A stretch of DNA of 63,815 bases, the filler included, from Octopus bimaculoides (lineage: Eukaryota), in assembly GCF_001194135.2 (NCBI RefSeq). It is 8 parts of 8 records of this genome, joined end to end, with 100 filler letters (N's around TTAATTAATTAA, not from the genome) between each part and the next. Parts side by side here need not be neighbours in the genome. Positions count along the whole stretch, not along the records: positions 39,022 to 43,539 come from NC_068986.1; positions 43,640 to 52,225 come from NC_068983.1; positions 52,326 to 60,341 come from NW_026387102.1; positions 60,442 to 62,651 come from NW_026307308.1; 4 more parts are not named here. The stretch is one strand, 5' to 3'. Positions 1-63,815 of this stretch are shown in pieces. Every line of letters starts with the position of its first letter. Position 1 is the first letter of the stretch. The notes under the pieces were generated by a model, which saw only the letters and a list, made by a program, of their open reading frames with translations, did not search any database and was not told where the DNA came from. The position numbers and the translations under genes are program-made.

Positions 1-494
1 TATATATATATATATAATGCGTGAGAGGACAATTGAAAGAAAGAGGCACTGAACACAATTTGGTAGGAATATATATCATTATTTAAAACAGTTTGATTTG
101 GCCCTGTGTAACTTACAGTTTTGTGTGCCCATCGCAGGAATCTAGCTTATCAGTGATCCCAGTGGGCTGGGTTTCTTTGTTGTGCCTGCAAAACTTTAAG
201 GGACTGAATCAAACAACTTTAAATAATAATAATAGAAATAAAATACATGTATCTATGTTATTTAATAAGTTTCATTTGGTTTCATGCAACTTCAAGTTCC
301 GTAGGCTCATGAAACGAACCTAGCTTCGTTAGATGTCTGACAAGGTGGGTTCGTTAGATAGTCCCATGAAGCTTTAAGCTGCACGGAGTTGATTCAAACA
401 ATTATTAAATAATATATGTAATTTGTACTAAATGTGCTGAGTGCTCTTTTCTTTCGTACATACAATTTCTCTTCACCAAATTCTATGACAAGGT

Positions 495-680
495 ACTCAT
501 TGGCCCAGGGCTATAGTAGAAGCCACTTGCCCAAGGTGCCACACAGTGGAACTGAACTGAGTCACATAGTATTTGTGTATGTATGTATGTATGTATGTAT
601 ATATATATATATATATATATATACTCTTTTACTCGTTTCAGCCATGCGGCTGTGGTCATGCTGGAGCACCACCTTTGTCT
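495..680 (-). mobile_element. Fragments of tRNA-derived SINE family A (head piece 495-545, tail piece 620-675)
   Basis: GGCTATAGTAGAAG..ACTTGCCCAAGGTGCCAC and TACTCTTTTACTC..CATGCTGGAGCACC match fuller copies at 15063-15456 and 61570-62094. Confidence 0.7.
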
Positions 681-689
681 TTCTGACTT

Positions 690-886
690 CCTCGTCTGGG
701 TGTTTCACATCACCACACCTATATGTACCTTTTTCCCAGCTCTTGGTACCTCTGATATATAATTGAGTTTGATTCCGCAGCCCTCGTCTGTACCTCATGT
801 CGGGCTGTTGGTTCATCCGGCATTGTGAAGAGGAGAATGTCTAATTCCTTTTTAAAGACATCCACCTTATGCAAATTTCTTATCAT
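690..886 (-). mobile_element. CR1/L2-type LINE, 3' end of ORF2 (decayed)
   Basis: Minus-strand IRNLHKVDVFKKELDILLFTMPDEPTARHEVQTRAAESNSI resembles the FKxxLDxxLxxxPDxP...SNS C-terminus of invertebrate CR1-group ORF2. Confidence 0.6.
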
Positions 887-1010
887 CATCATCATCATCA
901 TCATCGTCGTCGTCGTCGTTTAACGTCCGCTTTCCATGCTAGCATGGGTTGGACGATTTGACTGAGGACTGGCAAGCCAGAAGGCTGCACCAGGCTCCAA
1001 TCTGATCATA
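887..1010 (-). mobile_element. Repeat 3' tail ending in (GAT/GAC)n; related copies at 9596-9840 (-) and 12800-13097 (+)
   Basis: TTTAAC(G/A)TCC(G/A)CTTT(T)CCATGCT..CATGGGTTGGAC shared by 918-955 and 9609-9645; trinucleotide tail is typical of RTE-mobilised elements. Confidence 0.5.
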
Positions 1011-1127
1011 TATATATTCTTATCTACTCTAAGCACAAGGCTAAAAATTTTTAGGGATGGGGACAGTCGATTAGATCGACGCCAGTACACAACTGGTACT
1101 TAATTAATCGACCCCAGAAAGATGAAT

Positions 1128-1174
<47 letters not shown>

Positions 1175-1472
1175 ATATCAAATAGTCATAAAAAATACAC
1201 CCATCAGAAGTATNNNNNNNNNNNNNNNNNNNNNNNNNNNNNNNNNNNNNNNNNNNNNNNNNNNNNNNNNNNNNNNNNNNNNNNNNNNNNNNNNNNNNNN
1301 NNNNNNNNNNNNNNNNNNNNNNNNNNNNNNNNNNNNNNNNNNNNNNNNNNNNNNNNNNNNNNNNNNNNNNNNNNNNNNNNNNNNNNNNNNNNNNNNNNNN
1401 NNNNNNNNNNNNNNNNNNNNNNNNNNNNNNNNNNNNNNNNNNNNNNNNNNNNNNNNNNNNNNNATCATATAA

Positions 1473-1680
1473 CGCATATTTGCTCGTGTTATAAGCTGCA
1501 CTCGCGTACAAGGTGCACCCCAAATTTAATGCTAAACCTTGGTACAATTTTTTTGTTCCCTTTCATAGTTTTAGCTGTGTCCCGTGTATAATAATTTGTA
1601 CATCGTTTTTCTTTTTGCTTTTGTGTTGAGTTAAAAATCACAGAAAAAGAGTGCATGGATTTATACACGAGTAAATACAA
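1473..1680. mobile_element. Degenerate Tc1/mariner (pogo/Tigger-like) MITE, ~200 bp
   Basis: Imperfect TIRs CATATTTGCTCGTGTTATAA and TTATACACGAGTAAATAC. Confidence 0.5.
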
Positions 1681-1689
1681 AAACACTCA

Positions 1690-1830
1690 CAAGATATGTT
1701 ACCCGTCGTTCGTCCCGCAGAATGCGTCAGGTAACAGACAACCTTTGAACCGTGACTTAATTTACAAAAAATTTTTTAGTAGGGGCCAGACAGACAGACG
1801 GATTTTAATGACATTAAAATCCATCGTTTA
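1690..1830 (+). mobile_element. Possible DINE-1/HINE-like (Helentron-associated) short element
   Basis: Starts ACAAG; short inverted GTTACC...GGTAAC; (CAGA)n microsatellite; 3' stem-loop GGATTTTAATG-A-CATTAAAATCC. Confidence 0.4.
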
Positions 1831-2106
1831 AAGGCTACGAGAAGAAAAAAGGGTTTGCAGAAAAAACTCAAGGGTTAAATATTTTGCCCTTTTCTGACGA
1901 ATCGCCTGGTACACATTCTCTAGAAGTTAGGGGTCAAATCGATACAACTTTAGGTAACGAAAACCAAAGGAAGAAAGAAGCGAAGTACGACCCCCCTCCT
2001 TCCCAAAATATTTAGCAACAAGTGTCATTCACCTAAAATGTAGGGGTTTTATCTCTTCTATTTAAAGATAAGCAATGAGTGCATTTCATAGAAATAGGGA
2101 CACCAG

Positions 2107-2353
2107 TTTATTGGGTTACCCTGTTTCTCGCTCATAAAGGGGTTTGGCCTTACGGCGTAGCTACAGACACCAAATGCTGCTGGCCTAAGACCCCTTCAAA
2201 ATATGGAGGGGAAATGCCTCGCTATAAAGGTAAACACTAGGCATTTCCCCCTCCTTATTTTGAAGAGGTCTTAGGCCAGCAATATTTGGGGTCTGAAGAT
2301 ACGCTGTAAGGCCAAACCCCTTATGAACGAGAAACCCAGGTTAACCCCATAAA
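2107..2353. repeat. Long imperfect inverted repeat (fold-back), ~113-bp arms, 19-nt loop
   Basis: GGCCTAAGACCCCTTCAAAATATGGAGGGGAAATGCCT vs AGGCATTTCCCCCTCCTTATTTTGAAGAGGTCTTAGGCC; pairing continues out to GGGTTACCCTGTTTCTCG / CGAGAAACCCAGGTTAACCC. Confidence 0.85.
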
Positions 2354-2399
2354 CCGACCTCCCCCATTATAATATATATACATATATACACACACCTTC

Positions 2400-2750
2400 G
2401 TAGTTTATTTTAGTCTTCTCTTATAATTCCATTCACACCCAGAATTTTTTATAGGAATATTAAATCTACCCCAGTATATCACTGCTACTTTATTTGATCA
2501 ACCCCTTGGAGGGCAAGAGGTAAAGTTAGTGTTAGTCTTTTATAATTCCATTCACATCTAGGATGTTTTATAGGAAGATTAAATCTCCCAGAATTTCACT
2601 ACTTTACCAACCCCTGAACAATGAGGGGTGAATCTAGTTTTAGATTTGTTTTAATTCAATTCACATACAGGATATTTTAGTAGTATGATTAAATCTACCC
2701 CTAGGGTTTTACTGGTACTTTATTTTATACATCGCAGAATGGTGGGGAGT
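2400..2750. repeat. Three diverged tandem units of ~115-125 bp
   Basis: Recurring TAATTC(C/A)ATTCACA...ATTAAATCT(A)CCC...CTACTTTA at ~2425, ~2543, ~2652. Confidence 0.7.
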
Positions 2751-3399
2751 GAAATGCAGAGCCCAGATTTATCAGGATTTAAACTCCGAACATAAATGGT
2801 TGCAGGGCATTTTGTCCGACATTCTAACAGCTTTGCCAAACATCACTTTGAAGTAAGGGTAGAATGATGGGCATATACGACCCACTTTCTCTTTAAATTA
2901 TTCAATATGCAGATATTTCTTAAAAATAAGGATTAACTTGTTTTTTTTTTAAAATTAGATAACACAAGGTAGTTTATCTGACATGTAATAATTCTACCAA
3001 TCCAGTGCGTAAACGGTTAAACGTACTAAAAATGTGAAGGCGAAACACTTTATTTGTAAGTTTAGAAAAACAAGCAAGAAAAAAACGAAGAACAAATGCG
3101 ACCCCTCCGTTCTAAATATTTATTCAACACATAAATATCGCAGACAAAAAAATAGGGGTTACATTTTCCCCACTTTCAATTTAAGACTAGAAAACATAAA
3201 CAAAAAAAAAAGGAGCCAAAACAATGGTACGTGCGTTCCCTGGTCCCTTAATAAAGTCAACAGGNNNNNNNNNNNNNNNNNNNNNNNNNNNNNNNNNNNN
3301 NNNNNNNNNNNNNNNNNNNNNNNCAACAGGTGAACATCTAAAAAAAAAAAAAAAGTTTTATCCCCTTTTTATTTTAGTTTTTTTTTGTCAATGCTATAA

Positions 3400-4090
3400 A
3401 AAAACACAAGAGTAAGCGCAATCCCCTTCTCTTTTCATTAGTTAATCAACAAATGCATGACCTTAAATTAGGGGCTGAGTTGAGTTTTCTTTAAGGCTAT
3501 GAAAACAATATAAAATAGGGGCATTTGCAATCTCTTTTTTTTTTATATTCAGGACATTTAGGTACATGTCCTTAAATTAGGAGCAGTACTGTGTTAAGAT
3601 TCTGCAAAAAAAGAAGAAAAAAGGGCGCATGCAACCCCTTCTCATTTGATAACTAAACAATGAGTACACACACCCCTTAAATTAAGGGCTGAGCCCTGTC
3701 TCTCGAAAATTAATGAAGTACATATGTTCTAATATTTAAGGATCGACTTAAGTTTTCTTTTTATTATTCTTTTAAGGCTACAAAAACCATACCTAAAAAA
3801 GCCACAATGCAACCCCCACACGCCCTTAAATTAAGGATCGGACCTTTTGTCTCTCTTGTAATTAATCAACAAGTATATGTGTTTTCTTTTTTTTTTGAAG
3901 GCTACGAAAATTCACTTAAAGGGCAAATGCAAGCCCCTGTCACAAGATAATCAAGCACATATGCCCTTAAATTAAGGTCCGAGCCCCTTGTCTCTCTTAT
4001 TAATCAACAAGTCCTTTCTTAATAGTTTTAAGGCTCCCCTTATCAGAGGACAATTAACCAACAAGCAGATTACGCCCTTAAATTAGGGGT
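3400..4090. repeat. Highly diverged tandem array (~60-130-bp units)
   Basis: Repeated CC(C)TTAAATTA(A/G)GG, TAAGGCTA(C/T)(G/A)AAAA, ATGCAA(C/G)CCC and AATCAACAA motifs. Confidence 0.6.
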
Positions 4091-4139
4091 TTTCATGGGA
4101 GAAAGAGAGAGCGAGCGAGAGAAAACGTCTGTCTGTGTC

Positions 4140-4156
4140 TGGTGGGGCATATACAT

Positions 4157-4190
<34 letters not shown>

Positions 4191-5689
4191 TCAAGAGAAG
4201 CTGCTAAGACTTACCTTAATACCTCGGCGTCGTTCAACGAACTGGTTGTTACGGACTGGGTCACTGGCTTTATATATATAGTGTGTGGGTGTAGGTGTGT
4301 CGGTGTCTGCTACCCTGTATGTGTGTGTGTATGTGAGAAAGCATGTGTATCTGTCTATTCTTTGCTGTATGTGTATGCCTGTGTGTGTGTGTTTGATCGT
4401 GTCTATCATTGATTGTGTGTGTGTGAGTGTGCGCCTGTGTGTCAGCGTGTTTAGCTATCACTGTATGTATGTCTCTGTGTGTGTGAATGGAGATGTATGT
4501 GTCTCTCATTGTATGTGTGTTCGTGTATCTATTATTGTATATGTGTATGCGTATGTCTGATCGTGTATCTGTGTGTCTATCGCTGTCTGTAATGTATCGC
4601 TCACTTCATGTAATGTGTGTGTGTGTGTTTATCTCTTACTATATGTGTACGTATTTGTATGTGTGTCTATAACTGTGTACGTGTATCTGTTTATCGCGTT
4701 TGCATGTGTATTTGATTATATGTGTTTCTGTGAATATGTATATATATATATATATGTGTGTGNNNNNNNNNNNNNNNNNNNNNNNNNNNNNNNNNNNNNN
4801 NNNNNNNNNNNNNNNNNNNNNNNNNNNNNNNNNNNNNNNNNNNNNNNNNNNNNNNNNNNNNNNNNNNNNNNNNNNNNNNNNNNNNNNNNNNNNNNNNNNN
4901 NNNNNNNNNNNNNNNNNNNNNNNNNNNNNNNNNNNNNNNNNNNNNNNNNNNNNNNNNNNNNNNNNNNNNNNNNNNNNNNNNNNNNNNNNNNNNNNNNNNN
5001 NNNNNNNNNNNNNNNNNNNNNNNNNNNNNNNNNNNNNNNNNNNNNNNNNNNNNNNNNNNNNNNNNNNNNNNNNNNNNNNNNNNNNNNNNNNNNNNNNNNN
5101 NNNNNNNNNNNNNNNNNNNNNNNNNNNNNNNNNNNNNNNNNNNNNNNNNNNNNNNNNNNNNNNNNNNNNNNNNNNNNNNNNNNNNNNNNNNNNNNNNNNN
5201 NNNNNNNNNNNNNNNNNNNNNNNNNNNNNNNNNNNNNNNNNNNNNNNNNNNNNNNNNNNNNNNNNNNNNNNNNNNNNNNNNNNNNNNNNNNNNNNNNNNN
5301 NNNNNNNNNNNNNNNNNNNNNNNNNNNNNNNNNNNNNNNNNNNNNNNNNNNNNNNNNNNNNNNNNNNNNNNNNNNNNNNNNNNNNNNNNNNNNNNNNNNN
5401 NNNNNNNNNNNNNNNNNNNNNNNNNNNNNNNNNNNNNNNNNNNNNNNNNNNNNNNNNNNNNNNNNNNNNNNNNNNNNNNNNNNNNNNNNNNNNNNNNNNN
5501 NNNNNNNNNNNNNNNNNNNNNNNNNNNNNNNNNNNNNNNNNNNNNNNNNNNNNNNNNNNNNNNNNNNNNNNNNNNNNNNNNNNNNNNNNNNNNNNNNNNN
5601 NNNNNNNNNNNNNNNNNNNNNNNNNNNNNNNNNNNNNNNNNNNNNNNNNNNNNNNNNNNNNNNNNNNNNNNNNNNNNNNNNNNNNNNNN

Positions 5690-5730
<41 letters not shown>

Positions 5731-5958
5731 CGTGCTGTCTGTCTCTCTGTGTAGGAGTATATATTTCTTTATTTCTTTCGCTTTATCTCTCTTAATGTAT
5801 ATAATTATATACACACACGCACACACACACACACACACACAATAGTGTGTGTGTGTGTGTGTGTGGAATGCTTGTATCTGCCTCTGTATTTGTCGGGATA
5901 CTACTTACTAATTGTATGTTTCTGAATTAACGTGTCTGTATACGCATATGTCTATATT

Positions 5959-5992
<34 letters not shown>

Positions 5993-6243
5993 TATATAGA
6001 CAGAGAGAAGCAGGGTGGGCGAAAATTCACGCACCAAAACAGTTGACATTTTATTTATGTTATACGTCGTTATCATCATTATAATAATTAATCATTTTGT
6101 TGTTCATCGTGTACAAGTACCTGCGCATGCATCGTTATGCCAGTTAATTTTACTCAATTTCAGAAAAAAAATCGGGACATATCTTTGACAATTTAACGGA
6201 CCATTTTGAATTTAACACGGTGCGTAATTTGTGGCCCACCCTG

Positions 6244-6306
<63 letters not shown>

Positions 6307-7228
6307 GACAATGCCATACATTAATGTATGTGTGTATATTTCTGTGTATGTGTTGTAAAATGCGGGCATCATTAGACGCCTAAAAAAACCCCCTAATGTC
6401 TTAATATATTAACATATATGTACCAATATATATATATATGTGTTAGTATGTATAAATGTATATATATATATATATCTATGAATACGATTACGTACCTGTA
6501 TGTCTATGTATATATGTTTTAATGTGTATATATGTGTGTATGTGTCTGTGTGCAAATGTATGCATGAAGTTGTTTTCTTCACGTATNNNNNNNNNNNNNN
6601 NNNNNNNNNNNNNNNNNNNNNNNNNNNNNNNNNNNNNNNNNNNNNNNNNNNNNNNNNNNNNNNNNNNNNNNNNNNNNNNNNNNNNNNNNNNNNNNNNNNN
6701 NNNNNNNNNNNNNNNNNNNNNNNNNNNNNNNNNNNNNNNNNNNNNNNNNNNNNNNNNNNNNNNNNNNNNNNNNNNNNNNNNNNNNNNNNNNNNNNNNNNN
6801 NNNNNNNNNNNNNNNNNNNNNNNNNNNNNNNNNNNNNNNNNNNNNNNNNNNNNNNNNNNNNNNNNNNNNNNNNNNNNNNNNNNNNNNNNNNNNNNNNNNN
6901 NNNNNNNNNNNNNNNNNNNNNNNNNNNNNNNNNNNNNNNNNNNNNNNNNNNNNNNNNNNNNNNNNNNNNNNNNNNNNNNNNNNNNNNNNNNNNNNNNNNN
7001 NNNNNNNNNNNNNNNNNNNNNNNNNNNNNNNNNNNNNNNNNNNNNNNNNNNNNNNNNNNNNNNNNNNNNNNNNNNNNNNNNNNNNNNNNNNNNNNNNNNN
7101 NNNNNNNNNNNNNNNNNNNNNNNNNNNNNNNNNNNNNNNNNNNNNNNNNNNNNNNNNNNNNNNNNNNNNNNNNNNNNNNNNNNNNNNNNNNNNNNNNNNN
7201 NNNNNNNNNNNNNNNNNNNNNNNNNNNN

Positions 7229-7275
<47 letters not shown>

Positions 7276-7500
7276 TGTGGTGTGTTTGTGCGTGTGTGTG
7301 TGGGTGTGTTTACCTGTTTTGCACACATACGTGTGTTTGTATCACTCTACTTTTTATGTGAGAGTGTGTATGTATGTATGTATGTATTATGTATGTATAT
7401 ATGTATTATGTATGTATGTATGTATGTTTTATGTATGTATTATGTATGAATGTGTGTGTGTATGTATGTATGTGTCTGTATGTATGTATGTAGGTAGGTA
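4140..7500. repeat. (TG)n/(TA)n/(TATG)n microsatellite mosaic flanking large N gaps
   Basis: Directly visible; source of the spurious YIYI/VCVC/THTH ORFs. Confidence 0.95.
6011..6243. mobile_element. Tc1/mariner-type MITE, 233 bp
   Basis: TIRs CAGGGTGGGCGAAAATTCACGCACC / GGTGCGTAATTTGTGGCCCACCCTG; TA on the right side. Confidence 0.8.
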
Positions 7501-7602
7501 TGTAGAAGCACAGGCGAAAGCGTGGTTGTGTGGTAAGAATCTTGCTTACCAACCACAAGGTTCCCAGTTCAGTCCCACTGCGTGGCACCTTGGGCAAGTG
7601 TC

Positions 7603-7702
7603 NNNNNNNNNNNNNNNNNNNNNNNNNNNNNNNNNNNNNNNNNNNNTTAATTAATTAANNNNNNNNNNNNNNNNNNNNNNNNNNNNNNNNNNNNNNNNNN
7701 NN
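7603..7702. other. Artificial scaffold-join spacer (44 N + TTAATTAATTAA + 44 N); same spacer at 20172-20271, 38922-39021, 43540-43639, 52226-52325, 60342-60441, 62652-62751
   Basis: Identical 100-nt construct seven times; the 12-mer carries stop codons in all six frames. Confidence 0.95.
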
Positions 7703-7729
7703 GTGTTTGGGTGCGTGTGTGTATATACA

Positions 7730-7820
7730 TCTCTACATATAAAGATGATGCGTAGTCTAGACGGCGTTTTTAGATTTCATTATTCTCTCTAACCCGGGCA
7801 ACGCCGGGTATTTCTGCTAG
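7730..7820 (+). mobile_element. 91-bp non-autonomous Helitron nested in the SINE's microsatellite
   Basis: A|TCTCTACATATAAA...CCCGGGCAACGCCGGG hairpin...CTAG|T: canonical TC and CTAG termini, subterminal hairpin, A^T site, no TSD. Confidence 0.8.
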
Positions 7821-8243
7821 TATATATATATATATGTATGTGTGTGTGTATATGTTTGTATGTCTGTGTTTGTTCCCCCAACATCACTTGACAACCGATG
7901 CTGGTGTGTTTACGTCCACGTAACTTAGCGGTTCGGCAAAAGAGATCGATAGAATAAGTACTATGCTTACAAAGAATAAGTCCTGGGGTCGATTTTCTCG
8001 ACTAAAGGCGGTGCTCCAGCATGGCCGCAGTCAAATGACTGAAACAAATAAAAGAGTAAAAGAATATTTAGCAGGTTGAGTTATCATGTTGAGGCCTCTG
8101 TGGGTTTTGGCAGTTGAAGGTGGGTGTGTAGTAGGTATATGGAGGTGGGTTTGGGTCTCCTGGTACCGCCGGTGGGATACAGTCTGGTGATGAGGGGGAA
8201 CCAAGACATATAGTATCTAACATGTCCTCTTCTCTGATGATAA

Positions 8244-8464
8244 TGTGATTTGAGTAAGATTTGGCTGTTATTTCTGGCATATTGAGCGACCACCTAGAGG
8301 GTCTCTCCTCATCCCAGGATGTGTGTTAGTGGTGTGTATATGCACACTGTATGGGATGGGTCGGCTGTGATGGTGGTACTCATAGTTGTAATGCTGGAAG
8401 TGTGTGTACGTAGATGGTCACTCAATATGCCAGAAATAACAGCCAAATCTTCCTCAAATCACAT
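8244..8464. repeat. Inverted pair of a ~55-bp dispersed repeat motif
   Basis: ATGTGATTTGAGTAAGATTTGGCTGTTATTTCTGGCATATTGAGCGACC vs GGTCACTCAATATGCCAGAAATAACAGCCAAATCTTCCTCAAATCACAT; related motif at ~14592 and ~57807. Confidence 0.8.
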
Positions 8465-8467
8465 CAT

Positions 8468-8524
<57 letters not shown>

Positions 8525-8812
8525 NNNNNNNNNNNNNNNNNNNNNNNNNNNNNNNNNNNNNNNNNNNNNNNNNNNNNNNNNNNNNNNNNNNNNNNNNNNN
8601 NNNNNNNNNNNNNNNNNNNNNNNNNNNNNNNNNNNNNNNNNNNNNNNNNNNNNNNNNNNNNNNNNNNNNNNNNNNNNNNNNNNNNNNNNNNNNNNNNNNN
8701 NNNNNNNNNNNNNNNNNNNNNNNNNNNNNNNNNNNNNNNNNNNNNNNNNNNNNNNNNNNNNNNNNNNNNNNNNNNNNNNNNNNNNNNNNNNNNNNNNNNN
8801 NNNNNNNNNNNN

Positions 8813-8853
<41 letters not shown>

Positions 8854-8861
8854 CATGACAA

Positions 8862-9013
8862 GCTTCTTTCAGTTTCCGTCTGTCAAGTCCACTCAAGTCT
8901 TGGGTTGGCCCGAGGCTATAGTAGAAGACACTTGCCCAAAGTGTCACGCAGTGGGACTGAACCCAGAACCATGTGGTTCGTAAGCAAGCTACTTACCACA
9001 CAGCCACTCCTGC
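8862..9013 (-). mobile_element. SINE family A, 5' half
   Basis: Ends AAGCAAGCTACTTACCACACAGCCACTCCTGC; an uninterrupted head that serves as the empty-site reference. Confidence 0.85.
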
Positions 9014-9126
9014 ATGTTCCTAACTGTTTTTAAAATCAGTGGGGTGTGAATGTAGGAAGTTTTGGTTACTATTTCTAGCAGAGGCTCGTCCATTGGCTCA
9101 CTGGTGGGTTTGCAGTTCAGTGATGA

Positions 9127-9159
<33 letters not shown>

Positions 9160-9937
9160 GGAGAATAAATCCTACCTTTTCACATTCTTTCTCAAAGTAT
9201 GATTTTGGGATGGATCCCATCTGCAACGAAAAGTGGGGGGTGGCAAGGGGGGAGGAAGAAAGAAGTTTTATTATTTAATGTAACTTGACCAGTGAAATGT
9301 GTTGGGGGGGGCGGCATTAGGGCTTCGCATGATAATTATGAACATGATGATGATGACAATGACGATGGTGATGATGATGGTGGGAATAAACGCTATCAGC
9401 AAAAGAAGTAAACCTGAATCTGTACCGTGATTCATCGTCTGTAATTAACTAAGAAACTCGATCTTCCTAAGTTTCATCGGAATCTTTTGATTTCAGTTAA
9501 TTTAATCTATGGAAGATCATACATGTCACTGTATTTTATTGAGGATTGCCTTGCGTGTGTGTGAGTTGTCTATTTTTGAAAGCATTATACTTTAATCATC
9601 AACACAGTTTTAACATCCACTTTTCCATGCTTGCATGGGTTGGACAGAATTTGTTGAGGTAGGTTTTCGACAGCCAAAAACCCTTCCTGTCACTAACCCC
9701 AATTTGTTTCTCAAATCAGGTCATATTTTTCCCAAGTCGAACATGTTTTCACATAAGATTGGAAATGGATACTGCTTGTACGATGGTGGCATTCATTTAC
9801 AACCAATATACACTGTCAAGACAAGGAAACACTAACACACATCTCCCTTCTCTCTCTGTCTCTCTCTTACACACACACATTTAGGTGCTACTTTGGCGTG
9901 TGATCTACAAGGGGAGGTTACTTCAGGTTACTTTTTA

Positions 9938-10279
9938 GTTTCTATGTAATTAAGTGATCGTGGTCTACACATCTCATAAAGCATATTGCATAGAGTAGGC
10001 CTTTATGTTAGAACTGGTTTATATTAAAGAATAAGGATATCATGAGTCAAAGTTGGTATAGTTTTATCGACTCTGACTCCAGCTACCTCTTAAATGTTTT
10101 TGACTCGTGTTTATGTAATTGATTGTGGTCTACATACCCCATAAAGCATATGCATATGCTTGTACTTTGAGTAGGCCTATAGGTTATAACCGGTTTATAT
10201 TAAAGAGTAAAGACATTGTCAGTTGGAGTCAGTATACTTTTACCGACTTCGACTCCACGACTCCGACTCCATAGTCCTG
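9938..10279 (-). mobile_element. hAT-like terminal fragment with ~170-bp tandem duplication
   Basis: Two units (9938-10085, 10110-10270); ends GACTCCACGACTCCGACTCCATAGTCCTG, i.e. CAGGACTATGGAGTCGGAGTC on minus, resembling hAT MITE termini. Confidence 0.5.
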
Positions 10280-10807
10280 ATGATAATGATAATAAAAAAA
10301 AAAAGAAACTACTGGCCTTGTGCCTAAATCAAAACTAATTACTAAAATCATTAAAGCTCTGCCAGAATAAAAAGAGAAAAAAAATATTGACTTATAANNN
10401 NNNNNNNNNNNNNNNNNNNNNNNNNNNNNNNNNNNNNNNNNNNNNNNNNNNNNNNNNNNNNNNNNNNNNNNNNNNNNNNNNNNNNNNNNNNNNNNNNNNN
10501 NNNNNNNNNNNNNNNNNNNNNNNNNNNNNNNNNNNNNNNNNNNNNNNNNNNNNNNNNNNNNNNNNNNNNNNNNNNNNNNNNNNNNNNNNNNNNNNNNNNN
10601 NNNNNNNNNNNNNNNNNNNNNNNNNNNNNNNNNNNNNNNNNNNNNNNNNNNNNNNNNNNNNNNNNNNNNNNNNNNNNNNNNNNNNNNNNNNNNNNNNNNN
10701 NNNNNNNNNNNNNNNNNGTGGTGTAATTTATTAGTGAACCAGTAGGTAATGCTGCACCAGAGAGCGGGTGGGCATGGGGAAGAAAAAAGGTTTACAGACA
10801 AATTTTA

Positions 10808-10989
10808 AGAGATGGCTGTGTGATTAAAGAAGTTCACTTTGCAACCAGGGGATCTTGGGTTCAATCCCACTGCACAGCATCCTGGGCAAGTGTCTTCTGC
10901 TATAGTTCCAGGCCAAAGAGTGCCTTGTGATTGACTTTGGTCAATGGAAACAGTGGAAACCCATGACACATGTGTGCGTGTGTGTCTGC

Positions 10990-11030
<41 letters not shown>

Positions 11031-11260
11031 TATATGTGTATGTGAGGTTATGTGCTTACACGTGTGTGTGCATGTGTGTGTTTGTATCCCTACTGCTTTA
11101 CAATCAGTGTTGGTTTGTTTATGTCCCTATAACTTAGCTGTCTGACAAAAGAGACTGATAGAATAAATATCAGACTTTGAAAGAATATAAACACTAGAGT
11201 CAGTTGGTTCAACTAACAAAGCAGTGCTCCAGCATGGCTCTAGTCCAGTGTCTGAAACAT
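10808..11260 (+). mobile_element. SINE family A, full length, diverged
   Basis: Head, CORE-like block, (GT)n centre and GTGCTCCAGCATGGC tail in order. Confidence 0.8.
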
Positions 11261-11325
11261 GTTAGAGGAAGGAAAAAGAAAAAAAAATTCAGTTCTTTGG
11301 TAAGTTTCTAGATTTTTCTTGGTTA

Positions 11326-11382
11326 TTACATCTTGACCTTGGCAGTTACACCTTGACCTTGGCAGTTACATCTTGACCTTGG
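11326..11382. repeat. 20-bp tandem repeat, ~2.8 copies
   Basis: TTACA(T/C)CTTGACCTTGGCAG. Confidence 0.85.
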
Positions 11383-12392
11383 ATGTTAGACCTTTCTGAA
11401 ACATTAAGGATGACCAAAGTAATGATTATGAGGTTGAGGCCCTGTTCTCTAGTCTTGCCTTAGTTTACTGGACTGATAAGTGGTTCCACTTCTGCTTGTG
11501 GTGTTAATGTTTCTGAATTCTCAATCTGGTACTTTGCTGACCACATGGTTATGAGTTCAAGCATTATCCGATCTACTATGTCTTGGCATCTTGCCTCAGT
11601 TTCCAAGACTGCTGACTGGTTCCTACACCAACCTCAAAGTCGATTGGTTAAGCAGTAGGATGGGCATACAGCTGTGAAAACAATTACTGCACAATTTGTC
11701 TTTTTTTCTTCTGCAAATGTGCAACTTTGCAAAAAACACCTTAGCCAAGATAGCACCAAAATTTGGATGTAAAATGCATGAAAATAAAAAAAAATTTTAA
11801 AAATGAAGAATCATAGAAAACACAAACAAAAGTAAAAATTCTCGTGTCTGATGGTTTTCGTTAAGAGTGAATGAAGAATTTGCTTGGCATTTCTGCAAGA
11901 AAGAACTTGGGTTGGGTCATAAGAAACTATTTTTGAAATCTTGCCCAAAAGCAATATTGTTAAATTATTTGTTTAAATTTAATTGAATATTTTTCTGTTA
12001 TGTTTGTTGTTGTGTTTGTTGTTTTTGTGCAGCCCCTGTTCCTGTTCTAGCAAACGGTTTGTCAAATAACTATGTCTGATTTATAGATAAAATGTTTTAG
12101 ATACATCAGGTCTCTTTAGAAAAGTCCAGGATGCCACAATGACAATTGTCAGTTTTATTGCCTGGTATCAATGTACGATGGGTTTAACGCTTTTGAAACC
12201 ACAACCTGCACAAGATCAATCCAGATTCTGTGATACAAACTTCTTTTTATAAAAGAATCCCAGTTGAAACTAATCGAAGTTTCACGTTAATTTGTTTCAA
12301 ATACCAACTTAATTAATAATGGTCTTGTTTCAGTAAGTTCTTCATGATTTTCAAAATTAATTGAAATAAAAACTGTGTATTTTAACAGAAGT

Positions 12393-12795
12393 ATTTAAAT
12401 TGGCACTCTGTCGGTTACAGCAATGAGGGTTCTAGCTGATCCGATCAATGGAGCAGCCTGCTTATGAAATTAAGATGCAACTGGCTGAGTACTCCATAGA
12501 CATGCATACCCTAAATGTAGTTCTCAGGGAGATTTAGCGTATTTAAATTGGCACTCTGTCAGTTACAGAAATGAGGGTTCTAGTTGATTCGATCAATGGA
12601 GCAGCTTACTTATGAAATTAACATGCAAGTGGCTGAGTGCTCCACAGACGTGCATACCCTAAATGTAGTTCTCAGGGAGATTTAGCATATTTAAATTGGC
12701 ACTCTGTCGGTTACAGAAATGAGGGTTCTAGTTGATCCGATCAATGGAGCAGCTTGCTTATGAAATTAACATGCAAGTGGCTGAGTGCTCCACAG
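12393..12795 (+). repeat. 148-bp tandem repeat, ~2.7 copies
   Basis: Units start ATTTAAATTGGCACTCTGTC at 12393, 12541, 12689 (exact 148-bp period). Confidence 0.9.
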
Positions 12796-13431
12796 CCTAT
12801 ACAGTTTTGCTTGTGGATTTGGTAAACAGAAACTGAAAGAAGCTTGTTGTATTTCCATGTCTTTATCTTGACATGGTGGTAAGTGAGTATTACCATCGTA
12901 TATGGGACATTGTTCGTTTCCAGTCTTCAGTGGAACGGATGTCTGACCATGAGGAAATGTTGCCTTGCTTGGAAACAAGAGGTTAAGGGTTGGTGACAGG
13001 AAGAGCATCCTGGCAGAGAAAAAGAAAATCAAGTTGGCCTCAACAAATTTCATCTGATCCATGGAAGCACAGTGAGGTGAATATGAAAACAACGATGACA
13101 TGTGTGTGTGTGTGTGTGTGTGTATGCATAGCAGCAGCAGTAGCAATACTGTCCTAGATATGTGAGCAATATTTTAATGTGGGTCAGATTTGAGCTTTCT
13201 AGAAGGTCAACAACTGACCCGGGTTGAAGTGTGTTTTGAAAGTTTCACCGAAAATAAATTGGCTTCTTAATTAGGCTAAAAGCTAAAACAAGGAGGCCAC
13301 AAATTGATAGTGGAACGGGTGGCGTTGTGGATAATATAGAAATGATTGTCAATGGCTCAACCAAGCTTTTAGCTAATTTACCTCCACCATGAGAGAGAAA
13401 TCACTACTTGAGAACTATTAATGGTGTACAG

Positions 13432-13481
<50 letters not shown>

Positions 13482-14202
13482 NNNNNNNNNNNNNNNNNNN
13501 NNNNNNNNNNNNNNNNNNNNNNNNNNNNNNNNNNNNNNNNNNNNNNNNNNNNNNNNNNNNNNNNNNNNNNNNNNNNNNNNNNNNNNNNNNNNNNNNNNNN
13601 NNNNNNNNNNNNNNNNNNNNNNNNNNNNNNNNNNNNNNNNNNNNNNNNNNNNNNNNNNNNNNNNNNNNNNNNNNNNNNNNNNNNNNNNNNNNNNNNNNNN
13701 NNNNNNNNNNNNNNNNNNNNNNNNNNNNNNNNNNNNNNNNNNNNNNNNNNNNNNNNNNNNNNNNNNNNNNNNNNNNNNNNNNNNNNNNNNNNNNNNNNNN
13801 NNNNNNNNNNNNNNNNNNNNNNNNNNNNNNNNNNNNNNNNNNNNNNNNNNNNNNNNNNNNNNNNNNNNNNNNNNNNNNNNNNNNNNNNNNNNNNNNNNNN
13901 NNNNNNNNNNNNNNNNNNNNNNNNNNNNNNNNNNNNNNNTAAGGCACACCACTTCAGCTTTTTGTGTCCAGTAAAAATTCTTGTTGATCTACACCATTAC
14001 TAACCTACCAATGTCAGCAAATATAGTTAGCTACAAGCATGGCAAGGTAGTTAAGGAGTCCATCTTGCAACCATATCGTTTTGGGTTCAGTTCCAATGCA
14101 CTGCACCTTGGACAAGTGTCTTCTGTTGTTGTCTTATGTCAGCTAATTCCTTGTAACTGGATTTGGTTGACAGAAATTGAAAGACACACACACACATCCA
14201 CA

Positions 14203-14293
14203 CATTTGACGGATATTTGTCCTCAAGATGAGGACAAATATCTGTCAAATGTAAATAATGTACATAATTCCTCATCTCTTAAATATAGAACTG
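14203..14293. mobile_element. Penelope-like terminal fragment in inverted arrangement (23-bp arms)
   Basis: CATTTGACGGATATTTGTCCTCA-AGA-TGAGGACAAATATCTGTCAAATG; same sequence as the PLE terminus at 22830-22910. Confidence 0.65.
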
Positions 14294-15062
14294 TATTACT
14301 AGTTTTATGTTCAAACCAGCTAAGTCCAGCCTCTCACACCTACCCTACAATGTTATTCTAAATGTACACGATCATCAAGATCTCAAAACTCCGAGATAAT
14401 CCATGATCAATTCAAAACAATGTTAATAAACAAAAATTGCCTTTCACAGAGTAACCTGAATGCTAAAGGGTTCTTCATAGGTTTGGTCCAGCAGGACTGG
14501 CCCGGGGCTAAACAACGATTCTATTACAGCCCCTTTCCTATGATTATTAGAGCTAACAAGAGAACCTCCTAGGGAGAGGAGTGTCACTTGTTCTACTAGA
14601 AATAGCAGTCAAATTTCTCACTACGTCTTACCATACTAATCAAACAAATAGTATTTATTGAATAATAAACTAAGGTTTACAATGTCTGAAAAACCTGACC
14701 AGACAAGATGTCTGCTGGGTCAAGGCTGACCTGGAGTTAAACAACAACAACAGCAACAACAACATTATTACTACTACTACTATTATCTTTATAGCACTAC
14801 CTGCTCCTTCACACCCTACCAACCCACCCACATTCCCAGGAATGTGACTCCTTTGAATGCTGAAATATTAAATAAAGGCTTTCTCTAAACAAACCAGTTT
14901 GTTTTAACTTCCAGAGTCCATGTTTGTCCATATATACAATTGGAAGGTCAAGGAAATAGACTCGGGGGTGGAGGGGAGGTTGTGCGTAGGTGGGGGAATT
15001 ACCCCGTCCCCCCCCTTGTTCAACTCTGGACCTTGTGACCTTGGCAACTCTGACATCTCTTT

Positions 15063-15456
15063 AATACTCTTTTACTCTTTTACTTGTTTCAGTCATTTGA
15101 CTGCAGCCATGCTGGAGCACCACCTTTGGTTGAGCAAATCGACCCCAGGACTCATTCTTTGCAAGCCTAGTACTTGTTCTATCGGTCTCGTTTGCTGAAC
15201 CGCTAAGTTAAAGGGGACATAAACGCACCAGCATCGGTTGTCAAGCGATGTTGGGAGGGGGGGACAAACGCAGACGCACAAACATATACACACACACATA
15301 CATATATACGACGGGCTTCTTTCAGTTTCCATCTACCGTATCCACTCACAAGGCTTTTGTCGGTCCGAGGCTATAGTAGAAGACACTTGCCCGAGGTGCC
15401 ATGCAGTGGGACTGAACCCGGAACCATGTGGTTGGTAAGCAAGCTACTTACCACAC
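15063..15456 (-). mobile_element. SINE family A, full length
   Basis: Complete tail-to-head match to other copies; head ends AAGCAAGCTACTTACCACAC. Confidence 0.9.
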
Positions 15457-16084
15457 ACCCACTCCCACTGTTCAGTGTTGTTCAATATCTTTTATTCTCT
15501 GGAACATTAAACAAAACCACCTCAACTTTGCACAAAAAAAAAAAGAAAAGCAAAAAAACCACTCAGCGAAAAAAAACTCTTGCTAAACTATAATCGGATC
15601 TTCAATTTTTCTGTTATGTTTTCCATTACTTGTCTCCCTCACCTTCAAGGTGGCAGTACCCCCCACCTTGTGAAATGCTGTTTTGGTACATCGGCAAGAA
15701 TACTCATCGCTTTGTTATGGCACCAGATATATTCTCTAAGGGCAGACTTGTCAGCTGCTAGAACAAAGCTCTCTGTACACAAATTTATACTCTCACATAT
15801 GTACATCACTACACACACATGCAAGCACACATGCACACACACATGCACGCACACACATGTGGTTCATAAATATACAAAAATAAAAAAGCCATGACAGATG
15901 TAAGATCAACAAACAGGGTGAATTAGTTTGATGCTCAGGTAAATGGAAGAAGGCTTTGATGTTTCGAGCCTATGCTCTTCTACAAATAGAAATGAGAAGA
16001 GAAAACCTGGAGAGAAGACAAAAAATGGAGAGAAAAAAACACGTCTCAAATAGTGTATGACATATCTTTCTTTCTAGCTATTTG

Positions 16085-16163
<79 letters not shown>

Positions 16164-16765
16164 NNNNNNNNNNNNNNNNNNNNNNNNNNNNNNNNNNNNN
16201 NNNNNNNNNNNNNNNNNNNNNNNNNNNNNNNNNNNNNNNNNNNNNNNNNNNNNNNNNNNNNNNNNNNNNNNNNNNNNNNNNNNNNNNNNNNNNNNNNNNN
16301 NNNNNNNNNNNNNNNNNNNNNNNNNNNNNNNNNNNNNNNNNNNNNNNNNNNNNNNNNNNNNNNNNNNNNNNNNNNNNNNNNNNNNNNNNNNNNNNNNNNN
16401 NNNNNNNNNNNNNNNNNNNNNNNNNNNNNNNNNNNNNNNNNNNNNNNNNNNNNNNNNNNNNNNNNNNNNNNNNNNNNNNNNNNNNNNNNNNNNNNNNNNN
16501 NNNNNNNNNNNNNNNNNNNNNNNNNNNNNNNNNNNNNNNNNNNNNNNNNNNNNNNNNNNNNNNNNNNNNNNNNNNNNNNNNNNNNNNNNNNNNNNNNNNN
16601 NNNNNNNNNNNNNNNNNNNNNNNNNNNNNNNNNNNNNNNNNNNNNNNNNNNNNNNNNNNNNNNNNNNNNNNNNNNNNNNNNNNNNNNNNNNNNNNNNNNN
16701 NNNNNNNNNNNNNNNNNNNNNNNNNNNNNNNNNNNNNNNNNNNNNNNNNNNNNNNNNNNNNNNNN

Positions 16766-16818
<53 letters not shown>

Positions 16819-16918
16819 CATATGTATGTATATGTGTGTATATGTATATTTTATATATATATCTATGTGTATGTATGTATGTGTGTGTGTGTATATATAT
16901 ATACATATATATATATAC

Positions 16919-16959
<41 letters not shown>

Positions 16960-17154
16960 AGATACTACAATGATATATTAATATATTAAGACATATTTAA
17001 CATATAGTATAAATGGCTCATTAGCAATTAAAAACCAAAAAGTAATTAATCAATAAAGGCTACAAAATAGCACCAGCAATTGCTAGAACTAAGAGTTAAA
17101 ATTAACTCTGAAAGCCACAAAAACTTCATTATATTTACGGGCAGGTGTTAGAAA

Positions 17155-17522
17155 ACATGCAATCCACCAAACAGAAACCTTCATCATGGTAAGTTCATTG
17201 TGCAGAATACTCTCAACTTCCCTACAGGATATGCTAATAGCATTGGTTATTTGATTTACAGTCAATCACCTGTCTTCCATCAGCATGTGGTGAACATGGT
17301 CAATGTTTCCCTTGGTGGTGGCACATGCAGGATGTCCAGATCCTGGGCCATCATCAAGACTCTCCATTCCCCTGCTAAATCCAGTTACTCACTTTTGCAT
17401 TGTTGATAAAGCTGGAGCGTCATCCCCTAATATAGGAACCATGTCCACATGAATGTCCTTGGAGGCTAAACCCTTTTTCTGCAGGCACTTGATAAAAAAC
17501 CATGATCTCAAATTTTGTCCAT
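17155..17522 (-). pseudogene. Decayed mariner transposase, N-terminal HTH region
   Basis: With frameshifts and stops: MDKI..IKCLQKKGLASKDIHVDMVPILGDDAPALSTMQK*VTGFSRGMESLDDGPGSGHPACATTKGNIDHVHHMLMEDR*LTVNQITNAISIS..ILHNEL. Confidence 0.85.
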
Positions 17523-17699
17523 TTTCAACAAAACTCAATACCAGTTACCTTTTCCAGTGTTCTTTGAACAGTCAGATGTCAGTTTACCTGGAAAGAAACA
17601 ATTCAGTTATTCATACGAAGGGCTGAGATTAAGGTATGCAAGATTTCACAGCTCTATCATCACTCCTTCATAGTCAGCCTGTGGACCTTTCAACCCACT

Positions 17700-18030
17700 C
17701 TTGTATATATCTCCCTATCTCTATCTGCCTATCTATATATCTATCTTCCTGTCTATTTATCTATCTACCTGTCTATCTATCTATCTACCTACCTCTCTTT
17801 CTACTTCTCCATCTATCTGCCTGTCTGTCTATCTATCTCTTTCTATTTATCTATCTACCTATCTCTATCTATCTGTCTACCTATCTCTATCTATCTCCCT
17901 ATCACTATCTCTCTATCTACCTGTCTCCATCTACCTACCTATCTCTATCTACCTGCCTATCTCTGTCTACCTGCCTATTTCTATCTACCTACCCATCTCT
18001 ACGTACATACCTACCTATCTATTTATCTAT
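17700..18030. repeat. Degenerate (ATCT/ACCT)n tetranucleotide array
   Basis: Directly visible. Confidence 0.9.
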
Positions 18031-18122
18031 CTTTTTTTGTAGTGTGCATGTTTTTCTGTTTTATTAGCTGTTATGTACATTTTAACATAGTTGTAATAAC
18101 TGTATTTCATTACACACACATA

Positions 18123-18162
<40 letters not shown>

Positions 18163-19254
18163 NNNNNNNNNNNNNNNNNNNNNNNNNNNNNNNNNNNNNN
18201 NNNNNNNNNNNNNNNNNNNNNNNNNNNNNNNNNNNNNNNNNNNNNNNNNNNNNNNNNNNNNNNNNNNNNNNNNNNNNNNNNNNNNNNNNNNNNNNNNNNN
18301 NNNNNNNNNNNNNNNNNNNNNNNNNNNNNNNNNNNNNNNNNNNNNNNNNNNNNNNNNNNNNNNNNNNNNNNNNNNNNNNNNNNNNNNNNNNNNNNNNNNN
18401 NNNNNNNNGGTGGTGGAGGATGTGTTGTGTGGGTGTTCTGTTCCATGATATTTCTTCAACCTTGAATATTTGCTAACTCTCTCTCCCGTCCCCCCTCCCT
18501 CCTCTCCCGTCCCCTCTCTCTATGGTATATACAGGTCTCAACTGCCCCTTCCATCCCTGCCAACCCCTACCATATACATTAGAGTACTACAGAAGCAGCT
18601 GGGACAGTAATTTCGTTACACACACACACAGATTGCACACATGCTTGCACATGCATACCCTCATGCATGAATGCACACCCCACCTACACACATGCACACA
18701 CATTCTTTTACACACATGCACCCACACACTCACATGTACATGCACACATATTCTAGGTCACAGTTGGTGCTGAAGTGTCAGGGACTAAAGCTTCAGATAA
18801 TCCCTTGTAGTAATTGGTTTTAATCCTGTAAGTTTTAAGTTCAAATCCCTTCAAAGTCAGCATTAACTTTTATCCCCCCAGGCTCACTAAAACACCAGTC
18901 TAGGGTGGTGGAATTGGTAGAACATCAAACAAGGGACCTGTATTTGTTCTGGCTTTTTGAATCCCGAAGACAATGCCTGTGAAAGTACTGACACCAAGTT
19001 ATACCAGCTCTTACCATTCTCTTGGATTGATATTGATGGCATAGATGAGGAACGGCTACACATTTTCCACAAAATACCATTTTTAAGCATCAACTGAGAC
19101 ACTTTCTAGTATTTGCTTTGGTTCTTTGAGATGTGAAGATAATGCCAGAGACAATACTGGCACCGTGAATAATTGCAAGTTTCCCCACAAGATATGGTGC
19201 TGAAGCCAGCATTTTGGAGAAGAACTTTCTGCGTTTATAACTTTAGAAGACACA

Positions 19255-19425
19255 TAGTCAGTCACCATCATTCATGATCTTGTGCTAAACACTGTTTTCT
19301 TCAGTGGTGGCAGTTGCAGGATATCCAGACCCTGGGTCACCATCAGGACTCTCCCTTCCTAAATTCATTGACCCACTTTTGTACTGTTGATAAAGTTGGA
19401 GTGCATCATCCCCTAAGGTCTTACA
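19255..19425 (-). pseudogene. Second decayed copy of the same mariner transposase region
   Basis: Homologous to 17290-17430 (TGTTGATAAAG(C/T)TGGAG(C/T)G..CATCCCCTAA; ATCCAGA(T/C)CCTGGG). Confidence 0.75.
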
Positions 19426-19559
19426 ATATTTTAGGCTACTTTAATCCCTGCCCATGTTCAATCCACGGCTGGAAAAAGGCCTGTTTGTTCTCTCCACCAA
19501 CCACAATCTGATGTTTTCCTCATCCATGTTTCGGTGCCGAAGAATTTAACAACAAAGTC

Positions 19560-19790
19560 TTCATTCCAGCTTCTGCACGGTCTTCCTCCACCCCCTTATT
19601 TCTGGATGTAGTGTCCATTCTGTCAATTTGTTCCATCTGCTGTCCCTTTTTCTAAACACATGTCCTGCAAAAGGAAGGGCCCCTTTTGCTGATTGACAAA
19701 ACTCTTTCAGCAACACAGTACAACTACAGATCAACAAGGGGCTGTTTTCTTTCACTTCTTTGTAGCTGAGCCTTAGGGATCTCAGCACCG
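19560..19790 (-). mobile_element. RTE-clade LINE ORF2 C-terminal fragment
   Basis: FAGHVFRKRDSRWNKLTEW resembles the RTE motif (W/F)AGHVxRxxDxRW. Confidence 0.65.
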
Positions 19791-19872
19791 ATCACACAAA
19801 TAAGATCAATGGTATCCGAACCATGGCCATCCAGCCTTTTTACTTTTTTACCAACTTATCCTGGGACACATT

Positions 19873-20171
19873 ACTCTTTTACTCTTTTACTTGTTTCTGT
19901 CATTTGACTGTGGCCATGCTGGAGCACCACCTTTAGTCGAGCAAATCGACCCCAGGACTTATTCTTTGGAAGCCTAGTACTTATTCTATTGGTCTCTTTT
20001 GCTGAACCGCTAAGTTACGGGGACGTAAACACACCAGCATTGGTTGTCAAGCGATGTTGGGTGGGGGGGACAAACACACACACACACATATATATATACA
20101 TATATACGACTGGATTCTTTCAGTTTCCGTCTACCAAATCCACTCACAAGGCTTTGGTCAGCCCGAGGCTA
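19873..20171 (-). mobile_element. SINE family A, truncated by a scaffold join
   Basis: Near-consensus tail and body. Confidence 0.9.
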
Positions 20172-20369
20172 NNNNNNNNNNNNNNNNNNNNNNNNNNNNN
20201 NNNNNNNNNNNNNNNTTAATTAATTAANNNNNNNNNNNNNNNNNNNNNNNNNNNNNNNNNNNNNNNNNNNNGTGGTGGTGGTGGTGGTGGTGGTGGTGTA
20301 GTAGTAGTTAAGGCGAAATAGATGTTATAGGGAGAGAGAGATTAAAGTGAATGAGAGACAAAGATGGGT

Positions 20370-20429
<60 letters not shown>

Positions 20430-21093
20430 GAGAGTGGTAACATTCATCAAGTAGTTGTGCATGAGTTTGTTAAAAATACTGAAGACAACAAAAAAATATG
20501 ACGTATCAAAACTGTTAGTTAATTACCATATAATAGTGTTGCGTCATCAATATTTGTGCATAAATCTACGGTCAATATAAACTTTGTAAACAAAAGCAAA
20601 ACCTGAACATTACCAGACAGTATTTGTAAATAATTTATATTAAAACTAACTACATTAAAGTTGTAATTACTATTAAGATAGCATGTTTTATCTCAAATAT
20701 AGTTTTATAAGTTATTATAAGAATTTCAACGGTATATTTATGAGAAACTTGCTTAATTGAATTTATAGTAAAATACCAATACATTGCCACGTATAGAAGA
20801 CTCAACGTCCATCTACACCATTTAATTAATATATCATATTATTTTATATTGAATTACATTATATTATATATATTTTCCATCAATATTACATCTACTAACC
20901 ATTTTTAATGCTTATCATCAATGGTAATTATATTTCATGCTAGTTTCTAAGAGTCTGTTTTACATGCATAAACACATGAAAAACCAGTCTCTATTTTAGC
21001 ATTTAAGAGACGTTTCCTAGAATATAAGATCAAGTATAATTCTTCTAGCGTTTCCAGGTTTATTAGCAGTTGCCTTGCTTATAATCTCCCACT

Positions 21094-21640
21094 CTACAGA
21101 AAACCTTTTTTCTTGTCTTTCAAGTCCCAAATAAATTTACTGAAGCTGGTAGAAGACCTGTTTCTATTATTAAAAGTATATATATGGTTAAAGATGCGTT
21201 TCTTAATAAAATTCTGCATAACCCCTATATAGAAGGAACTTTTACCCTCAGATATCACCTTACATTGACAACGATGATGTACAAGGAAACGGCAATCATC
21301 TGTGAATTTGGAGCAGTCACCATGCACGTATGTAAAATAAACTTGATGCCAGCTCAAATATGTTTCAAAGATATTGGAACCTGCAAAAATACTTTGTCGT
21401 GGAAAAAGATTCTCGCTAGAGACAAAAAGGCATAAAACTGGTCAGTTGCGAGCCCCTCTTGGACTTGTAGATACATGCGTTTCGAAATAATCATCTTTTC
21501 ATCGGAACCAAATACCAAAGAGAGACAATTCTGAACTAAGAAACTGGGTTTCTTAGTTTAAATTTTAAAAAATTTACAGTGAAATTTCTCTTGTATGGAG
21601 TGAATGGAAAGTAGGAATATTTTTGCTACGACCAAAGATA
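21094..21640 (-). mobile_element. Penelope-like element fragment (GIY-YIG endonuclease region), decayed
   Basis: CKVISEGKSSFYIGVMQNFIKKRIFNHIYTFNNRNRSSTSFSKFIWDLKD fits the PLE YIG...KxRxxxH...F...TxLSKxIWxLK pattern. Confidence 0.75.
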
Positions 21641-22829
21641 TCCATGTCCACAATAAACTTCGTTTGGTCTCGCATCCCCGACTTTCCTGCGCAACAATGT
21701 GTCATTCTATAGAAATTTGTCTGCTATTTCTAGCTGAGTAATCTACTGCATATCGATTCTTCGCATATATATACGCATGCATACATACACAAGACGAGTT
21801 TCTTTCAGCCAAATTTCTTCACAGAGCATTGACATATCCATGATTGTTGTAGAAGACGTTTGCCCAACGTGCCATGCAGTGAGGTTGAAACCGAAAACTC
21901 ACGCAATTACGATGCTAAGACGACACAATGCTAAGACTACACAAGCATGTCTGGAAAGAATTGAATACATTGAAGGCTGTCTGTAAATATTGTGGCTTTG
22001 TATTTGGTGTCCTGCCAACAGTTTCAGAGCTGATAAGAAAAGGAGAGGAGTCTTTAGTGATAAATATACTTTTGTATGAGGAATCAAGTGGATTAGATTC
22101 TTCTGAGAGAAGATATTTGCTTGCTGTAGATTCGATAGATTCCCTTATTTGTTGAATCTTTTGTTCAAGGTGAAGTGAAGTTAAAAGCACTTTCTAGAAA
22201 TAAATCTGCTCTATTCTACGATCTTCTATAACTATTCTACATTCAATTCAATCGTAATATGCTAATCAGTGAAACATCTTGTTATGAAACATTTTCAATA
22301 TTAAGCATTATACGCCGTAGTTGTAATTTCTATGGCAAAAAGAAACGACGCTTGAAGCAACTGTATATAATAGCGCTTTTGCTTGTACATCCAAAAGCAA
22401 GGCTCTGGTCTCTCTCTCTCTTTCTCTTTATATATATATATATATATGTGTGTGTGTGAGTGTGTGTGTATGCGTGTGTGTATCTGTGTCTGTGTCTGTG
22501 TATGTATATCTGCACATCTATACACACACACGCACACACATAAATATGTATTATGACGTAATGAATGATAATGTGTATGAGAGAGATAAAATACAGAGAG
22601 AGAGGAGGAGGAGGGTGAGAGAGAGAGAGAGAGAGGGGGAGAGGATGAGAGAAAAACAGTGGTGTGTGTGTATATACTTCGTAGCGAACCTTAGCGAGTA
22701 ATTTCATTGGCTGAAAAAGATTGACATAAAACTGGTTTCCCTATTTAATTTTGTTCTTTGCAGACACTGAACTACAGGAAGAAAATTTAGGACGAATCGT
22801 GTTTTTTGCATACTTCAGAGTATAATATA

Positions 22830-22995
22830 TATAGTTCTATATTTAAGAGACGAGGAATTATGTACATTATTTACATTATTTACATTTGACGGATATTTGT
22901 CCTCATCTTGTTTGTTGTTAACACAACGTTTCGGCTGATATACTCTCCAGCCTACTTCAGGTGCCCTTGGGAAATTTCGAACCCTGGTTCTCATT
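22830..22995 (-). mobile_element. Penelope-like terminal repeat fragment
   Basis: Carries the hammerhead-like motif below and shares sequence with 14203-14293. Confidence 0.65.
22920..22965 (-). ncRNA. Minimal type I hammerhead ribozyme-like motif (mutated core)
   Basis: GGCAC-CTGAAGTA-GGCTG[GAGAGTATAT]CAGCC-GAAAC-GTT-GTGTT: stem I, stem II, GAAA, palindromic ACGT stem III; the core reads CUGAAGU instead of CUGANGA. Confidence 0.6.
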
Positions 22996-23019
22996 TCTAC
23001 AGGCATTTATAGTATCGGA

Positions 23020-23275
23020 TCCATTTCCTGAACCGCTAAGTTACAGGGACATAAACACACCAACACCAGTTGTCGAGCGATGGTGGGGTACAAACACAAA
23101 TGAACGCACACACATATGTATACGATGGGATTCTCCCAGTTTCCATCTGACAGGTTCATTCACAAACCTTTAGTTGGCCTGAGGCAAAAGTAGAACTCTC
23201 TTTACCAAGGTGTCGCACAGTGAGACTGAACCAAGAACTATAGAGTCGGGATGGAATCTTCTTACCTCACAGGCA
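23020..23275 (-). mobile_element. SINE family A, diverged
   Basis: GAACCGCTAAGTTACAGGGACATAAACACACC...CCAAGGTGTCGCACAGTGAGACTGAACC. Confidence 0.75.
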
Positions 23276-24217
23276 CGGCACGTCTGTGCCTATTTGTATG
23301 TTTATTCATATTATATACGTTAACGGAATAACGGAATAACGGAATACATGATTTCGTCCTTCTTTGCTGAAGGCTGCTGTAGAACGCGAGCAGAGAAACA
23401 GCCTGGAATCGAAACTGCTTTTGTTTAAACGTACATCAGCCAATGAAACCTACCTTTTCTCTCTCTGTTTCACACACATAAGCACGCACACACACCACGC
23501 ATATACACACTTCCATTAGAAACGTCATAATGGATATTTTGCATTTCCCCTCTTGTGTACCGAAACAAGAAAGGAAATGTCCAAATTCTACCTGTAGTTG
23601 TTGTTATTGGTGGTGGTGGTGGTGGTGGTGGTGGTGGTGGTGGNNNNNNNNNNNNNNNNNNNNNNNNNNNNNNNNNNNNNNNNNNNNNNNNNNNNNNNNN
23701 NNNNNNNNNNNNNNNNNNNNNNNNNNNNNNNNNNNNNNNNNNNNNNNNNNNNNNNNNNNNNNNNNNNNNNNNNNNNNNNNNNNNNNNNNNNNNNNNNNNN
23801 NNNNNNNNNNNNNNNNNNNNNNNNNNNNNNNNNNNNNNNNNNNNNNNNNNNNNNNNNNNNNNNNNNNNNNNNNNNNNNNNNNNNNNNNNNNNNNNNNNNN
23901 NNNNNNNNNNNNNNNNNNNNNNNNNNNNNNNNNNNNNNNNNNNNNNNNNNNNNNNNNNNNNNNNNNNNNNNNNNNNNNNNNNNNNNNNNNNNNNNNNNNN
24001 NNNNNNNNNNNNNNNNNNNNNNNNNNNNNNNNNNNNNNNNNNNNNNNNNNNNNNNNNNNNNNNNNNNNNNNNNNNNNNNNNNNNNNNNNNNNNNNNNNNN
24101 NNNNNNNNNNNNNNNNNNNNNNNNNNNNNNNNNNNNNNNNNNNNNNNNNNNNNNNNNNNNNNNNNNNNNNNNNNNNNNNNNNNNNNNNNNNNNNNNNNNN
24201 NNNNNNNNNNNNNNNNN

Positions 24218-24258
<41 letters not shown>

Positions 24259-26294
24259 GTATGTATGTATATTCGTACAGATGTGAGTGGATATACATGT
24301 ATCTACGGCTATGCATATATGTATGTATGTACGTATATACATATACACCCGCATATACACACAGCCACATGTGTGTGTGTATCTAAAAGTAGGTATGTGT
24401 GTACATACATACGCACATACGTACGTTGTATGTATGTATTTATGTACGTATGTATGTACATAGAAAATCTGCTTATATTTTCTCCGATTATTGACGTCAT
24501 TGCTTCACAATATCGTGATGTAACTAAATTAGCAACGTTCCATAATTAAGTTCCCAATTCTGCAGTTAACGTTGATATTTAGATATTTAACTGTCTTCAG
24601 GTTTCAGCCTCTGGAAATGACAATGGCTGCAATAATTAAATTGTAACGTCATCACTAGCTGAGCTCGATATTAAACATTGCTGTTTTTCAACGCGAGCCA
24701 ATCGCTCAAAGCTCTGGCAACAACGACGAAATCATAATAGAATCAGGAATCACTTGTATTCATAATCAACAACATATGAGCTATCTTAAAAATCATCGAG
24801 TTTTGGATTGTTTTTTTTATGTTTTCTTCGTTTTTTTGTTTGATTTTGTTTTATATGGTTTTCACGTAAACGATTCGACCTACACTTCTTTGCTTCTTAC
24901 AACCAAACAGCCATTGATGTACAATATGCGAAATCCGACATATACACACCTTATGCACGCACGCATGCACGTATGAATGCAGCCAGATATGAATGTACTA
25001 TAAATGCATTGCAATTCTGTTAGAGAAGCCTAGTGGAAGCACATCTTAAGGCAAAATTGATTATCTTTCGAACAAGAACAAAAACTAAAAAAAAGAAATC
25101 GAAAATATTTTTTCTGTTTTTTTTCTTCTTCTGCTTTTACAGCTTTGTTACTGTATTGTAAATATTCACTGTTAATTACATTCATTTAAGTTTTGAAATA
25201 ATACAGCTCTACCTGATCGCTGGCTCGATCGGGGCTGATACGAGACATAAGCAGAACTACTTCAGTTGATTTTGTTCAAAGCTTTTGATGTTTTACCTTA
25301 TTGCTTTGTCATATAAACCGGTAAATGCAAATCTATATTATGACGTTATAAATGGCAGTATATGTGTATGTATGTATGTATGTATGTATGCGAGAAAGAG
25401 AGAGGGGGGGAGGGAAAGAGAGAAAGAGACAAAGACAGAGAGAGAGAGAGGGCAAGAGTGTGTGTTTCGGAGCAAAACGTAGCGATTAATTTCATTGGTT
25501 AATAAAAAAAATTGACAAGAAACGGGTTTTGATCCCGGTTTTGTTCGATTATTTAATGTGTATCAAGCTTCCAAAATTAATAGATTTGTTTGAAATAATC
25601 AACAATGAATTCAATATAGTAGAAGGTTGTTGTTTTTTTTTAACAATAGTTAAGTTAATCAAATACTCTGCCAATCCTACGGTGTGTATAATCAAAAGAA
25701 ATATGAAAAAAGGCCCATAAAACAACTCATAAATGAAAATGCTTCCCAGCATTGCGTGTGTAAATTTAAAATGGCGGAGAAATTTGTCTTAAAGACATAA
25801 ACGTAAGTCAAATATTGACTCATACACAGATATTCACTATCCTACATGTGTATGTAACTGCGTATATGTATGAATGTATAAACTAATATGTGTGTGTGCC
25901 TGTTTGTGTGTATGTGTGTATGTGTTTGTATGTGCGGGTATGTGTTTGTGCGTGATGTTTGTCTGTGAGAGCGAATGTTCCGAACCGTTTTTAGTGGTTA
26001 ATACAAAATGTGGCTTTGTAAGACGACGTATGCGGTTTTATGAGATTCATCAATTAAGGTAAACTGTACGGCTACAAACTCGTTCATTGGATCTACCGCT
26101 AATATTTACATCTCCTTATAACCCACACACTCATGCACACACACACACACACACATACACTCACACACACACACTTACACACATGCGTACACACATTCCC
26201 ACACATATATATATAGATATCTAGATATCTAACTGTCTACATATACATATACATATACACATATGCATTCGTAAAAATATATATGTATACACAG

Positions 26295-26345
<51 letters not shown>

Positions 26346-26437
26346 CACTCACAGATATAACAAATATGTATATAAGCATACGCTTTGACAGGAATACATA
26401 TGTGTGTGTGTATGTGTGCATGTGTGCATGTGTGTGT

Positions 26438-26478
<41 letters not shown>

Positions 26479-27825
26479 TGTGTTCTACAGAGAATAATTC
26501 CATGTGATGACACCAAATATTTCATGATAATACAAATGTCATTGATTTAGTCATCACTACTTTTGCCTAAAAAGAAATATCAAAACAGAAATATTAAAGA
26601 AATACTAAATAATAAAACAGGCTGCAAATTTCACCATTCTAAGGTGAAATCAAATTACTTTGAAGTACACAGCATTTTGATTGTAACAGTAGAGCAGTTT
26701 TCTCGTAACGATACAGGATGTTATCTAACTTGATCTTCATTGTGGTAAAGATTAACTATCCATTGTATATATATATAAGCATCATCTTTGAAATAACAGG
26801 AACGTGAATAATTATGGGTAATTAATGAGAAATTTCTCGTTGCTGTATTTATAGTAATAACCATTATGGCACTTAGACGACTAGAAAAATAACAATCAAG
26901 TGGAATCTATTGATTCAAGCTGAGCAGGTTTCATATAATCTGTGAAATTATGTAAATGTTGATATCACTCCACGTTGTAATTTATCTCAAAGATTGCATA
27001 ATCCGCCATTAAATTACACCTGAATACATTCTTGTCTAAAACTTAAACCTTTTAGCTGTGAAATTAAATTTCATGGTTATTTCAGTAATGATGTTAAATC
27101 TCTCCCCACCCACCAACAAAAAATAAAATAGACATTTTCTGCGAGTCACGTTGCTTCAATTTGCTTGACATTCCTCAATAAAAAATAGTTTCAAAGATGG
27201 CATTCCACAACAAAAGACAGATTGGTATATAAAACTGTTAAAGGATAATGCAATTTTGAGTGGATATATCTGATTTCCGGAGTAAACGGAAAAATCATAT
27301 GGTATTCTTAAAGAAGATTCTTTTGTAGCTCACTTTCTGGATATAGATATACAGCCATCGCTACAGTAGATAGAGAGGTAGATAAACAGGAAAAAACGGT
27401 ATATAAATACATGAATATGTGTAAGTATATATATATATATATATNNNNNNNNNNNNNNNNNNNNNNNNNNNNNNNNNNNNNNNNNNNNNNNNNNNNNNNN
27501 NNNNNNNNNNNNNNNNNNNNNNNNNNNNNNNNNNNNNNNNNNNNNNNNNNNNNNNNNNNNNNNNNNNNNNNNNNNNNNNNNNNNNNNNNNNNNNNNNNNN
27601 NNNNNNNNNNNNNNNNNNNNNNNNNNNNNNNNNNNNNNNNNNNNNNNNNNNNNNNNNNNNNNNNNNNNNNNNNNNNNNNNNNNNNNNNNNNNNNNNNNNN
27701 NNNNNNNNNNNNNNNNNNNNNNNNNNNNNNNNNNNNNNNNNNNNNNNNNNNNNNNNNNNNNNNNNNNNNNNNNNNNNNNNNNNNNNNNNNNNNNNNNNNN
27801 NNNNNNNNNNNNNNNNNNNNNNNNN

Positions 27826-27862
<37 letters not shown>

Positions 27863-29046
27863 CTGTTGCTGTCGGGTTATTCGTGGTCTGATCAGATTGG
27901 TCAGCGTTTATGGTGGCAGAATTGTGATTGAGCTTGCCAGATGGCAAATATTCTCTAAGAATAGAACGACGTTTTGCTATCCTGAAAGGGAAGTCTAACC
28001 TCTTCAGGCGATGTCTTCAAATTTCTATCAGCTCTCTGTTCTATGGCAGGTTGATGTAAAAACAATTTTTTAATTAACGCCAGCATCAAAATTGTCTGAA
28101 GCAGCTCAGAGGGTGTCTTAGTCAAAGATATCAGCATTAAACACAATGTAGTATAACTAACATACGTAGACACACACGTATGTACGCATGTGTATGCATG
28201 TATGCATGTATGTATGTATGTATGTATGTATGTATGTATGTGTTTAGAGTACTCGATGCATAAAAATGAGACATAATGAAGAAGGTATCCATTATATCTG
28301 CAAAAAAGTAATCTATCATACATGTAAAATGGTATTCTTAAAATCCTGTAGGAAATATCAGTATTGATATTTTTATACGTATATGCTCTACCCTTTCGCA
28401 TGTTAATTAACTGATAAAGTCGCCCATTCGATTGAACAAAGAAATCAGACAGCGAGATCAATGGAAGAATCCATCAGTCCTTTATACACCAGTAAAAACT
28501 TGCAGGCATAAATATATACATGTAAGTACATATACACATACATACACACACACTAACAAACACACACGCGCGCGCGCATATATATATGCACACATATATA
28601 TATATATGCAGAGAGAGATAAACCAAAATCGATTCATCAATTATAAATTTATTACGTCTTCTTATACGTTTTTCAGTAAAGGTAATGACCGAATTATGGA
28701 ATCCGGTAAGAGTATTCTTGGTCTACAGTTCATCAGATATTCATAGTTGCATGAATTTCTGACGAAGTAAAGTATTAGAAAACCTACCTCACCCGAATTG
28801 TATAATTTTGCTATTATCTTCACTGAAAGACTGTAAGATGATGTAATTTTATAATCTTTGACTTGACTGTCCACTTTTAATTTTTCTTTATATACTCTGT
28901 GACCTTTCTAAATATAGAAACCAGTGAAGGGAAGCTTGAAATATATTACACGACGTCTCTTCGCAGTTTCTCTTCCGATTTATAAGGATGTATGCGGGCT
29001 ACTAAATACAGATTATATGTCAGGCAATTTAAATTTAAACCGCACC

Positions 29047-29093
<47 letters not shown>

Positions 29094-29099
<6 letters not shown>

Positions 29100-29330
29100 T
29101 TAGAGTGTCAGCATCATGATCATAAGATTGTGGTTTCGATTCCTGGACGGGGCGACGTGTTGTGTTCTTGAGCAAAACACTTCATTTCACGTTGCTCCAG
29201 TCCACTCAGCTGGTAAAAATGAGTAACGCTGCGATGGACTGGCGTCCCGTCCAGCTGGGGAACACATACGCCATTAAAACTGTGAAACCGGGCCCATGAG
29301 CCTGGTTAGGCTTTAAAAGGGCGCATTTAT
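29094..29330 (+). mobile_element. tRNA-derived SINE family C (CORE-like)
   Basis: B-box GGTTTCGATTCC followed by TTGTGTTCTTGAGCAAAACACTTCATTTCACGTTGCTCCAGTCCACTCAGCTG; homologues at 34070-34350 (+) and 44640-44990 (-). Confidence 0.8.
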
Positions 29331-30059
29331 TTTATTTACATATCACTGCTGAAAATAACAGTTTTGGGTATGCATTCTCTCATTGAGTGAAATAATGAGA
29401 TCTAATGAGGCACTTATTTAAGCAGTCACCTGAAGGGGTACATTTTACAGCTTAGATGGATGACAATGATTCTATAACACCTCACCAATGTACCACGAGT
29501 GTGCAAATGTGCCGAAACAATTGTAGTGAGTTTTACATTAAAAATGCCTTTCATTCCATTTTCCACCATATATCCACACACACACATGTACATATATATA
29601 TATATATATACACACACGTATAACTGTTTGTGCGGGTCTATGTATGTGTGAGTGCATGTGTGTATGTGTGTGTGAATTATGGATTCTTATCTTTCACTCG
29701 TATCCTGTTCGTTTCGTTCTGTTTTTCCTTCTTTCCATATCTTTCTATAATTCTATCTTATTTCCTTCATTCTTGCTGATGGCTTTTCATTCAAAAGTAA
29801 AATATTCCGTTCGTCTTCTTTCTTTTTTAGAATTATATAACACGTCAAAAGAAATTCGAAATTACTGCACGGAAAATAGTTTCCATTTCATAAAAGGCAA
29901 CAAGAAAGCACCTAAAACTACCATCCCCACCACAACAACAACAACAGCAACAATAGCAAGAACCACAGCGACGATATTACGAGGACCCAGTTGAAGAAAG
30001 GTACGCTGTTGATTTCAACAAACACAAGTTGCTGCGTTTCTATCATGGCTGCTGGTGCT

Positions 30060-30106
30060 CACGACGACAACGACGATGATGACGATGATGACGATGATGA
30101 TGATGA

Positions 30107-30154
<48 letters not shown>

Positions 30155-30756
30155 TGATGACAATGATGATGTCGACGTTGATGATGATGATGACGACGAC
30201 GACAAGAATGATGATGATGATGATGATGAGGAGGAGGAGGAGGAGGAGGAGGAGGTTGCTACTATTGATGGTGGCGGTGCTGCTGGTGGTTGGTGGCAAT
30301 GATGATGGTGATGATGAGGAGGAGGGGGAGGAGGACGTGGTGGGCGGTAATTATTGATGATTGATGTGCTAATAGTGATGATGATGACGGTGATGATAAT
30401 GCACAAATAGTAATGAAGATGATGATGGTGATGATGATGATGAAGAAGAGGAGGAGGAAGTGGGAGAGATGAAGGACGAGAAGAGGCATGATGATGTCGA
30501 CTCTGATTATGTGCCGATGATGATGACTATAATGGTGATGACTATAATGGTGATGATGGTGATGACCATCAAGGAGGAGGGAGATAAAAGAAAAAAGAAG
30601 AAATGGAGTAGAGGGTGGTGCGTGGGAAAATAATGTTGATGATGATGATGATAATAATTATGATGATGATGATGACGATGACGACGACGACTTCGAAATC
30701 AGCGTTGGACGTGAGATGTAGCATTTCTGCGTGGTGGTGGTGGTGGTGGTGGTGGT
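30060..30756. repeat. Trinucleotide mosaic (GAT/GAC/GAG/GGT)n
   Basis: Directly visible; yields homopolymer ORFs in several frames. Confidence 0.9.
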
Positions 30757-31920
30757 NNNNNNNNNNNNNNNNNNNNNNNNNNNNNNNNNNNNNNNNNNNN
30801 NNNNNNNNNNNNNNNNNNNNNNNNNNNNNNNNNNNNNNNNNNNNNNNNNNNNNNNNNNNNNNNNNNNNNNNNNNNNNNNNNNNNNNNNNNNNNNNNNNNN
30901 NNNNNNNNNNNNNNNNNNNNNNNNNNNNNNNNNNNNNNNNNNNNNNNNNNNNNNNNNNNNNNNNNNNNNNNNNNNNNNNNNNNNNNNNNNNNNNNNNNNN
31001 NNNNNNNNNNNNNNNNNNNNNNNNNNNNNNNNNNNNNNNNNNNNNNNNNNNNNNNNNNNNNNNNNNNNNNNNNNNNNNNNNNNNNNNNNNNNNNNNNNNN
31101 NNNNNNNNNNNNNNNNNNNNNNNNNNNNNNNNNNNNNNNNNNNNNNNNNNNNNNNNNNNNNNNNNNNNNNNNNNNNNNNNNNNNNNNNNNNNNNNNNNNN
31201 NNNNNNNNNNNNNNNNNNNNNNNNNNNNNNNNNNNNNNNNNNNNNNNNNNNNNNNNNNNNNNNNNNNNNNNNNNNNNNNNNNNNNNNNNNNNNNNNNNNN
31301 NNNNNNNNNNNNNNNNNNNNNNNNNNNNNNNNNNNNNNNNNNNNNNNNNNNNNNNNNNNNNNNNNNNNNNNNNNNNNNNNNNNNNNNNNNNNNNNNNNNN
31401 NNNNNNNNNNNNNNNNNNNNNNNNNNNNNNNNNNNNNNNNNNNNNNNNNNNNNNNNNNNNNNNNNNNNNNNNNNNNNNNNNNNNNNNNNNNNNNNNNNNN
31501 NNNNNNNNNNNNNNNNNNNNNNNNNNNNNNNNNNNNNNNNNNNNNNNNNNNNNNNNNNNNNNNNNNNNNNNNNNNNNNNNNNNNNNNNNNNNNNNNNNNN
31601 NNNNNNNNNNNNNNNNNNNNNNNNNNNNNNNNNNNNNNNNNNNNNNNNNNNNNNNNNNNNNNNNNNNNNNNNNNNNNNNNNNNNNNNNNNNNNNNNNNNN
31701 NNNNNNNNNNNNNNNNNNNNCTTTTTGTCATATTCTATTAACGTGATCTATGTGGTTAGCGTTCGAGGTGAGACAGGAATCTATTAATTGATAGACTGAT
31801 CTGTGATTGAAAAATTGTCTTTTCCTAAAACTATTGCTTCTTGAAGCAACAGTCACCCTTAATAGACATCATCTTTCCTCATTTTCCTTATTATCATCAT
31901 CATTATTATTATTATTATTA

Positions 31921-31976
<56 letters not shown>

Positions 31977-34069
31977 GTTGTTTAATTTTTTTTTTTGCTC
32001 TTTTTGTTCCTGTTGTTATTGTTGATAGTGTTTTTGTTGTTGCTGCTGCAACCATTTAAAGCCGCGAATGTCAAAGTCAGGTTGTTAATATACAGACGAG
32101 CAGAGGAGCGTCTTGCGCTTCTTTTTCTCTGGTAATGCGGCGGGTTTCATGGCAGAGATAATTGGCTCTCAATGGCCTCTAACTAGCTGAAGATATTTTA
32201 CAAGAACGTAGCGAAAATTAACGCCAGGGAGATTGGTTTTTCTTTTTCTTCTTCATTTATTTCATTGTTGGGCTCATGCATCATTAATGTCAAATTCTCT
32301 CTTAGCTAAAGGCAGCAACAAACGCGAAATCATATTCCAGGGATGAAATGCTGTCTTTTGATCGTTCACCTCCATTAAGGCTTGTGCATTAGATAAGCTC
32401 TCGTCCACGCTCTTATTGTTAGAGGGCAACTCAATGTCAGGAATAATGATGCCAGATCCAACTCAAGTTAAATCCTACATGAGAGGTTCCCAGTCATTGA
32501 AGAGCATGATATAGTTTTGTCTGAAAGAAAATCCCTTCCTTATACATTTAGTTTTCAATCGGTAAGTACGGAAACTTGAGACGTATTTCGTCCTTACTCT
32601 AGCCTCATCAGTCACTCATAAACCTTCATAAAAGTAAGGATAAAAGAATCTCTAAGTAAATAAACAAGAGAGTATTTGCATTGGCTGTCGTAAAAAACAA
32701 AGATAGAATAGTTTGAAGAATAACTAACTCAGAGACGCCGTCCGCGTAAAATAAACAATAGTTGAGTCAGTGTCGACATATTTAATGTAGAAAGCATTAA
32801 AGACAAAAGCTAATTTTCCTCAAAAATGTAACTGTTTTCATTCCTCTCAGCTTAACTTTATTTTCAATATAATTTACTTTGTTACAAAAATGAGTATGGC
32901 AGCCACCTTTTTGAAGATTATGTTCCAGTATTATGATATTGAATTTCCTTAATTTATTAGACGGTCACACATTCATGGACAGACGGTTTAGACTCTTGAA
33001 TCCTATATTTCTATTTCACCTCGCGGTATGACTTAAGCATTCAATCAGCACCCGATATCGTTACGGGTTTCTTTCAAGATGCTGGAAAATTGCAAAGACA
33101 TAAAACGTTGATAGTGTGATGATGACCGCGTCTTTCTGAAAGACTCTAGTCGTCAAAATAAAGGGGTATGGTGCATCCAACCGTGAATCGAAACCGCGAA
33201 GTGTATTTGTCCCATCAGACGAAATATTAGCTTAGTGTTCCACGGTGTACGTAGCATCACTTGATTATGATTTCCCATTAAATTATTTGACTGGTAAACG
33301 CATATCCTCATACACGACTACATCACATACGCATACAAATGCAATAATGTACTTAGATGTGTGTTTGTTGTGTGTGCGAGTGTATATGTAAGAGTGTGTG
33401 TGTATGTGCGTGTTGTAATGAGACACAATAAGAAGAAAGAGAGACAGAGAAAAGAGAAAAGTAGACAGACAGTGGTGTAGAATTTTCAAATTTCTCATAC
33501 TCTTTGTCAATTTACTTTGATCTATGTTGGTATTATTGGAATTTAGACAAAATCTGTCATTTGTTAGTCTGATCTATGATTGAAGAATATTTTATTCCTA
33601 AAAGTGTGGATATTTCAAGTAATATTCACCGTTTATAGACATCTCGTACACTGCTATAAATTATTATTATTGTCGTTGTGATTACACTATTATTAGCCTG
33701 CTATGAACTTTAAGATCTTTAAGATTATAGTGTTTCCTAGTTCTTCTAAAACACATTAGTCTTCTGGAGTAATTCCGGACTGTAATATCTCTTCAATATC
33801 GTTCTGCATTCACACTGACTTCTATGTGCCTTCTACATTTCTTCTGTATTTCATTGTATTTCTCTAAATTATTTTTCTCTACTCTTTCATCCAACTTTTA
33901 CAATCTCCCTCGCTATCTATAACGTCTGCTCTCTATTATTTTTAATGCAAAATGGCGTTCATAGTTTAGATTTTCAATATTTCCTACCGTTTTTAGTGAA
34001 ATTCCAAACAAGAGAACATCTATGCGTTCGTCCAGCCTGTTCTAAAGCACACGACTTTAAAGTCCCTCT

Positions 34070-34350
34070 GTGAAGGCGTGTGGCTCAGTGTTTAAGGTGT
34101 TGCACTTACGATCACAAGATTGTGGTTTCGATTTCCAGACTGACGGTGCGTTGTGTTTTGAGCAAAACACTACATTTCAGATAGCGCCAGTCGTCTCAGT
34201 TATAAACGTTTAACCCTGCGTTAGACTGGCGCTCCGCTCAAGGGGAAAGTTGGCCTGTCTGACAAGCTAGCGGGCTTGCAATCATTCCAAAGCAATAATA
34301 ATACGAAGAAGCGCATTGTGACCAGCAGTGTTTAAACACCTCCGATTGTT
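34070..34350 (+). mobile_element. SINE family C, diverged
   Basis: GGCGTGTGGCTCAGTGTTTAAGG head, GGTTTCGATTTCC, TTGTGTTTTGAGCAAAACACT. Confidence 0.7.
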
Positions 34351-36519
34351 TGATCGGTTCAGTGATATAGTGAATATCCCTCTAATCACATTTTTGTGCC
34401 ACATATATATATATATAACAAACGTCTTTAGTCCTAATCTACGGATAATCCCATCGGAAATGCTTTTAATCTAGGGCTGAAAATCGATCACAACAAATGA
34501 ATGATATTCTTGCTTGGCCATATCTATAATCTACTCCTTGAGGGATTATAGGCTGGGTTAATCTGGTTTCCATTAAATAATGGTTTTATTCCCATCCTAT
34601 TTAAGATACCAGTATACACTATGAGTTAATGTTATTTAATTCTATTAGTAATATTTGATTCTGCTCGTCAGATATTTGCTTAAGATTGCACGGGATCATC
34701 AACGCTTTGTATAATATTTACATAAGATTGTATAAGACCATCTGCGTATTGTTATATAAGTAGATAAGTTCACATAATACAATCAGTATTTATTCTTATA
34801 TTTATTCAAGCTAATGTAAGATAAACGTTTGTACATTGTCTTCTGTTTACTAAAGATTGTTTAAGACTCAAACTTGTGCAAGAGCATTGTGATGTTTACC
34901 TAAGATTTTGGAAATACTTAAATGCTTTCTCATAAAATAGATACTTATACAAACTTGCATGAGACCAACTCTGGATTCTTTCATACGTTCGTGCAAATAT
35001 TATACACCGAAGGAGTGGAATGATAGACCATCTACATAAATACAAGCCAACTTAGTGTGGTAAAACAAAAATAATTTTCGAAATTAAAAGTAATTCGTGT
35101 TATAAGAATTAAGTCAAAACATTCAATGTAAAAGGGGCTGATCTTTAGTAAATGTGGTGATAACTCAGTCTATGTTTCGGTCTTATTACATGTCATCCGC
35201 GGAGTAAACTGCAATATGTACTTACCATATCACATAATTACAGAGAGGATATAGTTTTATTGCAAACATAATTCCCTTATTAAGTCATTTATTCTTCTCT
35301 TATCTCCTCGTATAACCGGTGTATGTTTAATGTCGCTCTCATACTTCTAGTTTCTTCCTTGACAATGATAGAACCACATTTCTTGCAATCAATGTCAGAA
35401 CCTCGTTAACCATAGCGTTTGAAAATGTACAAATTTATACAGCTTAAATTTTAGTTCTTCGATTTTGGTTTTCAGCATCTCCTTTTAAAGTCCAGAACAT
35501 TTAATTCCATACACCATTCGTTCTATCACTTCAAATCTGCTATGTCTACATTGTCTCTTATTCCCTCCTCCTGTCCTTTCCTATAATTTCTTATCCATAC
35601 CAAACTTCAAGATTGCTAGATAACCTGCTGCTCTCACTTTCCTTCCAAGCTTTAAAGCCACAATTTCCATTTCTCTTTATCATGTAAATCCATCAGAACA
35701 CGATTGCCAAACAAACAGGAAATTCTCTTTCGGAAAACCGTTTTCCAATTCACTCGAGAATCTCTACACCTAATATTCTGTATTCAACCACAATTCTCTT
35801 ATACATTAATACCAGAATATCTTCGTAGTTTGTGCCCTTCGATTATGATTGGTGAAGCGGTTTTCGAATTCCCCAGAATCCGACTTTTATGGTTGAATGA
35901 TTACGTAGTTCGCTTCGCAACCACGTGCTTTCGAGTTCAATCGCGCTGTGCGCCAACTTGGATGAGTGTCTTCTTCTAGAGCTTCGAGATGAACAATGGC
36001 GTGTGAGTGAATCTGTTTGACGGAAACTGTGTATAAACTTTGTGCGTGTTTGTGTGTGTGAATCATTCTGTTGTATCACCCCATTGTTTCACAACTGGTG
36101 TTGGTTTGCTTATGTCCTCATAACTTAGCCGTTCGACTAAAAGAACAACGTTAGGCTAAGTGCCAGTTCTTAACATAAGTATTTGGAACGAAGTGTTTGA
36201 GTAAGCCTACATGCTGATGCTCCAGTATGACCGCAGCCCGCTGACTGAAACTATTACAAGTGTAAAAAAAAAAGGATTAACTGAATCATTTGTATCTTAA
36301 GAATAATTAAATCCCATCCTTCGGTTGTTAGGAGATTAGTGAAAAGATGTGAGATATTATTCTTCGTGATTTTAGGCATCTTATCTTCGTTAGTTTCCAT
36401 TTCAAACGCTATCAAGTTAACCGTAGATTAAGGAAGGTGAGACCTAGTAAAGAAAAGATTCGTTAGTCGTATCACAATAAATCTACATCTGAAAATATGA
36501 AAAAGTATCTTATCTTTTA

Positions 36520-36727
36520 CTTATTCCACTCATTGGACTTTGGCCATGCTGGGGCATCACCTTGAAAGTGTTTAGTGGAACGAATCGATCTTTATACTTA
36601 TTGATATTTTTTAATGCCTGTTATTTATTCCATCAGTCCCCCTTTTGCCGAGCCGCTAAGTTTACGGGGACATAAACAAAGCAACGCTAGCTGTCAAGCG
36701 GTTGTGGAGCACAAGCGAAAACACGAA

Positions 36728-36789
<62 letters not shown>

Positions 36790-36948
36790 CGACGGGTTTC
36801 CTTCAGTTTCCATTCACAAATCCCCTTACAAGGCTTTGGTCGGCCCGGGGCTATAGTAGAAAACAATTGCTCAAGATGCCACGCAGTGGAACTGAACCCG
36901 GAACCATGTGCCTAGAAAGCAAACTTCTTACCACACTGCTATGCCTGC
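36520..36948 (-). mobile_element. SINE family A, full length, diverged
   Basis: Tail, body and head in order; head ends AAAGCAAACTTCTTACCACAC. Confidence 0.8.
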
Positions 36949-37099
36949 GACTAATGTTAATTATTGCTTCAAAATTTGGCATCGGTCCAGATGAATGNNN
37001 NNNNNNNNNNNNNNNNNNNNNNNNNNNNNNNNNNNNNNNNNNNNNNNNNNNNNNNNNNNNNNNNNNNNNNNNNNNNNNNNNNNNNNNNNNNNNCTTAGC

Positions 37100-37320
37100 T
37101 GGCAGAATCGTTAGCACACCGGGCGAAATGCTTAGCGGTATTTCGTCTGCCACTGCGTTCTGAGTTCAAATTCCGCCGAGGTCGACTTTGCCTTTCATCC
37201 TTTCGGGGTCGATAAATTAAGTACCAGTTACGCACTGGGGTCGATATAATCGACTTAATCCGTTTGTCTGTCCTTGTTTGTCCCCTCTGTGTGTAGCCCC
37301 TTGTGGGCAGTAAAGAAATA
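37100..37320 (+). mobile_element. tRNA-derived SINE family B, tail variant 1 (ends AAAGAAATA), nested in the head of another family-B copy
   Basis: Preceded by CTTAGC and followed by GGTATTTCG, the two halves of the host head ...ATGCTTAGC^GGTATTTCG. Confidence 0.8.
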
Positions 37321-37450
37321 GGTATTTCGTCTGTCTTTAAATTCCGAGTTCAAATTCCGTCGAGGTCAACTCTGCCTTTCATCCTTTCGGGGTCGATGAA
37401 TTAAGTACCAGTTGCGTACTGAGGTTGATCTAATCGACTGGTCCTCTCCC
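37321..37450 (+). mobile_element. SINE family B, tail variant 2 (host copy, 3' part)
   Basis: GAGTTCAAATTCC B-box, GGTCGATGAATTAAGTACCAG body, TGGTCCTCTCCCCCAAAA tail. Confidence 0.8.
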
Positions 37451-38880
37451 CAAAACTTTCGAGCCTGAATAGTTTTGTGTCGGCAGAGACACTGAGATTT
37501 GGGTGGGAGTAGGTTAGTCGATTATATCAACCCCGGTGCTTAACTACTGCTTATTTTAACGATCCCGAAACAATGAACGCTGGAAGCGTCCTGCAGAATT
37601 TGAACTCAGAATGTAAAGCCTAAAGAAAAGTCGCTGAGCAATCTGTCCGACATGCTAAAGATTTGGTCAACTCACACGTATAAAGGGTGTTTTGGTTGAA
37701 TTTGACGACTTTTGGGGGGATTCTAATTTTGAGGAACAGCGTGACATATTGGTGAACAGTCAAAGGCGTTGGAGAGCATGAAGATTAAAATTGTAGTGAA
37801 AAAGTTAGCTGATGTGGAGGATCTGAAACAACGAGCCTCCAAGTACTTAAAGCTGTAAATGACATGTAAATATGAGGTTAAAAATTCTTTGGATAAAGTC
37901 GACATTTTATAGGCAAAGGGATTTTTTCAAACCGATATTATCTATAGCTATTATCTATAACTCTACCTGCTTTCATGTTCTCTAAAAGTTTGTATAATCT
38001 TACGGGCACACACATACACATACATACACACATGCATGTGTGCATGTATACTTAAATCCACAAGCAGTGTCGATTTGTTTAAGGATTTGACAAAAAGATA
38101 CGATAGACTATGAGACCCCTAGCAACAGTGTAAATAATTTGTTTGTCTAAACATTCCAAGAGCTGGACCCAACAACGTTGCAGCCCTATAACTGAAGAAA
38201 GCAAAAGAATAAGCAAATAAGAATAAACGAATAAAAGAATTAACAGTGAAACGAAACTGGACTGGGATTTCAGCTCTCTCGAAGCTTGTCTCCTTGTCAA
38301 ACGATGTTCGCCATTTTACACAAAACTATATTGTTACAGAAACAATCGACCTTACAGTTGTTCTATTTGCATTTAGATTGAAATGAATCTCGCTTAGAGA
38401 AATAGCAATGACACATTCAGGTCTCTGATAGAAATGAAAAATTTAGCAGATATTTTGACCTCTTGCAATCTATACGTTATTCATTGTTCTCTGGCGAAAG
38501 CCTATCTGTCAGGTGTGTTTGTCACGTGAGAGAGAAGAAAAAAAATATGATAAAAACAAATAGATTGGAAACTTTGAAGACAATGTCTCTATGTGGTTAT
38601 TGTATGTGTATTTATGAACACACAAAAGTATGGACATATGAATGCATGTTTGTATGTATGTATATATGTATATATATATATATATGTATGTATGTATGGA
38701 TGTATGTATGTATCTATCTATCTATCTATCTATCTATTTATCTATCTATTTATATGTATGTATGTATATGTATATGCAATTATATATGTATTTGTATATG
38801 TATGTATATATAATATATACTTATACATATATACATACACGCACACATACATACATACACATATATATATATGTATATAC

Positions 38881-38921
<41 letters not shown>

Positions 38922-39021
38922 NNNNNNNNNNNNNNNNNNNNNNNNNNNNNNNNNNNNNNNNNNNNTTAATTAATTAANNNNNNNNNNNNNNNNNNNNNNN
39001 NNNNNNNNNNNNNNNNNNNNN

Positions 39022-39137
39022 GGGGTCGATAAATTAAGTACCAGTTACGCACTGGGGTTAATGTAATCGACTTAATCCCTTTGTCTGTCCTTGTTTGTCC
39101 CCTCTATGTTTAGCTCCTTGTGGACAATAAAGAAATA
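39022..39137 (+). mobile_element. SINE family B, tail variant 1, 3' part
   Basis: Near-identical to 37205-37320; followed directly by a family-B head starting at AGAAACGCTAGC. Confidence 0.8.
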
Positions 39138-39338
39138 AGAAACGCTAGCATGCCGGGCGAAATGCTTAGCGATATTTCGTCTGTCTTTACGTTCTGCGTT
39201 CAAATTCCACCGAGGTCAACTTTGCCTTTCATCCTTTCGGGGTCGATGAATTAAGTACCAGTTGCGTACTGGAGTCGATGTAATAGACTGGCCCCCTCCC
39301 CCAAAATTTCTGGCCTTGTGCCTACAGTAGAAACGATT
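39138..39338 (+). mobile_element. SINE family B, tail variant 2, lacking its first ~15 nt
   Basis: Compared with the complete head GGCGGCGAGCT at 59946. Confidence 0.8.
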
Positions 39339-39339
39339 A

Positions 39340-39514
39340 TTTTTAAGCCTCGTACTTATTCCATCGTTTACCTTTTGCCGAAGCCCTAAGTTACGCGGAC
39401 ATAGACACACCAACACCGGTTATCAAGCGTGATGAGGGAGAAACACAAACAGAAGGATACACAACCACGCAGTGGGACTGACCCAGAACCATGTGGTTGG
39501 GAAGCAAGCTTCTT
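39340..39514 (-). mobile_element. SINE family A (3' part), interrupted; the 5' end of its head is at 41495-41530
   Basis: CCACGCAGTGGGACTGA..CCATGTGGTTGGGAAGCAAGCTTCTT resumes at 41495 as GGAAGTAAGCTTCTTAGCACACAGCCACGCCTGC. Confidence 0.8.
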
Positions 39515-41494
39515 TATTTCATTTTATTGGCCATGACGGCTTTACATAGAAGAAAAGGAAAAAAAAGAAAGAAGCAGCGGGCTGGACAAAGACATAATGG
39601 TATGTGTAATGAAAGTGATAATAATGAATAAATGGGGAGAAAAAAGCAACGCCTGCCGATTGCTTGATCCTCGAAAACATTGTTCTCATATATGAGGCAA
39701 CAAGCTTCTTACAAATGTTCATACTGTTCATGATATCTATCACTGAAGCATTTTCGCCTTTCATACATAACCCTCCTCATCACTTGTGTGTCCGATTCCC
39801 ATCAACACCCACGCCCTCTCTAGGCACACCTCGAGTGGCGTGTCGGCGTCGCCAGGCACCACGTTAAACTGTTCTCTGAAGTCATATAGCTCCTGTACTG
39901 GGTCCCACATTAAGGCCTCCACAGCTATCTGCGGAGGCCATTCGGGATCCCGTATGCAGGCCATGGTTGCTCCCTTAGGATATTTTTTTAACTCCATTTC
40001 TATCTCGGCCCCCCCCCTCCTCTGTAGAAGAAGACCAACGATTCTTCTTCCTCCGGTAAAGAGATAGACTTTTCCACCGTCGGCGGTACAATTCCCACCG
40101 GCGGTGGTTCAACATCCGTTGACACCTTTTCTTTCCTTTCTTTTTTTTTCCGGTGGGAGACTCCTCCGGTTTACCCGGGGGACTCAATCCCTCTTCCAGC
40201 TGTACATTTGTTTGAGGTTTCGGCGGGCTGCTATTAATNNNNNNNNNNNNNNNNNNNNNNNNNNNNNNNNNNNNNNNNNNNNNNNNNNNNNNNNNNNNNN
40301 NNNNNNNNNNNNNNNNNNNNNNNNNNNNNNNNNNNNNNNNNNNNNNNNNNNNNNNNNNNNNNNNNNNNNNNNNNNNNNNNNNNNNNNNNNNNNNNNNNNN
40401 NNNNNNNNNNNNNNNNNNNNNNNNNNNNNNNNNNNNNNNNNNNNNNNNNNNNNNNNNNNNNNNNNNNNNNNNNNNNNNNNNNNNNNNNNNNNNNNNNNNN
40501 NNNNNNNNNNNNNNNNNNNNNNNNNNNNNNNNNNNNNNNNNNNNNNNNNNNNNNNNNNNNNNNNNNNNNNNNNNNNNNNNNNNNNNNNNNNNNNNNNNNN
40601 NNNNNNNNNNNNNNNNNNNNNNNNNNNNNNNNNNNNNNNNNNNNNNNNNNNNNNNNNNNNNNNNNNNNNNNNNNNNNNNNNNNNNNNNNNNNNNNNNNNN
40701 NNNNNNNNNNNNNNNNNNNNNTCCAAACAGCAACCATATAGTTGCATATTTGGAACCACTGGCGATATCGTCAGCATGTACTCCGCAAACTCCTTTTCTA
40801 TTTCTAGCCTAGGAAAGGGGACAATGGAATCCAAGGACTTTGAATAAGTCCTTAGAACCACCGTCCTCCTTTCCAAATCTGTCACCCATTCTTTGGGTGG
40901 ATTGATTTCCCACACCAAAGCAGTGTTATATTTTCTATTGTTCATATTTTAACTGCAAATAAAAAAAAGAACACAGTTCAACAGTTCAAACAAACAATTT
41001 TCCTGCTACTAGGTACTCCAGGCTACATAAACACGGAATCCTACAACTGGAACGGCTTCCACAATTTTTCAAAAAAATTGGTAATAATGTTCAATTTCTT
41101 GGAGGCGAGATACGCCCCCAACACAACAATTTTCACAAAAACTATTCACTAAACGTGAACAAATTGCTTATGCATAATTTCACAAATAGTTCAACCACTT
41201 CTCGAGTCGATATACACCACCAGAAAGGAAGGTACAACACAAGCCTACTACGCAAGCCTCAATACACAAAAAACAGTGGCCACCAAGAGCAGGTAAAATT
41301 GTCCCAGAGCTGTGAGCAATTTATTAACAAAAAATATATTATAATAAATTACTCCCAACTCAGAAAAAAAAACAAAATCACCTACCTCGCCGACCGTTCT
41401 ATGTTTTTGTTGTTCTTTTTTCTTTTGGGATGGAGCGCAACTGGCTCACATCCACCTTGGTCTGCTGCACGAAGAAGACTAACTCTCCAATATC
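39515..41494 (-). mobile_element. ~2-kb non-LTR-type insertion (candidate ORF1-only, L1/Tx1-like) with 15-bp TSD
   Basis: TSD GGAAG(C/T)AAGCTTCTT at 39500-39514 and 41495-41509; 3' end CTATGTAAAGCCGTCATGGCCAATAAAATGAAATA; one long degraded ORF; no RT motif in the sequenced part. Confidence 0.7.
39761..40945 (-). pseudogene. ORF1/gag-like protein of the insertion (~390 codons including a ~500-nt N gap; at least two frameshifts at homopolymer runs)
   Basis: MNNRKYNTALVWEINPPKEWVTDLERRTVVLRTYSKSLDSIVPFPRLEIEKEFAEYMLTISPVVPNMQLYGCCL...gap...P/K/E-rich INSSPPKPQTNVQLEEGLSPPGKPEESPTGKKKKGKK...MELKKYPKGATMACIRDPEWPPQIAVEALMWDPVQELYDFREQFNVVPGDADTPLEVCLERAWVLMGIGHTSDEEGYV*; ORF1 identity is inferred from context. 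Confidence 0.5.
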
Positions 41495-41874
41495 GGAAGT
41501 AAGCTTCTTAGCACACAGCCACGCCTGCACCTTACAAATCCCTGGCTTTATTTTGTAATTAATGAATCGCTTGCAGTAGACTACGCCTGCACATTTGACG
41601 AAGTAGAGCTCCAATATTGAAACCAATCTGAACCATTGTTATACCAATTCTGCCACTGAGTCCCTGATTGCTTACGACAGGCATACCCCACTAAGATGTT
41701 TTAGTGAGTCTACATGAACTATAGACACAAAATACTGCATGGTGTTTGTCAGGGCAATCTCACCGACACCGAAGTTCACAATTCCGTAATATCGCCAAGT
41801 GCCCACATTTTCATATGCGCCGCCCAACTGCGTATTTCTGGCCACAATGACAGAATGGCACATGAGTTAGAAAA

Positions 41875-42107
41875 TATTGGGGTTGTCCGGAAAGTTCGTA
41901 CCGATTTTTAAAGGAAAGAAAAAAGTCAATAAATAGTTGCCATTACATTTTTAATCAACCAAATATGAACCATTTTGTTGCACAATGCGTCTCCACCTTT
42001 CCTTTAACTTGAAAATACCCTCTTCCCCGAATTGAGGTGGTTTCAAGGCAAATAAGTTGAAAGGTAAGCTACTATAAATCGGCACGAACTTTCCAGACAA
42101 CCCAATA
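41875..42107 (-). mobile_element. Internally deleted mariner (MITE-like) with TA TSD
   Basis: TIRs TATTGGGGTTGTCCGGAAAGTTCGTACCGATTT / AAATCGGCACGAACTTTCCAGACAACCCAATA; residual C-terminus GIFKLKERWRRIVQQNGSYLVD. Confidence 0.9.
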
Positions 42108-43013
42108 CCTTTCCAACTATGAGTTAGCTGGAGCAGGGGGGACGTTTGAGAAGTATAGTTACAAAGTCTAGTTAAAAGACACCAGCATAAATCCAGAGTC
42201 ATGTAATAGCTTTGCAGTCGAGAGAAATAGCTGCCGAAATTTCTTATGGAAATATCCCAGNNNNNNNNNNNNNNNNNNNNNNNNNNNNNNNNNNNNNNNN
42301 NNNNNNNNNNNNNNNNNNNNNNNNNNNNNNNNNNNNNNNNNNNNNNNNNNNNNNNNNNNNNNNNNNNNNNNNNNNNNNNNNNNNNNNNNNNNNNNNNNNN
42401 NNNNNNNNNNNNNNNNNNNNNNNNNNNNNNNNNNNNNNNNNNNNNNNNNNNNNNNNNNNNNNNNNNNNNNNNNNNNNNNNNNNNNNNNNNNNNNNNNNNN
42501 NNNNNNNNNNNNNNNNNNNNNNNNNNNNNNNNNNNNNNNNNNNNNNNNNNNNNNNNNNNNNNNNNNNNNNNNNNNNNNNNNNNNNNNNNNNNNNNNNNNN
42601 NNNNNNNNNNNNNNNNNNNNNNNNNNNNNNNNNNNNNNNNNNNNNNNNNNNNNNNNNNNNNNNNNNNNNNNNNNNNNNNNNNNNNNNNNNNNNNNNNNNN
42701 NNNNNNNNNNNNNNNNNNNNNNNNNNNNNNNNNNNNNNNNNNNNNNATATATGCACACACATACACCAATGACAATAACAGTAGCAGAAACAGTATCACG
42801 ATCATCACGTCGGACAACGTAATGACTATTAACAGCAACAACAATAACAACCACAACAACAACAACAACAATAACAATAATAACAATAATTATAATAATA
42901 ACAATAATAAGTATATTTGCCACAAGGTCAACAGACAGGAGATTAGAAGAGCAGAATTAGAGAATAATAATTTCTTTTGCTATTGAGATTCCTTTGTCTC
43001 TGCTTTAAAAGCC

Positions 43014-43050
<37 letters not shown>

Positions 43051-43435
43051 GCACGCACAATCACGCACACAGAAATGTATATATTGTTGCTACTAGAGAT
43101 TGAATTGTTTGTGCGAATATATGGTATTTATCATATGTATTTTTGTATAGTTTCGGTTCATATTCTAGCTGTCTTTTGTAGCCATTTACTTACTTTTTCC
43201 AGAGACTTTCGATATAGGTCACTACTGACAGCTGATCAATTTATAAATTCCACTAATGTCGACATCTCATCCTAATACAAATTAGATTTAAAACTCAGTG
43301 TTTAAGCGAATATGACAACAAATGATTTACTGCTGCTGCTACTGCTGGCGGTGGTGGTGGTTGTTGTTGTGTGCAATTATATACATATATGCGTACGTGT
43401 GTGCGTGCGTCTATGTATGTGTGTATAAGTGTATG

Positions 43436-43466
<31 letters not shown>

Positions 43467-43755
43467 CATATACACACACGCATATATATATAAATATATA
43501 TAAATTAAATTTTCCTCATATATATATATATATATATATNNNNNNNNNNNNNNNNNNNNNNNNNNNNNNNNNNNNNNNNNNNNTTAATTAATTAANNNNN
43601 NNNNNNNNNNNNNNNNNNNNNNNNNNNNNNNNNNNNNNNACACTAGCACACTAGCACACTAGCACACTAGCACACACACGCACACTAGCACACACAAATA
43701 CATATATACATATATATATAGTGAGAATTTACAAATAAAAAAAACAAATCACGAA

Positions 43756-43804
<49 letters not shown>

Positions 43805-43805
<1 letters not shown>

Positions 43806-44025
43806 GGTGTCTGTGGACTGTTTGTACCCTACCAACACTTGACAACGGGTGGTTGTGTGTTTAGATCCCCCTGACCTACAGGTTCGGGATAAGAAACCGA
43901 TAGATTAAGTAGAAGGCTTCAAAATATAAGTCCTAGGGTCTATTTGTTCGAGTAAAACCCTTGAAGATGGTGCCCCAGAATGGTCGCAATCAAATGACTG
44001 AGACAAGTTGAAGATAAAAGATAAC
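43805..44025 (+). mobile_element. SINE family A, 3' half, diverged
   Basis: ACACTTGACAAC..AATAAGTCCTAGGG..GGTGCCCCAGAATGGTCGCAATCAAATGACTGAGAC. Confidence 0.7.
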
Positions 44026-44639
44026 AGATGTATATATAAAGTGTGCAGTAAGCCTCTGTTTGTATGACATTAAATCTATTATAACGTATCCATCAAAATT
44101 TTGCACAGCCCTGGCCGCGCCTCAGGATTATACAATGTTTATTATTTCAACATCATGTGCGAAAGTATAAAGTTTATGGGACCTGTTAATTTAATTCTAC
44201 ATAAAATTGGCCATTAGGAAAACAGTATTCCTCAAGATTCAGTCCACATTTGTCCTTAGGATTTATTGATTCATATGCCAAAGCATTGATATTCTGGGAA
44301 TTGACGATATATATCTGGAAAAGGAACATCTGTTGCTATTCGTAGAATTCTCAGTATAAATGTACGCCTTGTTAGCTGCATTCAGTCACAATAATACTAT
44401 GGATGACGTGTAAGATAGGCTTTTTCCTCATTGAACAAATACCAGCAAACAAATACTACAATGATTGTCTTTCAGGAAAACAATGAAAATCGATTTTTTA
44501 AAATTTATCTAAGAGAATGAAAACTTGTACTTTCTATTGAAAGGCGAGTTTGTAGAAAGAAGTATGTCAAGCTAACTTTCAACCGGCACACTGTGCACGC
44601 TTTGACTTCGTTATTTGTTATTTCTTATCTGGTATAACA

Positions 44640-44990
44640 GTAACTCGACTGGGTGCATCTAAGAGGTTTCCCTTCGGGATACAAGTCTGGGCGGAAAGTC
44701 GCCTCACCGGCGAACTGACAATCTAAAGTTATTTTTGTGAAAGTTCAGCAGTTGCCCATGGATACCAGACTCCCCTCTCCACGACCCCAAAGTTATCCAA
44801 GGGAAAAGCAAGGACCGATACGGCTTGACACCAGTAAAGTCGCAGCTCATTTCTACAGCTGAGTGAACTGGAGCAACGTGAAATAAAGTGTCTTGTTCAA
44901 GAACACAATACGCAGCCCGGTCCAGGAATCGAACTCACAACGTCAAGATCGTAAGCTCGACACTCTAACCAATGTGCCATGCGTCTTCAT
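44640..44990 (-). mobile_element. SINE family C with long 3' tail
   Basis: Reverse complement of the 29094 head and CORE-like block at 44845-44985. Confidence 0.75.
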
Positions 44991-45160
44991 AGTATGACAT
45001 TACTCTACGTAGTTTAAAAGTTTGGGAAAGGGGACCATATTAATATTGATGAAAATTTGTGTAAACGTTGTGCTTCTTAGATTTTGTGCTTACTGTGATG
45101 TAGTTGATTGCGTAAAGTAAATCAGTGGAATATTTTCCAAATTGTCTACTGACTGTTAAA

Positions 45161-45646
45161 CTTAGGGTTAGCGTTAGAGTTAGGGTTAGGGTTAAGGTTA
45201 GGGTTAGGGATAGGGCTAGGGTTAGGGTTAGTCTTATGGTTAGTGTTTGGGTTAGGGTTAGGGTTAAGGTTAGGGTTAGGGTTAGGGTTAGGGTTAGGGT
45301 TAGGGTTAGTGTTAGGGTCAGGGTTAGGGTTAGGGTTAGGGTTAGGGTTAGGGTTTGGGTTAGGGTTAGGTTTAGTGTTAGGTTTAGGTTTAGGGTTAGG
45401 GTTACTGTTATGTTTAGGGTGAGGGTTAGAGTTAGAGTTAGTGTTGGGGTTATTGTTAGAGTTAGGGTTAGGGTTAGGTTTAGGTTTAGGGTTAGGGTTA
45501 GGGTTAGGGTTAGTGTTAGCTTTAGTGTGAGGGCGAGGGTGAGTATTAGATTTAGGGTTAGGGTTAGGGTTAGTCTTAGTGTTAGGGTTAGGGTTAGGGT
45601 TAGTCTTAATGTTAGGGTTAGGGTTAGGATGAGGGTTAGGGTTAGT
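45161..45646 (+). repeat. Degenerate interstitial telomere-type array (TTAGGG)n, ~80 units
   Basis: TTAGGG with variants TTAGTG, TTAGAG, TTAAGG, TGAGGG, TTTAGG. Confidence 0.9.
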
Positions 45647-45832
45647 GTAATTTTAAATGTAGAGAAGAGGAAAAGTGAAACAAAGCTTCTTCGCTGTGTA
45701 TTAATTGTCCTTGCTTGACATTTCAGCATACGGTTTCTCTCATAGTAGATGTTTTATTATGTCAGGGAAAATATCTCAACGTTATAAGATGATATATTTG
45801 TAGAATATTTTACAAATTTATTGAATAGAAGT

Positions 45833-45952
45833 AATCGAACTCAATAACTCTGTAGAAATCGAACTCAATAACTCTGTAGAAATCGAACTCAATAACTCTG
45901 TAGAAATCGAACTCAATAACTCTGTAGAAATCGAACTCAATAACTCTGTAGA
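45833..45952. repeat. Five perfect tandem copies of a 24-bp unit
   Basis: AATCGAACTCAATAACTCTGTAGA at 45833, 45857, 45881, 45905, 45929; no spacers. Confidence 0.95.
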
Positions 45953-46614
45953 AAACTATCTATCTGCTGCTAGTTTTTTGCTGCCCAACCAATGATTTGT
46001 AACCACCGTTCTTGAATATATGACAAGTATCCGTGTTCATATAACTTGTTCTTCACAAATGGTGCAGATATTTGTTGTACAGTTATTATATCATACGTAA
46101 GAGTTTTCTTATTGAAAGTATCCTAGTAACGATTAGCGGTATGCGTTTTAACAATATTTAAGAGCTCTGGTCTCGTGGATGGGTCTGGGCGCTCTGGAAA
46201 ATGGATGGAAATAATTTGATAGAAATAAATATTATTTGTAAAACAGATCGAAACGTATGTGTGTGTCAAATCCTCTTTTTTCTTGTCTCTGGTAATGGAA
46301 ATTCGTTTGACCAAGAAATACATTTGGTCATAAGTGAGTTTTAACCTATTCTTTATTTGGTTAAATGACAGTCTGTTGTTATATCATAATCAGCCGCAAT
46401 TCTACAATAACTACGTCTACTGCTGAACATTTCATATATGCTGAGAATTATTGTGGAAGAGAGAAAGGTAAAATGAAGTAGAAAGTAAAAGAATCGTTGA
46501 TAGTATTAGAGCAATGATTTAAAAGAATGAAGGTTTCTGAAAGTTCGCGCTCGCGAGTGATTGAGAGGGGGTAGGAGAGAGAGAGAGAGCGAGAGAGAGT
46601 GAGTGAGAATGTGG

Positions 46615-46655
<41 letters not shown>

Positions 46656-47287
46656 AGGGGAAAAAGTGGTCATAAATAAAGAGAATGGTTGAGAAATGTA
46701 AAGATTTTAACGGAAGCAGGCAGTGGGGCTGGATAATAATATTTATACCCTCCATCAGTGTAGAGTGAACAGATATCAACAAAAGTTACATAACAAAAGA
46801 AAAGGGGAAAGATAAGATGGATATGCGCACAGACGAACTTTCTTCAATAAATAATAGATTTATATATTCTAACCAATGCTGTGTATATAGGAAAGTGTAA
46901 TTGCTTTCTTGAAAAAAATGGCAGTATTAGCTCGACAACATTTAATCTTGTTTTAGTATTTCATGAGCAACCGATTAACTTCTGTTACTGTCAACAGAAT
47001 ACTGAGAACTATTACAAATTATGGCTGCGTTAAATGGGCGATTTTTCTATGCTCTCCTCTATTATATACTAATTTTTGTTAAGAATTTTAGAATCAGTGC
47101 ATGTATTCATGTTTTGTTATGTATAATATGTTTGAGTTCAGTAAATGCTAATTACACATAATGGTTTCACCTCTGTATTGAAATTCCATCAGCGATCGAG
47201 TAAATTCTTAATTGCACACGGACCTCGAAGTTTCGACCAGCTAAGCCATCATCGAACAGTCCAGTGTTGACTTATATAAGTGTGTGT

Positions 47288-47355
<68 letters not shown>

Positions 47356-47394
47356 ACATACACATGTATGAAGGTATGTGTCTATCTATCTATC

Positions 47395-47426
<32 letters not shown>

Positions 47427-47438
47427 TGTATGTATGTA

Positions 47439-47811
47439 TCTATCACCGCGATCGTGAAGGGGCTCAGTCCGCTGCCTCCCGCCGAGTCTCCCTCGACGCC
47501 GACGAACGCGCCGGTGGCAGCCTTTCCTTCCGAGGGCGGTCGCCTGCCGTCTCGTCGGCGATCGATTTCCGGGGCGCTGGAATCGGACGCACTTCCCCTC
47601 CGATCTGTCGTCGCGACCCGCTCCCATCGGGCTGGCAGGCGCGTGGCGTCCGTAGGTCACAGATAAACGCCTGGCCGCCGTCGGCTTCGCGGCCGGCCGG
47701 CCGGCTTTCGATCCTGGGAGCTTCTCTCGACCGGTCCGTCGATCCACAAAAGCGCAGGTACGGCTATCCGACGGAGACGGGCTAACGCACCTCGCCCTCA
47801 GCAAGTACTGG
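47439..47811. other. Isolated very GC/CpG-rich island of unknown origin
   Basis: Abrupt change from (TATG)n to roughly two-thirds GC (estimated by eye) and back to AT-rich DNA. Confidence 0.8.
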
Positions 47812-49534
47812 TATATATGTAAAGAAATGTTTTTTAAACAATTACGAGTTTTTGAAATTTAGGTACATTTTCAACAACACATTTCCCTATATGTATATGT
47901 ATATCTTTATCAGTCCGATGCCTATTTTATCAATTTCTCGTGCTGAGCCGTCAAGGTGTGGGTATGTATACAAACTGCACCTGTTGTCGAACGCCGAGAG
48001 GAAAAAATACCAGCACAAAGGCAAATGCACTCAGACAGGCACACACGCACACACACAAACACGCACCAACATACACACTCACTCACTCGCACATACATAT
48101 CCATACGCATGTACACGCACACACACATATATAGGTTTTGTAAACGAATTTCACTCTCGAGGCATTAATGACCCGAAGCTTTGGTAGAAAGCATTTGTTG
48201 ACTGTGCCACGTAGTGGGATCGAGTTCAAATCCACGTGGTTGTAATGTGTGCTTCTTAATCACGGAGATACGTGTGTGCATATATGTATATTGATAATAT
48301 TCCATGTGTCTTTGCAAAAATATATCTATATCCGTGTATCTTTGTCTGTTTGTTAGTGTGTGTGTATGAGTGATATTTCAGGAAAAATTGAAACTGCTGA
48401 AACGGAATTTAAATTTTTAAACAGAATATATCAGGCTCAGAAAAGTATTTATCTATATTTTATTGTGGCTTGTGTCTTTTAAAACATTTGGAATCTCAAT
48501 ACAATCAGGTTTTACTTACTTTATATTTCGGACGATGAAATTAAAGAATGCAATGCGACGAAAGACATACATACACGTAATTGGGCATATACATTTCATG
48601 CAAAACTTGGTTTATGTCTCTACTATAGTAATCAATTAGTTTTTACATTTGGGTACGATCTACAAAAAGACCTATGAACGGTTAACCTTATTATCTTGAT
48701 ATAGTAACTTTCATGTATTTTTCAGAAACTTCATTTCTTGAATTAAAGCGAAAACCGCAAGTTGATTTTTACGTTGTCAAATATTTCCCCGACAATTTAC
48801 AGTATGTTCTAATGTATGGGTGCATAAATAACTGTCGATGTATTTTTTTTTTTTTACCTCTCACGTATCCAATGTAATAATTAGAACCATAATGTGAATA
48901 GTTTTCGTGTTCGAAAGTTATATATTTCAATTATATTTCCATATAACAATCGTCATTTCAAATGTATTCAAATGTTTAGCACATAATGACCTTTATAAAA
49001 GGATGACTATCTTTTATGTGACATTTTAAAAAAGAATTCGGAAATAATTTGTTTCGTTTATTATTATATACACAAGTTGATGATTATGGCTAATGCATTT
49101 ATCTTAAAGTTAAATTAGCCTTCATAATATATTACCATTCTAAGAAAATTAAATTCGTGAAGAGTGTACAATGATTGTTTTAAAGATTTTGTGGTTGTGG
49201 TGTTTATGCTGTGTGGTATTGATAACGAATGAAATGTTATAATAAAATGAAATTTAAAATTATTTGTAGACAGCAAAGTCTACAATTACGCAATTAAAAG
49301 AAAAATCAATTGAAACAGATAATTTGAAGAAGAATAAATAAAAAATAACATAAAGCAAATAAAGTAATTAGGCAAAATCGAATAAAAAATGCGTGACATT
49401 TAGTACAATAGTTAAACAACAATGAAATACAGTCACCAATTCTATGATATCATTTTCATATTAACATTGCAAAAATGAAATATACACAGACATGCAGAAA
49501 GTAAATAGACACCTTTAATTTTCAAAATCTTTTA

Positions 49535-49870
49535 TTTGATATTAATTGGTTGAACGAGAGGATTTCTTCTAGCTACTCGTCCATAATACCGAAGCTTATG
49601 CAGATATGTAATACACGTTCTTTGGCTGACTTCTAGCTGTTTTGAAATGTCTGAAGCCTTCGAACGGGGGTTCGTTTTCTACAATTCTCTTCAAACAGCA
49701 AAGCTTCCTTTCCGAGGGCCCAGGTCGGCNNNNNNNNNNTCTATTAACAGTAGCAAGAGGAATTTGAAGTCCAGCCGCAGATTGCCCAACAATACGACCT
49801 TTTTGAAAATCTGAAAGTTCTGCTGATATTTTTTGTGCGTGGCATGGTTACTCTTCGCAAATGTTTAATA
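49535..49870 (-). pseudogene. Decayed Tc1-family transposase, N-terminal part
   Basis: ELSDFQKGRIVGQSAAG... and KTNPRSKASDISKQLEVSQRTCITYLHKLRYYGRVARRNPLVQPINIK (Tc1 GRxARKKP motif). Confidence 0.8.
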
Positions 49871-50323
49871 TAATGGCAGCTGAAATGAAAAAGAATAATT
49901 ACATTGTAAATTCTACACCGCTGAAAACATATTTAGACGCTTAGATCAGAAATTTTGAAAAGTAAAGATGCCTATTTACTTCCTGCATGTCTGTGTATAT
50001 ACGATATCTTATTGCCATGAATCAGATTCTGTATTAACAGCAAACGGAAGTGATTGGTGGGCTTTTATTCCCGGTGTCTACGATTTCCCATTGATATCGT
50101 AAAAAAACATAACTGTCTTAATACTCCATTTGTTTTAAACTCCTCTTATTTCTTTATTCTCATTATATAATGCTTTGAGAGCAATTTATCTCACGTTAAT
50201 CAAAACAGAATGGATGATAAAAAGTATTATATTTACATTATAGTCCACAGGAACATGAAATTGATAGTCAGTGTTTGTATAGAGTATTTGTATAGAGAAT
50301 TTTGTTGAAATCATTTTGGTCAG

Positions 50324-50449
50324 GCCTCTTCTCCAAAGAGACGTACTATTCAAACATCTGCCTGGCAAACAGTGACCATAACTGTTCATCGTCAAAGAAT
50401 TGCTGGCGATATTGCAGCCTGAGTGCATGTCTGCGCATCATGGGTCACG
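50324..50449 (+). CDS. Candidate 126-nt phase-1/phase-1 coding exon, Cys-rich, host gene unknown
   Basis: TCATTTTGGTCAG|...CACG|GTATGT splice signals; open frame xLFSKETYYSNICLANSDHNCSSSKNCWRYCSLSACLRIMGH. Confidence 0.3.
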
Positions 50450-52193
50450 GTATGTTAGGCCTTCTACTCAGAAGGTATTGACAGCAAATGGAACAATTAC
50501 ACAATGAAACATGTTTCTCTACCACAGAAAGTAGAAGAGAAAACGCTCTAGTCCCGTCAAATGTGAACGGGCCATAGTCCAACAGTCAGTTGGTAATATA
50601 GACGGAGGGAATCTAAAACTTCACCACTTCTTCTTTACATTCAAGACATACCTTCCCAGGTAGTGTGATTACATTAGTAAATATATGGTAGTGAATTTCC
50701 TTTCTTTCTACTGATCTTCAAGCATACATTTAAACATGAGAACTCGTTCATCTGCAAAGGATTGCGGAATTGTCAAGTTTAAACTGAATCAAAGAAATCA
50801 ATTTCATATGTCTTTCATCTAAAATCTGCACATACTGAATTATCTTTGAAAGGGAATACTTAGTGTTTATAAATCTGATACTATGCAACTTCTCTCCCAA
50901 AACAGTAAATGCGTGACAGACACTCTTAAAATCAATTATATTTTAAGGTCTGAAAATGGTAGTTTGGAAAAAATTTCATTTATTAATGAATTGACAGATT
51001 GTTTGCATCTTTACATGTACGAACCAATGTGTATAGTGATGAAATACATTCTCAAGACGTTCGATATTTTATTTTTGTCTGACCGCTATTATATTTTGAG
51101 ATATATGCAACAACCGATTAACTGGTGAATCCTCTGGTTTTATGACTTGTATGGAATGTCCTGTCGACATACTGTTTATGATTTACGCTTTTACTCACTC
51201 GACAATCCGCCTGGTGACTGAGGTATTCTCATGAACTAATTGAAGTATCCTCATGGATTAATTCCTATTTTCTGTCAAGTATACATATATTTCTTATCAT
51301 TTATTGGTTACATTTTTCATTCGTTGAACTGCAGTTATGCTGCTGCATCGCTTGAACGGTTTAGTTGACGAAATAGATCTCAGTACATTTTTTTTCTAGA
51401 ATTCATACACATTATTTCTCTATCTTTTGCCAAATAGCTAGGTTAAAGTGACGTAAACAAAGCAACACAGGTTTTCAAGCAGTGGTGGAAAAACTAAAAG
51501 ACAGTGAAACCCCCACACACGTGCGTACACTCACACGGTCGCACACATATGCATGCATACGACGGGCCTGCACACGGTGCCACAAAGTGAGACTGGACTC
51601 GAAATCCTATGACTACAAAGCAACATCGTAATCACACAGGCATGATTTGATTAGTAAACATAACGAACTTTTGTTTTGCTACCCACACTTATACAGTAAA
51701 GTACTTTTAGGGTTTCCAAACAAAATCTTAGAAGTTCTGAAAACCTGGATACAAAGAGATAAATGCAATACTTTAGTTAGTTACTAATGATTATATTTTC
51801 CACATACATACATTTTAATATTATCAGAAATGCTGATACACACATTCTAATATTTTATCAGAAATACTCTCCTGTCCAACCTGTATTTGAGTTAATTAGC
51901 TCGACAATTAGGTCACATTTTACAGATTCTTTTTTCTCACTTCTTATCTACCCAATAAATAGCATCATAACGACTTCATTTCTATTTAAGATTTTATCTT
52001 ATCAGCCAATTCTATATTCTAAGTCTATATATCTCAAATCTAACGTAATTTAATTTATCACTTCCTTTGGATATGTTTTATGGAATAGAATTCTATCTAC
52101 CAACTGTGAACCAGAAATTCTCAAATATTCTTGAGAATATTTGTCAAATTTTTTACATCATGTCTTCTACACATTCTTCTTTGTAACAGACAG

Positions 52194-52225
<32 letters not shown>

Positions 52226-52589
52226 NNNNNNNNNNNNNNNNNNNNNNNNNNNNNNNNNNNNNNNNNNNNTTAATTAATTAANNNNNNNNNNNNNNNNNNN
52301 NNNNNNNNNNNNNNNNNNNNNNNNNTTAAGGCATCAAAGATTCCCGAGACGCTAAAACTGTTAACGGTTTCTTTTAAGTAAGGAAATTTGGTTGGTAGTG
52401 AATTGTAACACAGTGAACCTTTTCAAAATTGTCATGAGGCCAATAAAATGAAGGAAAGCTGTTCAGCCCACAATATATACAACTTCCAGTGGAATCGAAC
52501 ATCATAATTAATCTTAAACTTGTTGTACTTAAACACTTTCTCATTAGGATAAGCACAATGTACAACATAAATTTGCTGATACACACACA

Positions 52590-53220
52590 CGCACACACGA
52601 TACACACACACACGTCCATTTCATATAGACGTACATACATCTGTTACTTTCTTTCTCTGTTCTTTTCGCTTATCTTCAATCAACTACCGTAAAAATTTTA
52701 TACTATTACGTCACATTCTCCAAAGAATAAATGAACTTAATCCTGCATACGATGCTCTACAATATCCATTACTTTTCCCTTTTGGCGACGATGGATACCG
52801 CATTGACTTACCAAAGTGTAATCCAACAACTTTAATGAATCTTCAACCATTGAAAGCTATTTCCTAAATGGAATTTTATACATCTAGAAACGCGCGCGCG
52901 AGAGAGTTAGAAAAGTGCGCGCGTGCGATTGTGAGAGAGAGAAACAGAATAAAAAAGAGAGAGTGAATGAGTGAAAGAAGTATGTACGTCTATATGAAAT
53001 GGACGTGTGTGTGTTTGTGTTTGTGTGTTTGTACGCGCGCGTGTGTATGTGACAGAGAAAGAAGGTGAGAAAGAGAGATAGTGAGTGAGTGAAGGTACAC
53101 ACACACATTTAGAAAATGTGACGTAATAGTATAAGATAAACGAAAAGAACAGAGAAAGAAAGTAATAGATGTATGTACGTCTATATGAAATGGACGTGTG
53201 TGTGTGTATTTGTGTGCGTG
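52590..53220. repeat. Fold-back with ~110-bp inverted arms plus a third internal copy of a 28-bp motif
   Basis: CACGTCCATTTCATATAGACGTACATAC at ~52613 is inverted at ~52980 and ~53170; TATACTATTACGTCACATT at ~52700 is inverted at ~53115. Confidence 0.8.
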
Positions 53221-53435
53221 CTTATGTGCTGGTTGTCTTAGCAACTGATTGATTTTAATGGCGGAACAAACAGATTACAAAAATAGCGATTCTCACCTTG
53301 AAATTAACTATTTTGAAAATGTTTTTAGATTACGGAACGCCCAGCTCTGTCATGTATCCATGTTTAAAATTTCAGTGCGATCAGGTGAACAATATTACAG
53401 TTATAAGTTCATAAACAGACAGACAGAACGGATTT

Positions 53436-53502
<67 letters not shown>

Positions 53503-53772
53503 AGAGAGGGAGGNNNNNNNNNNAATAGGAGTTTTTGTCAACTGACATTATATTGCCGGTATATACTATGAATGCTCAGTTTGGTTTACCCCTAAAACTC
53601 CAGCTTGGACTGCAATTGAAAAATGTACTGTTAAGACTGCCAATCGAAGGTGGCCAGAAGTGGTTTCTCTTTGAGCGGGTGGATGTTAATTGCAAGAGAA
53701 AATGTAAAAGCAAAAAATTTGACATCACTCGAAAACATTTAATTTAGGTAGAGAATATAAAAAAAGTTTTTA

Positions 53773-54234
53773 CACCTGTTTCTAGGATAGCCAAACATGT
53801 GGATCATAATATTGAATAAAGATTCCATAAGCTAGGTAAACCGTCATCGGTGAGGGAGAAGTCAGAAAAAAATATAAACGAAGGATTACCCCCCAATCAA
53901 GGATATTAGTACTCTCTAGTTTGTCAAAGGAAGAATCAGAGTGGAATAGATATGAATTATACAGATTCATGATTGGATAAGAAATAAAGCTGGAGGTAAA
54001 GTCCATTAGCAGTTTCAAATGAGAATGTTTGATGGGTCTACGTAACGCATATCAATTTCGCTCTGATCTTTCCTTCACTTTTGACAAAGTGGAGAGAATT
54101 GATATCCCTGATTGGTGATATTCTTTCATTTTTATATTTTTCTGACTTCTTCGCCTCCGATGACGGAAAACCTAGCTTATGGGATCTTTACTCTTTATCA
54201 TGATCCACATGCTTGGTTATTCTAGAAACAGATG
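53773..54234. mobile_element. 462-bp palindromic MITE (~185-bp imperfect arms), TA TSD
   Basis: TA|CACCTGTTTCTAGGATAGCCAAACATGTGGATCAT ... ATGATCCACATGCTTGGTTATTCTAGAAACAGATG|TA; arms continue inward (ATAAGCTAGG..CCGTCATCGG / CCGATGACGG..CCTAGCTTAT). Confidence 0.8.
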
Positions 54235-55365
54235 TAAGTGACTCTATCTGTTTGTATTCTCTGTCTAAATTAAATGTTTTCGAATGATGCCAGATGTTTC
54301 GCTTTTTCATTTTTTTATTTTCATCTATCTATCTATCTACATGCATATATATGTACACACATACGCACGCGCACGCACGCACGACGCGCGCGCGCACGCA
54401 CACGCACGCACGACGCGCGCGCGCACGCACACACAAAGTCAAAGACCCAGAGTGTGCATGTTGGGCGGGTGCCCGGAGGATTGTAGCTTCTGCCACTGGC
54501 GATGTCTTGTATTCCGACTGTTTAGATATGGCAAACCGAAACAAGTACAAATAATTAAGCGTGAATTTTCACAATAATTCTTTCGGCTGATAAACGGTTG
54601 ATAGACATTATAGATTCTGAGAGAACACATTCCTGTATCCAATTTCGAAGCTTTACCATTAGCTCGAAATCTAGACAAAGGCATCCAGACTGATAAATAG
54701 ATAAACAACAAAACACACGAACCAGTGAGTTGCAGACGTTCGAAGGTGAAAAAAAAAAAGAGAAAAAAAACAATGAAGAATCGGAAGCTTTAAGTCAGCA
54801 CGTGCGATGTTTGTTTAGGGTAAGGTTAAATTGATTGTTATTTTTAGAAACTTTGGCATTCGCAGAAAATAGCATGCTTCACTTTTTTAATTTTTTTTAT
54901 CTGAGCTGTAGATGATACACGCACGCATGCACACGCGCATGCACGCACACACATATGTGTGTGTGTGTGTATGTATGTGTGTGTGTGTATATGTGTGTGT
55001 GTATCTATAGTGGGCACTAAGTGTGTACGTGTGTTTCTTTTGACATGGATATGGTGAGATCTTGTGACTAAACAGTGTATTGAAAAACGTGTTTCTGAGA
55101 TAAGATACAGGTAAATGTCGCTTACATCGATACAGAAGGTGATTTTGGTGCCAAAGACGACTAAAAAATACTTTAACCCCAAACATTTAGTTTTCTGTTA
55201 TAATCCCCGTAGAACAACACAGCAAATCTCCTATTTATACATTGATAGAAATGGGGTGTGTGTATGAAGTGGGAGTAGGTAGGGTGATGGTATCCTACTT
55301 TTCAACTCCCGAAACTGGCTAATAGTTTATGTCTTTTCTCACCTTCCCAACACCAGCCTTCAAGG

Positions 55366-55435
55366 CAGGGGTCTCCAAAGTGGTCGATATCGACCCCTGG
55401 GGGGTCGATGGGACCATTCAAGGGATCGATAAATG
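55366..55435 (+). mobile_element. hAT-type MITE left terminus (fragment)
   Basis: CAGGGGTCTCCAAAGTGGTCGATATCGACCCCTGGGGGGTCGAT resembles CAG(G/T)GGT-starting hAT termini; no partner end identified. Confidence 0.5.
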
Positions 55436-55547
55436 CACATCTACTTAATCATTATTATTATTTATCTATTTTCTTGTACAGCCTGGTGGTCAAGGATTCC
55501 ATGAAGAGCTTTCTACACGAGAACAAATTAGTTGCAGGTTTTTCACT

Positions 55548-56453
55548 ATGACTTCTGCATATCCCAGTGCAAATGGAATTAATCACCGCGACATTGCCAT
55601 CGCCACCGCAACAACAGCAGATAGTATTCACTGGCTCAAGACATACGGATTGTTAAATACTAAAAAAATATGTCCCTCTTGTGGAGCTAGCATGAGGGAA
55701 GTAGCCAAAAACAATTTGTCAGATGGCATGATATGGTCATGTGGAAGGCCTTGTAGAAAAATGATTTCCATTAGAAAGGGAACATTTCTAGATAATAGCA
55801 AATTGAAATGCGAGCAAATTATAGATATATTATATTATTGGGCAAAGGGAGATTTAGCTAAGAATTTAGGCCAGGAATGTCGTATAGCAAATGTAGCTGT
55901 AACAGATTGGAGGAATTACTGCCGTGATGTATGTGCAGAGTATTATATTGCGCAAAATATTAAGTTAGGCGGACCAAACCGAATAGTGGAGATAGATGAA
56001 AGTGCGTTTGTTAGAAGAAAATATAATGTTGGCCATCGTGTTAAAACGCAGTGGGTGTTTGGTGCTTTAGAAAGCGATACGAGAAGATGTTTTTTGGTGA
56101 CGGTGGAAGATCGGTCATCAGATACCCTTTTAGAAATTATACAAGATCGGATATTACCAGGAACAACAATAATTTCTGACCTCTGGCGTTCATATAATAC
56201 ACTAAACACGCTAGGATATAGACATTTAACCGTGAACCATTCAATAAATTTTGTTGATCCGGTTACATTTGCCACAACAAATCACATCGAAAGCCTATGG
56301 AAACACGCCAAGAACAGGAACAAAAGAGAAAATGGGACAACCCGGAATTCACCGCAAACACATCTAATAGAATTCATGTGACGTTATGAATTCAAGGACG
56401 AGATCTTCCAGAAGTTATTGGAACAAATTCGACACCTATATCCATGCGTTTGA
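55548..56453 (+). mobile_element. Merlin-superfamily (IS1595/ISXO2-like) DDE transposase; 277-aa ORF plus 23 in-frame codons beyond an internal TGA
   Basis: Zn-ribbon CPSC...WSCGRPC; VEIDES, RKYNVG, IISDLWRSY, VNHSINFVDP, TNHIESLW motifs; C-terminal EFM*RYEFKDEIFQKLLEQIRHLYP matches the EFxWR...LLxxI..YP pattern. Confidence 0.9.
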
Positions 56454-56837
56454 AACATTACAGAGTATAAGTATCTACAACTTCAAACTTCATTTGTTTT
56501 CTATTTTGATAAATTCTCTCTGTTGAAAATTATATTTTTATATTTTAAATAATTTGCAATTTCAGGAAATATGTTTTTATATTAAATCTGTGTTTTCTAA
56601 TAAGGTGGACGAGTGATTGATAGATAGATAGATAGATAGTAGATAGATATCAGTAAGTAAGTAAGCCAAAGTATCAACTCAAACCAGCAGGCAGACAGAC
56701 AGACGGACACACAGATAGCTCAGCAGGCAAGCAGGCAGACAGGCCAGCAACAGGCATGCAGGCAGACAGACAGATACTTCACTAGCAGTGAGCACTTTCA
56801 CTTCTGACAGCTAATAGCATGATAGTGCCCAAAATAG

Positions 56838-56927
56838 ATAAGTATACGAAGTTTGAAAGTCTTTCGGTACCAAAAACACTACGTAAAACGTTAATGAAAA
56901 ATGTGGCCCCCGTTTTAAAAAAGATCC
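56838..56927 (+). mobile_element. Right terminus of the Merlin element
   Basis: Ends AAAGATCC like the MITE at 58609; CGAAGTTTGAAAGTCTTTCGGTACCAAAAACACTAC matches (1 mismatch) the reverse complement of the MITE's left subterminal block. Confidence 0.75.
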
Positions 56928-57225
56928 GAGGTATTTGTTCCGAATTTCTTTGCTCCAGGTCCAGATCCATCAAGGTTAACTTGGTCTTTCTTTCTTTCTT
57001 TCTTTCGAGGTCTATAAATAAAATATTGAGTCTTCCTCTTCCTCTCACTCTCTTGTCTCCGGTTAGGTGTGACGTGGGATGGGCTCTGCTATGTCTAAAA
57101 ATGTCCAAAACACACCACCTATCACCACGGCGTTCCTACGACTCCATCAAAAGTAAAGGACCCTGAGAAGGAAGGATAACTGTCTATCATCCAATATCAT
57201 AGCTAATAATTACCAAAAATCTGTA

Positions 57226-57286
57226 ACACTGCCAAGAACCTCGCTATAGACGTCAGAGACGTTTATATTGAGGCTCTTGGCAATGT
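57226..57286. other. 61-nt near-perfect hairpin (26 of 29 pairs including G:U)
   Basis: ACACTGCCAAGAACCTCGCTATAGACGTC-AGA-GACGTTTATATTGAGGCTCTTGGCAATGT. Confidence 0.8.
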
Positions 57287-57899
57287 CTTTGGTTCCGAGG
57301 TTTATGAAATTATAAATCTTAGAGACTATTTAACTACACCAACCTCCTACAACACACTGTTATCTATTATCTTTACCAATACGTTCTACAGGAATGAGAA
57401 CACTGTGAGAAGTGTACTTTTAGTGAAGGTTGTAGATTTATTTCTAAATTGTTTGTAACGGAAGATACTTTCGAATAAGAAAGAAGAAATTCAGAGTTGT
57501 AGGAAACCGAGATGAAAAAAACACAACTTTTTGTTGCTAAACAAAATGAAACCGCAGCTGTCTGATTAGGCTAAAGATTTGCAGATAACCATTACTATCC
57601 ATGTCTCCGACTGTGAATAAATGAATTTGAAGGACAACACAATGAAGGCAATAATTCGATTTTTTAAAAATCAGACTTTAGACATTATTCAGCAGTGAAT
57701 ATGAAGCTTCGTGGCCACATTCGCATTAAAAAACGGAACTCCGGTTTAATCTCCGTCGTCTTTTCTTATAATGAGCCAGTGGAAAGGAGATATGTCTGCG
57801 TTTGTATGACCTGCTAGAAATAGCAGTCAAATCTCTTTCACTTCATACACACACTGCCTTCTTGGGAAAGGACTGGAAGTGGCACACTGGATAACGTTG

Positions 57900-58609
57900 G
57901 GATCTTTGGGGTTTGACGGGCAACATTTTTTTTGTAGTGTTTTTGGTACCGAAACACTTTCAAACTTCGAATATTTGTATATTTTGTGGTATAGAACAGA
58001 TAAAAAATTTTGTATTCGAAGTTATTTTATGTAAAAAAATTGTCGTATTTCGGTAATTTCAACCAATCACTGACGTCTATTGAGGTGAAAACAATTAATG
58101 CCGTAACGGTGTCATGGGATCTTTTCCCTTGAATAAAATTAGTCCCGTTGTTTGTCAACAACAACTACCCGTGTTACTATATTATTTATGACATCGTTCG
58201 TGCGTTTGTACTGGTTTTAGCTTTAGGGTTTTAGGGTGAGGGTTCGGGTTTTAGAGTTAGGGTTAGTTTTAGGATTACGGTTAGGGTTATGATTATTTTT
58301 GCCATAGCCTTAACCCTATAACTCATAACCCCAACCCTAAAACCTTACTAGGGAATAATGATATAATTAAACAGGGAATAACACACTTGACACCGAACAG
58401 CAGTAACTGTATTCAGCTGAATAGACGTCAGTGATTGGTTGAAATTACAGAAATACGACAACTTTAACATGAAATAACTTGCGATGTACAATTTTTTGTT
58501 AAGAAGGTTAAGAGAAGAAGTTGTTTTATATGACACATTCTACCAGTGTCCCAAGTTTGAAAGTGTTTCGTTAAGAAAACAAATGTTGCCCGTCAAACCC
58601 CAAAGATCC
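57900..58609. mobile_element. 710-bp non-autonomous Merlin MITE
   Basis: TIRs GGATCTTTGGGGTTTGACGGGCAACATTT / AAATGTTGCCCGTCAAACCCCAAAGATCC; perfect 8-bp TSD TAACGTTG (57892-57899, 58610-58617); GG...CC ends and an 8-bp TSD fit Merlin. Confidence 0.9.
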
Positions 58610-58675
58610 TAACGTTGTCTTTATACATAATGCCTGAAATAAAGAAAAAATAAAAAGGCAAGATGGTCACAGATA

Positions 58676-58840
58676 GAATGAACTGCTGCAGGAATGAGTG
58701 AAGAATGAATTGTTTACGATCGGAAGTTGGCAGTCGAGGGTTTGTAGGTGGTGTGCTGAGTCAGGCCTATAGAACTCTGGGCATTACAGGAATGAGCCCT
58801 CAAGGACAACGTAGAGGCTGCTGAGAAAGCATATTAAATG
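58676..58840 (+). mobile_element. C-terminal RLE region of a Hero/NeSL-like non-LTR retrotransposon (decayed)
   Basis: EVGSRGFVGGVLSQAYRTLGITG...DNVEAAEKA resembles the (V/I)EVGCRGF...LGI.G...AAEKAS restriction-like endonuclease C-terminus. Confidence 0.65.
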
Positions 58841-59945
58841 GCACTTAATGTAAAAATGGACAGCAGTAGGGGTCAGTAGAATGTCCTTGAAGGTTGATCA
58901 ACTTTAATCAGGTCACCTGGATGAGAGTATAATGTCGTAAGGTCAGAAACATCTAATGACCTTAAGATACAAACAACATTAACAGTGTGTTCTAGTGTTG
59001 CATCTGTAGAGTGTATGGTCAAGACAACATAATTTTGCAGTTGAAACTGAGTAGACTTCCATATTTTTAAAAGAACCTGGAGCAGGTGATAATAATTCTT
59101 GAGAAAATAATTTGCAGAAACAGAAGTTTATTTAAATATTCGTGGAAGATGTTCTACATTTGCAAAATATATTTTGGTCATGCAGGAAAAATGATATTTT
59201 AATTAGTTTTATTGGTAACCCAAACCAGTTTTTCTAACAAAAGAACTGAAGAATAAATAACTCAAATGGTAGACGATGAAAAAGAAATGTAGAGAAGAGA
59301 ATAGAAGGCATCTGTAAGGAATTAGGAATGCTGATATACCAATTTCTCCAACTCGGTTCAATTGACAAAAAAAGAAGTCAAGCACAAAAAGAAAGGAATT
59401 GCGAATAAGCCTGAATGCTGATAGATACTGAAGTGGTTAATTCCTTTCTACTAATTTTGTAATCTAATTAGTTTATTTTCATGGTAAGATACAAGGCACA
59501 AATGCCAACCATTTTTGGTGGTAATAAGCTGCAAATTCGAAGTAGAACTTCTAATATTCATATAAATGTTCACTCTTAATAGAGATACAGTGGAGGGGGA
59601 GATAACTCATAGCTTTCCCTGGTCTTACAGACAGATGAAATATATGCAGTTTATTATGTTCAATTTAATCTGTAGATGTACAAAGAACTCTAGAGCAGGG
59701 TTCTCAAATTCGGTTGCTTTTCAGTGCTGCAAACGAGTGCCAATCTGATGCTGGCCTGTAGCTTACTGGGTTGTTGCATGAATTGTTAAAAATAAAAATG
59801 AATATAAAAAAATCTTGCAAACCAAATCCAAAAACGAAATAAAAAAGGAGAGTTCGCTGGAAATGAAAATATATATATCAAAACAACTTCGAAATAGAAA
59901 AAAAATTATCAGAAACTATGAAACATTTTAATATAAACAAAAAAA

Positions 59946-60135
59946 GGCGGCGAGCTAGTATTATCGTTAGCACGCCGGACAAAATGCTTAGCGGCATTTC
60001 GTCCGTCTTGACGTTCTGGGTTCAAATCTGGCTGAGGTCAATTTTACCTTTCATCATGACGGGGTCGATAAAATAAGTACCAGTTGAAAACTAGGGTCGT
60101 AATCGACTTTCCCTTCCTTCGAAATTGCTGGACTT
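59946..60135 (+). mobile_element. SINE family B with intact 5' end, tail variant 2
   Basis: GGCGGCGAGCT..TCGTTAGCACGCCGG..AATGCTTAGCGGCATTTCGTC; empty-site reference for the nested copies. Confidence 0.8.
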
Positions 60136-60441
60136 GAAACCAATATAAACGAAGCAAATGTTCAAACAGTTATTAGGGGAAATTGGCATCAGGGCCAGTA
60201 TAATTATTGGATCTTCATTAAGATATAGAAACAATGGAAAATACTTTATTATTTTCTATAGACTATAAAAGCCAAACACTATCACTGAACCCAAATAAAG
60301 GCTTAAATTATACTGGACAAATAAATATATATATATATATANNNNNNNNNNNNNNNNNNNNNNNNNNNNNNNNNNNNNNNNNNNNTTAATTAATTAANNN
60401 NNNNNNNNNNNNNNNNNNNNNNNNNNNNNNNNNNNNNNNNN

Positions 60442-61165
60442 AAGTGACAAAGGAGCATATTTGGCATATTTTGCTTTATGACTTCAATAAACGTAACAAG
60501 GCAACGGAAGTGCAAGGAATATTAATGCAGTATAGGGTGATCGGACAATAAGCGTAAGCTAGTGTCAATGGTGGCTCCAGAAATTCCGATCAGGAAACTA
60601 TAGCCTAGAAGACGAACCTCGTCCAGGAAGATCTGTAAAGCCTGATGAGGACGTCCGCCAAAAACTGGTGGAACAAATTCCCATCGTAACTGTTGAGGAA
60701 CTAGCAGAAAAGCTTGGATTTGTTCATTCAACCATTCATCAACACCTGCATGCCATCGGAAAGACGACCATCTGTGGTTTCATGATGAAAGGTGCTCGTC
60801 CATCAGGATAATGCTCAATCACATTCGGTGAGGTTGACATTCCAAAGACTGGAGTAATTTGAATGAGAAATGATGCCCAACCCCATCTTCGCCTGACATT
60901 GCCCATCTGATTATCATTTATTCAAAATCATTCGTACGGAAAAAAATATGAATTCTATAGACGACGTCAGAAGAGTACTGGAGGAGATTTTCTCGTTAAC
61001 GACAAGTAGATTTTGGACGAGGGACCTTGCAAGTCTACCAAATAGATGGAAGAACATAGCAGAAAATGAAGGAGTGTATATTTGAGATTAAAAAAGAACT
61101 TTGTTAATCTTAATTTTGAAAAATAAAAGTACAAAATTACCGCATTATTTATGGGATGATCCAGT
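60442..61165 (+). pseudogene. Internally deleted, decayed mariner transposon
   Basis: KEHIWHILLYDFNK...WLQKFRSGNYSLEDEPRPGRS...VTVEELAEKLGFVHSTIHQHLHAIGK; PSSPDIA.SDYHLF (YSPDLAPSDYHLF); right TIR-like CGCATTATTTATGGGATGATCCAGT. Confidence 0.9.
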
Positions 61166-61569
61166 CTATGTGTATGCCTTTCACCCACCGACTTTCACCT
61201 CAATATTATTACAATTCCGTTTCTCTCTCTTGTCCTTCTATTCATCTGTCTTTCTACCTACCTGTCCAACTCTGTCTGTCTTTNNNNNNNNNNNNNNNNN
61301 NNNNNNNNNNNNNNNNNNNNNNNNNNNNNNNNNNNNNNNNNNNNNNNNNNNNNNNNNNNNNNNNNNNNNNNNNNNNNNNNNNNNNNNNNNNNNNNNNNNN
61401 TGCACTATATAAAATGACACCAATATTACTAGTGTTAAGGGAAGATACTCATAAATATAATGCGTTTTTATTGAGAGTTATCTCCCTTGAAGATTGACAA
61501 TGCCAGCTATTGTACTTTCGATGTGGAATTAACTTCTGAATGGAGGCTACTCTCGAAGTATATAATTCC

Positions 61570-61784
61570 TTTACTTTCCTTTACTTGTTTCAGTCATTTG
61601 ACTGCGGCCATGCTGGAGCACCGCCTTTAGTCGAATCAAATCCACCCCAGGACTTATTCTTTTGTAAGCCTAGTACTTGTTCTATCGCACACTTTTTGCC
61701 GAACCGCTAGATTACGGGGACCAAAACACACCAGCATCGGTTGTCAAGCGATGTTGGGAGGACAAACACAGATACACAACATTT

Positions 61785-61815
<31 letters not shown>

Positions 61816-62094
61816 CATATATACGACGGTTTTTTTTTTCAGTTTCCGTCTCCCAAATCCACTCAGAAGGCCTTGGTCCGCCCGAGGCTATAGTAGAAGA
61901 CACTTGTCCAAGGTGCCACGCAGTGGAAATGAACCCGGAACCATGTGGTTTGTAAGCAAGCTACTTTATTTCATTAGATTGGCCATTTAGGCCTTACAGA
62001 GAGGGGACGAACAAGGACAGACAAACGTAAAGTAGCTGCCGACTGGACACGGACATTAATGAGATGAGGATGATTACCACACAGCCACTCCTGC
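61570..62094 (-). mobile_element. SINE family A, full length, head interrupted by a 107-bp insertion
   Basis: AAGCAAGCTACTT[insert]TTACCACACAGCCACTCCTGC. Confidence 0.9.
61967..62073 (-). mobile_element. 5'-truncated retro-insertion (3' tail only) in a SINE head
   Basis: Minus strand ends GTTTGTCTGTCCTTGTTCGTCCCCTCTCTGTAAGGCCTAAATGGCCAATCTAATGAAATA; only TT is duplicated. Confidence 0.8.
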
Positions 62095-62391
62095 GCCTAT
62101 AATTGTTCACATTTACGAGTTATCTCCCTTGAAACATTAACAATCTTACCTACTATGAAGCAGATTCTATTAATCGTCGTTTGCTTGTTTCAAAACTTGG
62201 ACAACTGCCAAGCTGGAGCACCACATCGACGTGTTTACTCGCACTCATCGATGGCAGTACTTATCTCTCTTTGGACTGCTGCTCATTCCTTCGTCCCCAT
62301 TTTGTCGAATTGCTATGTTACGATGACCGAAGCATTGCCAAGATTGAATATGAAGCGGTGATTAGAGACAGACACAAGTCACAGATATGGA

Positions 62392-62422
<31 letters not shown>

Positions 62423-63228
62423 ATGCGTGTGTATGTGTGTATGTGTGTATGGGTGTGTGTGTGTGCGCGTGTTTGTGTAATGTGTCCTCCCGCTCTCCCA
62501 GTGGAGGGAGAGACGGAGGAAGTCGAGGAGGTGGAAACCTCCTCGAAAAAGGAATAAGAAGGAAGAAGGTGGGCAACAATGGTTGCCCACTGAAAGTTGC
62601 GGGGGAAGACCAGGAGCTTCCGCCAAAAGTGGGAGTGTGCACTACTTCAACNNNNNNNNNNNNNNNNNNNNNNNNNNNNNNNNNNNNNNNNNNNNTTAAT
62701 TAATTAANNNNNNNNNNNNNNNNNNNNNNNNNNNNNNNNNNNNNNNNNNNNGATTCCCTGCCCTGCATATCTATATATATATACCAGATAAGTCAATTAT
62801 AGCTGGATACAACTCAACTAGAACTCCCTACTCGAATGGTCCATGATACCACAAGACTTGTGTAGAAAAGAAGTTAACTAATTTTATCAGGTGGTGCTAT
62901 TACGTTAGCCATGGTCTGGAACAATCTTCTCTAAGTGACATATATATATATATGTATATATATATACATATATCTATAAAATGTATATATACACATATAT
63001 ATTCATACATATATATTTCTGTCTATATATATATATAAGAATATATATATGGATGTATGTATCGCTTGAATGTGAAGAAACCAACAGGGGATGTTGTATA
63101 TATCTCACTGTTATACCCTCATGTCTTCGAAGTGAAATATTTTATTTCTCAGTAAAATTTTGTTTAAAATTTATCGAGTATGTGCGATTTTTGTGACTTG
63201 CGTTCGATCACACAGCAATGAATATATA

Positions 63229-63263
<35 letters not shown>

Positions 63264-63390
63264 GTATATCTAAATATATACATACATGTATATATGTATA
63301 TATGTATATAAATATACATATGAATATATGCGTGCATTTGTGTACGTATACGCAGGATACATCGGTTAGCTCACACACACACACGCACAC

Positions 63391-63437
<47 letters not shown>

Positions 63438-63783
63438 TACGCACACATACATATACACACATATATATGTATATATACATGTAGGTATGAACAGTTGCGC
63501 GCATAGGCATACGTATTTATATATATACACAAATAAATTATATATAAACATATATAAACGCAAAAATATACATATTAGTTATACACATGCAATAATTTAT
63601 ACAAACAACATATATATAGGGATGTGTATATATGCATAATTCTATACGTTCACACGCACTGTGACGACAATAGAATAAACGATTATTTTATGAACTTCAT
63701 TAGCTTACAGCTGTTTCTGCTGTGAGTGCAGTGGACTCAGCTTAGTGCGTCAGTAATACCTTATAGCTTCGGATATATACATG

Positions 63784-63815
<32 letters not shown>

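Follow-up and report, generated by a model that had tools for sequence, protein, structure and literature searches.

What breaks two copies of one SINE, lying on different contigs of the Octopus bimaculoides genome, at the very same base? A sequence-only reading of the window (the whole 63,815-nt stretch analysed here) had described two such copies, each interrupted at one 3' junction base by an insert in the SINE's own orientation, and we found both loci as described (insert 1 at C6:28540780-28542759 and insert 2 at C12451:1526-1632; inserts and SINE copies are read on the minus strand, Table 1).

Two interrupted SINE copies in the window

Insert 1, put at about 2 kb with a 15-bp target-site duplication, measures 1,980 bases, 483 of them an N gap at 40239-40721, and carries that duplication. 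The 107-base length of insert 2 and its two-base duplication (given as TT) also stand, but one of the two bases could come from the element itself. The tails of the inserts are related as proposed: aligned over 95 bases, they are 69% identical (E 3e-5 for a comparison inside the window). A tail-like motif at position 52438 has no upstream homology and no SINE flank, and was dismissed.

In the SINE head the two 3' junctions coincide to the base: each follows immediately on the GGT closing an A-box-like segment. The proposal of a shared junction holds for the position but not for the sequence, because the host of insert 1 is an AAGAAG variant of the SINE and that of insert 2 an AAGTAG variant. 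Likewise, the suggested A-box-region target does lie in the SINE head, but the presumed nick maps immediately past the 3' end of the A-box-like segment, ahead of the B box. The site is uninterrupted in the empty full-length copy, which differs at three bases from the empty head that had been quoted for it. The A- and B-box-like segments of the head were recognized by eye, and against tRNA-Lys and tRNA-Thr genes the head scores z ~5 relative to shuffles; no tRNA was called in it by ARAGORN or Rfam. A genome tRNA search scored 63 candidates, and the 15-mer target was absent from 16 tRNA genes (four amino acids) sampled from the genome. The SINE tail is presumably RTE-like, unlike the tail of the site-specific LINE.

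Table 1. Interrupted and empty SINE copies in the window and their parts
Feature	Position	Strand	Remarks
Insert 1, host SINE 5' half, AAGAAG variant	41510..41531	-	tRNA-like head as far as the insertion point
Insert 1, 5' copy of 15-bp target-site duplication	41495..41509	-	14/15 bases identical to 3' copy
Insert 1, full-length ORF1-only non-LTR retroposon, ~2 kb	39515..41494	-	5' and 3' ends common to other copies
Insert 1, 5'UTR	40946..41494	-	~550 bases
Insert 1, ORF1	39761..40945	-	two predicted RRM domains, CCHC knuckle, basic linker, C-terminal domain
Insert 1, 3' tail	39515..39560	-	4-bp hairpin (~39541-39529), terminal ATGAAATA, without poly(A)
Insert 1, host SINE 3' part	39336..39514	-	starts with 3' duplication copy (39514-39500)
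Insert 2, host SINE 5' half, AAGTAG variant	62076..62097	-	
Insert 2, 2-base duplication at 5' junction	62074..62075	-	
Insert 2, 5'-truncated 3'UTR stub of second ORF1-only subfamily	61967..62073	-	hairpin ~61993-61981; longer copies run into ORF1
Insert 2, host SINE 3' part	61567..61966	-	complete as far as repeat tail
Empty SINE copy	8862..9013	-	target site uninterrupted
Empty full-length SINE copy	15063..15470	-	target site uninterrupted

Neither insert is the enzyme-coding L1/Tx1-like LINE that it had been taken for. Both are ORF1-only, non-autonomous elements, insert 2 being merely a 3'UTR stub, and ORF1 of insert 1 has a frameshift in the window, where the N gap also runs through it. 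A gap-free relative of insert 1 (L010) consists of one 405-residue ORF followed by the tail, and in 15 of 30 ORF1 loci the junction lies 1.1-1.9 kb past the start of ORF1.

Position of 3' ends across the genome

The strong genome-wide peak of SINE flanks expected by the sequence-only reading is present. When the 30 top-scoring loci for each query are taken, the 3' end lies at the SINE target base in 127 of the 138 copies that could be assessed, which come from five related families (26/28, 27/29, 27/27, 24/26, and 23/28 per family). The 138 copies are what remains of 150 fetched loci once the queries, which were element-only and flank-free, and seven unassessable loci are removed. The same test on random window positions put 7 of 4,000 on target (0.18% vs 92% of copies). 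A sequence-specific L1/Tx1-like family targeting the SINE head is supported. The SINE is very common, with 24,632 empty as against 326 filled exact-match sites genome-wide, and SINE flanks might in principle prevail after random insertion through this abundance or through copy survival. Single-base precision refutes that account: 92% of copies lie at one base in one orientation, over a 0.18% background. The queries carried no flank, and L1/Tx1-like relatives chosen by protein domain do not share the junction (0 of 30 loci picked by zf-RVT alone end at the SINE site, several being gapped at the 3' end). We give it practically no chance of being right.

Within the fetched DNA, 28 of 144 distinct 3' junctions could be paired with the 5' half of a SINE lying 109 to 2,307 bases away, and the duplication matches at most of these 28; at one locus (L045) the duplicated 16-mer even carries copy-specific changes. 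Full-length copies have a near-constant 15-mer at either end, as would be expected if one or a few insert-bearing SINE copies had been amplified as composite SINEs. Such hitchhiking is largely refuted and in our view very improbable: 5' ends range from 53 bases to more than 2 kb, each with a separate 2-16-bp duplication, and therefore mark independent insertions. Insertion also splits the A and B boxes, the hosts come from two SINE variants, the site is common to five distinct families including ORF2-bearing ones, and stacks occur. One stack (L218) consists of two elements, one ORF1-only and the other ORF2-bearing, and contains the 15-mer three times; the target site is rebuilt after every insertion, so elements can stack.

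ORF2-bearing relatives and a common 3' end

Relatives encoding an APE endonuclease and a reverse transcriptase (RT), which the sequence-only reading had anticipated, occupy the same site. Two families use it whose ORF2, lying behind ORF1, comprises APE endonuclease, RT, and zinc finger, and among the first 30 filled sites six have homology to the ORF2 C terminus. In Pfam searches of site copies, Exo_endo_phos (E 4e-6) passed the cut-off, as did RVT_1 (E 1e-11), and zf-RVT fell just short of it; the best hit for the endonuclease in the PDB is human L1 ORF2p. These L1-group features were pieced together from several broken copies; no intact ORF2 was found among 26 long stretches fetched, of which 25 were scanned for ORFs, all being broken or gapped. 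A tree restricted to the genome's own L1/Tx1-like elements places all 17 site-holding ORF2 rows on a single branch (support 95/88); homologue searches gave almost exclusively unnamed proteins. The candidate drivers belong to the L1 group and probably to the Tx1 clade rather than another within that group. They show one Tx1-type trait, inserting sequence-specifically into a repeat and generating a target-site duplication.

ORF2-bearing and ORF1-only families have a covarying 3' hairpin in common. In its alignment 94% of cells are paired and there are 13 double-sided changes, a score reached by 0 of 500 shuffles, the structure being derived from the same sequences used to test it. The hairpin has four pairs, two of them with double-sided changes, and single tails fold weakly (z -0.05 to -2.1). 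A conserved stem-loop with compensatory changes, in drivers and passengers alike, points to a LINE 3' end of the stringent type.

ORF1 of the ORF1-only elements appears to be kept under purifying selection, with dN/dS of 0.14-0.21 in 118 pairs with dS >0.6, values that come from stop-free segments and from pairs that are not independent. Its structural model (mean pLDDT 73) gives tandem-RRM proteins as best Foldseek matches (E ~2e-5, with a TM-score of merely ~0.26), and the CCHC knuckle is a weak Pfam zf-CCHC match (E 0.17). We take RRM domains with a CCHC knuckle to be typical of a Tx1-type ORF1, and such an ORF1 is what we find. Between ORF1-only and ORF2-bearing families, ORF1 similarity is remote (E 1e-5 to 1e-11). 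One filled site (L093) led to a third ORF1-only family and not to the driver. RNA reads from three runs covered the SINE at L010 heavily but the element itself only here and there, on both strands, and were set aside as evidence.

Taken together, both window inserts are ORF1-only retroposons at a fixed SINE base, very probably copied there by the endonuclease and RT of L1-group, probably Tx1-clade, relatives sharing the site. The data show that the 3' junction is fixed, that target bases are duplicated, that the inserts carry no ORF2, and that ORF2-bearing families occupy the site and have the tail in common with them. That ORF2-bearing families drive the movement of ORF1-only ones is likely. 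The APE endonuclease would nick the bottom strand directly past the A-box-like segment, and RT would bind the RNA end formed by the hairpin and ATGAAATA and prime reverse transcription at the nick. A second nick some 15 bases downstream would then yield duplications that measure 15-16 bp in full-length copies and 2-16 bp where the element is truncated. The ORF1-only elements would have lost all of ORF2 and retained ORF1, likely for packaging their own RNA.

Specificity might instead reside in the RNA. If transcription runs on past the element into the host SINE, and the SINE flank so acquired pairs with the target at the nick, a loosely specific endonuclease suffices. Several observations fit: no junction seen has poly(A), and AATAAA is formed across the junction itself, only 3 of 26 tails having it within their last 40 bases. 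Of the 11 off-target copies (of 138, best-scoring 30 loci per query), five start with AAGTAG. All five belong to the young ORF2 family and lie outside the SINE, four have no visible matching 5' duplication, and endonuclease recognition alone does not obviously explain them; three of the 11 open with ATGA, a match to the end of the tail. Ahead of one full-length element (L088) stands a second SINE head, complete from the SINE's first base, and at L090 an element-borne target 15-mer follows the true duplication. Families also match SINE variants (best-scoring 30 loci per query), the old ORF2 family having 23 AAGAAG and 0 AAGTAG hosts and the young one 2 and 21. This matching may, however, reflect age alone; for the young family the excess is marginal (p ~0.05) when set against the 25 AAGAAG sites among the 100 empty ones listed. 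The RNA reading draws on a handful of loci, and for the endonucleases of Tx1L and R1 unaided recognition of ~10 bp has been reported (PMC1919474); we consider RNA-driven homing unlikely. It is conceivable, if rather doubtful, that the guild uses the SINE as both transcription unit and homing device, with a start at the SINE's first base, a poly(A) signal only across the junction, and a target-pairing flank, whereby the LINE lineage and its ORF1-only passengers would track SINE subfamilies from AAGAAG to AAGTAG.

Comparison with known systems

HAL1 elements end in poly(A) and are not known to have a fixed target. The octopus elements differ in being site-specific, in their RRM-RRM-CCHC ORF1, and in ending with the hairpin and its terminal motif. 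HAL1 (half-L1) comprises ORF1-only derivatives of mammalian L1, and like it the octopus elements are non-autonomous, encode ORF1 alone, and arose in several lineages (PMC5753468). They work like HAL1 but are not members of it, not being derived from mammalian L1.

Tx1-clade LINEs described in PMC4494074 insert into other transposons: Tx1L into Tx1D (Xenopus), Tx1-Mar into Mariner-N4_AMi, Tx1-9_AMi into Harbinger, and Tx1-8_Crp and Tx1-4_AMi into LTR elements. As in these systems, an L1-group APE LINE here occupies a fixed place in another repeat, tandem stacks form around the duplication, and non-autonomous passengers share the target, as SINEU does with Tx1-Mar (PMC4494074). In contrast to the Tx1-clade cases described there, the octopus target is a tRNA-like SINE head, with 92% of copies at one base, and the passengers are protein-coding ORF1-only elements rather than snRNA-headed SINEs.

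Keno, Utopia, NeSL-1_TV, LIN15_SM, and LIN25_SM are aimed at U2 or tRNA genes (PMC4640811). Like the octopus elements, they join a multicopy small-RNA-type sequence precisely at the 3' end and variably at the 5' end. Their targets, however, are functional RNA genes, and Utopia and NeSL-related families use a restriction-like endonuclease (PMC4640811). Dada DNA transposons, which have a DDE transposase, insert at tRNA nucleotides 8-13, in the A box (PMC8869645); as in the octopus system, a tRNA-type sequence is hit within its promoter region. Retroposon anatomy and a different position, ~10 bases further 3' and in a SINE, rule out Dada membership.

A literature search, with repeat libraries, Repbase, and Dfam outside its scope, found no SINE-targeting LINE and no octopus ORF1-only Tx1-like elements. 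O. vulgaris L1-Tx1 families are listed in PMC13282606, where the words 'target' and 'nested' are absent from the text available, and the available portions of PMC8967140 and PMC9115989 do not discuss targets. Site targeting and ORF1-only elements (HAL1) are each known; we did not find the combination of a SINE target with ORF1-only passengers described.

The SINE joins the list of single-base targets for APE-type LINEs; that it offers a safe harbour may be the reason for its targeting. The arrangement is one of three-level dependence, in which tens of thousands of SINE landing pads carry a site-specific LINE and several ORF1-only lineages ride on the LINE. One ORF1 copy bears the annotation of an uncharacterized protein in Octopus sinensis; in octopus annotation, ORF1 copies can be mistaken for host genes. 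Why ORF1-only elements keep ORF1 under selection becomes a question testable on genome data. So does the way in which an endonuclease changes target when the target itself evolves fast, because old and young driver families occupy different SINE variants, and sister families that this genome directs to other targets provide a natural series for mapping specificity.

Insertions at one position in a SINE head

The sequence-only reading had placed two insertions in tRNA-derived SINE heads, and their coordinates were borne out (see table). The two inserts lie on separate contigs and, as had been proposed, stop at the same base of the SINE head, immediately 3' of the GGT that ends an A-box-like segment, with related tails that are 69% identical across 95 bases.

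Features of the window, with positions along the whole stretch
Feature	Position	Strand	Remarks
Insert 1 (ORF1-only element)	41494-39515	-	flanking 15-mers match at 14/15 bases; includes 483-base gap
Insert 2 (3'UTR stub)	62073-61967	-	2-base duplication
Empty SINE copy	8862-9013		uninterrupted site
Empty SINE copy	15063-15470		uninterrupted site
Second SINE family	37094-37300	+	tail like L1/Tx1-type families; own-family sequence directly after, as if self-inserted
Second SINE family	39022-39260	+	as for the preceding copy
Open frame, 310 aa	55449-56381	+	on visual inspection, presumably similar to an ISXO2/Merlin-type DDE transposase
Telomere-like repeat, 6 bases	45040-45750		long array, detected only via translations

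The expectation that 3' flanks across the genome would converge on this site held. Five DNA queries of element sequence only were used, and the best 30 loci were taken for each. After removal of the 5 queries and of 7 loci in which the 3' end was deleted, fell in a gap or coincided with a contig end, 127 of 138 copies stop at the one SINE position, these being best-scoring matches and not a census. Among these best-scoring matches, 26/28, 27/29 and 27/27 copies were on site for the insert 1, insert 2 and third ORF1-only families, respectively, and 24/26 and 23/28 for two ORF2-bearing families; 7 of 4,000 random window positions pass the site test. Two of the 11 off-site copies (L018 and L232) resemble decayed on-target sites. 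By an exact 28-base pattern, the genome holds 326 filled versus 24,632 empty sites, an occupancy of about 1.3% among well-preserved copies.

Amplification of a composite SINE was weighed as the source of these copies. Within the fetched DNA, the SINE 5' half was found upstream of 28 of 144 distinct 3' junctions, 109 to 2,307 bases away, and 72 interrupted 5' halves were catalogued. Truncated copies have duplications of 2 to 16 bases, and full-length copies have duplications of about 15-16; two of the 28 paired junctions (L205 and L212) have no convincing duplication. At locus L045 the duplicated 16-mer carries copy-specific changes on each side, and at L218 the order is SINE half, 15-mer, ORF1-only element, 15-mer, ORF2-bearing element, 15-mer and SINE rest. 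The paired halves, the varied duplications, the copy-specific changes and this stack therefore exclude composite amplification.

Judged by sequence, the SINE head appears tRNA-like: it scores z about 5 against tRNA-Lys and tRNA-Thr genes, without specificity, and ARAGORN and Rfam called no tRNA in it. The proposed nick position corresponds to the D-loop end, between the A and B boxes, and the target 15-mer occurs in 0 of 16 sampled tRNA genes. Since its tail is unlike that of the inserts, the target SINE is probably mobilised by another LINE. The tail of the second SINE resembles the ORF2 family of L128, L134, L146 and L151, and copies of this SINE occupy the identical site in the first SINE head at L101 and L149.

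ORF1-only and ORF2-bearing families

An L1/Tx1-like family had been proposed to use the SINE site; this stands for ORF2-bearing relatives, the window inserts themselves being ORF1-only elements. For insert 1, the gap-free relative L010 has a single 405-aa ORF followed by the 3'UTR, and because only about 500 bases span the gap in other copies, no ORF2 is hidden there; the window copy of the ORF is frameshifted. Insert 2 belongs to a family whose longer copies run into a related ORF1, and the third, distant family of about 1.5 kb occupies the identical site. A genome search with ORF1 gave at least 152 matches (150 of 4,874 candidates scored); of the 30 loci retrieved, 15 have the SINE junction 1.1-1.9 kb past the ORF1 start, and inspection of the others by eye showed no endonuclease-like frame.

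The N-terminal 211 residues of ORF1 are predicted to form two alpha/beta domains (pLDDT 73), the best structural matches being tandem-RRM proteins at low TM-scores, so that this modelled arrangement is unsure; a CCHC knuckle follows (Pfam E 0.17), with ZCCHC3-like clusters as leads. Among 20 stop-free segments (190 pairs, 50 saturated), dN/dS was 0.35-0.41 in 22 closer pairs and 0.14-0.21 in the 118 pairs with dS > 0.6, the latter indicating, for segments selected as stop-free, that ORF1 was under purifying selection between subfamilies. For the insert's ORF, the sole protein-database relative is from Octopus sinensis (55% identity); P0002 (LOC115225585), a RefSeq 'uncharacterized protein' of that species, belongs to this element group as an ORF1 of 281 aa. 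At the very start of full-length copies (L080, L087, L104, L110 and L157-L184), CTTCCGG and GCGCATGCGC recur, which we take to resemble ETS and NRF-1 promoter sites.

ORF2 C-terminal homology was present in 6 of the first 30 filled sites. As anticipated, longer on-site stretches encode an APE endonuclease (Pfam E 4e-6; top PDB match human L1 ORF2p) and RT (E 1e-11; YADD intact in L255), along with zf-RVT, and no intact ORF2 was found among the site-holding copies examined. Matches to the older family are 76-90% identical to the query, and those to the younger 96-98% over the tail. A tree of the C-terminal ORF2 region, with 41 rows and with short sequences (4 loci and 4 proteins) set aside, places all 17 site-holding rows on a single branch (support 95/88) within the genome's L1/Tx1-like elements. 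These families are the likely drivers. In a zf-RVT-only control, 0 of 30 loci stop at the SINE site, having a related tail and other flanks. At L126-L155, L1/Tx1-like families other than the site-holding ones carry the tail motif with different flanks; one common non-SINE repeat follows both L143 and L149, which suggests another fixed target.

Shared tail and proposed mechanism

Every family ends in a 4-bp hairpin and usually in ATGAAATA, without poly(A), and tails of this type are a mark of stringent-type LINEs (PMC3747384). Across 25 distinct tails, pairing holds in 94% of cells, 13 cells differ on both sides, and pairing in slid controls drops to 12-59%; the structure was derived from the same tails, which biases the test in its favour.

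Site, duplications, anatomy, common tail and co-occupancy were observed directly. Building on established target-primed reverse transcription (TPRT) and on Tx1L and R1 endonuclease work (PMC1919474), we consider it very probable that the bottom strand would be nicked sequence-specifically at the SINE site, the RT would recognise the tail, a second nick would fall about 15 bases further on, and ORF1-only RNAs would be mobilised in trans. A few loci hint that RNA brings target sequence along. At L088, a target SINE half is followed by a 6-base duplication, another SINE head starting at base 1 and a full-length ORF1-only element, possibly a co-transcript beginning at the host SINE start; L090 carries the target once more; and in the young ORF2 family five copies outside the target SINE start with AAGTAG, one of them (L288) with a genuine 5-base duplication inside another SINE. 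AATAAA is formed across the element/SINE junction and is internal in only 3/26 tails. The old ORF2 family uses AAGAAG and AAGTAG heads 23 to 0 and the young 2 to 21, a young-family excess that is marginal (p about 0.05 versus 25 of 100 listed empty sites); this matching may be an age effect.

Relation to known elements

Tx1 elements are known to target DNA transposons, LTR elements, U2 genes and microsatellites (PMC4494074), other LINEs target tRNA genes (PMC4640811), Dada targets the tRNA A box (PMC8869645) and HAL1 is a known ORF1-only element (PMC5753468). A literature search of openly accessible papers yielded no description of a LINE with a SINE for its fixed target, nor of ORF1-only passengers that insert site-specifically. 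We conclude that O. bimaculoides harbours a real SINE-homing system with probable ORF1-only passengers.
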